Source: Amoebophrya sp. A120
Taxonomy: Eukaryota; Protista; Dinoflagellata
NCBI GenBank assembly: GCA_905178155.1
Contig: CAJINV010000003.1
Location: 1,421,557 to 1,485,556 of the forward strand
Direction of reading: 5' to 3'
Length of the DNA stretch: 64,000 bases
Part shown: one piece after another, positions 1 through 64,000 of the stretch
Numbering within the stretch: the stretch's first letter is position 1
Layout: the number at the start of each line of letters is the position of its first letter
Made by a program: the position numbers and the translations under genes
Notes under the pieces: model-generated
The model's database searches: none
What the model saw: the letters and a program-made list of their open reading frames with translations, nothing else
Told to the model about the DNA's origin: nothing

Positions 1-3000
1 TCCAGTCCGGTGTGGCGTTGGATCTTGCGAACCGCCAAAATGTGGGGGTTTACAACAAGGAGCGTCTGAAGGAGATGGTAAAAATCGTCCACAAATACGG
101 AAAGAAACCGAAGGAGCACAATGGGGACTACTTGTCGCGGCAGCAGTGCCAGGAGCGGTTCACCAACGGCGTCGCAGCCGTCAACATCGCGCCGGCCTTC
201 GGGCAAATTGAAACCGCCTGCTTGCTGACGCTGCTGCGAGAACAGGACATTTCCGCCTCTTCGCCGACCAACGCCTCTGGTAAAAGCCTGTTCGAGGAGA
301 TGTACCAGCTGTGCTACGACTCCGCAAAGTGGAAAAAATGGAACAAGAACAACCTGCTGAACCCGAGAACGGAAAAAGAGAAGCTCATCCTGATTTGCGG
401 ACACTACGTCTTGTCGTACAAGACCTTCGTCGAGGAGTTGAAGCCAAAAATTCTGGAAGCTGCGAGGACGTTCCTGGCCCAACAGTCGGAGGAGGTGATG
501 GTGGAGCGGAACGGCGCAACCCTTTCCCCCGACATCAATGTCCTGTACGACAGCTACGTGGTTTCGGAGGTGAAGAAGTTTTTCACACCGTATCTGGAGA
601 TGGCGAAGGAGCTCCAGACGATTTACGGCGCTAATTCCTCGGGTTTGTACGGAACCAGTATCTCCGAGGTGCCCGGAAAAAACATCTTCACCGAAGAATG
701 CGACTTGGAAAACCGTGCGGGCGGTTTGACGTTTCAGTACTACGACGGGTATGGAGACGCATCTGCGGCGGAGACGAGGAAGACGGAAATCCACCGGGTC
801 GTGTGGTCTGCGGCCCCGTCGCCGTACTACTATGCAACCTACATGTTTCCGCTTCCGGGCAAGGATGTGACCAGTTTGAAGTTGTCGCTCGACTTCCTGG
901 ACGCGTACACGCTGTACTTCCGAAGCCACGGCAGCAACACCGCGTCTGGAACGTTGTCCTTGAAGTTCTCGTCTGCGGCCGGTGCTGGCACGGAGTCCAC
1001 GCCTGTTTCCACCTTGGGCCTGGACCAAGCCCTCGACGTTCGCGGGTATTTTTTGGAGGTGGAATTGACCGGCGTCAAAAACGCACACGAAGGCACCACG
1101 TTCTGCCTGTACGTGGCGGGCATCCCCTCCTCGCGCAAGAGCGTGGTCAACAACTTCGTCGAGGACTGTCGGGCCGACAGTAAGAATTCGTTTACAAGGC
1201 GCAACTTCGCCCCATTCTCGGGATTCGTGTTGCATGTAACTACTTGGCTTCAATGCAGATCCATTTGAAAGCTTCGCATCACGTGCGTGTCTCCACATGA
1301 TGGTCGACAAAAAATTATCGTGAGTTCTTCTCATGTTTGACGTACAGAACTATCCGTACTGTACCAAGCAAATTGTTCGAAGTCAGTTGTGCGTGTTGCG
1401 GTGGTGCTGGAAGAAAGTAGACTGCAGGAAGTAGATGAAAAAGAAATCCGGATGTTGCATGACAGAGCGGGGTGATTTTCCTTACCATTCTCTGGACAGT
1501 GGTGAACGATGCGGATAGTACTAGCGCTGCTGCAACGGGCGTTGCGGGTCTGACAGGTGGAGCCGACAAACCTCCCGTTCAGGCGACCATGCCGGGTGGC
1601 CGGCCGCGATCGAAATCGGTGGAAGAAGTGACGAAGGTGATCAAGAAATCGGAGTCGGTGAAAAAAGTAGTGAAGCCCTGGGGACACGAACTCTGGATCA
1701 CCTCGCCCGAGAACATCCACCTGTACTGCTTGAAGGAGATCATGTTGAAAAGCGGCAAGAAAACCAGTCTGCAGTACCACGTGATGAAGCGCGAAACGAA
1801 TGTACTGGTTGAGGGCCGGGCCGTGATGTGGTACCAGAAAAACGCAGACCCGCCGACGCTGGAGGCCAAACTGGCAACACTGTCGGTCGAGGAGCAACAA
1901 GGAAACGCGATGTACAAAGACGTGAACTTGGAGCTTGGGCAGCAGCTGCTGTGGCCGCTCTCTGCCGTGGGTGTGACCCCGCCCTTGATCCACCGTGTCG
2001 AGGCCCTGAGCGATATTCTACTGTACGAAGTTATGGATGTGTCAGGTTTGAAATCGTCAAAGTTGAAATAGTTTGCCATGCATAAAACGGATACCAGTTA
2101 GACCTACAGTTTGTTGTCGGTGCATGACAAATTTTCCCGGTCCTGGAAGCGAGTCTGTCATGCGGTTTAGGGCAAAAGAGCTGCCTTCTGTCATGCTAGT
2201 TAGCAGTCCAACTTTTGACCCTTACCAGGACTATAATCTGCCTCCCGTGGGTCCTCTGCAATAGAGTCACTTTTTGTATCGCATTTTATGCATTACAAAT
2301 TATGTCAACTTTGACGATTTCAAACCTGACGCTTCCATAGAAGTGAGCACCCCGCAGCTCGACGACGTGATTCGGATCCAGGATGACACCAATCGTGCCG
2401 CCTTTGGTCGCATCGCCAGTGAGCACGAAAGTAGCCAGACGCTGAAGGTGTGCATCTTGGCCGCGGGTACCGCCCGGCACATGGGACCTCTGTGTTCGAA
2501 TTTTAACAAGGCGTTGCTACCGATCCACGGCAAGGCAGTGATTTCTCGCATCATCAAAAAGTTTCTGAATGTGCCGACCACGGGCACTCGCCTGAAATTT
2601 GTGGTCGCGCTGGGCTTCCAGGGAGAGCAAGTGAAAAACTACTTGCTTGCCGCGCACAGCGATTTGGATTTCGACTTTGTCGAGGTGCCCGACTACGACA
2701 AGGCCGGTAGCGGTCCAGGAAAGACGCTGTGGATGTGCAAAGATGCGTATAATTATCTTGAACCACGAACATCGATCTTCGCGAAGATGGAGATTTTTCG
2801 GTTTTGTGGCAGTCTAGAATTCTGAAAAAATATATCATTCGAGTGAAGATAGGACATGTGCATGTGGTTTCCAAGAATCCCATACAACAGAATCGGCACT
2901 TCGGAGCCGTTTTACTGGACTTGCTGCGACACGGATATCGGGGACGGCGAAATTCCGTTCGCAAAGACAACGAGCGACTGGGTCGGGGTCTGCCAGGTGA

Positions 3001-4544
3001 ATGCGGCGATTTCGGAGAAGTACTGCAACTTTGCCGTGGAGGGGGACCGCATCGTGTCCGTGAAGAACAAGATTGGGTACTACGACATGTCACCGGACAA
3101 GAGGAAGAGCAAGCAGGAGCCCGTGCAGGACCTCAGCGGCGGCATCTGGACGAGCTTCATTGGGTTGTCCTACATCAAGAGCGCGGACGTGTTCTGGAAG
3201 GCGATGGAAGAGGAAGTGGCGCACGCCGCCGGAAGTGGCGGATCGTGTGAGATCATTCCGGGTTTGGAGGCGATCATGCAGAAAGACTACGGTGCGGTGG
3301 AGGCGCTGCCGTTCGCGCAGTGGCAAGACCTGGGCTCGTTGGACCAATACCTGAAGGTACTGAGTTGTTCATACTCTTACGAAATTTTTTGTCGATGACA
3401 CGTTGGATCAGGAGACACCAGACTATCTCGCTGTACTTACTTGAACCCATTTTGTGCAGAACTATAAATATATCATAGCCGCCATGTCCTTGTAGCCATG
3501 ACACGATCTGATCATCTCGAACTCAATGTACGCAACCAGGTTGTGGCGGCCACTTTTGGCGAGAACTTCAATTTCCAAAAGCCGGACGAGTATCTGTACT
3601 TTGTGAACGGGCGGGTTATCAAGTTTTTCCAAGACGAAGCGATCACGAGGAACCGGGTGTTGCGCGCGCGCGCAAACCCGGGCGTGTGCCCCGAGATCGA
3701 GACCCACGCCGGACAATTTTTGGCATACAAATTCATTCCGGGCACGACCATGTACGTGACATCCACGACGCGAATCTTTCGCAACCTTCTGCAGTGGCTG
3801 CACGAGAAGGTGTGGCTGAAACCCGGGGACGCCGGGCTGGTGATGCCGGCGGACATGAAGCCAAACCAGGAGTCTTTCCAGCAGACCTGTGCCCGTTTTT
3901 ACCAGGAGAAGACGCTGAAGCGCGTGGCGGCGTACCACAAAAAGTACCCGCAGGCCTTCCACATCTCGGAGGACGGGAAAAAGTTCGTGGACAAGAAGAA
4001 CACCATCAACGGCATCGCGAACATCCCCAGCATGGAGTTGTTGCTGGCCGAATTCCCCTTCGAGCTCCTCACGGAGCACGGGGAGGAACGCTTTTTCCAC
4101 GGGGATCTGCAGTTCGACAACGTGATCTACAATCCGGAGGCGGATTCCTTCTGCTGCATCGACTGGCGCCAGGACTTCGGCAACCCGAACACGATCTACG
4201 GCGATTTCTACTACGATTTGGCGAAGATGTACGGTGGGCTCATCATGAATTACGACTACGTCAAGGAGAACAAGTTTCAGTACGCGGAGACGGCAGGCGG
4301 CGACATCTCCTTCGACTGGCAGGTCCGTCACAGCGGCCGCTACTCCTACCTCCCGCTTTTAGAGGAGTTCATCGAGAACACGCTCAAGTGCTCCGTGCAA
4401 AAGGTGAAGCTGCTCGTCGGGATCGTCTTTCTGAACATGTCGCCCTTGCACGACTACCCCTTTGACAAGATGCTCTGGGCGTTTGCGAGAGAGTGGCTCA
4501 ACACGGAGATCAGTAACTACAAAAGAACCAAACAAGGTGCCTAG
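1..4544 (+). CDS. 5'-partial multidomain sugar-metabolism fusion: aldolase/epimerase-like barrel + cupin + nucleotidyltransferase + APH/choline-kinase-like kinase (exons <1-1179, 1500-2031, 2345-2746, 2891-3356, 3540-4544)
   Basis: Motifs KEHNGDYL..NIAPAFG; KPWGHE..SLQYH..EVSTPQLDDVIR (cupin); ILAAG..NKALLP (NTP transferase); HGDLQFDN..IDWR..YYDLAK (APH-like). Three GT-AG introns plus removal of introner 2032-2344 join all segments in one frame. Confidence 0.8.
2032..2339. mobile_element. TIR introner A
   Basis: 39-bp TIR TATGGATGTGTCAGGTTTGAAATCG... with 3 mismatches; TSD GAAGT (2027-2031/2340-2344). Removal restores YEVSTPQLDD. Confidence 0.93.
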
Positions 4545-5140
4545 TGGAGTTTTTCAATAAATTTTTCCATTGTGTATTGAAGCTAATTTTTGAATTTCGT
4601 ACTGGTGCTTCATCGTGCTTGCAGCGTAGTACTCAAAACTAAGCCGCTCCAGTACATTGATTGTACTAGAGCGGCTTCGTTTTGATTGTGGAAATTAATT
4701 CACACTTCGGTCTCTCGCTGAGCACCATGCGCCTCTGGAGTTCAACTCCGCCCTGTAAAAGCAGTCGTTTGTTCTCTCTCAGCGCCAGGTCTAATATCGT
4801 GCGGATTTTTGTTTTTTTCTTGGAGATCCGTGCAATGTACGAGAAAGATCGAGATCCTCGTCTTTGTTCCTCCCATCTGATCTCAGATCAAAAATCACAG
4901 ATTCTGTGAGAAGTTCGAACAAAAAGCTTTTCGGATCAAGGTAATACGCGAGCGCGAAACTGCGTCTGCAGTCCTATTCGCAAGACATTTCTTCTCTTCC
5001 ATTTTAATGTAAGCTGTTCGTGTCAACATTTGGATTTGTGTGGTATTCTAGAGCATCTATCGATCCGTCATACATTTAGAAAAGTCTACTCCCACTTTCT
5101 ATACTTTCATCAAGCCCGAGCCCCACTCACTCTCAGCGCC

Positions 5141-7934
5141 ATGGGTTCGCTGAGCGGCGGCGTGGCGCCGTCTTCGGGCGGCGAGAGTGAATTTGCGCTG
5201 GCGGAACAGTCAAGAGTCGTGCCCGCGACGTCCGCAACGGTGCGGGCCACCGTGGCGCAGGCGATCGTGGAGTTTTTCCAGAGCCAGTACCTGGAGCAAT
5301 TCGACGGGTCCTACAAGCCGATGATTTACGGGTACTGGGGCATTTTCGGGCACGGGAACGTGTGCGGGTACGGGCAGGCGCTGGAGGAAAAAGAGGAGCA
5401 GGTGCCCTACTTCCGCGGCCAGAACGAGCAGGGCATGGCGCTGGCCGCCATGGCGTTCGCGAAGCAGTCGCAGAACCGCCAGGCCTGTGCGGTGACCACC
5501 AGCATCGGTCCGGGCGCGACCAACATGGTCACCGCGGCCGCCTGTGCGCACACCAACCGGATCCCCCTGCTGCTGCTGCCCGGCGACGTGTTCGCGTCGC
5601 GCCTCCCCAACCCCGTTCTCCAGCAACTGGAGGACGTGAAAGCGCAATACTCCGTGAACGACTGCTTCTTGCCTGTCTCCGTGTTTTTTGACCGGATCTT
5701 CCGCGCCGAGCAGCTTCTTGACGCGCTGCCAAAGGCGGCCCAGGCGCTGGCCGACCCGCAACGCCCGGGACCCGTGGTGTTGTCGGTGTGCCAGGATCTG
5801 CAGGCGGAAGCCTACGACTTCCCGGCCCACCTGTTTCAGCGCCGAAACCACCGGCTGCGGCGGTCGCCGCCGGATGGGTCGGAGCTGGAAGGGCTGAAGA
5901 AGGCACTGCTGGAGGCGAAAAGGCCGCTGTTCCTGCTGGGCGGCGGAGTGGTGTACAGTGGCGCCAAAGAAAGTATCACGAGGTTCTGCCAGCAATCAGG
6001 AATTCCGTGCACCGAGACGCAAGCTGGAAAAGGTATACTACTCATAGTGAACCAATTTTGTTGTCATAATAAAACACTGCGCTTTTGTTTTCGTATGTGC
6101 AGTGTGTACAGTCGCGTGTTCGTGTATTGCAAGGCACGTACTACGCTATTTGTTTAAGCAAAACCAATCCCGCGCGACGTATTCTCTTTTGTACACTTCA
6201 TTTTTTAAACGACCTAGGCTGCGTCCCGGACGACCTGTGTCTTGGCGGCCTGGGCGTGACGGGGACGTACGCAGCGAACAAGGCGCTGGAGAACGCCGAC
6301 CTCCTAGTCGCTTGGGGATCTCGCCTGGGGGATTTTGTGACGAGTTCGAACGCCGGGGTTCCGCCCACCTGCAAGCGAGTGTGCGTAAATTTGCTACCCT
6401 TCGACGCCACCAAGATTTCCGCAGCGCCGGTGGTGGGGGACATCAAAATAGTGCTCGACCAGTTGCTGCAGGAACCAAGCCTCGGCCAGCTCGCCGTGTC
6501 TCCGGAGTACAAAAAGGAAATGCAGGCGCTGCGAACCAATTGGCTGGACATGAGGAGCAAGATCTGTGCGCAACCGACGTCCGACAGCATGGTCGTCGAT
6601 GCCGTCAATCAGGTATTTCCATAGTTTTCCGTCCGGTCAAACTTTTTGTTCGAAAAATAAACTTTTTGTTCGAAAAATCAGTTCTTTTATGTGAACAAAG
6701 AAATTCGACATGCATCTGTGAAATTCCACAGTTTACAACCTGTGGCAGGAAACCGTAGCAGGGCTACTAGATACGTACCTGCTAGTACCTACCATTGAAT
6801 CCAGCCCCGCGACCACCTTAAAACCCTTTCAGGTCTGTCATGCGATCAACGGCGTGGCGGTGGCTGCCGCGGGCGGGCTTCCGGGTGAGATGCACAAGCT
6901 GTGGCGGAGCAACGGGATATCAAATGTAAAAATGTCTGGGTCTGGAAACTTGTGATGCTGGGTGGCGTCTCATGATGAGGCTACAAATGCTGGCTCAGCA
7001 TGACAAGTTTCTGAGCGCCTAGGTGTTGCCTGTTCTGCATGACAAACTGCGCCTCTGCATCACAGAAAAGCGGAGCTCTTGGCTAACGTGCATGACAGAT
7101 TTGAGAGTCACGCCAGACAAGCATGACAAACATGAATTCTTCCAGACCCAGACATTTTTACATTTGATACGGGAGGGAAGACTACCATTTGGAGTACGGC
7201 TACTCGTGCATGGGGTACGAGGTGGCCGGGGGCGTCGGCGTGAAGATGGCGAGTCCAGAAAAGGAGGTCTTCAGCATGTGCGGGGACGGCAGCTGGCTGA
7301 TGATGCACACGGAGATTGTGAGCGCGCGCCTGTTGAAGTTCCCCATATCCGTGATCTGCGTCGACAACAGCGGCTTCGGCTGCATTCACCGGTTGCAAAA
7401 CGGCAGCGGGATCCGAGAGTACGGCAATTTGCAGACGTCTGGCGTTGATTTCGTGAAAAACGCAGAGGCACTCGGCGTGGAAATCTGCGTCAAAACCACC
7501 CCCCCGGACCTGAAGGCGACTCTCATGAAACACTGCACGCCGGAAAACCGAGGTTTTTATCTTTTCACTTGAACAACTCTGGTGGTGTTGCTCCGGGCAA
7601 CGCTAGGAAATTTTGATTTTCTCCTGTTTGATTATGATCATGATGTCTAGAGACAACTTTATGCGCTTGGTTACAGGACGAGGAAATCGAAATTATAAAG
7701 CACTGGTATAAATGGTCTTTCGCTTTCAAGATTTCTGGTTGTGTGATTTCTTCTATAGGTAAGTGCAAGTTGTTCCTCGTGAACACCGATCCGGACATCT
7801 CCAGCCCTGGTTACAGCTGGTGGGACGTGGCCATTCCGGAACATTCCAAGCTTTCGAAGTCCGACCAAACTATCTCGGAAAAGCGAGTAGAGTACGAGAG
7901 GCGGATCGCGGCCCGGAAGTCGGCCAAGTTGTGA
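5141..7934 (+). CDS. iolD: ThDP-dependent 3D-(3,5/4)-trihydroxycyclohexane-1,2-dione hydrolase (exons approx. 5141-6032, 6218-6612, 6833-6917, 7175-7552, 7759-7934)
   Basis: IolD signatures TVAQA, GIFGHGNV.G.GQAL, NEQGMA, TTSIGPGATNMVTAAA, LLLPGDVFASR.PNPVLQQ, AAGGLPGEMHKLWR, YHLEYGYSCMGYE, GDGS, SWWDV. Confidence 0.92.
6918..7169. mobile_element. TIR introner B (TATCAAATG family)
   Basis: Perfect 30-bp TIR TATCAAATGTAAAAATGTCTGGGTCTGGAA; TSD CGGGA (6913-6917/7170-7174). Removal gives WRSNGREDYHLEYG. Confidence 0.95.
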
Positions 7935-8523
7935 AGAGAGGCCCTGAAGAAGTGCTGTGTCTGTCGTCGTGGCGTAGAAGAAGTGCCGCCAGCACGACGC
8001 GAGGAAAAGATAAATTTTGCAAACGAAGAATGAACACAACCCGAATTGTTGACCAACGCGCCGCAGCGCAAAAGAACCTGAAAGCAGCTTCTACAGCGAC
8101 CGGAGTACAATAAGCGTAAGAGGACGGCTGCCCCGCCGTCTTAAAGACCGTCTGACAGCCCTCGCAACAAAGACAAAATGAATTTCCAAAGTCATATCTC
8201 CGCGGCAAATGATGTGACCGGCGATAAACAGCATTGTTGTTTCTGACGGAATTATTTGATCCATTGGGCGACCATCCACTAGTGTTTGTGGTCGCGGGCT
8301 CGTCAAAACAGCCGTGTTTGGTCGTAGTAGCATAAATGAGATCCCCGTCTATTACGGACACTTGCTCGGATTTTTGAGGTCGATGGCAAAAGTAATAGCC
8401 AGTTCGTGGCTGTCGATTGATGGGCAGGAACAAGATGTCAAAGTTACAGAATAACGCAGGCAACCACCAGCTTATTCCTTGTTGACATCTTTTCTTCCGC
8501 GTAGTTTCTTTTGCGTGCCACAA

Positions 8524-10830
8524 ATGTTGTTCCTTCGAGCCCGACCTTCTTCTGGAACATCACGGGTGGTGGCTGCCAAGCAGCAGGTCCGCTCGCTGTT
8601 CTGCGTGTACTCGGAGCCCACACCTATTGCCGATTTCAATCTTGCCCCTGATTCATCATCTTCCGTTTTTGGCCATGACGCGGCCGCCCAGCCCCACGAC
8701 TATTTGTCCACGGAGGAGGCCAAGGCGGAGGAGCAGAGGAACTTTCTGGTGGACGCGGTACTGGGCAGAGCCGATTTATTTTCATCCCGGGGCAGCTCCT
8801 TCGACGCTGCGTCCGCGTCCGGCACGAACCCGTACCAGTCCTGTGCGCAACTGCTGGAGGAATTTTACCGAACGCCGCTAACCAACTACAATGGCCTGCA
8901 GCTGGCCGAGTACGCGGAAGCAGCCTGTCGGTGGCGACACCGGGAGGTGGGGTTCTGGGAGGATCTTCTGAACACCTGCCGCGCACCAGCGGCCGTCGAT
9001 ACCATCCGGCCCGCGCACCTGGTGCGGATTTTGTGGGCGTGCCACCGCGTGGACTTCCACGAGGTGACGATGCTCGACGTCCTGGCGGATCGCATGCTTG
9101 CGGAAAGTAGACCAACCGTGGTAGACGACGCGGAGGCTATGCTCGGCCAGCTAGATCCGGCATTGAAACTGGAGTTGCAGTTGCTAAAGCCGCAAGTAGA
9201 ATCTTCTTCTTCGCGCGATCACTTCGTTTCATCCCACACCGTTGGATCCAGTTCTTCGAGTTCGTCGACCTCAAGTTCTTTTTCCTTGCCATCCGGGACC
9301 GCCAGCAGCTGCACCGCGCCGCGGCTCCACAGAAGAACGCAAGCGGTTGCTTTTTCTACTACATCAAAGCGGGATCATGCGAAGATCCTAGCGAGTGACG
9401 GAAAGAGCAATCTATGCGACGAGGAAGACATTTTCTCTGCTTGGCGGAGCGAAGCAAGTCCGAGTCGTAGTGGTCACGGCGCAGACGAGGAAGCGGATAA
9501 TTATGTTGCGAGGAGAAACAAGCGCGTTGATCCGCACAAGTTCTTTCGGGAGCTGGATTTAGCTGCTCTGTCCCAATTAGCGATGCTCATCAGCGCGGTG
9601 CAAGTGCGGTGCGTTCTGCAGAATCGCACCACCCTGCACTTGCGTAAACTCATTCACCTTGCCGTGTCAGAACGGGAAATGGTAAAAAATGGTGTGGATG
9701 ATCCGTCGATAATATCGAAGATCGGCACAGCTACAAGCGCTGGTGTTATTTCCTCTGGCAACAAGAAGCAAAGTGCTGGTGTTGGAAATGCCCTAGGATC
9801 CCGCTCGACAGGATCTGGAAAGAACATGGGAACGAGGAATTTTTCGACAAAAGGGGGGGAGATAGTACATCACAGTAGAAATGCGACCGCATCTTGGCTG
9901 CTTTCGGTTCCGCTATTGCAATTACTGGTTTCATCCTCCAATGCAGCACCGCTTGAACAATGCCGCCCCTTCAGCAGTGCCGCAAAGGGCGGCAAGGGGC
10001 TGTTTTCGAAGAACTTATTGCGGAAGGCGGCTAACAAAATGGGTTTAACCGGTCGTCCAGCCGAAGAGAAAGAAAAACCCACCGGATTCCGTGGGCGAAC
10101 GCCGGGGGCAGGCGGACCGTTTATGCTGGGGGCCTCGACAAAGGACGGGCTGCTGAAAAAAATTCGCGTGGAGAGGGAATTCCTCAAGGCGGAAATGACC
10201 CAGGAAGCGAACCAGGTCGTTGCAGAGTCCTTTGCCCTGCGGAATCAGTACCGCAGTCTGGCGGAGCAGCTTCTGGACGCGATTCTCGATATTTTGCGGC
10301 GGCGCCACGTGGAAAACGTGGGATCTGTGACGACGAGCGCGGACGAAAGTCGGGGTCAGCTGCGAGAATTCGGCGGGCACGACGATGCCACGGAGCAGGA
10401 ACGAGAAAGCCTGAGGTTGCAGCAGGAGACGCGTTCAAAAATGCAGGAAAGCAAGGGGCATGTGAGTCAATTTCGTTCGTGGGTCCTGCTGCTCACCGCG
10501 GTACATCGGATGAAAAGAGTGAATGCGGAAGCGCGAGACATTTTCGAGCGGGGTGCAATCTTCTGTTCTGAATTTTTGTCCATTTCGGAAAATTGGCCAT
10601 TCGTGAAGCCGCGGGAAGTATTGCAAATCGTGAGCATTTACGGCGCTGCCCGCATGCGGCACGAACGCTTTCTCACATCTGTTGCAGAATTCGTTTGCGG
10701 GAGCTCGGCGTCTGGGGCCGAGCTCAGTCGATTTCAAGAAATTATGAGGGAAAGCTTGAACTTCTCACACGCAGAACTCGACCGCATAGCGCAATGCAGG
10801 ACACTTTCGTTACAGAGCATGCTCTCGTGA
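8524..10830 (+). CDS. Hypothetical protein, possibly organellar helical-repeat (HPR/RAP-like) RNA-binding protein
   Basis: Intronless ORF of about 770 aa with an Arg/Ser-rich N-terminus. Segments PAHLVRILWACHRVDF and PREVLQIVSIYGAARM resemble helical repeats; function is tentative. Confidence 0.65.
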   Translation: MLFLRARPSSGTSRVVAAKQQVRSLFCVYSEPTPIADFNLAPDSSSSVFGHDAAAQPHDYLSTEEAKAEEQRNFLVDAVLGRADLFSSRGSSFDAASASGTNPYQSCAQLLEEFYRTPLTNYNGLQLAEYAEAACRWRHREVGFWEDLLNTCRAPAAVDTIRPAHLVRILWACHRVDFHEVTMLDVLADRMLAESRPTVVDDAEAMLGQLDPALKLELQLLKPQVESSSSRDHFVSSHTVGSSSSSSSTSSSFSLPSGTASSCTAPRLHRRTQAVAFSTTSKRDHAKILASDGKSNLCDEEDIFSAWRSEASPSRSGHGADEEADNYVARRNKRVDPHKFFRELDLAALSQLAMLISAVQVRCVLQNRTTLHLRKLIHLAVSEREMVKNGVDDPSIISKIGTATSAGVISSGNKKQSAGVGNALGSRSTGSGKNMGTRNFSTKGGEIVHHSRNATASWLLSVPLLQLLVSSSNAAPLEQCRPFSSAAKGGKGLFSKNLLRKAANKMGLTGRPAEEKEKPTGFRGRTPGAGGPFMLGASTKDGLLKKIRVEREFLKAEMTQEANQVVAESFALRNQYRSLAEQLLDAILDILRRRHVENVGSVTTSADESRGQLREFGGHDDATEQERESLRLQQETRSKMQESKGHVSQFRSWVLLLTAVHRMKRVNAEARDIFERGAIFCSEFLSISENWPFVKPREVLQIVSIYGAARMRHERFLTSVAEFVCGSSASGAELSRFQEIMRESLNFSHAELDRIAQCRTLSLQSMLS

Positions 10831-11662
10831 GTTTACCGAAAAGGTGGTTAGCGCCACTTCTAGAAATTGAAATTCAGATAGATACCACGATTTGCAAACG
10901 CGAGTGACTTCTCCTGTTGCGGAGATAGGTATTGAGGAACGACTATGTTAGAACTATGTGTCAGTGTGTTCTCGCGCATTCGAAATTTCGAAGAGAGGCC
11001 CATCGAGATGTAGTGATGTCGATCACAGATGAGTGTAAAGAGTTAGAGGGAATAGAGTCTTCTAGCGCAGAGAAGAGTGAAGGAGGTGGAGAGAAGTGAA
11101 GATAGAGAGATGATGAGCACGGAGGGGCGGCAAGCTCATCTCAAGAAGCGTTTGTCTCTGGAGCAACTTGCATTCGAACGAAATCGTTTTGGATTCTCTT
11201 ACAACTGAAACAGGAGAGACTTGAGTAATTCGGAGCTGCTTCTTGCTAAAATTCGTTTTTCTTTGTTTTTGTTTCGCAGTATTGCAAAGAAAAGGATGCT
11301 GCATGCTAAACCTGCTTTGTTTTCGTTACTTTTACTCGTCTTTGAATAGACGTTGCATTGTCGACGCGCATGCCCCTGTCCTGTACTGAGAAAGCTCCCT
11401 GTATTTTTGTTGTTGAGCCACTTTATCCGCCACTGGGCGAAGAATTTTATGTGAGAAACCAATAGTAGGATCCCGTGCTGTCGCTCGAGGCAAATTTCTA
11501 GGGCAGTGCATGTTTGAGCCGCGTCGCGACCTTATGGTCGGCGGGTCACCTCCACGATTACCGGTTCCTGGCGGGCCGGCTACCGCGACAGGAGACTCGG
11601 CGTAGGTGCACGCATCAAGAATCGCGGGCGTGGATCTCACAGACTCTCGGTGAGGGTCGATT

Positions 11663-14600
11663 ATGAATCCCGACGAGCTACCGACTGCCCGCTTGGGCAA
11701 CTCGGGGCTGCAGCCCCTGAGGCCCGGGAGTGGCGGAGCTGGCCTGCCACGGATATCTCCCCCAGACACACCGCCAGAATCCGCAAAGTCAACTGCACGA
11801 CAGAGCTTCAACAACCAAGCAACGCCCAAGAAGATAAAATGGGTGCCCCACACCCACTCAAATCCCATGCACGCCCGGTTTTGCTACATGTGCCTGCACG
11901 GAGCGCTGGAAGGAAAAGACGTATAGCGTTTTTCATTTAGCAGCCATAGTAAGTACTTACAGCCAGCAGCTTGCTTCTCCGGTTTGGCTTTTGACTTTTC
12001 TATCTGCCTTCAACTGCATCGCGCCCACGTGGGCTTTGTTTCCCATTATAAAGTTCGCTTATTTTTTTGTTTCCGAAAATAAATTTGTGAAAACAGGAGC
12101 TTATTGCCGAAGAGATAAAAGTGGACGACGACGACCTGCCGTCAGCGGTGGAAATGCGAAATCGCGGATACCTAAACGTGAAGGAGCACGTGAGGCAGCT
12201 TGCCGACTTCCGGAGGAACAACCTGCCGGCCACGTGGCTGCGAGAGATTGTCAAGGAGGTGTACGCGCAAAACAAAAATCTGCTCTTGGAGCTGAACACG
12301 CAGATCGCGCGCGAGGATCCGCGGTCCCCCGTCTGTGGGGGTGGAACCTGGTTCCTGGTGTACGAAGACGAGGAGAAGCGGGACTGGAAAGTCGTGGAGA
12401 GGCTTTTCGAGCTCCTTCCGGACGACCTGCGGCACCTGGACAAAATGTCGGAGCTGCTGACAAAATTTTGCCGCTCGCGACCACTGTTCACGTACAACCC
12501 GCCGCCACCAAAATTGGAGGATTGGTGCAAGGTAACGATCCTCGAGAAGGAGAAGAAGCGGTTGGTGTATACGCCGATGGCAGATCTCTCCGGGCTCCCT
12601 CCCGACACGCAAAAAATGATCGACGACTTGGAAGAGCGAGCAGTGCAAACAGGGTAGATTTTTTCGCGCGTGGCTTATAGTTTTTTCGACTTGGAAGGGC
12701 GATTTTTTCGCGCGTGGCTTATAGTTTTGTATCACTGATGTTGTGCGACTGCGAGTGCGTACCCTGATCAAAAATGGTATGCGCTTTGTTCCTAATGCTT
12801 GTCATTCCCAATCCCATAAGTGCAGGCTCAAATAAGGAGGATCTCCGCGAAACGAACCGTATAAAAACAGGTCAACCGAGGAACTGCTGCCGTGGCCTTC
12901 GACTTTGAGAAGGTTGGGTGACTTCAAGATCATTCCAAGAAAATACACAAACGACGAGATTCCGGCCTACGAGCCGATGGAAGCGCCACTGCCACGAAGA
13001 CCAGACATTCCGAATATCGGGGACCCGTTCCCGCGGCCAAACTGCTACATCCACCATTTTCAGGAAAAAGGAATGCCAGAGTTTGAGGTACCGATGCACA
13101 AACGCAAAGAATGTTGATGTGAAACTGCTTCTGTAGCAAAGGCCGTAGCAAAAGTTCTCCGTGCGTGTAAGTACTTACAGCTAAATTTGATAAATGAACG
13201 GAAGATATAATCATGCATTGTTTGACGATACATTGACAGGTGCCACTCGCAGACCCACAGCAGTTCCCACCGCGGAAAATTGACCTGGAATACATGCACC
13301 CGGCACACAATTATACCATGCGACACTTTCCCATGCAACCTTTCTTGGATCATCCGGTCTGGCCGCCCGTCGAGTTTGTTCAGGAATACGACGAACCTCT
13401 CGCCGCAGGCTTTGAAAAGCAACTGAAGAAGACACGAAAGGTCAAGAGAAAAAAGCTCATCACCCGCGGCATCTGGGAACCAGAGCTGGTTTCCATGCGA
13501 GGGGAGGTGCTGCCACCGTACATGGAGCGCGTGCGAACAGAAAAGCATGCCGGCACGGAGGAGGACTTTGACGAAATGCAAGTCGACGACAGTACTATAG
13601 CAATAATTGCGGATGTCTTTCTTGTTCTACTCTGTCCAGTTTTCTACTTCTCAAAAAACTTTTTTGGTATCCACTGCTAGAAGAATATTGCGCGAGCGAG
13701 CTGATGCTTGGAAGATCCACATTAAACCTCCTCACAGAAGAACAAATTGCCACACCTTCAACTAACAAACAGGCGTTTACGTGACCCTGAAGGGTGGCAC
13801 GCGTCTTGTGCAGGATATGATTTCCATCATTTGCGTTCGGAGTTTCGCCCGCTTTCCGCCAAGCCCGGTGAAGCTGAAGTTTCCGGATTTCTTGAACAAC
13901 ATCGCGACCGTGGACTGGACGAACGAGAACACGATGCTGATCGTGAAACAGCGCCACGAGATTCTGATCAAGGAGATGGAGCGCGAAGAGCGCGAATTCC
14001 GAGAGGCGCAAACCAACGAACAGCAACTCCAGGCCCTGGACATCGACTACGATATGGCCAACCCGCCAGCGGGAGAAGCCGGCGTAGGCAGCCAATTGGG
14101 CGGCGGCCCGAGTCAAGATGAAATCAAGCACGGTATAACTAATTCTAATTGTTGAAGCACGTAGCAATGAATAAGAAGTACGCAATAGCCTCTTCCGCAT
14201 GGGTTTCTTGCAATATTATTCGCCTTAGGATAAAACTTCACCAGCGAACTGGAGCAAACACTATCATGAGGATCACAACTACATGCTTTCATTTCACTCA
14301 TTTTGCCACAGATGACTTCCAAATTATCGACGACGATAACTACCACGAGGATGGTTTGCCGGAAGAGAAGAAAATCGAGCCCATGAGCGAGGCCACGCGA
14401 CAAGAGATCGATCAGCGGGAGCAGGACGCACAGCAGGCCGCCGCCCAGGCGGGCGCCGGGGGAAGCGCGGCGCCCCCCGGGGCGCCAGCAGCACCATCGG
14501 CATCGTCACGAGTTGTGCCGCAGCACGGAGACGGAGCAGACTCCTCTTCTGGCGTCGATCATGGGGACGAGACCTACGCAAGCGGGGCGGGAGTTCAGGT

Positions 14601-16330
14601 ATACTTGTGCAACTGTTCTGAGCTGCGGCTTGATTCATTCTGATTTCACTCGTAAGAACTCGAAGCGTATCTATGTAAGACGTGGGTTTGTGCTGATTGT
14701 TTGTGTTTCAGATCATTCAATACAAGGGTCGGGGCCGTCTTCAGGTGCTGGAATTTGCACTTCCTTCGAAAATTATTGCCTTGTGCTGTGACATTGAATC
14801 TAGGTCACGACAGCGTTTTTTTTACTTTCCACTCTGTTTCTCTTCTACTGCACTTCTTTTGAAATTGATTGTGTCGAGAAAAATGATCACAAAAACAAGA
14901 ATGTCAGGCTCCATCGATGCAGCCAAATTCGATGACGAAGGACCAGCTCGTGTTGCAGCGGCATCAGAAGAGGTTGCAGCAAATGATCGATAAGGACAAG
15001 GAAGAGAAGCGCATCGAACAAATCTTGACGAAAGACAAGTTCCTGGACGTGCTTGCGGGCAAACTGTCCGAGAAGATGTCCGTGAGCGCAGCGCTGACCC
15101 AGGACCCCGCACGAGGGCCGGGTCGCGTCGACACTTCGAGGGAGTTGTGGCACGCCGGGATGGAATTCAATCGTCCGGCCGGGGACTTGACCAGCTACCG
15201 CACGCCGACCGGTTCGCACATGACAAGTATGCAGCAGCCGCCACAACCAAACTTCATCGACGACGACGATATGGCCAAAGTCGAGGGGAACAAACTGCCA
15301 AGATCGTACTTGCTTTTTTCACGCTTCTGTTTTCTTTTTTTTTTGCTTTTACTTGTGCTCGACAGCGCGAATTGATACAGCATGTTTCTAAATCTCCGTC
15401 TTGTACGGCGGTTTTAGCGGTCACTATCACTTCGATGTATAATACCTTTACCTACAACTTCAACAGACTTCGTGGCGACGACGTTGCGGGTCCCACGCCG
15501 GCGTTGGCGAAGAGCAAGATCGCCGATGCGAACACGTATACCGAGGAACGGGCGCGCGGCGACGCGTATGTGCGCATGATCACGAAGCCGGACGAGGAGG
15601 GCGCGAAGAAGCACGCAAAGCCGTACAACCCGATCCTGATGGAACCGGACGACAATTTGGTGCTGGGCGAGCAGTTTCACCTCAAGCAGGGCAAGGAAGA
15701 CGACGTGGAAGAGGATTTCGCCGACCTGGAAGACTCCAACACCATGCTGTTTTCCTTCGTCCGACACAACCGCTACGAGGCGCTACAGTCTCTACTGGAA
15801 CAGGACGCGAGTCTCATTCACGTACTTACTTACTTTCTATCCAGCTTTTAATGTTTGCGAGAGTGGCTGTGGTTGAGAAAAAAGAAAAAGAAAATGCACA
15901 TCGACCACAGAACCATGTAGTAGAGTCGAATTGCCATCGGCTTTAGTACTCTTTTATCTGCACCTCGTCCACACATCAGGCTACCGACGACCGCAAGAAC
16001 ACGCTTCTGCACATTGCCTGCCAGAACAACCACCGGCGGATATCGAAGCTGCTCATTCGTGCCGGCGTCGACATGGACGCACAAAACACGAAGGGAAACA
16101 CCGCGTTGCACTACTGCTACGCCTACAACTTCATGCAGCTCGCCGGGGTGTTGCTTGCCAAGGGTGCGGACGACGGGCTGCTCAACGAGCTCAACCTGCC
16201 CCCCTCGAAGGGGATCGCCCTCCCCGACCCGCACACTGGCTTGGTCAAGCACGAGAAGCAAATCGAAAAAGCGATCCGCGACGGCAACCCGCAGACACTG
16301 GATCCAGCGGAAAACTTGAGGCCGAGGTGA
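11663..16330 (+). CDS. Multi-exon protein with C-terminal ankyrin repeats (start and internal exon limits approximate)
   Basis: GC-rich coding blocks separated by short AT-rich introns. The last exons give LFSFVRHN..NTLLHIACQNN..GNTALHYCYAYN..LLAKGAD. Confidence 0.72.
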
Positions 16331-17557
16331 GCAGCCGCATGATCGTGTTGAGAAAGCGGTTGTACAGTACTAGCGCGGAACAAAAATGTAACTTCGACGG
16401 TCTTGGAAGTAGTCTTGCCATCTCCTCGGGTGTCTCACGACGAGAAAGAGGAGGAACAGGACGGAGTAGACCGAGAAAGTTAGTACCTCGGTCACGGTGG
16501 TGGATGTTGGCATCTTCCTGAGACTTCTTTCCTGGAGGAAACAGGAAGTACAATAGTACAATTCGTCCAGACCACCGTTCTTGTATCAAATTTCCAGTTT
16601 CAAATGTTTCCTGAGAATCTTTCTACTTTCCTGAGAATATTTCCTGAAAATTAGCAACACATCGCTGAAAATCTACTTTCCTGAGAATATTTCCTACTTT
16701 CAAGCAAGATGCTCGCAACGGTGTCGCATCTTCGTACTGCGACAACGATATTGCGAGTAGTGCGGAGCGACGGCTCTGTTTTGTTGAATTTACAGACCTA
16801 GAATTCATCAAACGCTTTTCTTTGCGCAAAGCAAGAAATGAAATTGAGCTTTGTATAATGGAATGAAAGACCACTTGAAACGACCTTTTGTTAACCTGTA
16901 CTGTCTGAAATGTTTCAAACTCAACTGTATGTGCTTTGGTAGGTGTAGCGGTTGGCGGTTATGTACCACACCAGGAAATTTCGTTTGTAGCACGAAAAAG
17001 GAAGGGTTTGTGTTGAAGTCGCAGTATCGATCGTTTCCTGCCGAGGAGCATGGGCCTGATGCATGTTGTCCCAAATGATCTTGATGGAATGAAGGATCCG
17101 AGAACGGTGTCACATTTTCGCAGAATTGACAGGCTTAGATCCGAGTTCCTCGTCCGCTTCAAGGGCAGAGAGGTACAATTGCAGTTTGTAAATGGATTAT
17201 ATGTGAATGTCCGAATCGGTCGCATTTGTCGTGATGAGCAAGTAAAAGATCTCCTTGAAGATCCAAACTCTCGCGGAATGCACCAAAAGTTTCAATTTGA
17301 AGATGGGCGGTTCTAAAATGTTCCTGGCCTGTCGCTAGATCTGACGTGGTTAAGTCCCCGCCAGTTCTTATCGTTCCGACATGGAGGATTTTCTTGCTTC
17401 TCGATAACACCAGCGACAGGCGACTTCTATCTAAAGATTAAGAAAAACGCTCCTTTGTAGACAACACGACGCTATCGAAAACTTACTCGAACAACACACG
17501 ACAGAGGCTAAATTCCATGATGATGTCGTGAGTTGTTACAAAACCTTACAAAGAAAT

Positions 17558-19309
17558 ATGGCAGAGGCAGGCGATTCTTCCGTAGTACTACGTAGTGAGG
17601 ATGCCACCCGACGTCTGGTTCCTGAATTCACGACCTTTCTAGAGAGAAGCGGCATTGAATCCGACCAGTACTACAGAACGTTAAGGAACGCGGCGGTGTC
17701 CCTTCCGCGTCACGTACGCCTGAACCCACGCAGCTCTTGGGTTCAAGGTCTACAAGCGAAGGAAAATAAGGGTGAAAAATGTGGAGTCAAAGGAATGGGC
17801 CGTTCAATGGCGTTCGTCAGCGAAATAAAAGCCTCTCTAACGGAAGCTGCTTTGCAGCGCAAGAACGCCGAGGGTAACAAGAGTTCTGCTAGTTCCGAAT
17901 CGAAGGGGCACGAAGAACGGACAGAAGAGGACGAACGGACAGAAGAAGTCGTGCGTTCGCGAGATGAGGAAAAAAACGGCGGCGCTCCTTTACCAAATCA
18001 AAATGCGAAGCGGCGGAAGTGCGAAGAAGGAGAAGCCAGCGGAGGTCCTCCGGCCGAATCGAGTGTGTCCGACGAAACAGCGATCGAGGTTCGTCCGGTC
18101 TCCTGGCTGCCGGGTTTTTACTCCGTTTTCCCCGCGAAGACCCCACTTCGAACAGCAAGTATCTTTGGCGATGCACACGTGTACGGCTGCGACGCAGCGT
18201 CCGGCGCTGCTGTGCGTGCGCTGCTGGAAGGAGTTGAGATGACGACCAAGGCGGAGCTCATTGATATTAACGAAGTTTTCCCTCCTCGTACGATCCGTGT
18301 CCTAGACCTCTGCTGTGCGCCCGGTACGAAATTCTGTCTCCTTGCCGATGAGCTGTGGACGCGGGCTCTCAACGCGAACATATCGGTGATTGGTGTTGAT
18401 GTGGATGCAGCGCGGTTGAACGCCTGCCACACTGTGGTGGCGAAATATTTCAGCAAGGAGCTCGCAGGCGCCGAGCCTGGTGATGTTAATACACGGAAGC
18501 TTTCCTTGCGTCTCGAGTGTTGCGACGGGCGGGAATTCTTCTTACAACCCAAGGATGGTTGTAGCAGTATCACTGAGCAGTCCAACATAGCTGCGACGAA
18601 GAACGCCAGGAAGAAAGCAAGACGGAGGATGAACGTGGGGGAAACGAAGAAAAACGCATGTAATATAATTCCTTCTGTGCGGGAAAGCGAAAGCGACAGC
18701 CATCACCAACATCAAGGAGAGCAGCAGGGCATCTTTGATTTCGTCTTGGTTGATGCAGAATGTTCGCACGATGGCAGCCTCCGACACGTGGAGAAATTCA
18801 TGAGTAGTTCTTGCGATGTTCTTCAAGACGGGAATAAAGTGAATCATACCGCTGACAACTCAACTTGTTACCCCCCAGCAAGACCAGCGTCTTCTTCTTG
18901 GTGGGACGCGGAGACGTTGACGCAGAAGATGGTGCACGTGCAGAGTGAGGAAGCGTTGCAGGAGCTGCTGGATTTACAAAAGGCTTTGCTCCGGAACGGT
19001 TTTCGCAATTTGAAACCCGGCGGATTGCTACTCTATTCCACCTGTTCGTTCTCCAAACGCCAAAACGAAGACCTGGTCGAGGAGTTTCTGTCAGAGTACG
19101 CGGCCTCCGCAGTGCCGGTTGAACTGTTTTCGTTTGATGCCGGAACAGCGGAAGGTGGGGACGAGAGTGCTACTGCGAAGATCATTCCGTGTGAGTATAC
19201 TGGGGATGATGCAGCTGGACAGCGGCGAACGATGGGGCGATTCAGCCCAGAAAAAAGCAAAACATCAGGATTGTTTCTTGCGAAAATAAAGAAGAAGCTT
19301 ACAATTTGA
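17558..19309 (+). CDS. NOL1/NOP2/Sun (NSUN) family RNA m5C methyltransferase
   Basis: VLDLCCAPGTK, VLVDAECSHDG, LKPGGLLLYSTCS..QNE, GLFLAKIKK motifs. Confidence 0.9.
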   Translation: MAEAGDSSVVLRSEDATRRLVPEFTTFLERSGIESDQYYRTLRNAAVSLPRHVRLNPRSSWVQGLQAKENKGEKCGVKGMGRSMAFVSEIKASLTEAALQRKNAEGNKSSASSESKGHEERTEEDERTEEVVRSRDEEKNGGAPLPNQNAKRRKCEEGEASGGPPAESSVSDETAIEVRPVSWLPGFYSVFPAKTPLRTASIFGDAHVYGCDAASGAAVRALLEGVEMTTKAELIDINEVFPPRTIRVLDLCCAPGTKFCLLADELWTRALNANISVIGVDVDAARLNACHTVVAKYFSKELAGAEPGDVNTRKLSLRLECCDGREFFLQPKDGCSSITEQSNIAATKNARKKARRRMNVGETKKNACNIIPSVRESESDSHHQHQGEQQGIFDFVLVDAECSHDGSLRHVEKFMSSSCDVLQDGNKVNHTADNSTCYPPARPASSSWWDAETLTQKMVHVQSEEALQELLDLQKALLRNGFRNLKPGGLLLYSTCSFSKRQNEDLVEEFLSEYAASAVPVELFSFDAGTAEGGDESATAKIIPCEYTGDDAAGQRRTMGRFSPEKSKTSGLFLAKIKKKLTI

Positions 19310-19922
19310 GCATGATTTTCTTCGCGAGCCATTTGCTAGCATCACAAATTCAGCGACATTCATAAGCACCACATGGAACAAACAAGTATCCTTTTTCTCA
19401 CTTGATGAACATGAGGCAGATTTTCAATGCCATTTTCGTTGATGCTGCACGTGTTTTGTTTACGAAGCTCGTTTGTCGGTTTTGCAGTTTTGAAGCTCGT
19501 CGGTGCTCTTTGTTGCTGTTTGTACTGTAATATCCCACCGAACAAGAAGGGGTTTGACTCACGTGTGAATCGTTTTGGTTATTTGGGCTGTCCGACTTTT
19601 TACATCGGTCCTGCTGGCTGGTTGCATCCGCATCGGTGGAAGGGTGGCGCGCCGACGTGCCGTTCTCTTGGGGGAGGGTTACTTCGAGTTGTTGCTTTAA
19701 GAAAAGGCAAAACAGAATCCTGGTTTTTTCGAAACATGCAAAAGTCGGAAACGGTAGCGACGCAAAGGAGGCTTCTATATGAGTAGTTTCAAACTGGTCA
19801 ATGTGATTCTTCTTTCTTCATTCCGGAGCGTGTCAATCTCATTAGTACATTATAGTCAAAGGCCTTCGGCGTCTGCTAAAACATACATCGCGTGTGTTCA
19901 TTTTTCACTCATTCGTTTTGGA

Positions 19923-21858
19923 ATGGGGCAAGACGATAAGACTCCAGCGGATCTTAAGAATGAACAAAATCTTGTCCCCTCAACCAGTGAATTCACCGCT
20001 CCCGTTCATCCCAGGTCGGGAAATTCCAGCGGTGGAAATGCGGGTTTTACGGAAACGGGCGACGAAGCGACTGAGTGCGGTGGCGCACCACCCGTTGCGG
20101 CCTTCCGGCTGGAGAGAGTCCCGGGACGAGGCGTCGGCGCAGTCGCTATTCGTGCCATTCCGCGGGGCGAGCTGGTAATCGCGGAGACCCCAGCAATCCG
20201 CATTAGTGGGAAGGAGATTGCCGACGGCACGCTCCGGGAGGAACTGGCGGAACAGAAATACAGGCGATTGAAAGATGAGCCGAAGCAACGCTCCGGGGTG
20301 GCGGACAAGTACAAGATGCGCGAGGATATTAGTTCCAAAGCAGCTACAACAACATCATGTGCCCCCACGCGCGAAGATTCTGACGCGCGCTCGACGTATC
20401 GTGTGATATCGGCACAGCAATGTGAGAACCTCGAGGAATACTTTCCTACGGAGTGGTCTGTTGCGGAGAAAGTCTGGAGCATGTTCGATATGCACGAGGA
20501 GGAACATAATTGCCACGGTGCGTCTAGTGCAGCCAGGCGGAACGAAGATTATGGGGCTACTATTACAGGAGCACTCGCGGCGCGCGAGCACGAGCCGTCG
20601 GGCGTCAAGTCTGCTGCTGGTATCTTCCAATCGAATGCCTACAGCTTCGATTCAGGCCACGCTGTTTTTAGCAACCGAGACACCGGGAACGCGCAATGGG
20701 GACTGTATCCTTTAACGGCGAAACTGAACCACAGTTGCCGCCCGAATGTGGCTTTCTGTACGACATCGGATGTTGAAGGATGATGGTGTTTTGTTTTTCC
20801 ATAAGTAGGTGCAGCGTATCTATTTCTGTGTATACCACGACGTTCATGTGGAAGTAGATGGCAGCACGTTTTGTACTAGAATTCAAACTTCCACCACATC
20901 ACGAGTAGACTATGGTTGATGTATGGGCACGACTAGTACTACACGAAGATGCTGCACCAACAGCACTACATTCTTGACGAGTCGTTCAACATAGATGTGA
21001 TTTTTGATTTGCATATCCCCCCACGACTTCAAGAAGGATTGGGTGATGCGCACGTTCGCGTCCCGCGACATTCAGGCCGGTGAGGAGATCTGCCACTGCT
21101 ACAGTCGTGAAATTTGTTTCCAGCCGCGGGCGGCTAGGCAAAAGTATTTCGAGGAACAGTTTGGGTTTCACTGCGAGTGCGAGGCGTGCACCAAAGGACA
21201 CGCACCTTCATCACCTGTCGGCACACGTAGAACTGTAGCATCACCTCCAACTACCGAGACGAACATCAATCCGGATTCTGCTTCTATCGGTCAAGAACCG
21301 CGTTGTACCAGCGAGAGGCGTACTACAAGACAAAATCCTCATCCATTCAAAATTTCGGACGAACAGCGGGCGCGAGCCAAACAGGTGGAGCAGCAGCTGG
21401 TTTTTCTGGCGAACCAGAACAACTCGGATGATCCGCGGAGTCCGGCCTCATCATCATCTCCGGGAGACGACATTAAGGCGCCGGCCTCCACGTCGCGGAA
21501 GAAGAAGAACAGCAATAAGTTTTTCCCCGCGTTCTCGCCGCGCGTGCGCAACAAGGGAGCAGCTGGTGCTGGAGGTAAGCAGGGCGACGATCCTTTAACG
21601 TACCTACAAACCATCGAGGAGTATCTTTCTCTGTTGCGTGCAGAGGGCCTCGACCGGCCGGAGCATTACTTGGAGTTGGGTGCCATTGCCTTCGACATCA
21701 CCGCCGTAGCGTTGCAGGACCTGGCGCAGGCGGAGAAATGGGCGGACTGCTGTGCGGAGAATGCCTGCATCATGCTCGGGAACGACTCGGACCACGCAGT
21801 CGTAAAAAAATGGCAGAAGAAAAAGCAAAACTTGTTGCTTCATGCAAGGATGATTTGA
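19923..21858 (+). CDS. SET-domain (SMYD-like) lysine methyltransferase, two exons (approx. 19923-20757 and 21023-21858)
   Basis: GRGVGAVA.RAI.RGE, KLNHSCRPNV, ASRDIQAGEEICHCY, post-SET FGFHCECEAC. Confidence 0.88.
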
Positions 21859-22362
21859 GCGGGAGCAGGAGCGAAGGTTGCTGTTCGTGTACGATATTAG
21901 GGCAAGAAGTTTGCTGGGAAAATGAGGAAAAGTTTTGAACTTTTGTACTATTCCGGTACTGGTGGTGCTGGTGTTTCAAAAATAATGTACAAACTCTGTA
22001 TGATTGGACTTGGAGTATCTGCTTTCAAAGTCTAGTGGCCTTTGATGTTGCAGGGCCGACATTTTTCGCGAAGATGTGGAAATGGTAAAAGTGGTGGATA
22101 ATTGGAATTCCGCAGCAAAGCCGATTCTGATTTGCACCAAGATGCTGGTTCAATTGGGAGCTTGTTTCCGGATGTTCCCAACTTGTTTTTGTGCCCTTGA
22201 TGATGACGCGATCGGGCAGAAATCGTCTTGATGAAAGCAGAAATCGTTGTTTGGGCAGAGAGTCGATTTCAACATTTTTTGACTAAACTTAAGAGGGAGG
22301 AGAAGTAAAGAACGAAATAACAGCAAGCTGCACCTGCTGCAACAAAGCTATTTCTTAGCAGA

Positions 22363-22965
22363 ATGACGTTAAGTTCGGCGCTCGCAGGATGCTGGAAATC
22401 GACGACGAGTGTGTGTTGCTTGAGAACTTGTGGATCACCAGGATCCATGCGCGGACCGCCACCGGGATTTTCACTTGTCGGCGTGCTTGCACCATTGTCA
22501 AGAAATGGAACAACGGTGTTGCATGCTCCTGTACTAGGCGGGGACGCTACTGGTTCGAGCTCGACTCCATCATGGCTAAAAATTGCAGCGTCGCGCAGTC
22601 TCTTCACGCTTTCTCCAGCGCGTTGGTGGGGCAAACGGCCGACGCGATACAGCAAGCTCCAGCGTGAGGTCAAAACCGAGTACCCGCCAAAAAGGCGGTC
22701 GAAAGTCTGTCGACTACCGATTCACAGCAAACTGTGCTTTGTCACGGACGGGTGGTATTACAAGGAGGACGAGCAGTTTAACACGCCTATCCTTTGCTTC
22801 GCGAAAGCCCAAACCCACTCGCAGCTAGACCACTTAACGGAAAAAGAATGTTACAAACTGGTCGAAATGGTGCCCGAGCTGCTGAAGGAGTTTGAACGTT
22901 GTGAAAAGGAACTGCCCGAGTACGAAGCTGCAGACAAAAGCAGGTGCTTGCCACTGGTGCTGTAA
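22363..22965 (+). CDS. Probable coding exon(s) of unknown function, possibly the 5' part of the next gene
   Basis: The 3' half (about 22620-22943) has coding-like composition and ends at CAG|GT; no recognised domain. Confidence 0.35.
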   Translation: MTLSSALAGCWKSTTSVCCLRTCGSPGSMRGPPPGFSLVGVLAPLSRNGTTVLHAPVLGGDATGSSSTPSWLKIAASRSLFTLSPARWWGKRPTRYSKLQREVKTEYPPKRRSKVCRLPIHSKLCFVTDGWYYKEDEQFNTPILCFAKAQTHSQLDHLTEKECYKLVEMVPELLKEFERCEKELPEYEAADKSRCLPLVL

Positions 22966-23675
22966 AATGAATTCGAATGAGAATGAACAATACTATGGCG
23001 ACGTTGTGCAGCTGTGTATCTTCGGGGTCAACAACATCCGTTGCTACCCTTCCATTGCGATGAAAAAAGTGTGCAGTCTTGCATGCGCAGTTCGCAAGTT
23101 CGGCTCGCTTTCTTGCTGTCATTTGGTAATCATCGGGCGTATTCGTGCTCGAAGTCGTGGAACTACAAATACAATACCAAGCAAGCAATAGCAAGAAGCC
23201 GATTCGTAGAATCTTTGATCGCCGTCAGCTATGCTTGTGGTCGTTCTCTGAAAATATCTTGACGCTGCTTGTGATTGATGCCGTTTTCGTCCGTGTAAAA
23301 AAGATCATCGTGCCTCCTCCGTGCTACAAGACATTCTACGTTCGAATCTGAAATAACTGCCTCCTCCGTATCGTTCACAATTCATGTCGTGGTTTACATT
23401 CTCACGTGCTGGCGTATCGTGATTCGTTGGAAGTCAAATAGCATTGGTTTCAGAAATAAGCACTTCGTCAACCATTATTGACAAACAGTTTTCTCATCTC
23501 GAATGAATACTTACCCTGTTTTCCTTTTACGTGAAGTATCATAGTTAATATCCCACGTTGACCCCTAACAATAACTCACTTCTATCGTGAAACCGGTTTA
23601 TTATAGGCGGCCCTTTTTTTGCTGAGGCCGGAGCTAAAAAACAGGTTTTTATTTCGGCTCGGTCATATTAAGTAG

Positions 23676-26600
23676 TTGAAACTCGCGCAGAAAAAGATGT
23701 ACGCCGACGTGTCGCGGCTGCGACGGGCGGCGCAGGGCCAGCAGTACCCGATGGGGGTTCTGCGTCCGGGTGAGGACCGGAAGAAGCCGCTCGACACGCT
23801 TTTGTTCACCCCCGGTATGTACTTTCGGTACAACATTCGCACCAACACGTTGTACCACCAGGCGCTGCGGCAGTACCCCTCGACGGTGGAGGATTCCGGC
23901 TACTACTACGAGAACCCGGTGTTGGCGTTCTACACGGACTGCGCCGCCGCCATTCCAGACCACTTTTTCAACGAGAACGCCAAGGAGCACAAGCGCGTGG
24001 TCGAGAAGCGGCTGAACCCGGTTCGGGAGAACGTGGCCACGTACTACATGAAGTTTATGGAGTATTTGAAGGAGGCCCTTGCGACCTACAAGTGCCGCAA
24101 GATCTACCTGCCCTTCTCGGGGGGTTTGGCACACCAGTTCGAGATCCCGCAGGTGGTCTACCTGAACACCGAGACGCGGCAGTGCGGGAAGTTGCAGCAG
24201 GGGCACTGGTGGAACGTGGACCACCGGAAGGTTGCGGCCCTCGGAGTGCTGCACTCGGATAGCACGTTATACGATACGGCGATCCATGACTCCACGGAGT
24301 ACACCACGACCGTGGAATTTCTGGACCTGGCCCGGTGCTCCCCGGAAGTCGTCATTGTCTGCATCATCCGCCGCGGGTGGGGTGAGGGCGAGGTCACGCC
24401 GGGGATCCTGATCGAACCTAACAAGGAGGAGTCGGAAGACGACCCAGAGGCGCTGTCAGCGACGGCTTCGGACGAGTACATCGCTCACTTGTTTTATGAC
24501 AGCAATTGTAGAGTACAACTTGGAACTGCAGAAAATCAAAATGAGAACTGTTTGGTTTATACATTTAGCGATCGTGAATGAAGTTTCCTTTACATCATCT
24601 TGAAAAATGTTTGCTGCACGCTCCCACCGTTGCTACTAGGTCTTCAGGTGACATGCTTGACCAAACGTCAACCTTCCCAAAAAAAAATTTGCCACAAAAA
24701 AACAGGGAAGTGATGATTTTCGACGACCCGCGCCCGGATCCGGACGTGAAGCCGTCCCTGGAGGCCGTGAAATCCGACGCAATCCTATCCAATAAAAAAA
24801 CGTTGTTAGTGTAAGTTTGTGATGCGCAACACTCAAGATGATTGCGTGTGTCATGCATGGCATGCATCGTAAGGCCCATTAAAGGGCGTTTTCACGTACT
24901 ATCTGCGCATGACAGGTTTTTGCTGTCATGCCAGACAAATTTGTAATGCTATTCCTTCAAAAAAGTTACACCTACAATGTTTTTTTCTTGGATAAATCCG
25001 GGTGTCGCAGCTGGTCGGCGACACCATGAGGTTCGCAATCACGGAAGACCAGGAGTGGGGGCGACAGGCGCTGCTGCACTCCGTGGAGAACTTGGTGGAG
25101 TCGGGGAAACTTACCTCGGAAAAGGGCGACATCCTGCGCGTCCTGGAGGAACAGATTACGCTCGCCGACGATTACTTCTACCTGCTCGGGGAGAGGACCG
25201 AGTTCTGCAAGAACAACTTCTCCATGCTGAACCAGTTGAAAAACAAGTACGACGTCTGGCTGTCCTACACCTTGTCCTTGATGCAGGAGCGCGACCCAGA
25301 TATCTTGATTCGCGACCGCAACCACGCCTTGGAAACCGGAGAAGTGCTCGCGAGTCTCTGCAAGCAGCTGGCAGCCTTGGCCTACGATTCCAGTGATAGG
25401 GTAAAACTTTCATTTTTGGTGTGTTCTACAAAGAGTCTTCGAGTGCTGTCCACCCACTTGGCATGTTCATAGAAGCATCATGGTGACGTTGTTTTTGAAA
25501 TTTCAGCAGATACAAACAGGGGCGATGTTTATCAGAAAATAACCCGAAAAATCTATTTTATTCCAATCCTCCCCAGGTCGTCGAGCTTGCCTCCGTGCTG
25601 GCGCCCCAGCTCGTGCACTACTTCTGCGTGAAGCTGTACCAAAACGGGGACAGCAAGATGGGTGCGGGCACGGGTCCGGCCTTCGAGGCGCTGGTCGCGA
25701 ACATGGCGCGCACCTTTTTCTTCGACGAGCTGCAGCTGCACGCCTACAACCTGTTGATGGACCTGCAGAACGCCAGCAACTGGAAGGCACTGCTTCCCAT
25801 CGTTGCCGGGCACATCGCAGAGAAGCTGGGCGTGTACGTGCTGTGCACCTTCAGCCTCACCGAGGGCCAGGACCCCGTGGCCAACCGCTGGGCGTGGCGC
25901 CGCGACGCCGCGGAGCGCATGATGACCAACCTGCGGGAGGCCATCCCGAATATTCTGTACCCTGACCGGGACAACCACGTCCTCACCGCGTTTGAGCCGC
26001 TGTTCTTCCGCTTCTTGCGGAACGACCCGCTCGCGGCGGCGGAAGTCCCGAAAATGAAGCGGTACGGCGAGTTTTTGGCGACCTTGCTCACCCACGACGG
26101 GTTTTTGGTGCGCCAGTGGGGGTACCAGAAGGGAAAGGAGTACAAGAACCGCGCGAAGATGTCCGAAATTTACAAGCAAGCGATCACGGAAGTCAAACTG
26201 CGAATGGAGGTATACATAGGAACGTAGCTGTGTAGTTTGAGCGATTTACAACGATGGAAGGTGTTTTTGCATTTTACTTGTTTGATTGAGCACATTTTTG
26301 ATTTTTGTCACAGCTGTGAAGCTGCTGCTGCTCCTTGGATCCAGGTTTTTTTTCTGGATTCCAGCCTGTTTGCGTTTCTTTGTGGTTGTTTCCAATAAAC
26401 CAAAAACCCCTCCTGCTACTATCTAAACAGCGCGAGATGCTCTCTGGGAAGTACAAGGATGAGGAGGCCGAGAAGTGCTGGGCGGCTTGTTGGGAGGAGT
26501 TGACGATGACCATCAACGCCTGTTACGTGGAGATGAACATGACGGAGGGGTTCGAGCCCCGTTCCTTTCGCACCTTCTTCCTGGAGCTGCTGGCCGAGCA

Positions 26601-29598
26601 GGAGCGCGAGATATTGGAGGAGGATTTCCGGGGCAAGGAACCGGACTGGCAGAAGGAAAACCGACAGAAGCTGATGCAGCTGCTGCTCCAATCGGTCGAC
26701 GACCGGGAGCGCGAGGTGATCGAGGAGGTGGGCGCCAACACGGCCACGAAGCCCAAGTCGTCCCGCGCCGTCCTGTTCACGAACGTGCTCCAGATGGTGA
26801 ACGGCGAGATGCAGAGCCTGCGCAACCTGGTGCAGCTGTTTCTGCCTCTTCTCGGGGAGCACTCGAAATACTTAGAGCGCCTGGAAAAGGCCGTCGAGGC
26901 CGCCAAGGCCCGGGGGGACGCGATCGCCGCGCTGGACCTGCAGAAGGAGCTGCAGCAGGCGAAGATGGAAAAGTACTACACGATCAGCGCGATGTCGCGG
27001 TATGTGGCGGTCTTTCTGCAGCTGAAGTGCGTGCCTTCGAAGCACAAGCGGGACATTCTCGAGGAGGAAAACGACCGCGCCGAGGCGCTGGCGGACTCCG
27101 TGGTGAACACGCAGTTCGGCTCCCACGCGCCCGCGGTGCTGTCGCACGCCCCAGGCGACGTGGAGTACTACGACCAGTCGATTTTGTACTTCTTCGACCT
27201 CTTCCTCTGCAGCTGCATCGAGGACATCAAGTACACGCACTCTATGCGCGAGTTCATGAACCAGTGCCGGTTGCGCGTCATGGAGTTCTTCTGGGGGGTG
27301 GACATCGACCTGGTCGCGAAGAAGTACACCATCCCGGGTTTCCAGGTGGCCACCATCAGCGACTGCCCGCGCGAGCTGTTCATCATGACGGCGGTCATGT
27401 TGACCAATTGCGTGCAGCAGAACGTCGAGGACAGCTTCCAGAACGCGAAGGAGACCATGGAGGTGTTGTCCGACCACGTGAACGCGTTCTTGATGGACGT
27501 GGTGTGGCGGAATAACCAATCGATCGCGGAATCCTCCGCCGCGGGCAAGACCTCGATCACGCGGGCGCTGTCCGACGTGTTTTTGAAGCCCAAGCAGAAC
27601 AAAACTGTGCACTTCATGTACGGCAACAAGTTGGCGCCGCAGGCGTCGGTGCTGCTGTCTTCCTACGAGCAGTCGATGGGCTTGATCCGCACGTCACTGA
27701 AACAGCAGTTGCCCATGATGGACCACTTCTTCAAGAAGTGCAACAAGCACCAGGTGCAGGCCAGTGATTTGACCATGCAGGACCGCGAGCGGGGGGTGAT
27801 CGCCGCGCTCACCATCGGGTGCGTGAACCGGTTGGAAAACAAGGTGAACCTGATCGAGCTGGTCGAGTGGGTGCACCTGTGCGTGTGCCGCAGTACCAAC
27901 CACGTGCCGCGGATGATGCGGTCGTTTTTGACCCACTTGATGTGCCACATCGACATCTTTTACCCCTGCGACAAGATGCGCCGCGGGGAGATCATCGCGA
28001 CGCTGAGCGGGCTCTTGCACAACGCGCGGTGGAACACGCAGGAAGGCAACCAGCCGCGGGAAATCTGCTGCAGCGAGCCCATTGTGGCCATGGAGGAAGT
28101 TGCGGAGTTTTTGGTGCGGGTCTCGAACGAGTGGAGGCGGAAAGTTTCGGTCACGAGCTTTGTCGACACCGACCCCATCGCGGAGAAGGGGGAATTGTCC
28201 GCCGACGACCGGGTTTTGTTCTTTCTGCAGATGCTCGCGACGCACCATTTGGGCATCACCAACACCATGCAAACGACCGTGACGATTCTGTACGAGATGT
28301 TGCGGTATCCCTGTACGATTTCCGCCGAGGGGGACGCGCTCTACATTCTCACCTTAAACGCGGGGCTCCGGCAGTTTCAGGCGTTTTTGTTGCTGACCAA
28401 GGATTTCTTATTCGCGGAGGAGAGCGGCTACTTGTCGCAGACCGCGGTGGAGGCGTGCCTGGTCTGCCTGCAGAACGTCGCACTCAAGCTGGCCGGCACG
28501 GACGTGGGCTTGAAGTGCAAGTGGATCCAGCTGATCGTGATGCAGGAGATGCGGCGGCTGACCGAGGACGACTTCCCGAAGGGTTTCGAGCGCCTCGCCA
28601 ACAAGATCTCCGCGCTGGTCGCGTTTTTGATTCCGGAGAGCGTCAAGGGGTCCAGTGCCCAGGACCCGGTGGTCGTGGACACCGTGGTGAAATTCATCGA
28701 GAAACAGGAGAAATTCATCCTGGACTACATGGACTTTTTGTACCACGCCATCCAGCAGGACCGGGCGCAGGGCAACACGAAGTCCGCGTTCAATCTGACC
28801 GAGACCTACGAGCGCTACATTGCGGAAGCCATGCGGGATCCGCTGCGCTGGCAGTTCGAGTACGGCCAGAGCGCCGAGGTGCTGCGCAAGCTGCCCACCG
28901 CGTGGAAGGCGGAGCAGACCTCCGAGGGCATCGATCTGCAGCTGGAACTGGGGGATCGCGTCAAGGACATTTACCCCAAAGTGTTCGGGCCGGGCACATC
29001 CGCGGAAAAGCCGACAGAGACGGTACTGGTTCTTGACTAGGTTTGATGTTTGCATCATGCACATACATGATCCACCAGATAGTGAGATGTAGTATCTATG
29101 TAAGATTCTTTGTCGTAAAAGAGATCACATTTTATAATTCCAAACCAACACCTACCTCAGGCCGTGCGTGAATTTGAATCGGCGCAGACTGCGCTGACGG
29201 TTGCGGAGCGCATGGCAGTACCCACCGAATACGTGCCCCTCCGTGCGTCCGCCATGGCACCGGAGGATTTCCGTGTCGCTTTGCAGAGCCAGATCCAGGC
29301 GCGGGACTCCGGAGAGCCTGAAGCAGGAACAACCCGAGCTTCCGTCGGACCGGCTGGAAGGGCGTCGCAAATCGGAAACGCAAGTACGCGGGAGCCTAGT
29401 AGACGAGCCAGCGGAAGTGCGTTCAACGAGCCGCGGGCAAACCGAGACAGCGCAGCGCAAAACGCCGGCAATAAGAGTGGCTCTTCGCGGAAGAGCAGCA
29501 CCGACAAGAGTAAGAGTAGCAAATCGTCTAGCAGCCGAAAGGCCGGATCATCATCTACGTCCTCCTCGTCGTCCTCCTCGTCGTCGTCCTCCTCATAG
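23676..29598 (+). CDS. Large multi-exon hypothetical alpha-helical protein with Ser-rich C-terminus
   Basis: Long GC3-rich ORFs (23676-24507, about 24707-25399 after introner removal, 25578-26209, 26431-29021, 29161-29598) separated by short introns; no domain recognised. Confidence 0.75.
24786..24994. mobile_element. TIR introner C (TATCCAAGAAAA family)
   Basis: About 33-bp imperfect TIR TATCCAATAAAAAAACGTTGTTAGTGTAA; TSD AATCC (24781-24785/24995-24999). Removal gives KSDAIRVSQLVG. Confidence 0.9.
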
Positions 29599-30688
29599 AG
29601 CGGCGATCCATAGGACTAGACAGAGGATCAGGATATTTTGACCAGCTGGGCTTCGATTTCGGATGTTCTTGAAGATCATCGGATGATTTCTTTTTACCCT
29701 TAACCATCAACGTGTTTTTTTCTGAATTAGCAACCACAATGTTCAATCGTGACATCTTGACAAAAAGTTACCTTTCAATACTAACTCATCCCATTGGAAG
29801 ATTTTTCTTTAACATAAGTTTGCAAATCAATGCCAGAGTTCAAAATGCTCTAGTACATGCAGAATGTCTCAAACTGTGCCATACTCACCTGTTTTGTAGT
29901 ATAGACGATGTTAGAAAGTAAACTTTTGTTCACAACCTTTGTAAAAAATTATCTTGCATATGCATAGTTTGGTTTCTTTGACAAATTTTCTTTTAGTAGT
30001 TTATAGCACAATCACATTTGCACGATAGCGGCCAGGACAGCCGCCGTCTGGTTTGTACGATTTCAACATACATCTTTAAACGGGAAAATTTACATTGTAC
30101 ATACCTTCTGGAGAAAAAAAACAGCCCGCAAGACGAAGAACGAGCGTGGTCGTTCAAAAAAAAAACGGAAATTCTAGTGCTGTTCCATTCGGTGACAGAT
30201 TTTGACAAGAAAGCGAAACGCCATGTCGTGACCCTTCCGAATAGCATCTGCATGATTCTTCATAGGAAAGGCACAACATCAATTCGAGAGACCACGATGC
30301 TAACCAAAAAATAATCAAGATCCGTTAACTACGCCATCGCAAACCTACATACAAGCACAACGTTGAAGATTCGATCGAACTCGAACGGCAATAATCGCTG
30401 CATGTTGTCGATCATCGTTAGAGTTGTAAGCAAAAGCATATATTTGAATTTTTCAGACGACATACGCATAGACAAGTAGTATTTTTTAGCCATGAACCAT
30501 AGACGCCATCTATGAAACGCGACCGACGCTTTATAGCTAAAACCGAGAAGTAGAGCCCGAGTCAACATTATTTCATGTTTACGAAAAATGAACGAAAATA
30601 GGGCAGCTGTAGGAATGGCCTTGGCAAGAGATCGCATGCTGCTGCGTTGACTGTGGTCGCAGGCGACTAGTACAAGACCCTAAAAATA

Positions 30689-33600
30689 ATGACGGACCCG
30701 TTTGCCGCGGTTGCCAGCGCCTCCGGCTTGCCGGAAGTCAAAGCTGCGGCCCGTGCTTCATCGCGGACGCAGGGTGCGAAGCAGTTCTTTGATGTGCTCA
30801 AAAACGAAGCCGCCGGGGAAAGAGTGGAGCAGGCAATCTTCGCTTTGACGAACAATGCTGACGACAAAAAGTATCTATTCGCCTCTTGGACAATGCATGG
30901 TTTTTGTTGACATTTGCATTACTCCGAAAGCGGGGGTCGTAGGGTCCGGGCTGCCGAACCCGTGGAGAACTTGCGAAAAACTCGGCTACGCGTGTTTCTT
31001 GTCTAGAATATTAGAGGCTGCCGGCGGTCTTTCAAATATGATGATGATCCCGATGATGCAGCACTCCGCGAAAGTGACGCGGGCTTTCGCGTTGAGACTT
31101 CCCGTTACGCCTGCGACTGCTAGCCGGCGCGCCGTTTTGCGCCGAGGGGCCTCTGTGTGTCCGCGCCGCGCGCCCCTCCTCATCTGTAGTTGCCCGCGCC
31201 AAGTCTTGTAGGCAGGCTGCCGGGGCCGTCCGCTTGCGCCTTTGGTTTCCTTGGCATTTCGTTGGCCACATGCGCGCGATCTGCGCACTTGCTTCGCAAA
31301 GAAGTTGCTGCAGCACCATCGTGTAACGTACGTTACACGATGGCGCTCTGCTTGTTTGCCTTATCGCTTGCCGGCCTAACCAGGGGAGAGAGCCCTGCTT
31401 TTGGCCTGTCCATGGCACCATCGTGAGTAAAGTTAGCCACGACGGAAATGCGTTTGGTTGTTTTCGCAGCTTCGGGCGCACTGTGCTACGCCTGGGAGTT
31501 AAGGCCGGGCGGGGTGGCTAACGGCTCCACAGGCGTGCCAGAGGCCCACCAGAGCAAGGCAGCTTCCAGCTGCGTGGCGCGGTTTGGGCGGTTGTAGATG
31601 AGGCGCCGCGGTTGCAGCCTGGCGCCCTATTACCCAAGAAAACCGGCCACGGCTCTCATGCGCCAGAACTTGCGCCCGAACAAACTTGATCCAGAACTTG
31701 TTCCAGAACTTGTTCCAGAACTTGTCTCAGAACTTGGCTCAGAACTTGTCTCAGAACTTGCCAGAGTGGAGCAGGCAATCTTCGCTTTGACGAACAATGC
31801 TGACGACAAAAAGTATTCGCCTCTTGGACAATGGTTTTTGTTGACATTTCCAGCGCCCGTGCTCTCTGCTCGCTCGAACAAAAGATTGACCGACGTTCTA
31901 GTACCTCATTGCTGCTAGCCGTGGCTGTCAATTCATCTTGCCAATTCCGTTCCAGCATTCATTTGAAGAGAGCCCACTATCTGCAAAAACAAAATCAAAC
32001 AGCTACCGTATGCGCATACGGCAAGTCATCGGCGTGTTGAAGCAGGAGAGGTTCGGGGTGCTGCGTGAAGGTACCGAAAGCTTTTTTTTTACGCACTGTG
32101 TAGTGGGTTTGGGTGGCGTCGCATGGATCAACAATGGGATGGCAGCGTGCACCAAACTGACTGTATAAGTTCAAATAGTGATAACCATAACTAGTGCGTT
32201 GGAAAAACTACAAAAACTATAGGTATCGTTCGCGATGTGGTCGATCTTCGTGACCTGGTAACCACCAAAGTCACAGCAGCAGCGGTCAAGCCCGCATACC
32301 TGAACGAGATCAAAGAGCGGCTTAAGGACAAAGAGGTACTTACGGACAGAGAATCCATTTCTTTGACGGGTCCGTAGTCGCATCCGACTTCGAAGTGAAT
32401 ACTTATTTTGTCCGAACGCAAATCTAATTCTTCAACAGGTCATTTTCCAAACCAAAAACGTAAAAACAGTCGTCGCAGCAGGGCGGATCGCCATCGACGA
32501 CGGGGAACCATTCGAAAGCTTCATCGCCGGAAGGAGATGGGACAACGTCGGATGCCGTGGAAGCAAGCAAGGCAGCATCGGCGTCTTCTACGGCACCAAA
32601 AGCGCAGATGCCGCAACCACCGGCTGCAGCACGCGTGGCGGAGGTAGCACAACAACCCGCAGCGCGCGCCCCACCAGCAGCACCTTCCACCGCCACAGCA
32701 CCACCCGCGGGAGCGGGACCTCCCGCGCCAGCCGCTACAAGCAGTCCGTTTGGTGCCATGGGGCCGCCTCCGCCAGTTGCAGCATCGGCGCCAGCACCGG
32801 AACGCGAGAGTACCGCCACCTCGGGGGGCACATCTACTCCCCCGGTTCCAGCGCCAAGTGCGTTTGGTGGACCACCACCGTCCGCGGACGGCAGTAAAAG
32901 TTCGGTTACAACCCCAGCGGCACCGCCCGCGCCGCCCGTGCCGCAGCAACAGATGATGAACCCCCCTCCCACTCCGGTGTTGCAGACAAGCAAGAAGAGC
33001 CAGCAGCAGGTCCCTCCACCGCTCGCGACCTCCCAATCCTCCCTCATGCCCGTCGCTCCGCCACCCGCCACAGCGGGAGCAGCAGGTAGTCCCTCGCCGG
33101 CAAGTGCGACGTCGCAATTTCCCGCGTCAGGAAATCCTTCTCCCGCCTCCGCGGCGCCCCCGTCGGTATTAACAGAGCATCCGTCCTATCAAGTGTAAAA
33201 ATGTCTGGGTCTGGAAGAATGCAAGATTTGTGATGCAGGTTTTCCATGACCCATGAGGTCTGGAATGCGAAACCCAGCATGACAGATTCTTTGCGGTCTC
33301 TATCATGCCTTTCCCGCATGGGAAACTCCCTCTCAACTTAGTCAAAAGCGATAGGAAGGAAAGGAAAGTAGTGAATCGCGCAAATTAGATAGAGAGGATC
33401 AAGAATGGCGTTTCTAGTGCCACGCTTCAAGCCACCGCCGAAGAAGGAGAAAAAAGAAGAGGTGCGAAAATTAGACAGGCTGAGCACGCTCCTGGAGGAA
33501 ATGGAAAGGGATACAGAGAAGCTGCGAGAAAAGATAGAGAAGGAAAAAAAAGACCCAAATGAAAGAGCAACGGTAGCCGAGCTAATAGAAAAAAGGGAAA

Positions 33601-36600
33601 ACGACACAAAATTGACAGGGAAGGCGAGGCCAACCATGACGATCGATGAGATAAATAAAAGGAGGGGAAGCATGAAAATGCGTATACTAAAGAACCTGAT
33701 AGAAGTGCGGAGGAAGAGAAAGACACCCATGACAAAGTGGCTGCGTAGGACGCCGGAGAAAGACGCATCAGGAAAGGCGCTAACAATGAAACAGAGACAG
33801 CATATAGCGAGGGCAATGAGATTGAAAGCGGGGGCGGAAAAAATGAAAAAGCGATTTGCCGCAGCGATAGGAAGTGAGGAGACAAACACGGAGCTGGAGG
33901 ACGAAAGAGACAAGAAAAGGGCGCTAGGAATAGTCCGTCTAAGGAGGATGAGCAGAATACAGTGGAAGATACATATCGGCGATTACATGAGAAGGTGGAG
34001 GGCGCAGAATAAGAAAAAGAAGAAGGCAAAGGCTCTGCTGAGTAAGGATAGAAAAGAAATAATCAATACAAACTCGAAGAATGCACGGAAGAAACTAGCG
34101 CACGCGCTCGAGTCGGAGGAAGGATACAGGGAGTGGCAGAAGCGGGCTCGAGCGCTAATAGAGACGAAATCGTATAAAGGGAACGAAGCCCTAGTTAGCT
34201 TGTCGCGGGTCGAAAGATTAGAACACGAAAAGAAGAGAAAGCAGCGGGCTGCACAAGGACAAGCAAAGAGGATGAAAGAAGCTCGGAAGAGGGAAAATAA
34301 CACACAGAGAGCAGACCGGCTGCGGAAAATTCGGGAAAGGAGAGAAGAAGCGGACAAAAGGGCGACGATGAGGAGCGCGGGTGGTGGCTGAGGGAAGCGT
34401 GCAAGTCAACAAGAAAAATTGGGTCGATGAAAAGATAAGATCTAACTAAGGGAGAGAATAGAGATCAAAAGGAAAACAGTTTAGCAACAACAAAAGAGAT
34501 CAGTAAACCGCAGGGCACCGACTAAAAAGATGGTAGAGAGGTGCAGTGTGTTCAAAAAATATAAGATGACCAAAAAACAAAAAGCAGCGATGAAGTATAT
34601 TGGTGAAGCAGAGAGAAGGCGTCAGCTTAGAGCTGTAGACTGAGAAGAAGTAGTAGACTTTTTGAAATGGCGATGAATAAACAGGAAAGTAGCGACCTCG
34701 TGCATTTTATGTCAAGTTTTTAGTATTATTTTGTTCCCTTTATTCGAAGAGGGTAGAATAGTAAACAGCTAGCGTAGCAATAGTAGGAGTAGACGGCTCT
34801 GATAGTCAAAAACAGTTAAAAATAATACAAAATAGTGAAGACAAGATGGACGGGAACGAAAGAAATGAGGATAGAAAAGTGCAGGAAAGCCTGCTACCGC
34901 GTGAAGCACCGGAAAGACGAGACGATAGCAAGGAAAGGACGGGCGCAGAAGAAAGGGAAGGCGAAATGGGAGAAGAAAAAGAAGATTGCAACGACAACGA
35001 GGAGGAGCCGGGCGGATTATGGAAAGGAGAAACGCAAGAAGAAACGGGGGAAGAAGAGAAAAAAGAAAGAGATGATGGGCAGGATGTTCTAAGAAGAGAG
35101 CGACATATGTTCTGGAACATAAACGGGGTTAAGCGCCTGAATGCGATTAGACTAGTGAAAGCTTACAGAGATATAGTGCCAAAAATTACAGGGGCGAGCT
35201 GCGCCGAGCTGAAGACCGCCGCCCTGACACAAGATCAGGCAGCCTTCAAACATGTAGAAGAGGAGATGAAAAGATTAGGAATGGAGGGGAGGCCAGGGAT
35301 ATACTTCGCAGCCGCCACAGACATGAAAGGCGTGGCGTCAGAAATGAACTCGGGAGCCGTAGGGATAGTATACACAGACGAAATGAAGAAGCTACCAAAA
35401 AAGACAATGAGAAAGGAGATTTTCCGAAGGGAGAAGGGGGGCGCATTCTTCCAGAGAGATGTGACAGACAAGGAGGATATACTATTATGGATGATCGCAG
35501 CGGAGGACGAAAGAGGAATGCTAGTGGTCGCGTTCTATCGGAGACCGGCAAAGGACACACCGAAAGACTGCGAAGAGGTAGCGTATATAAGGAAACAGAT
35601 GCAGGAAATGACTTCAGCGCTCGAAAAAATGATAGAAGAGGCAGGAATAGCAATACTGGCGGGAGATCTAAACTGTCAGTATCAAATTGATGAAGGAGGA
35701 AAGGTGAAATTTGAAAGGGAACGCACAGGAGTGCAAAAAGTCTACTTCAGCGAAATAATAGAACCGATACAGAAGATTTTCAACAAACACGCTGAAACGT
35801 TAACAACAGGAGGCCCAACATGCTTCCGAAACCCGGAAAATCCGACAACGATTGATATAGTAGCGATAGCCGAAAAAAGGGCAAAAGTTGTGGCGAAGAC
35901 CTGCGACAGAATTCAAATACCGCGGACAGTAAAAGAGGAAAACGGAGAAGACAAGGAGGCAGAGGGGGAGAATAAAGAAGAGGAGTCGGACCACGTAGCT
36001 CTGCTAGCAGACATAGTGTGGATCCCAGAGCCCGAGAAACCCACAGAAGAACAAAAACAGAAGAAAGAAAAAGAGCAAAAGAGGTGGAAATTTAACGCGC
36101 GCTATACGCTGATGGTGCCGACAGTTGAAAGCTCAAGGCAGCGGATCGAGATCATAAAAGGGAAAGAAAGACTTCAGAAGAAAAACCCTGTCACGCAGTT
36201 GGTGAAATGGCCGAGAAAGTCGGTGACGTTAGAAAGACTACAGCAAGTGATGGAAAAAGCAGGGACGGTGCCAGAAGATCGTAGGAGCATGCTAGGGATG
36301 CAAAAATGGCTGATGGAGAAACTAGGAGAGGCAGGCGTGCTGAAATTAAAAGAAGTACCGAAACAGGACGCGAATTACGAAAATTGGCAGAAGAAGAAAA
36401 AAGAAGAGCGAAAAACGCAGGAGAAAGAAGAGAAGAACGAGGAAACCGCACGACAGCAGGAGCAAAAATCAAAACAGGACGAAATGGAAAAGGCATGGCT
36501 GGCGTCATTCGCAGAGAAGCCAAAGAAGGAAGAGAAAAACGAGAAAGCGGTTTATGAGACGGCTAGAAAGGTGAAAGAAGCTGTGTGCGGGGTAGGCAGA

Positions 36601-39600
36601 GGAATGCCGATGGGGGAGGCGAAAGAAGTAACAGTAGGCGGCACACTAGTGCAAGGGGTGGAAGCAGCGACAGAAAGGATAGCGAGTAGCCACCTCCTCA
36701 AGTGTGAATTCGTGAGAAAGCAAAATGACAAAAAGCACACGTATGACGGAAAAGAGCTCGAAAAAGCGCTAAGACAGCTCACGCAAGCATGTAAAGAAGT
36801 AAAGAGCATACGATTTACGGGGCCACAATTACAAGCACATGTCTCAAAGTTAAACAGTGAAGCAGCAGGCATGGATGGGCTCCGACAAGGAATATACCGC
36901 GCCCTCACACCAGAACAATACCAAGTGCTAGCAGAGGTCTTTAATAGGTTTTTAGAAGAAGTGGAGGAGTATGAGATGAAAAGAAATGAGGGAAGGGGGC
37001 CGAAGCTCCTGGAGGAGCACCTCAATGCGGCGCAGGTGGAACTGTTGAAAAAACAAACAGCAGCAACAACGGCAATAGAAAAGATCCGGACCGTGATACA
37101 GGGGACAGCGATAATGAGGGTGTTGCTGAGCGTAGTGGTATATGAAATGGTGCGGGTAGCCGACAAAAATGACGCATTCACCCGATGCGGTTCAGCATCA
37201 AAACCAGGAGCAAGCTGCCAAGCCACAGCGCTGCAGGTCTTGGAGACATGTCACGAGGGGGAAGAGAGGGGCGAAGCGGAAACACCGGACGAAAGAGAGG
37301 AGGGAGGTAATGGGAAGGGGAAAAGAAGAAAGGAGACGGTAGTCTTTGGGCTAGATGCGTCCAACTATTTCAACAATATAGGGCTACCGAGGGCAGTAGC
37401 AGCATACAGAGCTGCAAAACTACACCCGTGTTTCATAAAGTTGATAATAGTAACAGCGTGGACAAAGGATTTATGGATCAGAAACGGGGATTGTTACGGA
37501 CATGTACTAAGACACCGCGAACTCATTCAGGGCGCAGTAGAAACGATGTTAGCGGGGACCCTGATTTTCCTCCCAGGGGTAGAAATAATCGCGGAATTCC
37601 TCGAAGAAATCTTTAATGAAGACGGTAGGGCTGAAGAGGAAAGGCTAAAAATAGCAGAAGCAAAGATGAGAACGAGGATTAAAAGGCTTTACAAAGGGGG
37701 CGACATCGATACAACTTTCCCCGATTACAATGTCAGAGAAGAAGTCGACGAGATCTACCTCAAAGAAGCCCAGCCAGTAGTCACGGGATACAGAAAGGGA
37801 GAGAAGGTAACGACAGAGCAGGGAAAAAGAAAGGTGAATGAGAAAAGAAAAAGGGTGGAGACTCGATACTACTCAGGAACACTCCCCGGAGACGGGAAAA
37901 GAAGATGGACCCTATGCGTGCAATACGTGGACGACGGCACAGTTGTAATAAAGTTCTTTATCGAAGATATACAAATAGTAGCGCGCGCGCTCAGAGCAGC
38001 ACGCTGGGCATATGAGGAAATATACGCAACCGAAGGACAATTCTTGGCACCACAGAAGTGCGAAGTTGCAACGTCGATAGAAGACCCGCTGAAGGTAAAC
38101 GTGATCAGACAGGCCTTCCAGCCTTTCGGGATTTTGTTCGAGGAAAAGATATTTCTGAAGATTCTGGGGATCAAAATAGTGCCAAAAGACAAAACGGAGC
38201 AAGCCAAGGCCCTGCGGGGGCAGGTAAGACAAAGTATAGGGATAGGACAACACTTGGCGTACCAAGTAATGGCGAAAAGGGGAAGGCTCAACGGCGAAGA
38301 ACTCACGTGGGTAGTGCAGGTCTTCTTCGTGTCGGCAATGATATACTTCCTGCCAGTGATGCATTTATATTTCGACCTAGGAGACTGGGCGGAATTGATG
38401 GGCGAAATGGCGCTGACAATAGCCGAAACATTGGGAATGACAACGGAGGCAGTGGAAGAGCTGATGGCCCGAACAGAAACAACGGCGGAGACATTCTATA
38501 GGGTAGTGTTCGGGATGAATTTACTCGGACTAGCTGACCCGTACACGATGGGACTGAAAACGTTGCGGGCAACGGCGCAGGCAAACTACCTAACAGACCC
38601 GGCCTTGTTCGCACCATTAGCAACGACGCCAGTGAAGGTAGTAGGCGAAGCAAAGGCGGGCATCCCGAAAACAGAAGAACGAAAAATGCTGAAAAGAAAA
38701 GAAGCCGACATAGCACTGCTGCGGGCGCTGAAGGACGGCGCGACAGTCAGGCTATCGCCGGGGAGTGACCTGCGTGCAGTGGGGATCGTGAAGGAGAGAA
38801 GCGCGCGGGCCCCCCTAAGGGTAGAGGATCAGTATACACACAGGGGGAACGCGGGATTGGTAGTCAGCAGGAACAGAAAAGGAGGCCTCGGGAAGAAAGG
38901 TCAGAGCAATAGGATGCAAAAAATATGGGTGAAGCATGCCGGAAACGAAAGAAGTACAACCGTCACAGTACAGGAGGCAAGTGAAAGGACGGAGACACAC
39001 CTGAGGACGATAGAGACAAAAGTGGAGCACCTAAAGACTGAAATAAGAACAGAGGAAAGGACTTTCGTGGCATATTGCAACAACGCAATGAGGGCCATAG
39101 AAATAGTCACAGAGAAGAGGAAGAAAGAAGGCGGAGCGGTGCAGATTATACTGCTAGACTACAACGAGTTAAGGGAGAAGACCAGAGGGATACTACGCAA
39201 AGGGCACGGAATAGGCTTGGAGCTACAGGAGACAATAGAAAAAGCCGAAAGTGAGGACCCGGGCCTAAATATAGTAACGAGAAGGGAAAAAGGAAATGCA
39301 AGCAGAGCAGAAACGATAAGAAATATAGACGGAGGGACAAAAGAAGAGATACCGCTCAGGGTGGCCAATGTGTTAAATCACGACAATGAGTATACGGACT
39401 GGGTGCGGTTCGACTTTGGGACGAAGCGGATTCCACTGAAACCGGTGTGGGAATGGCCGGAAATGTCAAAAATAGAAAGGCAGGTATACATACATAGGAA
39501 AATGAAGGATGAGGAGACAGAAGGGGACAAAAAGAAAGAAAAGGCAGAAGCTGGGGATGGCGAGGAAATGAAGCAAGGCTTAGGAGAGAAAGACAGCGCG

Positions 39601-42600
39601 AAATCACAAAAGAGGAAAGAAACGAAAAAGAACACCAACACAGAGAGGGTAGGAAAGGGGAGTGGCGCTGCAAGTAGTCAAAGCAGAAATAGCCGGGAAA
39701 ATGTAGAAAGAAAACAAGAAGAAAAAGGGGAAGAAAGAAGGGAAGGAGAGACACTCTCAGAAACTATACTGCGACTAATCGAGAAAGAGAAGAAGAAAGC
39801 AGAGGAAACTGGTGACGAGATGGCGCAGGGGGCATTCAGAATAATCCAGAAAGCGACGAAACTGTTGCAGGAGGTAGAGGAGGCGAATAAAGAAGATGAT
39901 GGTAGAAAGTTAAACGAAAAAGAAAGGGGGCGGGAGGAAGGAGACCAAGAAGAAAGGATCAGCGAAAACGGAGAAGAAGAAGAAAAAAAAAGCTTCTACG
40001 AGGCGCAAGAATATGAAGGCACTCGGAGAGGATACGTGTTTAAAAGAGGGGCGATGGGACAGGGATACTATATAGATCAGGGTCCAGAAGAGGCAACGCG
40101 AACATTTTTTCGGAATCTGGTGGCGTGGGGGGAAGAGGAGAAAAGGGACGCGATTAATAAGGAGCGGGCGGAGGAAGGTCAAGACGAAAAAGGGGTGGAC
40201 CAAGAGCAGCAAAAACGGAGAAAAGTGGAGAAACAAGACAAGGAAGCGAGCCAAAACGGTGGTAGCGAGGACGAAAAAAAGAAGCGAACGACGGAGGCCT
40301 CCAATTTCCCCACAGTCGAGAAATTAATGGCAGATGACCCCATGACATTGATGCAGAAAGAGAATGTACAAAGGGAGAAGGAGAAGAGGATACAAGAGGA
40401 GAAGAGGAGGAGGAGGCAAAGGAAGTACGAAACTCCTATGCAGCGAGAACTAGCCCAAATGTATAGAGCCCTAGAAAAAGAAAATAGTGATGGAAAGTGA
40501 ATGAAGAAAGAGAAAAAAGTGACTGCAATACGTTTATTTCTTTTGGATGAGATTGATGAATGGATAGCAAAGTAGAGGCAATGTGAGGCCTTATACATGA
40601 ATGAAATAAAGGAGCAAAGAAGACACAGACCGGGGCTCAAAGCGAAAAAGAAAATGCGGGGTGTTCTGGCGGGTGCAGAGGGAAGAGCGTAGACAAAAAA
40701 TGTAACAGAAAAGAGCGAAAAAAAATGAGGCGACTGCGTATGGTTCTTCTTTCGACACGTTCCACGCCAGCCCGGAGGGGTGCGGCGATGCTAATCATTT
40801 CGTTCCCGCCAGCCGTAAAGGCACGGCGCTGCCTATCCTCCCCTCGTACCGCCGAACCGCATGCGCTGACGCATTAGGAAACGAAAAGAAAAAGAAAGAG
40901 AAGAAAGAAAAACTATATAAAAGAAGTGGTGCCAGGGTTGCTATTTTAAAAGACTGCGCTAAGGCAGCACCCCCCTTCCCCAAGGGGTCCCCCCGGGGCG
41001 GGCGCGATGGCGGCTCTGCGAATGCGGAGCTCCGCGGGCCGTTTCTATGGAAACGCATATAAAAGGGTGCGGGAAGAAGATCGGCAAAACGTGTCTGAAA
41101 GGGACACGCCGTTGGGTTGCCCGCCATCGTGATAGGATCACCGTGTCTGATCATTAGACCCCCAGTATACTGTTTAGCGCGCAACCGGCCACGCACGTAG
41201 TCCTTCGAGCAAGTTTGTAAGACTAACCCATCAAGGCAAAACTGGAACTCCACCTTGCTCGCGGGCTTGGATGGTAAGGCAGGTCAGCCACACATAGCGC
41301 CCACTGGTTGTAGTCATGCGTAAGCAATCGATAGCGGTTTGGCAGGTGCAGCCGGGTGGTAGTTAGGAAGTGGACCGTGTCTCCACCTAGGGGTATTGGC
41401 AGAGGCTAAATCTGTTCTAACGCCCAGGTATTGGCAGAGGCTAAATCTGTTCTAACGCCGACCCGCCAGGAGTTAAATGGTACTACTACTACTAACTTAG
41501 TCAAAAGCGCCACCTAGGGGTATCGGCAGAGGCTAAATCTGTTCTAACGCCCAGGTATTGGCAGAGGCTAAATCTGTTCTAACGCCAACCCGCCAGGAGT
41601 TCTGTTCTAATGGTATGTAGTGAGGTCACCGAACGGTTCTAACCGGGGAGTTTTTTTGCCAGCCAGACAGCAAAACGGCCGCCAGTTTTCAAGCGGGCGG
41701 AAGCGTTTTTGGACATAAAAAGTTTTCACTTATCAAGCGGCCGGGGCTTTGATAGCAAACAAGCCCGGTCGAAAACTATCGATTCGCACTTGATAAAACG
41801 ACGCAGGGGAGCCGGCAAAAGGGGCGCCCTTTTGAGGCGCCCACCGCCTTGGTTTCTGGCGATTTGGGGCGCCCAAAAAGGGGCGCGCAAAAAACGCGCC
41901 CAAAATCAGAACAGCGAAACAGCATGGCACGGCCGCGATTTCGGAGCATTTTGGGCGGCCGCGAAAGCGGCCGCCTTTTCGCCGGCTTTAGAGCCTGGGA
42001 AGCATCGCAAAAAGCGCCGGCGTGAAAAATAAAAACGCGAAAAAGAAAAAGCGCCCCAGACGCGCAAAGCCAATCCGCATGCTACGGGCCCGATTTTTCT
42101 TCGCTTTTTGGGCGCCCCCCGTGGCACCCGGATCGGCCCCATAGCATGGGGGCTGGCCTTCGGAAAGGAATTTCGGGAATTTGCCAAAATTTGCGATGTT
42201 TATGAAGCGGCCGCCATACCGTGCGGCCTAACGTTACTCGCGGCGGTATGGTGAGCCCATAAAAAGCAAAGCCACGGCCAAGGCGATGGCCGGCAAGAAA
42301 ACGCCCACGACCTCACTACCTCCGCCCCGGCGGCTATATTTGGTACTACTACTACTAACTTAGTCAAAAGCGGACAGCTTCTGGCACTCACGCAACACAG
42401 ATTTTTGCATTATTTAGATTTAGCATGACAACTTCAAATCTTCCAGACCCAGACATTTTTGCATTTGATACGTCCGCAAGTAGCGTCATCACGGCAGAAT
42501 CGTCGCGCGTGAAACCGTTGACGCCATCAAAGCAGCAAACGGGCGGGGACCCTTTTGGTGATGTGGATCCCTTCGGAACTCCGGGGCAAAATCCGTTTGG

Positions 42601-45600
42601 AACGCCCGGACGGCCCCCACCGGAGGTGCTGGCGGCATCGAAACAGCAGGCCGCTGGTGCGCGCGTGCCACCCGCGCCGGCACCAGCAACTTCCAGCAGT
42701 GCATCTGTGGTACCAGCAGGACCGCAGCGGGCGCAACCAGCCGCCGCTAGTACCGGTCGTGAGCCGCCCCCACAACCTACGGGTACAGCGAACCCTTTTG
42801 GAGGACCAGCACCTGCGTCGCGAGTTGCAGCCCCCGCCGTGGTGCAACAACAACAGCAGGCTTCTCCCGCAGTACAGCCGGTGAGGGCAAACACAACGCC
42901 CACGATAACAGAAGCAGCGCAGCCTCCCGTCGTGGCAAGTGCGAAGCCGAAGGTTCCGTCGCCAAGGGGAGTGTCGGTGCCTCCCGTCACCTCACCAAAT
43001 TGGTTCGAGAACGAGCAGAAAATGGATAGCATCGAGGCAAAGCTGCAGAAACTGCGGGAGCAACGTAGTTTGGTTTTTTTCGAATGAGGATGCTTGAAAA
43101 ATTCGTCGATTTTAGTTTTACGTTGATGAAGAAACTACTTATATCACTCCGGGGAAGAAGTGACGCTCCATTGATGATCCCGATTATCTGGTAACCAAAT
43201 GCGTGCGCGCGCGCGCGCAGAGCGCGCGCCGGCCCACGAAGCCGGCGCGCGCGCTCTGCGCGCTTGCGATATTGCTTAGCAAACGCAGCGCGAAGGCAGT
43301 TGCCGTTACCATATAGGGCAACCGCCGGGAGGCGTGAAGGTCAGGGAAATGGCCAGAAATGAAGCGGGAGAAGGGAAAAAAAGCGGACCAGATGGGAAAA
43401 TGGCCAGGAGGTCAAAAATGTCGCAAAAACGGCAGAAACCAAGCGGGGGAAGGTGGAAAAAGAGCATTTTTGCTGTTTGGCCCACTTGATATCTGAAAAA
43501 GAGACGGACTGTTTTTTGCTCCGCCCGCTGGGCAGCTGCGTTGGAGAAGCAGGCCCGCGACCTGTTCGGAAGCCTTGGGCCGCTTCGTAACTGGAAAAAG
43601 TTGGAAAAAAATGACAAAAAATTGCTTCATAGCGTGGGCGGAAGCAATCGTCGGATTTTGTGCAGATCACCCGGGCCACTTAGAAAAAGGAAAAAGATGA
43701 GAAATTGCGCAAAAGCGCAATCCTTCCGCAGGCTTCAAAACTGCCAGCCAGATGCGGGCGGTAAAAATGTGCAGGTCGCTGGGGCCACTTAGAAACCAGA
43801 AAAAAGCGCGAAAATTAAAAGAAATCGAGAACCCTCGGCAGGCTTAGAAACTGGCCACCAAGGGCGGTCCGGCGGGCGCGCGCTTACGCCGTACCATCGC
43901 GATTGGGGAAAAAAAACCGCACTAGAAGCGGGCGGGGGTATGTCACAAAATCCCCATTTGCCCTGGGTTGTGAGCAGAAATTCGGCATCTTCCCCGGGTC
44001 TGAAATGGCCGATTTTGGTGGCCCGGAAGGGTTCGCGGGTTTTCGGCCTTCCACATACCTCCCGGGCCAGGGGGCCAGTTTGTCATGCAGGGGGCTAGAA
44101 AGGATGCCCCGCTGCGAGCTAGCAGACCGGATTTCGCATTCAATGCTTATCGCAGGAACCTGCGATAAGCTTTGAATGCGAATCCGGAAGCCTCCGATGA
44201 CCCGGGATAGCAGTGGGATTCTAATTAAAAAGAAATGGTGGTGGCAGCCGCGCGGCGCAAGCGCGGCCCGCAGGGCCGCGCTTTCGCCGCGCGGCTGGTT
44301 AGGCTTTCGCGCTGGTTAGATTTTCGCGCACGCATTTGGTTACCAATATCGCCCTCCGGGCGCGACATTCATATGATTTCTATACTAACTTTTCACGCAT
44401 TTAATCGATGAATCATTAGATCTATCTTGCAAAAAACCTTTTCCACCATCTGTTGCTGCAAACGACATTCGTTTTTCTTTCAATGTGGAGACGTTGGAAA
44501 TCAAAAGCGTCCTATCGTCTACCTTTTGCAGCCTTCACGCAAAGTTGCATTTTTTTGCAAAAACCAAACACAAAAACGTGGTTTTCGTTTTCAGTTTACT
44601 TTTCGTTTGCCTTTTCTCATGAACAAAAAAAAACAAACCAGGTATCGACATGGAGCACCAATTTGCACGCACACGAGAGACGGTCACGCAGGAGCGAACC
44701 CGCCGAAAGTCGGAGGTTCGCACCCCCGACAGCAAGCAGCAGGCTGCGTTCGAGAAGGATCGCGTGCTGCTAGAATCCGAGCGCGCGAAGTTGGACAAGG
44801 ACCGATCGGCTTTCGAAGACCGGGTGCGGCAGTGGGAGGCGGACGTGCAAAGACAAAAATCCCAACTGGATTCCGACAAGGCGCTTTTGGAACAGCAGAA
44901 GCACGCTTTCAACCTGTCGAAGCAAGCCGCTTCCAGTCACAATTCCCCCACAGCCTCCAAGGGCTCGGTCATGGGCGTCACCTCGCAGGAGCGAGAAGCA
45001 TTCCAGGCGGAGCAAGCCGCGTTCCAGGCCGAGCGAGAAAACGAGCTGAAGAAAATCGAAGCGGAGAAAAAGCGATTGGCCGTCGAACGAGAAGTGTTCA
45101 AGAAAAAACGTACTTATTTTGGCGATACTTACTATACGTGCGTTTTCTGGTTTCTGATTCCAGTATTTTGGTTCTATAATTGGAGTCGGCAAAAAAAATC
45201 CGCCAGGGTTTTTTGAGTCGTTTGTTTTTCGCATCTTGTTCTGTTTTGCTTTCGCTGATTCATTGATTCCTTCCTCTATGCTTTGATACCTGTTCGCTAT
45301 CGAATGAAATTCAGAAGCAGAACTGTTGGCGTCGGGATCCTCTGGAGCCATTGCCCAGGCCAATCTCGAAGCGGTGGATCCGCAGCTGCGAGCTAAGTAC
45401 GAACACTTGAAAAAGGAGTACCGCAACCGGGCAAAGGAGCTGGAGGACGTGAAAATGGAGAACACACTGTTCCGCCGGCTGGAGCAGAAACGAAACCAGG
45501 AACAGAAATTCACGGAGGAGGAACTGAAATACACCTACGAAAGCAAAATCAAGCAGCTCAACGCCTTGCTGGAGGAGAAGCGTATTACTTACTGCTGAAT

Positions 45601-47862
45601 TTTTTTACTCACACCTGCACCATTGATGCAGACAGACAGAGTGTTTTCTGTTGTTGAAAATCCTAACAGGAAACAACAAATGTTTAGGATTTACTCCTCT
45701 GATTGATATCAAAATGAAAACAGAGGGGCACATCAAGGCGTTGGAGGAACGTATTGCGGCCGAGGTGCAACGGAAGATCAAAACCGGCGAAGAGATCAAA
45801 CATCGAGAGAGTTTACTGATAAAGCAGAAAGAACTCCTGAAGGAACACCACATTCGGGAGAAGGACTTGACGCGAAAACTTCGCTCTGCGTCATTATCCG
45901 CGTCCATGCACACGAATCAGAGCTTGGTATAGTACAAGTACTTGTGATGTCTATCTGCTCCAGTTCTGTGCAGCATGTGTGTATTCGAAAGCTTCTAAAC
46001 TTTCTTTTGCAGTCTTGTTCTTTTTGTTTTTCAAACAGGTAGCAGGAATTCTGTATCTGTTTGCTGTCGAAGATGCTTTTCACCACCGTCTTTTAACCAA
46101 AATTCAGATCAATTCCACTACTGGGACGCGCCCCCCGCTCCCCCCAGGGTTGTCGATGCGCGGGTATGCGAACCCATTCCAGAAGTACAAGACGGACGGG
46201 TACTCTTCTCGCGACCCGAGCATTGCCGGACGCAACGAGGGTCGGTCGCCCGGGCTGACGTCGCAAGACGGTATTTCCTTGCAGGGCGACAACCCATTTT
46301 CCAACCCGCACGCCGAGTTCCCGGTTTCCGACTTCGGGCCCTCCTCAGCGATCCATGCGGCGTTCGCGGCCGGGGGGAGTAGCGCGGCGGGGCCGACCAG
46401 CTCTTTGCACATCCCGAGCAGCATGGTCCACACGCAGTCGCAGCAATCGCGCTTGAACACGAGCAGCATGATCCTGGATCCGAAGCGCGCGACCGGTGGC
46501 ACGACCAATTCCTCGACGGCGGAGAGGGAGGTGGACACGCCGATGTCCACAACGCAAACCGCGCAGGTGGTGGAAAATATGAACAGATTCGACCCCTTCG
46601 GCGGCGCCGCGGGGGACAACGTGTTTGTGAATCACGAGGCGCTCTCGAAAGGCAGTGGCAAGGTCGTGGACGACCACCATTTTGCGCCGAGCAGTCGACA
46701 GGTATCTGCCCCACCTTCCAACAAGCATTCGAAGGAACAGCCGCAGCCAATGGGTGTCGTTCTGCCCCCACCTGCGGCAGCTGGTGGTGCTCCTGCAGCC
46801 TCCGTTGTACAACCGGTGGTCAACAACGCGACAGCCAGCAAAACAAGCAGTTCGCCATTCGACGCTGTGCACCAACCCTCAAAACCGTCCTCCGTGCAGC
46901 CTTCCCCCTTCGATTCCATGTTTGAGCCGAGCAGTGCGACGCCTGCCTTGGAACAACAGCATCAACGACCGCCAAGTAAACCAGTGGCTCCAACCACCAC
47001 TTCTCACCCGTTCGGCGGGCCCGGGCCCAGTGCCGCAAGCGGACCCTTTGGTGGAGTTGCTGCACCTACTTCCTCCAAGCAGAACAGTGTCGGTGGTCTC
47101 TTTGAGGAGCAACCTGCTCCTCCAACGGTATCGAAGGAACACGTTGTGCCGCCACTGAACCTCTCGCGAGTCAGCAAGGAAAATAACGCGACGAACGCAT
47201 CGAAGACATCGTCCGTGCCGCCAGCGGGTAGTACTAGTAACGGAGGTCCCTTCGGCGCCGTTGCGCCACCGCAACCGCGGGGAACGACGAATCCGATGAT
47301 GGCTGTAGTTGCCCCCCCGGCGGCCACCACGGCTGCTGTCCCCGCACAGAAACCGATGCAGACGCGCGCAGCCATGGACATCAACTCGCTCGCGCAGGCT
47401 GCGCCTGCTCCTACCAGTACTTCGAAGGGTCCCTTTGACTCCCAGGATGACGACGGTGATTTTTTCGCGATGATGGGCGCCCCCGGTCCGGCCGTTCCGA
47501 CGAGGAAAAACAGCAACTTGGCAAACGGCAGCACTCCGCAAGCTGTCGTGCCCCCACAGCCTGCATTGCACAACTTTGCAAAGCCCACAGGTCCGTCGCC
47601 ATCTTCTCAGGCGTCTCTTTTCGGAACCGGGCAGCAGGTACAGCAGCAGCAACGAACTAGCGCCGCAGCACCGCCGCCACCGACAAATAACGGCATGAAG
47701 AAGTCGTCCGATCCGTTTGCTGGCCCGCATGCGAATGGCGGCGACTTCTTCGCTTCCATGGCAAAGCCCACAGCACCCTCAGTGGTCGCGCCTCCCGCAC
47801 CAGCCGCGCCGTCAAATAAGATGAGCGATCTCTGGGGCGACGGTCCGGACAGTCTGTTCTAG
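30689..47862 (+). CDS. Pro/Ala/Ser-rich protein with central coiled coil and possible TFIIS-central-like N-terminus; host of the nested elements (exons approx. 30689-30871, 32003-32070, 32223-32335, 32470-33186, 42476-43066, 44642-45109, 45315-45581, 45724-45926, 46108-47862)
   Basis: Frame is continuous across the 9.3-kb insert (EHPS|ASSVIT). The same low-complexity PFG motifs occur on both sides. Confidence 0.72.
30821..31849 (+). repeat. About 90-bp direct duplication of exon end plus donor (30821-30915, 31763-31849) flanking 847 bp of unrelated DNA
   Basis: AGAGTGGAGCAGGCAATC...GTTGACATTT appears twice; the copies differ only by two 4-bp indels. Confidence 0.9.
31691..31762 (+). repeat. 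12-bp minisatellite YCAGAACTTGKY x6
   Basis: Tandem units read directly from the sequence. Confidence 0.9.
33405..34391 (+). CDS. Retrotransposon ORF1, highly basic coiled-coil putative nucleic-acid-binding protein
   Basis: 328 aa, Lys/Arg/Glu-rich, upstream of ORF2; no CCHC knuckle seen. Confidence 0.75.
   Translation: MAFLVPRFKPPPKKEKKEEVRKLDRLSTLLEEMERDTEKLREKIEKEKKDPNERATVAELIEKRENDTKLTGKARPTMTIDEINKRRGSMKMRILKNLIEVRRKRKTPMTKWLRRTPEKDASGKALTMKQRQHIARAMRLKAGAEKMKKRFAAAIGSEETNTELEDERDKKRALGIVRLRRMSRIQWKIHIGDYMRRWRAQNKKKKKAKALLSKDRKEIINTNSKNARKKLAHALESEEGYREWQKRARALIETKSYKGNEALVSLSRVERLEHEKKRKQRAAQGQAKRMKEARKRENNTQRADRLRKIRERREEADKRATMRSAGGG
34846..40500 (+). CDS. Retrotransposon ORF2: APE-like endonuclease + reverse transcriptase + long C-terminal region
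   Basis: APE motifs FWNING, ELK, LAGDLN, PTCF..TTID, SDH; RT motifs AAGMDG, GLDASNYFNNI, LIQGA, QYVDD. 1884 aa with no interruption. Confidence 0.9.
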   Translation: MDGNERNEDRKVQESLLPREAPERRDDSKERTGAEEREGEMGEEKEDCNDNEEEPGGLWKGETQEETGEEEKKERDDGQDVLRRERHMFWNINGVKRLNAIRLVKAYRDIVPKITGASCAELKTAALTQDQAAFKHVEEEMKRLGMEGRPGIYFAAATDMKGVASEMNSGAVGIVYTDEMKKLPKKTMRKEIFRREKGGAFFQRDVTDKEDILLWMIAAEDERGMLVVAFYRRPAKDTPKDCEEVAYIRKQMQEMTSALEKMIEEAGIAILAGDLNCQYQIDEGGKVKFERERTGVQKVYFSEIIEPIQKIFNKHAETLTTGGPTCFRNPENPTTIDIVAIAEKRAKVVAKTCDRIQIPRTVKEENGEDKEAEGENKEEESDHVALLADIVWIPEPEKPTEEQKQKKEKEQKRWKFNARYTLMVPTVESSRQRIEIIKGKERLQKKNPVTQLVKWPRKSVTLERLQQVMEKAGTVPEDRRSMLGMQKWLMEKLGEAGVLKLKEVPKQDANYENWQKKKKEERKTQEKEEKNEETARQQEQKSKQDEMEKAWLASFAEKPKKEEKNEKAVYETARKVKEAVCGVGRGMPMGEAKEVTVGGTLVQGVEAATERIASSHLLKCEFVRKQNDKKHTYDGKELEKALRQLTQACKEVKSIRFTGPQLQAHVSKLNSEAAGMDGLRQGIYRALTPEQYQVLAEVFNRFLEEVEEYEMKRNEGRGPKLLEEHLNAAQVELLKKQTAATTAIEKIRTVIQGTAIMRVLLSVVVYEMVRVADKNDAFTRCGSASKPGASCQATALQVLETCHEGEERGEAETPDEREEGGNGKGKRRKETVVFGLDASNYFNNIGLPRAVAAYRAAKLHPCFIKLIIVTAWTKDLWIRNGDCYGHVLRHRELIQGAVETMLAGTLIFLPGVEIIAEFLEEIFNEDGRAEEERLKIAEAKMRTRIKRLYKGGDIDTTFPDYNVREEVDEIYLKEAQPVVTGYRKGEKVTTEQGKRKVNEKRKRVETRYYSGTLPGDGKRRWTLCVQYVDDGTVVIKFFIEDIQIVARALRAARWAYEEIYATEGQFLAPQKCEVATSIEDPLKVNVIRQAFQPFGILFEEKIFLKILGIKIVPKDKTEQAKALRGQVRQSIGIGQHLAYQVMAKRGRLNGEELTWVVQVFFVSAMIYFLPVMHLYFDLGDWAELMGEMALTIAETLGMTTEAVEELMARTETTAETFYRVVFGMNLLGLADPYTMGLKTLRATAQANYLTDPALFAPLATTPVKVVGEAKAGIPKTEERKMLKRKEADIALLRALKDGATVRLSPGSDLRAVGIVKERSARAPLRVEDQYTHRGNAGLVVSRNRKGGLGKKGQSNRMQKIWVKHAGNERSTTVTVQEASERTETHLRTIETKVEHLKTEIRTEERTFVAYCNNAMRAIEIVTEKRKKEGGAVQIILLDYNELREKTRGILRKGHGIGLELQETIEKAESEDPGLNIVTRREKGNASRAETIRNIDGGTKEEIPLRVANVLNHDNEYTDWVRFDFGTKRIPLKPVWEWPEMSKIERQVYIHRKMKDEETEGDKKKEKAEAGDGEEMKQGLGEKDSAKSQKRKETKKNTNTERVGKGSGAASSQSRNSRENVERKQEEKGEERREGETLSETILRLIEKEKKKAEETGDEMAQGAFRIIQKATKLLQEVEEANKEDDGRKLNEKERGREEGDQEERISENGEEEEKKSFYEAQEYEGTRRGYVFKRGAMGQGYYIDQGPEEATRTFFRNLVAWGEEEKRDAINKERAEEGQDEKGVDQEQQKRRKVEKQDKEASQNGGSEDEKKKRTTEASNFPTVEKLMADDPMTLMQKENVQREKEKRIQEEKRRRRQRKYETPMQRELAQMYRALEKENSDGK
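41392..41459 (+). repeat. Two 33-bp tandem units in the LINE 3' UTR (repeated again at about 41519-41586)
   Basis: GGTATTGGCAGAGGCTAAATCTGTTCTAACGCC with period 35. Confidence 0.9.
41510..42356 (+). mobile_element. Non-autonomous SINE-like/chimeric retroposed insert at the same target site
   Basis: Flanked by the same 16-bp TSD (41494-41509, 42357-42372) and ends in the same TGG(TAC)n tail. The first ~105 nt copy the LINE 3' end; the rest is GC-rich and non-coding. Confidence 0.82.
43189..44345. mobile_element. 1.16-kb non-coding TIR element with three long internal hairpins, inside an intron
   Basis: Perfect 21-bp TIR TGGTAACCAAATGCGTGCGCG; flanks TTATC/ATATC; hairpins at 43213-43263, 44127-44187, 44245-44297. 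Confidence 0.8.
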
Positions 47863-48956
47863 TGCGGGGGAAAAGTAGTCGGAGACAAAGGCAAACGAGG
47901 ACGAGAACTGCGTAAGCATTGTCACGCCCGCCCGAAAAGGCTAGCTACTGCTCTCGGAAGGAAAAAAATCAACAGTATTTTATCACGCTCAAGAAATTGA
48001 TGATGAAGCATCGTATATCGTTTGAAATCTGTATATGCTACAAACACGACCTTTCACAGCGACTCGAGTACTCGCTTTTGCCGACGCGCGCACCAGTTTC
48101 AAGAAAAAGGGGGCGCGTCGGGTCGCTCTGTATGTAAAAAACTTTGTACAACTACTACTCCGTGGTATTACACTTTACACCCTTCGCCCCCAACTGCGTG
48201 CGACCACGTTGAGCCGATTTGTCACTTCATCAGGAACGATTTGTCCCACGCTACTGCTTTGCTGCTGATGCAACGTCCGGCAATTTTTTGCGTTGGACAG
48301 CACTCAACTAGCTTGGCGATTGGGTAGCGCAATCTTTTTCTTGATTGGCGATCGACCTCAACACGCATCATGTAGAAACAATCATTCATGTTTGTACTTA
48401 CACACCGACCCTGGCCACTCCGTAGCGATACTTGGGTCCAAACCAAACTCCGTGTTGTCCTCACGCACGATTTTTATTGGCGACGTTGTGAAGCGACGAC
48501 CTCTACGTCAAATTCACATATCTTGTGCGACACCGATATTGTAGCAATTTTTTGTCCGATGTAGCAGCAAGCTTTGATTTTTCTACCGCGAAAATTTCAA
48601 CCCCTAGTAGAGACCTTCACCTGTACCGAAACAAAAAGCATCACTCCATCGAGTGATTGCAAACCTTGGCGTCTGTATTCGAAGAAAAACTACGAATTTT
48701 TATAGTACGCGCTACTCGGGGTGTGCTGGCGCAGGAGGAGTGCTGGTCTTCACACTCATGGCCCCCGTCGAGAAGGAGTTCCAAAATTAATGTTCAAACT
48801 CGTTGGGAAACTCGCTGTCTTGTTCTTTGTTTTTTTTTTTTGGTGCATGTTGACCGACGACGAGTGAAACGGTTTCACGACTCTTGAACGGGCTCCTTCA
48901 GTGTAGAAGCGCTACTATTTTTGTTCAATTCGATCGCTCATGATCAAGATGATGAG

Positions 48957-51563
48957 ATGGATCACATGCGTTTTCGGCAGTGGCGGGCCATTTTGTGTTT
49001 CGCTATCGTGGACGTAGTCCAGCTTTTTTCTCCGACGTCCACTTTGCAGCAGTTCCCGTTTTTAATTACGGTTGTCGCTGAGCAATACCGGACGAGCGTC
49101 GAAGAAGTAGAAAATGAGAACGAGCCAACTACCGCTCCTGAAAAGCTCCCCCGGGAGATCACCTTCCTGTTCACGGACTCTCACGGACGCTTGGCCCTGC
49201 AGCATGGATGCATGTGCGATGGCGGCGCCAACATTTACACGATTCCAAACGCCTACCGGCAGTTCGCGCAGTCCTGGCGGGGGATGCAGTGGCACCGTTG
49301 GTGGGACGGTACCGAGGACCGGTATTTCTACCCCCACCGAAACGGTGTCGTCTGCGAGCGCGACTCCCTGGCGTACGAAGCACGCGCCCGGCGGAGGCGG
49401 CGAAAGCGGGGAACGGCCAGGCGTGGGGACTACGACAGCGGTGGACCACGCGGAAAGAACCACGCCTCGTCGTCGGCGGAGGACGAGAACCGTTCAGCGC
49501 GGACCGGGGATATTAATAGTAGTGCCAACACTAGAAGTAGTAGTACCGGGCTAGTGCTGGAGGGGGCTGCTCCAGGAGATCATGACGGCCAAGGTCTTCA
49601 GAGCGCGCTGTTAAAAGGAGACCAAAATAAAGGCAAGCGGCGAAAGGAGAAGAACGCCGAACACGACGACTTCTTGCTAGAAGAGGACCTAGACGACCAC
49701 TATTTGGTGAACTCGGTGATGAATATGACGCACTTCCAGCACCGGTTGCCGAGCAAATATCCCTGGTTAGCAGCACTGCAACCGTGGGTTTGTGTGGTGC
49801 GGAAAAAACGAAAGGAGAGTGGTGCTTATCTGGACATCACAGTCGCGTTTTGGATGGCGGTGGGGACGCGACCGTTCCGGCCCTCCTTCCTCCTATCGCT
49901 GAAAAAGCTTTTCAACGTGGGCACCCGGGAGCGAGGAGACCCAGACCTGGTGCTTGACAAGCAGAACGGCGCGAGCATGGACGTGTTGTCCTGGTATCGC
50001 GAAAACTTCTTTCCGTTCTTGCGTGAGTTACTGGCGATGCTGATAATACCTGTTGTACCAGGACGAGGACAAGATGAGGCCAAGGACATCGTAAGAAAGC
50101 CTACGAACAACAACGCGCGTTATAATCTTCTACCGCCAGCAGCTGCTGCTGGTCCTGGTGCTCCCCCTGCCCCTGCCTCCCCGTCTCCTGTCGTTCCCCC
50201 TCAGCGCAACTCGGTTGTCCGTGCAGTGTTCAGCTTGGACTCGATCTTTTTGGCGTGGCTGCGCTTTTACCCGCATTTCGTGCGAGTGGCGGAAGAGACG
50301 AAGCGCGGCGTCGAAATCGTCCGGCCGCCGCAAAAAGAGCCTCGCGGGGCGGTGGACCCCTTCTACCAACACGTCGTCGATGTGCTGGAGGAAGCATACG
50401 AGTTCGAAGCCTGCGGCACGAACAGGACCGGGAAGCCTGTTGAAGTAGACGCGGTCGCGGAGAAAAGTTGGCCGCGAGAACAAGTGAGTGCAATAAATAA
50501 GGCGGACCAGCAGCACACGGTGGCCAATTCCAGCGCTATAAGTTCGTCTGCGGTACTAGTACGGCATGATCCCACTAGTGGGCAAAGGCGTGGACGAGAA
50601 GTTCAAGTTGTACACGCTGCTCTGTCCCCTTCTTGCGAGAAGAACTCTGCCGTTGTGCGCGCTTCGCAGTACGGGAACATGTTCCGACGGGGTCTTCCCG
50701 GAACTCGTCCGACGCGCATCGAAACGGGGGTCCGGGCGGAGGTCTTGTCTTTTCTGGACAGCGACTATAAATTTGAACAAGGACGACAAAGTCAAAGCAT
50801 GCGCGTCGTGCCGGGAAACAAGCGGAACGACGACGAATTTTCCAGGAATAAAGTTTCCTTTGCCTCTCGCGAACGTTACTTGCGGCTCCATCCTCACCGG
50901 CATGGTGCGGGCGTTCTTTCGGCTTTCGCGTTGAACTTCACGAGACTGGTGTTTGATTTTGAAGCCTTTTTCGCCGAGCATTTGGACGACGGGCTATTGT
51001 TTAACGCCAATCACTCCGCTGCGAGAAATGCAACATTTTTACCAGAGATTGTGATTATGAACACGCACCGGCACTTGCCCCGGTACGCCTGGTTGCGCAG
51101 TGAAAACAGTTCCTGCAAAGGACTTGACTCCGCCGGTCGAGTGTCGGAGCAAGAGCTGCGGCGAACCACGCACTACTGGGGGCACTTCTCTCCGGTGCAC
51201 GCGACGGTTCTGGGCATGGTGCAGGCCGTGAACGACTGGCGAAGTGGAAGCGATACAACTTCTAACAGTGCTAGAAGCAACGAGAATTATTCAGTAAGCC
51301 CAGAGCGATCGCGCCGTCCTTGGGAATGGTTAGATTTCAACGCCAAATTTAACCAGCTCGTGTCTCTGCACCGGCGGAACGAGGCGGATTACAGTGCCGG
51401 CACTTCTGCGGAGAACCTCCGACCAACACCCGCGGGGTGGATGCTACCCGTCTCCGCGTGCAACAAAAGTCATCTGTTTGAACTCGACGGGCACCACCTG
51501 GGGCCCTGGGCCAGTAGCTATCATTACCAACTCATGAAACAAAGCAGGACGCCGGTGGAATGA
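48957..51563 (+). CDS. Hypothetical secreted or membrane-anchored protein, possibly SGNH-hydrolase-like
   Basis: Intronless ORF of about 870 aa with hydrophobic N-terminus, FLFTDSHGR (GDS-like block) and C-terminal DGHH (DxxH-like). Family call is tentative. Confidence 0.6.
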   Translation: MDHMRFRQWRAILCFAIVDVVQLFSPTSTLQQFPFLITVVAEQYRTSVEEVENENEPTTAPEKLPREITFLFTDSHGRLALQHGCMCDGGANIYTIPNAYRQFAQSWRGMQWHRWWDGTEDRYFYPHRNGVVCERDSLAYEARARRRRRKRGTARRGDYDSGGPRGKNHASSSAEDENRSARTGDINSSANTRSSSTGLVLEGAAPGDHDGQGLQSALLKGDQNKGKRRKEKNAEHDDFLLEEDLDDHYLVNSVMNMTHFQHRLPSKYPWLAALQPWVCVVRKKRKESGAYLDITVAFWMAVGTRPFRPSFLLSLKKLFNVGTRERGDPDLVLDKQNGASMDVLSWYRENFFPFLRELLAMLIIPVVPGRGQDEAKDIVRKPTNNNARYNLLPPAAAAGPGAPPAPASPSPVVPPQRNSVVRAVFSLDSIFLAWLRFYPHFVRVAEETKRGVEIVRPPQKEPRGAVDPFYQHVVDVLEEAYEFEACGTNRTGKPVEVDAVAEKSWPREQVSAINKADQQHTVANSSAISSSAVLVRHDPTSGQRRGREVQVVHAALSPSCEKNSAVVRASQYGNMFRRGLPGTRPTRIETGVRAEVLSFLDSDYKFEQGRQSQSMRVVPGNKRNDDEFSRNKVSFASRERYLRLHPHRHGAGVLSAFALNFTRLVFDFEAFFAEHLDDGLLFNANHSAARNATFLPEIVIMNTHRHLPRYAWLRSENSSCKGLDSAGRVSEQELRRTTHYWGHFSPVHATVLGMVQAVNDWRSGSDTTSNSARSNENYSVSPERSRRPWEWLDFNAKFNQLVSLHRRNEADYSAGTSAENLRPTPAGWMLPVSACNKSHLFELDGHHLGPWASSYHYQLMKQSRTPVE

Positions 51564-51903
51564 CATCATTTTGAGCAGAACATTGAGTACTTATTGCGAA
51601 CGGTAGTTCTTGGATTGCGAGACCTAAAAGTACTTATTTTGACGAGGAACAAAATCAAAATCTTTGGGTTTGGCACACGTAGTACATCTTGGGGCGCGAT
51701 AACCCATGCCGCTTGTGAGCCGCGTGACGGTGCGGTGGTTCGCAATTTTTTTGGCCGATTTCGATAAATACGAAAACAGAACTGCCACGTTAGTACAAGA
51801 TTAGAAAGGAGGTCAGAAACATGATAGTACACCTTCCAAGACAGTAGAGTGGATCTAAACTTCGTTTTTTCTTTCTCTGGTACAACAACGAAGCGCAAGA
51901 AAA

Positions 51904-54318
51904 ATGCGGCAGCCGGTGCCTCGGGCACACCTTACGACAGGGCGTTCTTTTCTGTTGCAATTGCGGTCTTTTGCTCGTCAGTCGAAGGGAAGTGCCATCC
52001 GACAGAAGGCCGATAAGAGCCGGCTAAGCAGCCTGGACCGCGAGCACCAGAAAACTAAAAGACTGGCGGTCGACGCCCTGGAGACGCGGAACGAGTGGAG
52101 CACGACCAGGGACCCCGGTGCCACGGACGCCGCGGAGAAATACGCAAAAGCAGTGTCGCGGCGATCGCAATTCGAGCTTCCGGAGGCACCCAGTGGCGTG
52201 CGCAAGAGAAGTTTGGCGCAGCTCGGTGGAGGCGAAAACAGAAGTTCCTCCTCGTCGTCATCTTCGAGTGTACTAACCACTGCGCAAAGTGGTCGCGCAC
52301 CGAGTCAGCGGTCCGTCGGAGACATCACCGACGCGGAGATCCGCGGAATCTTTCCCGCCGACGTGCTCTCGTCTCCGTATCCTGCGGCGAGCCGGCTGGT
52401 GAAGCGTCCACATCTCTGGATGGACAGCTGCATGCCAGGGGAAAGCGCTGAAGATGAGCACGGGGACGATTCCGACAGCAGACTAAAAGAGATCGCCGAA
52501 TGCGAAGCGGAGTTACAGCGGCTTGGAGCTGGTGGTGGTGCAACTACAACAACTGGGAGCGACCACACTGAGACCAACGATGTTGACCTCGCGTACACGG
52601 ACCTAATCGACGGCGACGACGATGCATTGGTCGACCAAGCATCCTCGACGTCTTCGCGCAGTGCGGCAAAGAGCGATTACAACACGCGAGAACAACAAGA
52701 AATCGTGGTTCCCAAGTTGGCCGACGTGGGTAAGTTCGAGCGGTTTTCCCGTGACGACCTACTGGAGCTGCTGCCCGAGGGTTTGGGTGGGGAGCTGTCG
52801 CGTGACCTGATTTTGATTCCAAGCCAAACAAAAGATGTCGGTTTTATGCTGCGTAAGCCGACAGTGGAGATCCTGACACAAATGGCCTACCTGCAAAAAG
52901 ACGCAGAACAGGTCTTCGATAAGAACAGTGGAACAGGCGGACCTCCACAGGATTCGACATTAGACGGAGTGTTCGACGTGCGAAGTAAAAATTACGGAAA
53001 GAGGAATTTCTTATCCCCGCCACATCGAAATCGGGCCGCCTTAATTTCTTCCCGCGCAGGGTGGCTGTTGGAAGGGAAGAAGGGTGTCGGGAAGAGCGCC
53101 GTTTTGAATCACGTGGTCGCGTGGGCCCGGAGGAACGGGTGGCTGGTCGTTTTCGAACCGTTCGCTGCAAATTATGCGAAGGAAATTTCGGACATTGCCC
53201 GGTCCTCCAACTCCGGCATCTACGTGCAGAACTCCCACGCGAGACGGTTTCTGGAGCGGACTTTGTTGAAAAACGCGGAATTCTTCGAGCAGATTCCGGT
53301 CGACCTCGCCGTGTACGGCAGGGCCTGTGTGGACGGGGAACCCAGCGGAAAAGTGCACCAGGTCTACGACGAGCTCATCCAAAAAGCGGTGGACAAAGAG
53401 CTCGGCGCTAGTACTGCGGGAGAAGATCATGCGAATACCTCCTCCTCGTCCTCAACAGTGGAAAGGAATCGCGAGCGCCTACGGTGCTTCGAGAAGTACC
53501 GCAGGCGGGTGGTCCTGCCCTCGCTCAAGGCGCAGCTGCCCGAGCCCGAGAACCTGTACCAAATAGTGCAGTTCGGGCTCGACCACGAAACCTGGGCCAC
53601 GCAAGCGGTGGCGGAGCTGATGCGGCAGCTGCAGGTGCAGACAAAGTTCCCGGTGCTGGTCTGCGTGGACGAGTGGAACGAGTGCTTTCCCGTCTCCGAT
53701 TTTGTTTCCATGCGGTACGACGGCACCAGATTCGGCGGCTACATCCCGGCGTACCACTTGTCCATGTGCCGGCGGTTTTGCGATTTCGACGGGCACCGGT
53801 TCATATCAAATGCAAAAATGTCTGGGTCTGGAAGATTTTGAAATTTGTCATGCTTGTCTGGCATGACCAAAAAGTTTGTGATGTGTGTCCAAGAAGAGAC
53901 CCTTTTGCCTGTCATACAAAAACGCAGTCTGTCATGCGAGAAACGCAACACAAAGAAGCGCAGATATTTCTCATGCTTGCCTGTGCATTACAGAGCATTC
54001 ACTATTCCCAGCGCAGCATTACAAGTTTCCAGACCCAGACATTTTTGCAATGCATAGTTCAAGCGCGGGCTGAAGCTGTACTCGACGTCCTGGTACCGGA
54101 TGAACCGGCGGGATTACCGCCCGGAGCTCTTGGGTGTGAAGCCGGAAAGCATCAAGCAGGTGCGCGAGTTCTCCCCGTTCGAGTTTGCAAACTACTGTGC
54201 GTATTTCCGGTTACAGAACATTACCTACAACTTTCCGCGGGAGAAGCTCGAGCAGTTCTGGATGCTCACCCAAGGAAATGGGTGGCAGGCACGCAGAACG
54301 CTCAGTATGCTGTACTAG
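51904..54318 (+). CDS. DAP3: Mitochondrial small ribosomal subunit protein mS29/DAP3 (exons 51904-53803, 54062-54318)
   Basis: Transit-peptide-like N-terminus, LRKPTVEI, P-loop GKKGVGKS, WARRNGWLVVF, FPVLVCVDEWN, VREFSPFEF. Frame is restored by introner removal (HRFKRGLK). Confidence 0.85.
53804..54056. mobile_element. TIR introner E (TATCAAATG family, opposite orientation to B)
   Basis: TIR of about 30 bp; TSD GTTCA (53799-53803/54057-54061). The interior matches the reverse complement of B. Confidence 0.93.
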
Positions 54319-54967
54319 TTGTAGTAGAGCAGCGAACATGTTGTGCAGCGTCCTCGAAGTAGACTCGAGTTGTTGGGAGCGAGGAATTCTTGCGTATGGT
54401 CCTCTCGGACGACTGACACCACTGTCGTGTGAAAGGAACGTGCGCCCTCTGCTTTCGTTCTTCCGCCGTTTGGCTCAACGATCATGGCCGTCTTGCGCGA
54501 CAATGAGTGTTGGCCATTAGGCGCTCCCGTTCGTCTTTGAACGATTTTCCATTTTGTTTTAGAAAGCAACCACAAGACGGAAGTGTTCATTTGATGAAGA
54601 TGGTTTCGGCCTTACTTCACCTATAGCGTTCTGGGGATGGAGTTGTATCGTGCTTTGTCGTTGATTTGATCGTTTTTTCTGGCAATGAGAGAGCAAAAGG
54701 AACCTTGTCAGAATAATGGTGTGAAGAGGACAAAAAGACCATTGTTGCAAGAACTTCAGGAGAGGTTGAGTCACCTGTAATCAGTTTGGAGGGGTAGACG
54801 TCGTGGTGTGCACCTGGGCAGGTCTACTGGAAGTTGAGATATTTGCGCATGCTGCCTGGTGACAAGATCAGGAAAATTTTCTGAAGTACTTAGAGCTTTC
54901 GTCATGTTGAAGTCTAGCTAAGCACGTGGTATTGTTTCCCCTAGTATAGTAAGTAGCCTTGAACAAG

Positions 54968-57312
54968 ATGGCGTCTTCCGGAACAACCAGCCAGAGTGAA
55001 GAATCGCGGTTGTTGAAGGCCGCGGGGGCGGCAGTTGAGGCACGTTCGCTTTCCTCAACCGAAAAGCAGGAAGTAGTACAGAAGCCAGCGTCGTCCGATG
55101 AGACGTGGCTTGGGCGACATGTCCGAGAGCGGCCAGTATTGACAACAATTCTGTGGATACGCCGAGGAAAAGGCTACAGCTCTTGACTAGACGGCCTTAG
55201 AAGTGTGGCTGGATGAACATGAACATGTTGCTTCGCCTGCTTTGCATGAGAGAAGAATAGGGTTACTTATGATACTGCTCCGAATGATAATGATGTATAA
55301 TTAAATCTTGTTCATGGTCTCATCAGCTGAAGAAAGTAGCCCACAGTCAGGAAGAAATTTCTTTTTGCTGAGGATGGTAGATGCCGTTGATGCTCGCGGC
55401 AAGTGCCGGATTGATAGCATTCAACAAGACGCTGGTGAACGGTCCCTTTCCGTTTGCTATGCAAGAAAAAAACTGTGTAACAGGTGTAACTCTGTAATGC
55501 AGAGCATGCAACAGTAGAGTTAAGTACGCCTGTCATGCGCATGCCAGACGACCATGAAGTCCTCTTTTCGTGTGTGTTTTCCCTTACACGCCACGAACTA
55601 CATTGGCAGGCTTTCTGTGTCATGTAGAGCAAATTTTTGATGCTGTCAGGCAAAGTCACACGAACACAGTTTTTTTCTTGGATATTTACCACCGCCCTGA
55701 CGTGCTGGCACATGTTCTGCTGCACTCTGTTCGCCTGGACCATGTTTGCGTTGCAGCCGGATTGCTTTCCCACGATGAAGACGCTGCGGCAGCAAGCGGA
55801 TGCGCACCAGACACGGCAGAGTCTGCTTTTCGTGGTGCCCATCGCGGTGTGTTTTAGCTCGTCCGTGGTGTTCTCCAATGTTGCGTACAAGTACGCTTCC
55901 ATCGCTTTTCTGCAGATGATGAAGGAGCTGAATGTGGGGATCATCTACTGTTTCTCCCTTCTCGCCGGGATTGAAACGGTGCAGTGGCGTCTCATCCTCG
56001 TGCTCACCGGGCTTGTCGGCGCCAGTTACTTTTCCATCACGGGGGAGGCCGATTTCGTGCTCCTGGGCTTCCTCGTGCAGGGGGCGTGCCAGCTGCTCGA
56101 GTGCACGCGCGTGGTCGCCACCAGCAAGGTACTCTCGACGCTCAGCCTGGGGTTCACGCGCATCGACGCCATGTCCTTCATGCTGGTCATGTCCCCCGTG
56201 TCGGTCCTCTACCTGTCCGTCGTGCTCTGGATCCGCTGGGACCCCTTGACGCAGGTATGAGATGAGTGCACGACTCCCCCTCGTCCCCGTGCTTAGTACT
56301 CATGCAACATGAAGACCCCTAAGCCTAATCGGCTCTTTGCCTCTTGGCATTACTTGCATGACGCGTTGTTCATTCTGGCGGCCCAAACAGAAACAGCACG
56401 ACAATCCTATGCAATTTTTACACGCAAAGCCTCCATTCTTGGCGACGCTACTTGTATCGCTGTTCACCACGCAGGGGCCCTACAAAGGATGGGGAGCAGG
56501 GGAGTTCTTGTGCACTCTCATAACAGGAGCGGTTCGCGGAGAACTTTTCCCTGCTGGCGGGAAACGGGCTGGTCGCCGTGTATTGCAAGAAAAAAGTGCT
56601 ACAGTTACACATTGTGTTGCAAGACCGGCAACACAGAGGACCTTTCTCATGCAGGAAATGCTTGGGAGCCTCGTTTCCTTCCTGTTTTCCCTTATGACCT
56701 TCGCATTACAAGTTTTCTCTGCCACACAGAGAAAATTTGTGATGCAGAAACTCCAACAAATGTGTAACTGTAACACTTTTTTGTCGTGATACCGTGCTGC
56801 TGAACATGATTATTGTGCTGACGATGACCGCCTTCTCGCCATTAACCATGATCGTGGCTGGAGTCGTCAAAGACGTCGTCATCGTCTCCGCGGGCGTACT
56901 GCTCTTCCACGAAGTCATTTCCGCACAGCAGTGCTGTGGCTTCACCCTGCAAGTCTGCTGTGTAGCCTGCTACTCCTATCTGCGCGCGTCGTCGTCGTCG
57001 TCGTCCGCACCTGGTGCCAAGGCCGAGCCGCCGAAAGAAGTAGTACGTGGAGAGGATCTTCACGCGGCGGACGAAGAGACCAAAATGCTCCTCCGTTCTG
57101 GGGAGCACCCGGTCGTGTCGACGGATGATGACGGCAGCGGAAGTGCGTCAAGCTCTTCTGGCTTGACTGGCTCTGTCGCGGGCGGGGACCTAGTGGATCA
57201 TCGGCACCATCAAATTCGCTCCAACAAAAAAGCGCCGCTGGTGCGCGTCGACAAGGATTATGGTACGACGAGCAGTACTAGCCATGGCATTTCCGCCGCG
57301 GAGCAAGTTTAG
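54968..57312 (+). CDS. Triose-phosphate/nucleotide-sugar transporter (TPT, DMT superfamily); first exon uncertain
   Basis: SAGLIAFNK, FPFATALTCWHM, SNVAYKYASIAFLQMMKE, NGLVAVLLN, SPLTMIVAGVVKD after removing two introners and canonical introns. Confidence 0.87.
55458..55684. mobile_element. TIR introner F
   Basis: TATGCAAGAAAAAAACTGTGT / ACACAGTTTTTTTCTTGGATA; TSD TTTGC/TTTAC with one mismatch. Confidence 0.87.
56581..56791. mobile_element. TIR introner G
   Basis: 33-bp TIR with 5 mismatches; TSD CCGTG (56576-56580/56792-56796). Removal gives GLVAVLLNM. Confidence 0.9.
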
Positions 57313-57967
57313 ACTGATGGATCTACTTGCAGTGGTCCTCGTGCAGTTGCCGGAATGGGCAAGGCATCATACCTAGGACTATAATTTCCACACGGCATCC
57401 GTATCTACAAGTAGACGGCTCTTTTTAGTGTGTGTCTGTTTTTTTGAGGATAGAGCCTTCTTTTTAATGCAATCTGATCAACATCAAATGTTTCAACGTA
57501 CAAGTCAGTGGTGAGATAGCAAAAGCCCAACGTTCTTTCAGCTTCACAATGAACACTGAAAAACAAAAAAAGTGGATGCCAGTCAAGAAAACCAAGAAAG
57601 CAGCTTGATTATGGCTATGCGGGTCCTCAACGGAAGTTGGTGAATTAATGGATCTCTAAGAAGCTACAGATGAAAAATAGAAGTCGTTCTCCTCTTCGAA
57701 GCTGCACATTGGAGAGATTCTCGTTGAAGGCGAAGCGAGCGAAAACTATACCGATGACAAAGACAGCAGCGCGAGCTGCGGAACATCAACCCGTATAATT
57801 TTTTGTTTTTCCGAGCCCAGCTCGAAATAATAATCATCATCGCGTCCAAATTTCGGACGAGTGGGTGGACGAGTGTACACAAGGAACAAATTTTCTGTGT
57901 CGGTAAAAATAAAACGATCTTTTCTGTAGCTACTCCCGTGCGTCGTGAAGACCGTCGTGCGTTCGTG

Positions 57968-60900
57968 ATGGGGAACAGTTGTGGGGGATGCTTCCAGGGG
58001 ATCGAGCAGTCCCTCGCGACAGCTAGCGGGGGGTCTACTTCTTCGTACCAGCCAACCGGCAGCTCGTTCCAGCAGCAGCCCCGGAGCGTGTACGCTCTCG
58101 AGCCCGCACCCCCCGCTGGTTCAGCCACACCACCAGCAGCAGGCGCACCACAGACAACGCTGCAGCCACAGACGGTAACTTTTGTCCGTAAGAAGTGGAA
58201 AGCGGGCTGCTTTCCACTTCTTACGGACAAAAGTCGGGTAGGGCGGAGGCCCCTGGCTAGTGGCCTAGGGGCCCGCGAGGGAGGGCCTAGCTGCGTTCCA
58301 ACAAGGGGGATGAGAGGTCAAAAGCCTGGCCGCGAGGTCGCCTCCTCCACAAGAAAGCTTGCATGCGAGCGGCCCCACGAAGAAGGCGGCACATGTCGAA
58401 AACCACTCGCGCGCCCCCGGGAGGGCCTGGGCGGCCCGGGTCCGGTCGGTCGGGCGGGGGCGGTTCCGCCCGGCCTGACCTTTGTAGGCCCGTGGCGAGG
58501 AGCCGCCCCGCCATTCGCTCTTTTTTTAAAGCCCTGCGTTTGCAAGAGGGGGTGGCAGCGTTTTTGTTTTGGGCCCTTTATTTCTCCCCTTCCTATCGAG
58601 GGGTGGCCCTGTTGCATGCGCGTCACTGTTGCATGCTGCAGTTTCGGCTAGGGTGGCGCGGGGGTTGTTCTCGGGGGGCAAAGGCGCGCACCCCCGAAAA
58701 CCCCGAACCGGCCCAGGCGGCTTGCCCCAGGCATTTTCGCGAAGATTCTCGGCGCGTTTTTTTTCGCGCTGCCAAATAAAATCTCGGTCCACCCGCCTGG
58801 CCACGTTGAAAAACCCCAAGCGGAGGCCCGCGCGCTGCAGGGAATCTCGAACCACAGGCGCAGCCGCTTCGGGGAATCTCCAGCGAAATGCCGCCGCGCT
58901 GCGGCAAATCTCGGGCCGCCCACGTCCTTGGCCTTTGAAGGATCTCAGGCGAAAGGCCGCCGCGCTGCGTAAAGTCCCGAGCCGCCCCAGCGCGCCTGCT
59001 GGCAAATCTCGGAGCGGAATCTCCGCGCCGGTATCTGGCAACGGAGAAAAGGCCGCGAGATTCTCCTTCACGCGGTGAAAAATCCCTAAGCGCCCCCGGG
59101 TGCGAACGGTATCACGGGGGGGGCTTTGGCAATTTTCGCCACACCACACAACGGTATCATGGTTCAGCCACACCACCAGCAGCAGGCGCACCACAGACAA
59201 CGCTGCAGCCACAGACGGTACGAGCGTGATTCACCCACCTGATGACGGATTCACCCACCTGTGATTCACCCCTCACCCACCTGTCCCCTCGATTCACCCA
59301 CCTCCGATCGTGTGGGTGTGTTTCGTTGCGTTTTAATTTATCTAGTATAAACTATCCTACTCGACGACACTAACTATGCCACACAACCGCGACCCGCTGG
59401 CTGCATCGCCCAGCGACTGGGCGCCTACAAGGACAAGCAAGCGTCTCGCGGTTAACTCGTAAAAGGAAGGAGGCAGGCTTTTGAAGGAGGTGAGCCTTGA
59501 AAAGGAAGGAGGCAGGTTGTTGAAGGCGGTGAGCCTTGAAAAGGAAGGAGGCAGGTTGTTGAAGGAGGTGAGCCCTGAAAAGGAAGGGCGCAGGCTGTTG
59601 CGGAAATGAACTCTGGTTAGAAAAGGAAGGAAGCACGCTCCTGAAGGAAATGGACTTTGAATGCGTGGCGCGCCGGGAGTACTCCGACTGCCTAACGCAG
59701 ATCTTAGAGGCAGGATTGATCGTATCCTGATTGAAAATGTCCCCACACCAGAGTTGTCATGCAAATCTGCATGGCAACAAAGTTTCTCATGCGGAGCCCC
59801 AGGAGAAGCGTTTTCATCTAGTCGCGTTTTGCAATTTGTGATGCTAGAATCACCATCATGTGCTAGATCTGTAATGCTGCTCAGCTAGTACTTAAAAACA
59901 CGACTGCAATACAAGGACAGATTTGTCATGCGAAGTAACCAAAGGCGATTGATTTGTCTAGCAGATTTCCCATTTTGACTCTGGTATAGGGACGTTTTTA
60001 CACAGGATAGATCGGCGTTTTCAAAAGCAACGTGTCTCGAGCCACCACCACTCGCTGGTTCAGCCACACCAGCAGCAGCAGGCGCACCACAGACAACGCT
60101 GCATTAAGGCTTACAGAAATTAGTTCCTACCCTTGTTCCCGAAAGCTTAGGTTTGAAAAAAATGGAAACAAACCGCGAGGGGGGTTTAGCTTGCACACTC
60201 TCGCAGTCGCTTGGAATGGCCGAAGGCCATGAAAAATGTGGCTGGGAAGCAGCCAGCGCGCGAGCTTGGGGGAGAACGGGCAGCCGTCTTCGGCGGGGCT
60301 GCCGCGCTTCTCCTGCCGGGCTGCCAGGAGTGGGCCTTACGCTCCTGCTCGTTGAAAGCGCGTGGCTTTCAAGTGCCCTGCTATTGGAAATGAGTTACTT
60401 GCATTGCCTTGGCATAGTAAGTATTTTGTTTGTTGTGCTAGTATATTGCAAGCAATTCGTGTTCAGCGCCAGGTCGTTAAAAGCAGCGCGCCTTCAATAT
60501 AAGGGGTCGCCCAGCAGCTGCCACACTCTAGCCTTTCGGAAATGCGTTCCCAAGGTTTGCCGGAAATCCCGGGAGCATATTTCGGCAAGGCCCCCACGTC
60601 GGCTTTGTACTCTGGCCGGCAGTAGGTCTGAAGACCTCGCGCAAAATCATCCGACGTCGGGGAGATAAAGAAATGCGCCCCTGGGATTTTCGCCGCGTCG
60701 AGACCTGGGATCATAGTTCTGCAAAACCCCCTCGTAAGATGATTCTGCGCGGGTTTTTCTGTGTTTCAAGATCAGAACACAAACTCGAGTAGCACTCTCG
60801 TGCTCTGGCCTGCAGAAGTGTGCTCCTAAGATTTCTTGATATCGAACTCAAATCCGAGAATTCCTCAGATGCGAGCTCACATCCGAGAACTCCTCACATG

Positions 60901-63900
60901 TGAGCGCACATCCAAGAGTTAGAAGGTCAGAAGAACTGCGCAGCATAATCTTACGCGACAGGCTTACAGCAGTGCGCTCTTTGGATTTGTGTGTTGCGCC
61001 TCCAATTGCCTCACTTGGAGTCGCGGTTCAAACTTTCACACGCAGAGCGCGGCGATTCGCAAGTTTAGCCGAACCGGCGTAGCGATTTTGTTTCTGGTTT
61101 TCTGACATTGTGTGCCCATCACAGGACTCCTGTGATAGGCACGCAACACTTTGGGGGGTGCCAGAAATAAAGCTGCCGCGCCACATCGGCTGTACTTGCG
61201 AACTTTGTTGCCTTGCGCGTGACAGTTCGATCCGCGTGTCCAAGCGAGGTGTATGTAGACGCAACACGCAAACCCTGGGAGCGAATTTCTGTGAGTCACC
61301 TGAATAAAATTGGTGCTCAGAGCGGTTTTGCTGGCCAGGGCACAAATCTTACGCAGGCAGCCTACAGAAATTAGGTCTCAGGACCCCACATCCGAGAACT
61401 TCTCGGATGGGGCTTCACATCCGAGGAGTTCCCGGACGTAGACTCACATCTAAGAACTCCTCGTGTGTCAGCTGCAGCCAGGCCACACCACCACCAGCAG
61501 GCGCACCACAGACAACGCTGCAGCCACAGACCGTCGAAGTCGTTATTGATCGCGTCCTTGTTTGCTCGATTGGAGTCGAACTTCCGGACTTTCGTATGCG
61601 GTATGCCGTGATTTATTACATTTTGAATTCATTATTTATGAATTTCTTTTTTTTTGTAGAGAAGAGACAAGAGGTAGAGGCATACCTGCAAAAATTAAAG
61701 TTGCTGGTGCTGTAGTACGGGTATGTACTGCATTCACTGACAATATCGGGGCGAGAGATTGTATTTAAACAACGTAGACTCACTATCACTACCTAGGTAG
61801 TAGAACTACTTATCTTTGTCCTCTTCCTCTACCAAACAGACATGTCGGGGAGTGACGAAAATTATCTGTCGGTGGAAGATCCGCACGTTTCTGAGAACGG
61901 CGGACATTTAGTTGCCCAGAATCCACCGAACCATGATCGCGACCGCAACGCGCCGGAAGCAGAAGCTGTCGCAAGAAACAAGAAGGGAGATAAACGTGTG
62001 AAGTTTGCCATGTTTTCGTCGCCCCCGCAGCAAGAACATGAGCTAGGGCGGAAGAAGGAAATTTCTTTCGAGAAACAACAACGTAAGATTCTCCTTGATT
62101 ACGAAAAAGGTAAGTACAACACCCAAGCGACTTTCGGGACCCATGACGGCAAGATCGTCGGGCGGCTGAACCAGTTGCTGGAGAAGCAACGCGGTAAACA
62201 ATCTGTTGCGCAGACTTCTGCCTGCGGTGGTTCTGCGAGCAGCTCCTCTTCGTCTTTCCAAAATAACCCGCAGCAGGCGCACCACAGACAACGCTGCAGC
62301 CTATCAAATGTAAAAATGTCTGGGTCCGGAACAAAACAACTTGTCATGCTAAATCTGAATCATGTAAAAACCTGTGTTGCATGATTACCAAAAGCTGTCC
62401 ACTTTTGACCTAATCGAGAGGCAGTTTCTCATGCACGATAGGCATGATAAAACTCTCACAGAATCTGTCATGCTATGTCCCTCGTACCAGACCTCGCGGG
62501 CCATGGAAAACCTGCATGACAAGTCTGGCATTCTTCCAGACCCCGACATTTTTGCAATTGATACGACCACCACGACGACGATATTCGGACTGGAAACCAC
62601 AACAACGACAATCGCACCGGATGCGCCGTATCCCAACAAAGGTAGAAGTGGTTTTTGTCTATGCTGCTGGTTCTTGTTTGTTTGCGTATATATTCTGTGC
62701 ATAGAAGATATCATGGCGCAAGAACTGTTTGCCGCTGCCGGCTATTACTTATGTAGCAAATAATTATTTTCGTAAAGGGAAATCAGAAATCAAAACTGCA
62801 CAGATATGCTCCTGACAAAGCCGAACTACTTTCCGGACAATTTGAAACACGAGAACATCATGGTCCCGCTGGAGGCGATGGCCAGCAATCAGCCCACCGT
62901 GGACTACCTCTTTGGCTACCGGTACCACACCGATGGGGAAGAGGGGTACCTGGCGCAGGCGGGGAACCTGCGGAAAATCATCTACCGAAACGTATGACTT
63001 GCTCAAACGTTACAATCTCAAACGTTACAATAGAGTCTGGAATTTGTGTTGCATGATGGGCATGACAGACTCGCACAGCGTTCCACCTTTTGCAATACAA
63101 ATTTTCCCAGATTGTAGTGGGGTTTGGAGCTCCGGAACTTGTCATGCGCAGCCCTATGAGAGTTGGCTAGATCATGCTCATCATGCAAGACAAATCTCAG
63201 ATTCTATTGTAACGTTTGAGATTGTAACACCCGAGCGGGTTATAAAACGACCCCCGGTACGGTGTGATGAACGTGATCAACGACCCGCGGAACGTGTATC
63301 AAATGTAAAAATTTCTGGGTCTGGAAAATGCAACCTGTCATGCTAAATCTGAAGCATGCAAAAATCTGTGTTGCATGATTACCAACCAGCCACACCACCA
63401 CCAGCAGGCGCACCACAGACAACGCTGCAGCCACAGACACGTCCTGTCGGGAACAAGATTGGCGCAACAACTACATCTCCGGTGAGCAATGCCGCACTTG
63501 CTCCGTCCACACCCGACGAGCAGAGTAAGACCTCGTTCACAGCGACCGGTAGACGAAAAGCATTCCTGATTGGTATCAACTACTACGGGACGCAGGCGGA
63601 GCTGGCGGGCTGCGTGAATGACGTGGAGAACATATCTAGCCTGCTGATCCGAAAATTTGGTTGGCGGCAGAGCGAAATCCGCACGCTCGACGACGACCGC
63701 GGCCGCAGCTACCCGGCGGTGCACCCCACGCGGCAGCGCATCCTGGAGTCGTTGCAGTGGCTGGTACTGGACGCGCAGCCCGGGGACACGTTGTTTCTTC
63801 TGTACTCCGGCCACGGCGCCCAGGAGGTGGATCCCAACGGATACGAGGAGGACGGAATGAACGACACGATTCTGCTATCCAAGAAAGAAAACTGTGTTAG

Positions 63901-64000
63901 TGTAGATGTCTACTTGGAGTGATAGCATGACAAAGCTTTTCTGCATGACAGAGAAAGCCCTCTGGAGTGCACAGCTAGCACATGAAAATACACGCACATC
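57968..64000 (+). CDS. Metacaspase, 3'-partial; N-terminal exon 57968-58174 separated from the catalytic exon (about 63437-63875) by a 5.2-kb repeat/insert array
   Basis: MGNSCGGC acylation-like N-terminus and Pro/Gln-rich prodomain; RRKAFLIGINY, LAGCVNDV, PTRQRI, PGDTLFLLYSGHG, EEDG.NDTIL. Confidence 0.85.
59461..59600. repeat. 39-bp tandem repeat x3.5
   Basis: AAAAGGAAGGAGGCAGGTTGTTGAAGGAGGTGAGCCTTG units; the minus strand reads LPPSFSRLTxFNN. Confidence 0.88.
59723..60009. mobile_element. TIR introner H, inside array insert 2
   Basis: 32-bp imperfect TIR TATCCTG...CCAGAGT; TSD GATCG (59718-59722/60010-60014). Confidence 0.85.
61842..62269 (+). pseudogene. 5' fragment of an unrelated gene inside array insert 4
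   Basis: ATG-initiated ORF (MSGSDENYLS...) preceded by AT-rich intergenic-like DNA and cut off by repeat copy 5. Confidence 0.5.
62302..62563. mobile_element. TIR introner I, 262 bp, empty inverted sister of D
   Basis: TATCAAATG family TIRs; a single copy of the LINE target homolog (reverse complement GATTAGGTCAAAAGTG). Left flank CAGCC does not match right flank CGACC. Confidence 0.9.
62564..63296 (+). pseudogene. Internal fragment of an unrelated spliced gene inside array insert 5
   Basis: Coding-like exons TTTTIFGLE..PNK and MLLTKPNYF..IIYRNDPRYGV, a GT-AG intron at about 62642-62803, and introner J. Neither gene end is present. Confidence 0.6.
62993..63244. mobile_element. TIR introner J
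   Basis: About 47-bp imperfect TIR containing GTTACAATCTCAAACGTTACAATAG; TSD AAACG (62988-62992/63245-63249). Confidence 0.9.
63297..63385. mobile_element. Truncated introner K (left about 89 bp of the I/D subfamily)
   Basis: Matches 62302-62391, then joins repeat copy 6 abruptly; no right TIR. Confidence 0.85.
63876..64000. mobile_element. Probable introner L running off the window
   Basis: Starts TATCCAAGAAAGAAAACTGTGTTAGTGTA like C and F, contains GCATGACA motifs, and interrupts metacaspase at DTIL|P. Confidence 0.7.

Follow-up and report, generated by a model that had tools for sequence, protein, structure and literature searches.

The genes of the marine parasite Amoebophrya sp. A120 contain introners, small MITE-like transposons with mirror-image ends, which we show to be flanked by 5-bp target-site duplications (TSDs). 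In the 64,000-nt stretch of its genome analysed here (the window), RNA-like contigs and annotated proteins point to the exact removal of such elements together with one TSD copy, a process that is likely to act on RNA; all but one of the two-ended elements lack a GT-AG register. We favour, with some reserve, a modified spliceosome guided by the symmetric pair of element ends instead of by GT and AG.

Introners in the window

The window elements are confirmed as the TAT...ATA introner elements already published by Farhat 2021 (PMC7789003), who described in Amoebophrya A25 and A120 an inverted repeat starting with TAT, a hairpin and direct repeats of 3–5 nt (5 bp in the legend of their Fig. S19). 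The part of that paper available to us reports RNA-supported non-canonical borders, leaves the mechanism open and calls the border position unknown. Organism, TAT ends, direct repeats, families and removal at non-GT-AG borders are the same there as here. Element orientation, copies over 1 kb and a fixed register for the cut, all addressed here, are not among the results in that part, where the elements analysed measured 40–1000 bp; D below, a compound copy, extends over 9.3 kb. The elements are as follows.

2027..2344 (element 2032-2339), + strand: Introner A, TSD GAAGT, in a cupin / nucleotidyl-transferase gene
6913..7174 (element 6918-7169), + strand: Introner B, TSD CGGGA, in iolD, orientation opposite to E
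24781..24999 (element 24786-24994), + strand: Introner C, TSD AATCC
33182..42475 (element 33187-42470), + strand: Introner D, TSD CGTCC, a 262-nt element split by an insert
53799..54061 (element 53804-54056), + strand: Introner E, TSD GTTCA, in mS29/DAP3
55453..55689 (element 55458-55684), + strand: Introner F, mismatched TSD, TTTGC/TTTAC
56251..56527 (element 56256-56522), + strand: Introner G0, TSD GCAGG/ACAGG, GT-AG register 56255-56526
56576..56796 (element 56581-56791), + strand: Introner G, TSD CCGTG
59718..60014 (element 59723-60009), strand not assigned: candidate Introner H, TSD GATCG
62302..62563, + strand: Element I, full length, flanks CAGCC/CGACC with no TSD match
62988..63249 (element 62993-63244), + strand: Introner J, TSD AAACG
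63297..63384, + strand: Element K, oriented like I and consisting of the 5' half alone
63876..64000 (window end), + strand: Element L, left end, inside a metacaspase exon

A terminal inverted repeat beginning with TAT is present in the window elements, and a 5-bp TSD flanks 10 of the 11 two-ended ones, with one mismatch in two of these. G0 is additional to the elements listed in an earlier note on this DNA, which had placed the family in conserved exons; that description is not supported for I and K, which lie in a rearranged metacaspase region, nor is an exon position for H. An Rfam search of the window gave no match. For counts across the family we used 139 loci, out of about 380 stretches by estimate, of one other assembly; exact 5-bp repeats were found there at 189 of 297 candidate pairs, and repeat families are present as clusters of 58, 29, 13 and 10.

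Orientation and splice-site registers

Element interiors were compared after trimming 35 nt from each end, under which conditions shuffled sequences score at most 27. B and E scored 82 in opposite and 22 in the same orientation, D and I 199 and 23, and D and K 68 and 18, which bears out the earlier claim that these pairs are internally reverse complements; I is identical to the reverse complement of D at 214 of 262 positions. The count of orientation per family that had been proposed was run on the loci of the other assembly, relative to a host strand that was predicted, not RNA-derived, with a strand caller that made 91 of 92 calls correctly in a leave-one-out check. The two orientations numbered 27:29, 12:15, 5:7 and 5:2 in four interior clusters, which together hold 102 of the 129 strand-called elements. 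These counts support a single introner family inserted in both orientations without bias. The arms of the elements are near-identical over about 30 nt, and directional signals inside them would therefore be offered in both orientations; because symmetric ends present an identical sequence in either direction, indifference to orientation is no proof that removal depends on a stem.

When one TSD copy is removed with the element, a GT-AG register exists in one of the 11 two-ended elements, G0, whereas A, B, C, D, E, F, G, H, I and J have none. The recomputation agrees with what the earlier note had stated for A, B, C, D, E, G and J, and with its remark that the TSD of C, AATCC, offers no G. Among the loci, such a register was found in 7/111 elements in sense and 3/111 in antisense, and NNAGG targets numbered 4 against 2.9 expected. 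In all host frames tested, translation through the elements runs into stops or a frameshift, again as had been noted.

Absence of the elements from RNA-like contigs

We examined contigs from runs inferred to be RNA, all of one sample; these RNA-like contigs skip GT-AG introns and were therefore treated as mRNA. In them, the element and one TSD copy are absent to the base, leaving a single target-site copy. D provides a direct joint, 33181>42471, which skips 9,289 nt and is found in RNA-like contigs of three of the four runs; GT-AG introns on the + strand have also been spliced out of a 5,293-nt contig that carries it. Support at F, G0 and G comes from the coordinates of contig pieces: a piece begins at 55689 at F, and the length removed across G0 and G equals their own lengths plus 10 nt. 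At E, a piece ending at 53798 with 362 further nt fits exact removal, as judged from its coordinates. RNA contigs stop at 63875, at the edge of L, and resume outside the window; RNA support within it is confined to D, F, G0, G and E.

The annotated proteins tell the same story. P0001 corresponds to removal of B with one TSD copy, its junction being gap-free against nine homologs, and P0121 fits exact removal at F, G0 and G. The solved homolog of the E host, mS29, has one residue more across the junction than exact removal gives, which we read as a probable species indel. A homolog search for the host exon of D found none.

Element D and its nested insert

D is a 262-nt introner interrupted by a 9-kb insert; with the insert taken out, D shares 90% identity with a copy at locus L063 that has no such interruption. 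The insert has the following parts.

33335..42372, + strand: nested insert bounded by a 16-bp target duplication and bearing a TAC-repeat tail, a likely non-LTR retrotransposon
33335-33350 / 42357-42372: target duplication of the insert, 16 bp, perfect, single in the L063 copy
33393-34391: ORF1
34765-40500: ORF2, putative endonuclease plus reverse-transcriptase-like product, 1,911 open codons

Searches with ORF2 itself found nothing in Pfam or PDB. Its ESM Atlas neighbours are endonuclease/reverse transcriptase clusters at 0.93-0.95, two of eight relatives match Exo_endo_phos, and the DD is invariant; the insert is likely to be a non-LTR retrotransposon. The long open frame of ORF2, 1,911 codons, and the lack of any mismatch in the 16-bp duplication lead us to consider it young. 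Because genomic D contains this insert, removal appears to need little of the introner interior.

Position of the cut and pairing of the ends

The mismatched TSD of F is informative on the cut, because its left G is kept in the mRNA, so that the cut can lie no earlier than TSD base 4; P0121 has Ala at this junction, as do both aligned homologs. The canonical GT-AG cut of G0 falls at base 4. We infer that the 5' cut precedes the terminal TAT by a single base (register 4); F is the one informative element behind this choice, and registers 4 and 5 are indistinguishable. All nine top A120 non-canonical motifs in Table S4 of Farhat 2021 (PMC7789003) have T at +2, and these motifs, as given in that table, may reflect aligner tie-breaks. 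Canonical donors of A120 start with GTA in all eight cases checked, four of them with GTAT. A test for a variable cut register gave it no support: 13 of 20 mismatched TSD pairs are silent against about half expected under a fixed register, which is no significant difference (p 0.13). The A/T base lies in the right copy in four of five non-silent TSD transitions, a weak tendency.

The earlier note had proposed that removal depends on the symmetric terminal stem. The part of this that implies little need for the interior is borne out by D, whereas the pairing part is not: in 118 of the 129 elements of the loci set, G·U pairs did not outnumber A·C on the sense strand (85 vs 95), selection on stem pairing was not detected, and non-Watson-Crick combinations occupy stem position 4 in 40, position 5 in 41 and position 7 in 60 of these 118. 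Predicted folding did not differ between sense and antisense, 64/129 being lower in sense. The end triplets are intact in 102/108 partner ends, a conservation no higher than in the rest of the arm, and two strand-called copies, L035 and L084, have an altered triplet. The predicted terminal stems of B and E are far more stable than those of shuffles (z -7.9 and -5.3).

Models for removal

Splicing of these mRNAs at nearby canonical sites is scarcely credible. Frame-keeping GT/GC-AG pairs do lie within 25 nt of 10 of the 11 elements, and G0 is itself canonical, but the joint of D is CG..TA with a 5-nt slide and ignores a GT-AG alternative of the same length at 33195-42483, G is removed with no such pair within 25 nt, and the annotated proteins at B, F and G show no gained or lost residues; the use of nearby canonical sites, which the earlier note had thought would count against its reading, is ruled out for D and G. 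That note had also left RNA-level removal and IES-like excision from DNA side by side. A transposase could excise the elements precisely before transcription, and such excision would restore the pre-insertion sequence exactly and without regard to orientation; contigs, moreover, drop rare variants. However, at F, G0 and G the DNA contigs (depth about 40-45) run across both junctions and contain the element, whereas RNA-like contigs lack these elements; E is crossed in DNA contigs with only 24 and 27 nt inside, under our 31-nt rule. We know of no germline/soma split in Amoebophrya, and DNA excision would therefore be inherited. We regard it as very unlikely, and removal at the RNA level as likely. 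For D alone, the insert might be polymorphic in the culture, and the cells sampled for RNA may have carried the 262-nt form. The youth of the insert would fit this, as would the fact that DNA and RNA runs are different samples, with the DNA-run evidence covering other elements; against it, the insert is part of the assembled window, and no short-form RNA joint occurs among the joints listed, although a spliced intron need not show. We think this improbable.

For the family as a whole, the proposal that we find somewhat the most persuasive is removal by a modified spliceosome. A cut one base before TAT would give an N-TAT donor at either end, which would match positions +2 to +4 of the GTAT/GTAC donors of A120, and the 3' cut, 4 nt beyond the partner ATA, would be fixed not by AG but by how far it lies from the paired or protein-bound end. 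A single copy of the TSD would always remain, making every insertion silent at the protein level, and this would explain the inserts' freedom in orientation and target sequence without selection on either. In favour of this proposal, Farhat 2021 (PMC7789003) found 83/89 spliceosomal proteins in A120, although not U1. The want of a sequence mark at the 3' cut would be hard for a spliceosome and counts against the proposal. An endonuclease and ligase, or a protein that binds the terminal inverted repeats, could instead act on the paired ends independently of the spliceosome and release a circle or linear RNA, a route already proposed for the nonconventional introns of euglenids and a possibility that we take seriously without preferring it. 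It draws on the stability of the B and E stems, the freedom from AG and target constraint, the genomic 9.3 kb spanned at D, the similar anatomy of euglenid introns, which leave as circles (review PMC11282704), and the failure to find U1 in A120 (Farhat 2021, PMC7789003). The absence of a G·U excess and of a sense/antisense folding difference speaks against it, as do the frequently unpaired positions 4, 5 and 7 near the ends, the donor-like N-TAT given by the inferred cut, and G0, which in that very register behaves as an ordinary GT-AG intron. Bolder, and in our view rather doubtful, is the idea that A120 has a dedicated RNA excision blind to orientation and target, which would use two transposon ends only, whether 200 nt or 9 kb apart, and act exactly and without spliceosomal lariat chemistry, as an RNA counterpart of ciliate IES removal.

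Comparison with other systems

The introner-like elements of Polarella, Symbiodinium and Aureococcus are DNA-transposon introns with TSDs (Roy et al. preprint 10.1101/2020.10.14.339549; Huff 2016 as cited there). Some of the classes of Roy et al. work in either orientation, as here, and their 5-nt TSD class cuts in NNAGG, as G0 does; their elements nevertheless retain GT/GC/GA-AG sites, require a suitable target and are biased in orientation, whereas the elements studied here have no detectable target or orientation constraint. The GT/GC donor and AG acceptor of canonical U2 and Aureococcus-type introns are found here only in G0 (1/11) and in 7/111 at the loci. Euglenid nonconventional introns (Milanowski 2013, PMC3935182; review PMC11282704) likewise have non-canonical ends joined by a stem and junction repeats, the stem being a predicted fold in our case, but their pyrimidine|purine junctions are no feature of the window elements, and their defining CA/TG at +4,+5/-7,-6 is probably none either; the outcome of the latter comparison shifts with the register assumed, and copies differ from one another at element positions 4-7. 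The MITE-derived non-canonical introns of Fritillaria (via review PMC11282704) share terminal inverted repeats and TSDs with those described here, and an adapted U2 spliceosome is said to carry out their removal; they prefer AG-AC/AG-AT ends, whereas we found no preferred end dinucleotide. Ciliate IESs are excised from the DNA of the somatic genome, in contrast to F, G0 and G, which DNA contigs keep.

About two thirds of A120 introns are removed without GT-AG and without detectable U1 (Farhat 2021, PMC7789003). Our results narrow the question of how this is done: removal is likely to take place on RNA, is exact, takes no account of orientation or target sequence and seems to tolerate 9 kb of interior. 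Where target duplications are mismatched, RNA-seq data that already exist could be used to locate the true cut site. If nothing more than two short ends is needed, a whole class of transposons would be made harmless in exons, and such ends might act as a portable, scar-free splicing cassette.

Introner elements of the window

The TAT...ATA elements of this window are a real feature and are members of the introner class published for A120 (Farhat et al., 2021; PMC7789003), the text of which describes inverted repeats starting with TAT, flanking direct repeats of 3–5 nt and non-canonical borders of unknown position, and reports 83 of 89 spliceosomal proteins in A120, with U1 not found. Scans for TAT...ATA arms and flanking repeats, supplemented by reading of the sequence, gave 11 two-ended elements (A–J and G0) and two partial ones.

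Introner elements (window coordinates)
2032–2339, A
6918–7169, B, in iolD
24786–24994, C
33187–42470, D, interrupted by an insert
53804–54056, E, in DAP3
55458–55684, F
56256–56522, G0
56581–56791, G
59723–60009, H
62302–62563, I
62993–63244, J
63297–63384, K, 5' half only
63876–end, L, left end at the window edge

A 5-bp target-site duplication flanks 10 of the 11 two-ended elements, twice with one mismatch; element I alone has none. The earlier note placed the family in conserved exons, with all hosts read on the forward strand. Conserved forward-strand genes do host A, B, E, F/G0/G and L. C, D and J lie in open frames without a family match, and for H, I and K a position within an exon is not shown. 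Its claim that read-through is blocked was borne out.

Between 58096 and 63440, a metacaspase 5' exon segment occurs in six copies about 1 kb apart, with different repeat-like inserts between them. Element I and the truncated K flank a fragment of another gene carrying J, and this arrangement is likely a rearrangement between element copies. The first exon of iolD (5141–7935) matches a protein labelled Amoebophrya sp. A120 at 100% identity. iolD as a whole shows full-length identity of 45–49% to nine aligned homologs, the named ones bacterial, and no other eukaryote-labelled protein was among the 120 matches listed; a bacterial origin is possible from these comparisons.

Several elements are absent from RNA-like contigs, and F, G0 and G are present in DNA contigs

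Four contig sets from one sample, presumed to be RNA, were aligned to 24701–44700. The joint 33181>42471 was found in three of them, the fourth having no listed piece across D; it omits 9289 nt relative to the assembled window, with a 5-nt slide, although the RNA-sampled cells may lack the insert in D. A contig with this joint also splices four GT-AG introns on the forward strand. A second alignment used two of the presumed RNA sets together with a DNA-like and a raw-read set. Between 56251 and 56792 an RNA contig carries 52 nt, the length expected if both G0 and G are removed exactly, and a piece of this contig begins at 55689, directly after F. In a different RNA contig a piece stops at 53798, just short of E, leaving another 362 nt of that contig. 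The annotated proteins P0001 (iolD; no gap against nine homologs) and P0121 agree with exact removal of B and of F, G0 and G respectively, but, as products of transcript-based annotation, they do not provide evidence separate from the RNA. DNA contigs at a depth of ∼40–45 span F, G0 and G and contain all three elements; where they cross E, just 24 and 27 nt lie within the element.

Elsewhere in these alignments, a GT-AG intron of 1577 nt (43065–44641), spliced in all four runs, contains a palindrome-rich insert of ∼1.16 kb (about 43185–44342). A 98-bp repeat of an exon–intron junction (30821–30918 and 31763–31852) flanks a ∼930-bp insert within a spliced GT-AG intron of 1132 nt. An RNA contig piece stops at 55155, before GATACG, which suggests an intron with a GA donor (55156 to ∼55371). 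At 26134 one RNA contig is one base short of the window sequence, possibly an assembly error.

Both orientations occur without bias relative to the predicted host strand

The opposed interiors reported in the earlier note were confirmed by alignment scores as reverse complement against same strand: 82 and 22 for B and E, 199 and 23 for D and I, and 68 and 18 for D and K. We then scanned one other assembly with the shared end motif, giving at least 139 loci, in which 189 of 297 candidate pairs carried an exact 5-bp duplication. Requiring at least 4/5 duplication matches, resolving overlaps and removing duplicates left 208 elements. The host strand of 129 was assigned by a codon model that had been fitted to genes of the window; with 162 test pieces, 91 of the 92 calls it made at this threshold were correct. 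Orientation relative to this predicted strand was 27:29, 12:15, 5:7 and 5:2 in four interior clusters, with no inconsistent orientation edges. A GT-AG register was available in 7/111 sense and 3/111 antisense cases, and NNAGG targets were not enriched among these elements (4 observed, 2.9 expected). Introners in either orientation are described for Polarella and Aureococcus, where the sites are of canonical type and orientation is biased (preprint 10.1101/2020.10.14.339549).

Cut register and mechanism of removal

With the element and one duplicate removed, no GT-AG register exists in 10 of the 11 two-ended elements, among them the seven for which the earlier note had stated this (A, B, C, D, E, G and J); the exception is G0, at register 4 of the duplication. 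Base 4 of the left copy at F is retained in mRNA, the same residue occurring in a paralog and one homolog, and F is therefore cut at register 4 or 5. Register 4 yields N-TAT at the introner 5' end, and the canonical donors checked in the window start with GTA in 8/8 cases and GTAT in 4/8. T stands at +2 in all nine leading A120 motifs of Table S4 of Farhat et al., possibly through aligner choice. Because of these registers, donor resemblances and the T at +2, we lean towards removal by a relaxed spliceosome over a separate nuclease–ligase route, which we hold to be possible but rather doubtful, or DNA excision. The IES-like excision raised in the earlier note is very improbable, since DNA contigs keep F, G0 and G while RNA contigs are without them. 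Neither of the two observations that the earlier note named as counting against its account was made: the clusters are balanced, and a GT-AG alternative of equal length at D is unused in the RNA contigs. Several canonical acceptors are themselves A/C-rich without a pyrimidine tract (32002, 32222, 32469 and 44641).

That removal depends on the symmetric stem rather than on directional signals, as the earlier note inferred, does not follow from the balance of orientations. Both arms have the same consensus over 30 nt, so that directional signals inside them would be offered in either orientation. Terminal stems are predicted for B and E (z = −7.9 and −5.3), with positions 4, 5 and 7 often unpaired, but selection for pairing was undetected: the sense strand showed no preference for G·U over A·C (85 versus 95; 118 of 129 elements), and sense folding was better in 64/129. 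Such selection could be masked where copies are young and their stems long and redundant, so that pairing may still matter.

An introner carrying a likely retrotransposon

D is a 262-nt introner split by 9 kb of inserted sequence (33335–42372), which has a 16-bp duplication at its ends. With this sequence taken out, D shares 90% identity with an unbroken copy in locus L063 of the other assembly, where the target occurs once. The second of the two ORFs in the insert matched nothing in Pfam or PDB. In the ESM Atlas, however, it has endonuclease/reverse-transcriptase clusters as neighbours, two of eight relatives scanned match Exo_endo_phos, and a DD pair is invariant in the comparison. The insert is likely a divergent non-LTR retrotransposon. 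It is young, with only nine relatives among 1.84 billion representatives, and its 3' end with a target copy is present twice (41478–41509 and 42341–42372).

In the literature searched, which comprised passages of Farhat et al. and of PMC11282704, PMC9860276, PMC12130899, PMC12005148, PMC3935182, PMC8469720 and PMC13326754, neither a balance of orientations nor a cut register nor a multi-kilobase copy was found reported for A120. Two copies whose terminal triplet is altered, lying in what seems to be coding sequence at L035:∼1138–1399 and L084:∼301–552 of the other assembly (as searched strand), could serve as natural tests of whether TAT/ATA is needed. The properties that this search found unreported make the mechanism of introner removal directly testable.

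Follow-up and report, generated by a model that had tools for sequence, protein, structure and literature searches.

Probable targeting of one TIR introner family by an APE-type LINE in Amoebophrya sp. A120

The window analyzed here, a stretch of 64,000 nucleotides from Amoebophrya sp. A120 (contig CAJINV010000003.1, positions 1,421,557 to 1,485,556), contains a coding exon interrupted by an introner, which is itself interrupted by a LINE. Two questions are raised by this locus: whether the LINE selects introners as its target, and whether the host can still remove the enlarged introner from its mRNA.

The filled introner and its probable removal from the host mRNA

All features are on the forward strand unless otherwise stated. 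The upstream host exon (32470..33186), coding for a proline/alanine-rich protein without Pfam match, ends with CGTCC (33182..33186), the 5-bp direct repeat (TSD) on the left side of the introner. The left part of the TIR introner follows (33187..33350, TIR at about 33187-33216); its right part (42373..42470, the TIR arm ending at 42470) precedes the right direct repeat, CGTCC (42471..42475), and the downstream coding exon (42476..43067, the end being as far as the X3 contig described below follows the window). Exactly three copies of a 16-bp target site duplication, identical as 16-mers, were reported and are found in the window, at 33335..33350, 41494..41509 and 42357..42372. The first two flank an APE-RT element of 8,143 bp (33351..41493), as the sequence-only reading had it, and the introner freed of its insert measures 148+114 = 262 bp from TIR to TIR.

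The host element fits the pattern reported for A120 introner elements in the accessible part of PMC7789003, i.e. an inverted repeat made of TAT, seven variable letters and AAA, direct repeats of 3-5 nt and non-canonical splice ends: it features the motif TAT-N7-AAA and a direct repeat within this range, and belongs to a repeated family, whose summed depth is very high in the DNA run X1. A LINE nested in A120 introners is not described in that part of the paper, and the TIR letters do not occur in the text portion of one of its supplements. A search of the window against Rfam gave no matches. Alignment identified three empty paralogous introners, at 62302..62563 (minus strand, 262 bp, the closest subfamily), 6918..7169 (plus strand, 252 bp) and 53804..54056 (minus strand, 253 bp). 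The first had been proposed as an empty sister carrying the homologous site; it does measure 262 bp, yet it proves to be a paralogue lying in the opposite orientation, with an imperfect direct repeat, and its site (62400-62415, minus strand) is present with only 11 of 16 letters equal to the 16-mer.

Excision of 33187-42475 (9,289 bp) restores the host frame (EHPS|ASSV), as expected. A contig from run X3 skips two GT-AG introns and exactly 9,289 bases, with no differences from the window in the exons and a frame open across the joins. It connects 33181 to 42471, which is equivalent, through the 5-bp direct repeat, to the junction 33186/42476 that had been suggested as a check; the filled allele is its presumed origin. 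X3 derives from a sample different from that of X1, and is taken to be RNA, an assumption that the skipping of two GT-AG introns backs. Cutting at any of the six equivalent positions yields neither GT-AG nor GC-AG ends. The introner is removed from the mRNA at non-canonical ends, presumably from a transcript of the filled allele. In the Amoebophrya strain AT5, nearly all introns are canonical.

The targeting could be real and the filled allele nevertheless mis-spliced, with the spliced contig originating in another strain or in an allele that lacks the insert, or with the long copy misplaced in the assembly. None of the sequence pieces listed, long reads included, spans the whole locus; two X1 contigs link 33335 directly to 42358, joining the empty site, and X3 represents another sample. 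On the other hand, the unique flanks have the same single-copy depth in X1 (42-47) as exact 5' pieces of the LINE, and a second allele at full depth would not fit; the two joining contigs are probably paralogues. In addition to the identity of the X3 exons to the window, the 5 filled introners for which both ends are available all keep their two TIRs, and their 5-bp direct repeats are exact. This explanation is considered rather unlikely. Frame restoration is clear for two of the other filled loci (L003 and L012) and ambiguous for three (L005, L009 and L011), which is no more than suggestive of a regained frame at those loci.

The LINE, its proteins and the second insert

The long element, assigned to subfamily A, was defined by its ORFs, domain predictions and fold. 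ORF1 (33405..34391, 328 aa) is open and putatively coding, rich in Lys and Arg, and has no Pfam match. ORF2 (34846..40500, 1,884 aa) is uninterrupted and contains, at residues 90-383, the sequences WNING, GDLN, TIDI and SDH, which we take to be APE endonuclease motifs, and, at residues 673-1108, reverse transcriptase (RT) motifs, including YVDD at residue 1027; its C-terminus is long and charged. Close to its end, the 3' UTR (40501..41493) includes a tandem repeat of about 35 bp; it terminates in a TGG(TAC)4T tail (41478-41493).

Atlas assigns to ORF2 the domains Exo_endo_phos (0.95) and RVT_1 (0.94). Three relatives (P0001, P0004 and P0008) match Exo_endo_phos families, only P0008 clearing the Pfam cut-off, and residues D837 and D1029-D1030 are invariant across six relatives. 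The predicted RT model (pLDDT 65.5) was compared with R2Bm (Z 15.8, rmsd 5.1, 462 aligned) and with L1 ORF2p (Z 14.4; Foldseek E 2e-6); R2 and L1 ORF2p head both the Foldseek and the VIA-align lists, with scores lying near each other. Single-sequence folding of the endonuclease region gave no usable model (pLDDT 32.6). The typical features of non-LTR elements are all present, namely absence of LTRs, a simple-repeat 3' tail, TSDs of variable length and 5' truncations. With an RT bearing the catalytic aspartates and an N-terminal APE endonuclease, the element is an APE-type non-LTR retrotransposon. Among the substitutions listed for ORF2, 26 of 34 fall at third positions, and 27 of 32 codons are synonymous; as judged from these sequences, ORF2 appears to be under purifying selection.

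Sequence searches returned little. Pfam gave no matches for four window proteins, the ORF2 RT included, sequence and profile searches of the PDB produced nothing meaningful for this RT, and word-based homologue searches (RT region; alignment A3) found no homologue and no named reference RT. All ORF2 relatives with names are from Amoebophrya, and the lineage is deeply diverged. A CCHC zinc knuckle, in ORF1 or in the ORF2 C-terminus, is typical of L1/Tx1 elements; ORF1 has no Cys and ORF2 only one beyond residue 1250, so such a knuckle is absent from both regions. RNA contigs over the LINE ORFs are limited to traces, and the host exons themselves are uncovered in the raw RNA runs X8 and X9, so that this result carries no weight on expression.

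The sequence located between the second and third copies of the 16-mer had been noted as a second insert. It is not an unrelated element: it is a truncated copy of the same LINE, interrupted by another repeat and closed by a (TAC)n tail. The 5'-truncated copy (41510..41615) is, at 41510-41601, 97.8% identical over 92 bp to the LINE 3' end at 41383-41474. Nested in its tail is a high-copy, non-coding repeat of 725 bp (41616..42340, not assigned to a strand, with an uncertainty of up to 5 bp in its ends), after which the TGG(TAC)4T tail of the truncated copy is found (42341..42356). A tandem at one nucleotide could arise from one event with a template jump. The 725-bp repeat features 11-bp inverted repeats (41617-41627 and 42309-42319), TGGTA on either side and a short hairpin near its 3' end, not above shuffles. 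Its 5' end is also found elsewhere, in seven X1 contigs after an introner end and at two X3 loose ends. The whole insert was also considered as a SINE having a tail of its own, a reading rejected because the insert starts as a LINE 3' end and the 5' end of the inner repeat has other contexts. The structure of the inner repeat recalls HINE/DINE-1 non-autonomous Helentrons, whose inverted repeats are subterminal and whose 3' end has a short palindrome, as described in the available text of PMC4067079; HINEs, however, use T-rich target sites with no TSD, whereas TGGTA flanks the 725-bp repeat on both sides, and the likeness is a resemblance only. Since stem-loops at the 3' ends of the LINE and of the second insert do not exceed shuffled sequences (z 0.87, 0.23 and 1.24), the idea of a recognition hairpin common to LINE and SINE was dropped.

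Position of the insertions and the target sequence

In order to tabulate the flanks of other copies, a test set beforehand, 12 other loci were selected by an exact match to one LINE-internal 27-mer; they are a sample, rather than a genome-wide census. Of the 11 available 3' junctions, ten lead into the introner family found in the window, all oriented as in the window and within three alignment columns (152-154 of 282; the junction in the window is at 153). The eleventh (L008) is located inside a different TIR element, which also starts with TAT and has a direct repeat of 5 bp; L006 lacks the 3' end, and its 5' flank is the same introner family. Two more 3' ends and four 5' ends within the introner were found in sequencing runs, two of them checked against the window and the rest by eye. 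TSDs are 16-17 bp long, and are complete in only three of the five two-ended loci, L011 and L012 being the exceptions.

The share of introners in the A120 assembly is 17%, according to the accessible part of PMC7789003, and a LINE inserting at random in a gene-dense genome might survive only in its intron copies; some ends do lie elsewhere. Under a rough null based on this share, 10 of 11 junctions in any introner have a probability of 1.9e-7, and strand and position, once inside the introner, one of 4e-23, with the 3-column window picked after the data were seen. Selection on random insertions is refuted for the sampled loci because it leaves one strand and three of about 260 columns unexplained, and is given practically no credence. 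One or two old insertions could instead have been multiplied by transposition or gene conversion of the filled introner, introners being mobile; the hosts of subfamily B are in fact related (78-90% identical). In each of the 55 pairs, however, the LINEs are more similar to each other than the host introners are, which indicates that the insertions are independent: identities are 98% against 66% for A-A pairs and 97% against 83% for B-B pairs, and LINEs 96-100% identical sit in hosts 55-88% alike. Truncation points and tails also vary, with insert lengths of 114, 260, 374 and 8,143 bp. Multiplication of old insertions is largely refuted, and very improbable.

The site-specific targeting of introners proposed for this LINE is thus upheld by a fixed position and orientation and by independent insertions. 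It had been deduced from two inserts at one nucleotide, an argument weak in itself. The targeting is not absolute: among the ends listed, at least four contig 3' ends exit the LINE at 41480-41481 and continue in TAC-like sequence that is not introner. Three of these ends are in X1, three in X2 and one in X5; X1 and X2 are from the same sample, and their three ends are probably the same places. Further loose contig ends, beyond those listed, number 53 in one listing and 421 in another. All together, a family of APE-RT LINEs probably inserts at a fixed position and orientation of one TIR introner family, and splicing of the filled introner by the host likely persists.

The (TAC)n tail was reported to run into the AACT start of the target. 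This is the case in the window; elsewhere, targets begin with GCAT, GATT, GCGT, CGCG or TCAC, and microhomology between tail and target was rejected as a targeting rule. Divergence between targets reaches 45%, without conservation of the 16-mer that is duplicated (mean column conservation 0.62). Better conserved (0.87) is a candidate recognition box (33305..33325) that ends in GCATGGGAAA at 33316-33325, 9-10 nt upstream of the insertion point; other introner parts are as conserved as the box. The L008 site, which was outside the training set, ranks among the 14 best-scoring of 127,938 window positions, with exactly the right spacing, in a test prompted by eye. Several similar boxes occur in each introner (five in the copy at 6918) and only one is used; a short box is therefore insufficient for targeting. 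Insertions in GCGTAGCA-type introners, within the introner family, are 5 out of 5 for subfamily B and 0 out of 6 for subfamily A.

The endonuclease itself might be non-specific, a protein bound to the GCATGAnAAA boxes of the introner (a transposase or a splicing-related factor) recruiting the LINE complex, with the nick made at a measured distance. The constant spacing of the box next to a variable nick site, its recurrence at L008 in another family and the high scores of similar boxes in the other TIR elements of the window are in line with such tethering. The use of one box out of several speaks against it, the subfamily preference just described fits a direct reading of local sequence, and the endonucleases of Tx1L and R1Bm are themselves specific, as the available text of PMC1950540 reports. 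Tethering is, on balance, an improbable explanation, without being a negligible one.

Under direct recognition, the box would be read by the ORF2 of the element. The endonuclease likely nicks 9-10 nt downstream of the box, and target-primed reverse transcription would follow, by analogy with L1, R1 and Tx1. The host likely removes the filled introner from the mRNA, presumably splicing transcripts of the filled allele, and the insertion may thus have a low cost. At this locus, the truncated copy was likely the first to insert, the 725-bp repeat then interrupted it, and the long copy came last, probably at the left target copy, the only one that still adjoined the box. A more general, and tentative, proposal is that the LINE lineage parasitizes introners as spliced-out shelters in single-copy genes, through a box common to several TIR introner families, cutting 9-10 nt away whatever the local sequence, with LINE subfamilies tracking introner subfamilies; non-canonical splicing would need the introner ends only, an element grown from 262 bp to 9.3 kb still being removed exactly.

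Comparison with known site-specific elements

In Xenopus laevis, the APE-type non-LTR elements Tx1L/Tx2L, of the Tx1 clade, occupy a specific site in Tx1D, a non-autonomous piggyBac DNA transposon (PMC4494074, PMC1950540 and PMC6719617, in their accessible parts). The Amoebophrya LINE similarly occupies a fixed site in a DNA-transposon-like element. It differs from Tx1L in that its target, located in coding exons, is an intron of non-canonical type, its RT is missed by Pfam and PDB sequence searches, it lacks a zinc knuckle, and its targets vary as reported above, with no conservation of the duplicated sequence. It shares with the Tx1 clade the specificity for a multicopy target, a trait that is not diagnostic because other clades have it too.

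About 90% of the copies of the crocodilian SINEU-3, which depends on Tx1, are in the non-autonomous DNA transposon Mariner-N4_AMi, with a 16-letter TSD and tandem insertions sandwiching it, hitchhiking being excluded by truncated copies (PMC4494074, available part). The 16-bp TSD, the tandem insertions around it and the concentration in one transposon family are found here as well; SINEU-3, however, is a SINE whose host transposon is old and disrupted, with no link to splicing, whereas the present case is a LINE in an intron. R1Bm, TRAS/SART, Keno and Utopia, belonging to the R1 clade and other safe-haven elements, are site-specific for multicopy targets (PMC4640811, available part). These elements use rDNA, telomere or snRNA gene targets and destroy one redundant copy at each insertion, whereas no two targets of the Amoebophrya LINE share a host gene, and splicing would rescue each of them. 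What is new is a non-canonical intron as target and a deeply diverged lineage; the manner is otherwise that of Tx1L in Tx1D.

Known site-specific LINEs give up one copy of a redundant sequence. The present LINE, if correctly interpreted, would exemplify a new form of safe harbour, whose benefit to the element is presumed, giving access to single-copy coding genes because the introner target is removed from the mRNA; it would also be a nested parasite of a parasite, a retrotransposon on an intron-making DNA transposon. Non-canonical introns of Amoebophrya are spliced without a detected U1 snRNA, by a mechanism that the accessible part of PMC7789003 treats as an open question, and filled introners, with foreign sequence of 0.1 to 9 kb inside them, offer natural experiments on whether the ends alone define an intron. 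ORF2 would represent a new site-selective APE-RT, apparently recently active and invisible to Pfam, of relevance to the evolution of targeting specificity and to insertion tools. LINE-introner composites may be mislabelled in automated introner catalogues.

Insertion sites of the LINE family

Copies of the LINE were sought in metagenome contigs by scanning with a 27-mer taken from inside the element, 60-90 nt before the tail, and uninformative on the flanks. The scan identified 12 loci, 11 of which contain the LINE 3' end. When the 3' flanks were tabulated, as suggested in the sequence-only reading, 10 of the 11 were seen to enter the targeted introner family, on the same strand and at alignment columns 152-154; the window's own LINE junction is at column 153. 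The locus without the LINE 3' end (L006) has an introner on its 5' side, and the L008 insertion lies inside a different TAT-start TIR element having its own 5-bp repeat. Target site duplications (TSDs) measure 16 bp in L003 and L009 and 17 bp in L005, and none of 16-17 bp was found in L011 and L012. Rough null probabilities are 1.9e-7 for 10 of 11 junctions falling in any introner and 4e-23 for strand and position once inside, the latter based on a 3-column window picked after the data were seen. Hitchhiking, i.e. multiplication of an already filled introner, is excluded, because LINE identity is higher than host-introner identity in all 55 pairs; the test is similar in spirit to that reported for SINEU-3 in Mariner-N4 (PMC4494074, section 14). 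It is very probable that members of a divergent APE-RT LINE family have inserted independently into introners, with specificity for both site and strand.

Two subfamilies are distinguished by their tails. Subfamily A ends in (TAC)n and has six members, the long copy of the window among them. Subfamily B (L002, L003, L004, L007, L008 and L011) shows TCAAAAC followed by one of three units, (GATAC)n, (AAC)n or (GAAAC)n, and is about 83-84% identical to the window's LINE 3' end. All five subfamily B insertions in the targeted introner family, and none of subfamily A, are located before GCGTAGCA.

Among the loose ends listed for the sequencing runs, LINE 3' ends within the introner were found once in X3/X5 (a single sample) and once in X7, where four LINE 5' ends also lie within it; two introner-located ends were confirmed against the window paralogues, and 100 shuffles produced no match. 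Three X1 contigs, three from X2 (same sample) and one from X5, among the ends listed, pass from the LINE into other sequence at 41480-41481, and count against strict specificity. Several more of the listed ends are, by eye, LINE variants, and one 9-letter end could not be placed. A 2,543-nt X5 contig (record 18, on 41428-41480) opens with the LINE 3' end, followed by ATG GCG GCA, and is possibly a LINE remnant at the 5' end of a gene.

LINEs, or their SINEs, aiming at non-autonomous DNA transposons are known, as excerpts of the sources report for Tx1L in Tx1D (PMC1950540, PMC4494074, PMC6719617) and for the LINE-dependent SINEU-3 in Mariner-N4 (PMC4494074). No description of a LINE targeting introners was found in the open-access literature, mostly screened by listing. 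Some A120 introners are ascribed to non-LTR elements in part of PMC12130899; no LINE peptide match was found in four A120 introners so classed in its file 8, among 6 of the 118 Amoebophrya places.

The window's introner and its inserts

An exact search located the 16-bp TSD at 33335, 41494 and 42357, in line with the three copies claimed from sequence; equally, the TIR element at 33187-42470 measures 262 bp without its inserts, and excising 9,289 bp returns the host reading frame. CGTCC direct repeats stand on both sides. The element starts with TAT, seven letters and AAA and has a 5-bp direct repeat, in agreement with the A120 introner elements of PMC7789003, whose section 11 describes a TAT-start inverted repeat and short direct repeats. 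Three complete and one half copy of empty paralogues are present in the window. The proposed empty sister at 62302 does contain a homologous site, but only 11 of 16 letters agree and the orientation is reverse. A left arm alone of the same family (63297-63385) ends abruptly within a repeated unit. A 50-60-bp unit occurs six times with 92-100% identity (58096-58177, 59160-59220, 60035-60103, 61482-61535, 62266-62301, 63387-63443), one copy immediately adjoining the 62302 introner.

The LINE (33351-41493; 8,143 bp, purine-rich sense strand) carries open ORF1 (33405-34391; 328 aa) and ORF2 (34846-40500; 1,884 aa). Its proteins had no match in Pfam, in PDB by sequence, or in two word-based searches, and, with the RT region as query, a full phmmer scan returned eight proteins at E up to 0.001, seven of them named Amoebophrya by their sources. 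An alignment of ORF2 with five of the eight reveals invariant residues in both endonuclease and RT. In the Atlas, ORF2 residues 108-425 adjoin Exo_endo_phos clusters (0.95), while RVT_1 clusters are the neighbours of the RT region (0.94), the two placements being a single source of evidence. The best 13 Foldseek matches of an RT model built from eight sequences (pLDDT 65.5) are L1 ORF2p and R2; structural alignment scored R2Bm at Z 15.8 and L1 at Z 14.4. Among the ORF2 substitutions listed, 26 of 34 are third-position, and synonymous changes account for 27 of 32 codons; purifying selection has thus acted on the family. Summed depth in X1, a DNA run, is not copy number; it is about 1-5 times the single-copy level across the ORFs and climbs towards the LINE 3' end, where it reaches tens of times that level, as expected because copies are 5'-truncated. 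A short Gly/Tyr motif (GYVFKRGAMGQGYY; 40030-40075) in the charged ORF2 C-terminus is missing in five aligned relatives, and in the gene model of P0002, a protein relative, the LINE RT is fused with a V-SNARE C-terminal domain, which is probably an artefact of wrongly joined predictions.

The second insert begins with 41510-41601, which matches the LINE 3' end at 97.8% identity; a 725-bp repeat, a tail and the third target copy come after it. The repeat shows 11-bp subterminal inverted repeats, TGGTA at either side, and a summed X1 depth of about 18,000 versus 45. The most plausible reading of the insert is a truncated LINE, about 117 bp long, whose tail has been interrupted; L009 carries a comparable 114-bp copy. 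One X1 contig (42345->42439) links the inner-repeat 3' end to a position 32 nt away from an introner end, which is also the spacing of the L008 insertion from its own end.

Target recognition

Conservation is 0.62 in the duplicated 16-mer and 0.87 in a box of 21 columns (33305-33325) ending 9-10 nt before the nick; the TIRs and other boxes of the introner are as well conserved. With a box matrix trained on five filled and three empty sites, the L008 site, first spotted by eye, ranked in the top 14 of 127,938 positions, with exact spacing. Ten of these 14 appear to lie inside other TIR elements of the window. Each introner has several boxes but only one serves as a target, so wider context matters. 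The box might bind a protein that recruits the LINE complex; direct reading of the target by ORF2, as in Tx1L and R1Bm (PMC1950540), appears moderately preferable to such tethering. Further inverted-repeat elements, several TAT-start, were noted at 2032-2339, 24786-24994, 55458-55684, 56590-56782, 59723-60009, 60963-61295 and 63009-63228; four of the seven contain boxes resembling GCATGACAAA, so that the box may be common to several introner families.

Probable splicing of the filled introner

The spliced host junction that had been called for is present as an exact joint in a 5,198-nt X3 contig, which omits two GT-AG introns and 33182-42470, has exons with 0 differences from the window, and keeps the frame open through all joins; X3 is a different sample from X1, and the contig may derive from the filled allele. 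No GT-AG or GC-AG occurs at any equivalent cut position of the 33182-42470 joint. Depth in X1 is alike for the unique flanks (45 and 44) and for pieces that match the LINE 5' part exactly (47, 42, 42), which speaks for the filled allele as the predominant one in that run; on the other hand, two X1 contigs join the empty site, and no sequencing piece spans the whole filled locus. Each of the five filled introners recovered with both ends retains its TIRs and exact 5-bp repeats. It is fairly likely that the filled allele is spliced. The whole model, likely splicing and box reading included, has a good chance of being right in outline, each inferred step less so. After the downstream host exon, another high-depth repeat (43028-43800; summed X1 depth 4,500-9,200) contains a palindrome at 43213-43263.

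Follow-up and report, generated by a model that had tools for sequence, protein, structure and literature searches.

How does a coding exon come to stand six times around five unrelated stretches of DNA, and does the gene survive by splicing them out? Both questions are raised by a metacaspase gene of Amoebophrya sp. A120, located near the end of the 64,000-nucleotide stretch analyzed here (the window, to which all positions refer).

Array layout

We observe six exact copies of a 28-nt core, starting at 58137, 59180, 60076, 61495, 62271, and 63402, with five inserts of 982, 814, 1378, 734-738, and 1085 bp between them. Copy 1 (58096-58177) is the end of the original first coding exon of the metacaspase (57968-58177, starting MGNSCGGCFQGIEQ), and is followed by copy 2 (59160-59220), copy 3 (60035-60103), copy 4 (61482-61535), copy 5 (62270-62301), and copy 6 (63387-63438), which lies inside a restarted metacaspase frame; exon and copies are all on the forward strand. 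None of 100 shuffled sequences reaches six core matches even with three mismatches allowed, and the longest word occurring six times is 28 nt, against 6 to 7 nt in 100 of 100 Markov simulations. Core count, shuffles, and simulations, together with the DNA and RNA contigs described below, bear out the alternation of six copies and five inserts that a sequence-only reading had proposed. Its statement that all six copies encode ATPPxAGAPQTTLQPQT holds in part, since copies 3 and 5 are cut short and leave the string incomplete.

The target is duplicated on both sides of every insert (5/5), over 38 to 82 bp in target coordinates, and all five duplications cover the one core while their end points differ. 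Copy 2 equals copy 1 at 61/61 bases, and copy 3 departs from copy 1 at five of its 69 bases, in every case 5' of the core. The CCA/GCA variants are ordered by position as had been stated, grouping copies 1 and 2, copy 3, and copies 4 and 6; copy 3 differs at four further upstream places, and the short copy 5 does not allow a safe assignment. With 32 bp, copy 5 is shorter on both sides than the neighboring copies and falls within the extent of both, so that serial target duplication on one molecule would need trimming. The fold of the target is unremarkable relative to shuffles (z of 0.02, -0.79, and 0.01). The 28-nt core, looked for as another allele in JGI metagenomes, is absent from them. 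Two distant metacaspases turned up in the search for other alleles and were left out of the analysis.

Support from DNA and RNA contigs

The array is real and no assembly chimera, the outcome that the sequence-only reading had named as fatal to its proposal. The analysis covered seven of the 11 listed sequencing runs (X1, X3 to X7, and X9). Mismatch-free contigs of the DNA run X1 cover 56753-58146, 58148-59189, 59191-59518, 61502-62299, and 63409 onward; they end exactly where the assembled array predicts, and the lengths of the first four (1394, 1042, 328, and 798) are those expected from its 31-mer graph. These contigs contain five of the ten copy/insert junctions, each reaching 30 letters into the repeat, one below our bridging rule of 31 letters. 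RNA contigs cover four further junctions, namely, insert 2 to copy 3, insert 3 to copy 4 (30 letters), copy 5 to insert 5 (spliced), and insert 5 to copy 6, while the junction of copy 3 with insert 3 has one base of cover among the matches listed. Inserts 1 and 4 are each found in one unbroken X1 contig (58148-59189 in the case of insert 1) at a depth of 41, with flanks at 39.8 and 43.8.

It is thus extremely improbable that the array arose from gap filling, or from mixed alleles joined through the repeat, in the assembly or the library: junction words occur in raw-data contigs of the expected lengths at flank depth, further junctions are crossed by RNA from another study, and alternative alleles in a mixed culture would not all attain the depth of the flanks. 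What favors such an artifact is that the published A120 assembly, in the available text of PMC7789003, retained Illumina scaffolds with gap closing, that no single record covers the whole array, and that X1, perhaps not independent, may be the source sample of the window's assembly.

Content of the inserts

Local alignment of the 10 insert pairs gives scores of 18 to 28, similar to the 21 to 28 of shuffled controls (five shuffles per pair), and comparison of the inserts with each other yields no common ends, tails, or sequence. Inserts 1 to 3 are assigned no strand. Insert 1 (58178-59159) is 982 bp of 64% GC in which no coding content was recognized, and opens with a perfect 26-bp inverted repeat with a 5-nt loop (58178-58234), the longest perfect hairpin in the window (the next has 14 bp). 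A phage search for a foreign origin gave no match, and the hairpin arm is absent from the viral contigs. One sub-threshold, miRNA-like Rfam match on the hairpin was put down to chance.

Insert 2 (59221-60034; 814 bp) consists of short repeats, a minisatellite with a 39-bp unit (59461-59661), and an introner (59718-60009) that is removed in one RNA contig (joint 59717^60010, run X3 only). Insert 3 (60104-61481; 1378 bp) is part of a dispersed repeat and is predicted to fold into a long imperfect palindrome at about 60960-61300. Other X1 contigs align to its region with 8 other letters in 218, and a loose end before 60104 in runs X4 and X6 indicates another copy with a different 5' flank. We do not take this loose end as an element terminus, since any other copy would diverge there.

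Inserts 4 and 5 are read on the forward strand. Insert 4 (61536-62269; 734-738 bp) holds the upstream region and 5' coding part of an unassigned gene with its ATG at 61842. Among longer proteins, the search for homologues of the insert 4 protein returned only the chimeric A120 protein itself, and the Atlas gave no match. Insert 5 (62302-63386; 1085 bp) is composed, in order, of introner A (62302-62563), an exon, a GT-AG intron (approximately 62642-62803), an exon, introner B (62988-63244), and an exon, and closes with an unspliced 5' remnant of introner C (63297-63385). Its three spliced joints are seen in 4/4 RNA runs, and its introners have family matches in the window. No homologue of the insert 5 exon was found beyond one spurious repeat-protein match lacking a BLAST alignment, and a Pfam search of the insert proteins gave nothing over the cutoff.

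Because the inserts retain introns that RNA removes, they derive from DNA: they are unspliced genomic DNA. That they are mutually unrelated and do not come from spliced mRNA, as first read from the sequence, is upheld. No insert has the matching termini of an introner or MITE, the introners being cargo. Sought in the X1 contigs at 90% likeness, a second copy of inserts 1 and 4 was not found in these filter-thinned contigs of one run, whereas insert 3 is repeated there and inserts 2 and 5 are mixed. Of the sequence-only reading's expectations, that of intact donors elsewhere fails for inserts 1 and 4, and the contrary case it had named, inserts that are the only genomic copies of complete expressed genes, applies to these two in part, in that X1 shows no second copy of them. 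As far as could be judged, the inserts are gene fragments and not complete genes.

Transcripts and reading frames

None of the listed runs is recorded as RNA; X3 to X6 are taken as such because their contigs skip the GT-AG intron and the introners. They are contigs of one sample, with rare forms dropped. In 4/4 of these runs, contig ends agree with a chimeric RNA that is spliced and leads in from insert 4. The spliced contigs start at 61648-61710 within insert 4 and cross copy 5 and insert 5, and a contig of 63405-63875 is spliced onward. A bridge into copy 6 and the protease domain is present in at least one of the four runs among the matches listed, while contig ends of X4 and X5 fit a graph lacking the bridge from insert 5 to copy 6. 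Some RNA may join copy 5 directly to sequence after copy 6, or the bridge may have been lost at low depth. The X3 to X6 contigs give no cover upstream of the repeat in exon 1 or on insert 1, to which we attach no weight. A joint at 58165^62567 was rejected as an exon 1 splice, since copy 5 accommodates its 26 letters just as well and is the copy that agrees with the contig geometry. The raw RNA reads of X9 (56 reads, all 90-95% alike) concern introners only, and X7 is patchy.

Translation of the RNA-defined joints gives a chimeric frame of 272 amino acids (61842-63347, forward strand) built from insert 4, copy 5, and insert 5, identical letter for letter to NCBI A120 protein P0122. In this frame copy 5 is not read as metacaspase, nor is insert 5 read in its own longer frame. 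The metacaspase frame restarts on the same strand at an ATG in the introner C remnant and runs through copy 6 into Peptidase_C14 (63356-63875); its product is P0002 (438 amino acids, 100% identical), the gene of which extends past the end of the window. P0002 matches PF00656 (Peptidase_C14) with an E value of 4e-32, and its SGHG and DACHSG, the motifs of the His-Cys dyad, align with orthologues, which identifies it as a metacaspase. The exon before the array is 41% and 47% identical to the N termini of the orthologues P0017 (A25) and P0012. The protease frame has lost this conserved first exon and begins 8 bases after the stop of the 272-codon chimeric frame, and is therefore probably poorly translated or made with a new N terminus.

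The sequence-only reading had proposed that the whole array could leave as one GT-AG intron, here of 5.2 kb, restoring the full metacaspase whatever built the array. The in-frame donor ACG|GTAAC and acceptor CAG|ACA do exist and leave the reading frame open, another GT/AG pair (58118^63390) is by inspection also in frame, and the coding sequence is intact on either side. The proposed splice would place the start of the downstream RNA contig at 63436 and the end of the insert 4 contig at 62299, but in 4/4 runs we observe 63405 and 62300/62301. Joins downstream of the variant base are contradicted in 4/4 runs and joins further 5' by the X6 contig 63356-63431, and the NCBI models split the locus as the RNA chimera does, into a chimeric gene and one starting in the introner remnant. 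The motifs thus stand, and as the regular fate of the transcript the giant intron is very unlikely; rare or stage-specific splicing out of the array may occur as a minor form. The locus is a gene disruption with a new chimeric transcript rather than a demonstrated case of intron creation, and the RNA, which fits that transcript, does not support the array as a route of intron creation and growth.

Origin of the array

On balance, the five genomic pieces that split the metacaspase were probably captured one after another by end joining at a site that broke repeatedly. A pair of cuts or nicks separated by a few tens of bases, whether on one chromatid, two chromatids, or homologues, would leave overlapping left and right arms, between which a loose fragment of about 1 kb would be ligated; the duplicated target could later be cut again and take up the next fragment. 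If the arms came from different chromatids or alleles, the variation among the copies and the undersized copy 5 would be explained. Since X1 shows no second copy of inserts 1 and 4, the fragments were probably cut out of other loci or derive from another haplotype. Repeated ectopic capture at one site with long target duplication, the core of the sequence-only reading, agrees with the flanking duplications, the unrelatedness, and the retained introns of the inserts.

We infer repeated end joining from duplications of 38 to 82 bp with variable ends, 0 to 2 nt of microhomology, and the 26-bp foldback. The microhomology could be scored at the three of ten junctions with a donor-like flank, the flanks coming from related copies that are not proven donors. 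For insert 3 it is 0 nt on the left (the loose end); for insert 5 it is 2 nt on the left, deduced from the introner's downstream direct repeat, and 0 nt on the right, where one extra base is present. Ectopic inserts in mouse show 0 to 2 bp (available text of 10.1101/2020.06.23.168138 and 10.64898/2026.02.11.705388), and the hairpin at the first base of insert 1 is within the 5 to 34 bp given for foldback inversions at broken ends in yeast (PMC11724301, available text). A second, simpler case in the window has a duplication of about 95 bp around an 844-bp insert (30821-31852), with two 4-nt indels between the copies; this example and the array are the whole base of evidence. Counting against capture, the target folds in no unusual way, and a transposon route would be in keeping with the start of insert 5, no more than 2 nt from the end of an introner, and with the repeat DNA of insert 3; that fragments moved is deduced from absence in the thinned contigs of a single run.

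Such a transposon route, in which a site-preferring transposase or non-LTR retroelement inserts elements or anchored flanks with unusually long target duplications, appears rather unlikely to us. Besides the introner terminus of insert 5 and the dispersed repeat of insert 3, it could draw on the opening hairpin of insert 1, on the many kinds of mobile introners in A120, and on a LINE-like element in the window (33335-42372) that has a 16-bp duplication and shares its site with a second, stacked insert. Against it, the inserts lack anything in common at their ends, no poly(A) or (TAC)n tail was found at insert ends, duplication length varies, insert 5 ends inside an introner, and inserts 1 and 4 are single-copy; the three introns that insert 5 keeps argue against an mRNA intermediate and do not fit non-LTR retroposition (TPRT). 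Helitrons have TC/CTRR ends and make no target duplications. With no such ends and with duplications present, they were rejected by inspection.

Template switching of the MMBIR type is unlikely too. Here a replication fork that stalled in the exon would move to another locus, copy about 1 kb there, and return slightly upstream, five times and perhaps in one event. The free left and right ends of the copies, copy 5 included, fit repeated return to an intact template, slippage could give the CCA/GCA variants, and the architecture is that of cycles rereplicating a host segment (PMC7025897, in the text available). Donors are left in place by this process and gain a copy (PMC7025897 and PMC11724301, available portions), but inserts 1 and 4 show no second copy at 90% likeness in X1 although copies 1 and 2 are still identical, and the five differences of copy 3 are many for one event.

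A wider form of the break-repair reading is doubtful: A120 would have recurrent enzyme-driven capture, perhaps SPO11 double cutting in spores expressing meiotic genes, that excises kilobase pieces from genes, ligates them into hotspots with long duplications, and re-uses the duplicated target. The resulting repeat-spacer arrays would recombine promoters and exons into new transcription units genome-wide. For break-repair capture in general, the available text of 10.1101/2025.04.10.648098 offers evidence on both sides: A120 expresses SPO11 and other meiotic genes, which favors it, and neither zygote nor ploidy change was seen in culture, which counts against it.

Relation to known systems

The component processes are already known, from mouse meiotic double cuts, Daphnia neointrons, and templated insertions in cancer. 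In the available text of the two mouse studies (10.1101/2020.06.23.168138; 10.64898/2026.02.11.705388), end joining of SPO11 double cuts across two chromatids gives tandem duplications, excised fragments are inserted nonreciprocally at hotspots, and foldback inversions occur. The array resembles these events in its duplications, ectopic fragments, and foldback, and perhaps in its microhomology; SPO11 may have a role in A120 as well. The mouse events come mostly from ATM- or MRE11-deficient germ cells and are single, with inserts mostly <400 bp (15-967 bp, median 95) within deletions, and duplications and ectopic inserts were assayed separately; A120, by contrast, carries five inserts of 0.7 to 1.4 kb fixed in a single coding site, and a duplication accompanies every one of them.

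Daphnia neointrons (PMC4202315, available text) share the insertion into an exon with direct repeats of the exon ends, enlargement by repeated staggered breaks, and parallel gains at one site. Their repeats measure 4-12 bp and the inserts are spliced out, unlike the 38-82 bp repeats, kilobase gene fragments, and unspliced array seen here. Templated-insertion cycles in cancer (PMC7025897) also string distant segments into one locus, rereplicate host sequence, and bring regulatory DNA to a gene with chimeric transcripts, and those of yeast (PMC11724301) show short foldbacks at break ends. As described in the accessible parts of both sources, donors are kept and the string returns to the host once, whereas here host sequence follows every insert and two inserts have no second copy. 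Amoebophrya introners, from the same genome, are spliced cargo in inserts 2 and 5; in the available text of PMC7789003 they form families and are bounded by terminal inverted repeats and 3-5 nt direct repeats, none of which holds for the inserts as units.

Our literature search returned no case of five captures piled up in a single coding site and no paper on this locus or such arrays in Amoebophrya (supplements and subscription papers lay outside its scope); "metacaspase" has 0 matches in the main text of PMC7789003. The available part of that source describes a lineage whose proteins evolve fast and in which many genes have no assigned function. The locus preserves, with support from reads, five fixed captures that share the same 28 bp, and their effect can be followed: a conserved gene has been cut off from its first exon, and its transcription now proceeds from a captured upstream region. 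Present evidence does not support a new way of making introns. If common genome-wide, such capture would shuffle promoters and exons without transposons and would offer a natural setting in which to study break-capture mutagenesis, known until now chiefly from mutants and tumors.

The order of repeat, captured DNA, and repeat recalls a CRISPR array in outline only. CRISPR arrays combine a constant repeat and spacers of 20-70 nt with cas genes; in A120 the repeats are coding exon of varying extent, the spacers measure 0.7-1.4 kb, and the host is a eukaryote. A search of Rfam for a CRISPR repeat gave no match. The exact 61-bp pair formed by copies 1 and 2 suggests that the 5'-most insert is the youngest.

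Layout and gene identity of the array

The array (58096..63438) alternates six copies of a metacaspase exon stretch with five inserts of 982, 814, 1378, 734-738, and 1085 bp (inserts 1 to 5, respectively). Its 28-nt core is present in six exact copies in the window (58137, 59180, 60076, 61495, 62271, and 63402), a number equaled in 0 of 100 shuffles, and the repeat copies around it are 32 to 82 bp long, with the variants among copies as an earlier sequence-only reading had described them. Pairwise comparison found no relationship among the five inserts. The frame 3' of copy 6 matches, with 100% identity, the 438-aa A120 protein P0002 at NCBI, a Peptidase_C14 metacaspase. The pre-array exon (ATG at 57968) displays 41% and 47% identity to the N termini of orthologues from A25 and another Amoebophrya; the array therefore interrupts a formerly continuous metacaspase gene. 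All three N termini share a Met-Gly-Asn start with cysteines close by, which we take to be a putative acylation-type motif. Upstream on the same strand lies a gene (55768-57312) with several introners and a hydrophobic, transporter-like frame, covered by a contig of RNA run X3 to 57522.

All five inserts consist of genomic DNA that retains its introns and introners. Insert 2 carries a 39-bp minisatellite in five copies (59461-59661), and insert 3, a member of a dispersed repeat family, contains a long imperfect palindrome with 29-bp subrepeats (60815-61463). A single unbroken contig of the DNA run X1 holds insert 1, and another holds insert 4; nothing else was placed there at 90% likeness, and no near-identical donor for either was seen in X1 contigs at that threshold, although copies 1 and 2 still agree at all 61 bases. 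Among longer proteins or cluster representatives, the only relative recovered for the insert 4 and insert 5 peptides was the chimera described below.

The array is real and unusual. X1 contigs match it without mismatches in pieces of 1394, 1042, 328, and 798 bases, plus one from 63409 onward, exactly those expected when the assembly is broken into a graph of 31-mers. Their depths (39.8, 41.1, 47.7, 40.7, and 43.8), although no measure of copy number, are similar and match the flanks, which argues against alternative alleles of a mixed culture. Five of the 10 copy/insert junctions lie inside X1 contigs, with 30 letters on the repeat side under a bridging rule of 31, and four more lie inside RNA contigs. 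No single record spans the array, X1 may be the same sample as the assembly and thus possibly not independent, and the published assembly is described as using gap closing that was checked with Nanopore reads (PMC7789003); an assembly artefact is highly improbable.

Transcripts across the array

RNA runs X3 to X6 come from one sample and were used as contigs, their RNA status being judged from spliced joints. All four contain a contig starting inside insert 4 (61648-61710) and ending at 62300/62301, a 406-nt contig in which 26 repeat letters are joined to 62567, followed by 62639^62802 (GT-AG) and 62987^63245 and continuing unspliced into truncated introner C (63297-63385) as far as 63365, and a downstream contig beginning at 63405. 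A contig crossing from insert 5 into copy 6 (63356-63431) is among those listed for X6. A simulated single read-through RNA reproduces the X6 pattern (ends 62300, 63431, and 63405; length 653). The sequence-only reading had proposed that the whole array is removed as one GT-AG intron (ACG|GT..CAG|ACA); this splice would shift ends to 62299 and 63436 and is contradicted in all four RNA runs, X6 included, as is a join inside the shared block 3' of the variant base (end 62299). With a join placed more 5', the bridge contig would stop at 63416-63418, which misfits that of X6. Speaking against a single read-through RNA, the insert 4 contig of X4 and X5 continues through shared words, as modeled when the insert 5-copy 6 bridge is missing; a skip from copy 5 to beyond copy 6, on which the protease is also read out of frame, or drop-out of the bridge at low depth may account for this.

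Translation of the read-through RNA yields a 272-aa chimera identical to NCBI protein P0122, and the P0002 ATG lies 8 bases past its stop, inside the introner C remnant. P0122 and P0002 are adjoining NCBI gene models, probably built on RNA data too, and hence count as agreement, not independent proof. One X3 contig has the insert 2 introner spliced and also crosses copy 3, and another crosses from insert 3 into copy 4. Splicing of introner A (62302-62566) uses the sites of the donor gene even with its upstream direct repeat replaced by metacaspase repeat and 2 nt kept; the exon-side direct repeat seems dispensable for introner splicing. Introner C, lacking its 3' part, is left unspliced.

Origin of the array

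In copy-1 coordinates the arm overlaps measure 61, 78-82, 41, 38-43, and 46 bp and always include the same core. Copy 5 falls short, at both ends, of what serial duplication on one molecule permits, and copy 3 shows five differences; accounting for this requires trimming, unequal exchange, or arms that derive from different chromatids or alleles. Three junctions allow microhomology to be assessed, and it amounts there to 0 to 2 nt. From its very first base, insert 1 forms a perfect hairpin of 26 bp, the only one of >14 bp in the window, which resembles foldbacks at yeast breaks, described as 5 to 34 bp. Taken together, these features lead us to lean toward recurrent staggered or double breaks at one core, at which loose DNA would be repeatedly captured by end joining. 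The capture proposed in the sequence-only reading stands, whereas its intron fails on the present RNA. A mobile-element route, to which the start of insert 5 at an introner end and, in another part of the window, a second insert stacked at the site of a LINE-like element could point, appears unlikely, and template switching, which judging from accounts of cancer and yeast templated insertions would retain donors, quite unlikely.

The array works like mouse SPO11 double cuts, reported to produce tandem duplications as well as nonreciprocal ectopic inserts that show 0 to 2 bp microhomology, like Daphnia neointrons, which are described as arising and enlarging through repeated staggered breaks (4 to 12 bp repeats; spliced), and like cancer cycles of templated insertions, in which 2 to 7 copied segments are reportedly strung into one locus. 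SPO11 is a candidate nuclease only: A120 is reported to express it, yet the same account has no zygote observed, and the target sequence has no special fold. As an intron, introner, retroposed copy, templated cycle, or CRISPR, the array fails each class on the tested features. Literature searches showed no description of the locus or such an architecture.

Other insertions in the window

At 30821-31852, a duplication of ~95 bp (exon end plus following GT-starting sequence) surrounds an 844-bp insert of 59% GC with short tandem repeats at its end; two extra 4-nt pieces are present in the left duplication copy. This may represent one event of that type, and hints that capture is not restricted to the metacaspase gene. 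At 33185-42470, an introner is split by an 8.1-kb purine-rich element, LINE-like in its layout and motifs, with 332-aa and 1911-aa frames, a (TAC)n tail, and a 16-bp duplication. Since searches with its long frame recovered no reverse transcriptase match and, in Pfam, only a weak endonuclease match (E 0.003), it may belong to a very divergent clade. Stacked at its site is a second insert (0.85 kb) in which the 3' end and tail of the element recur.
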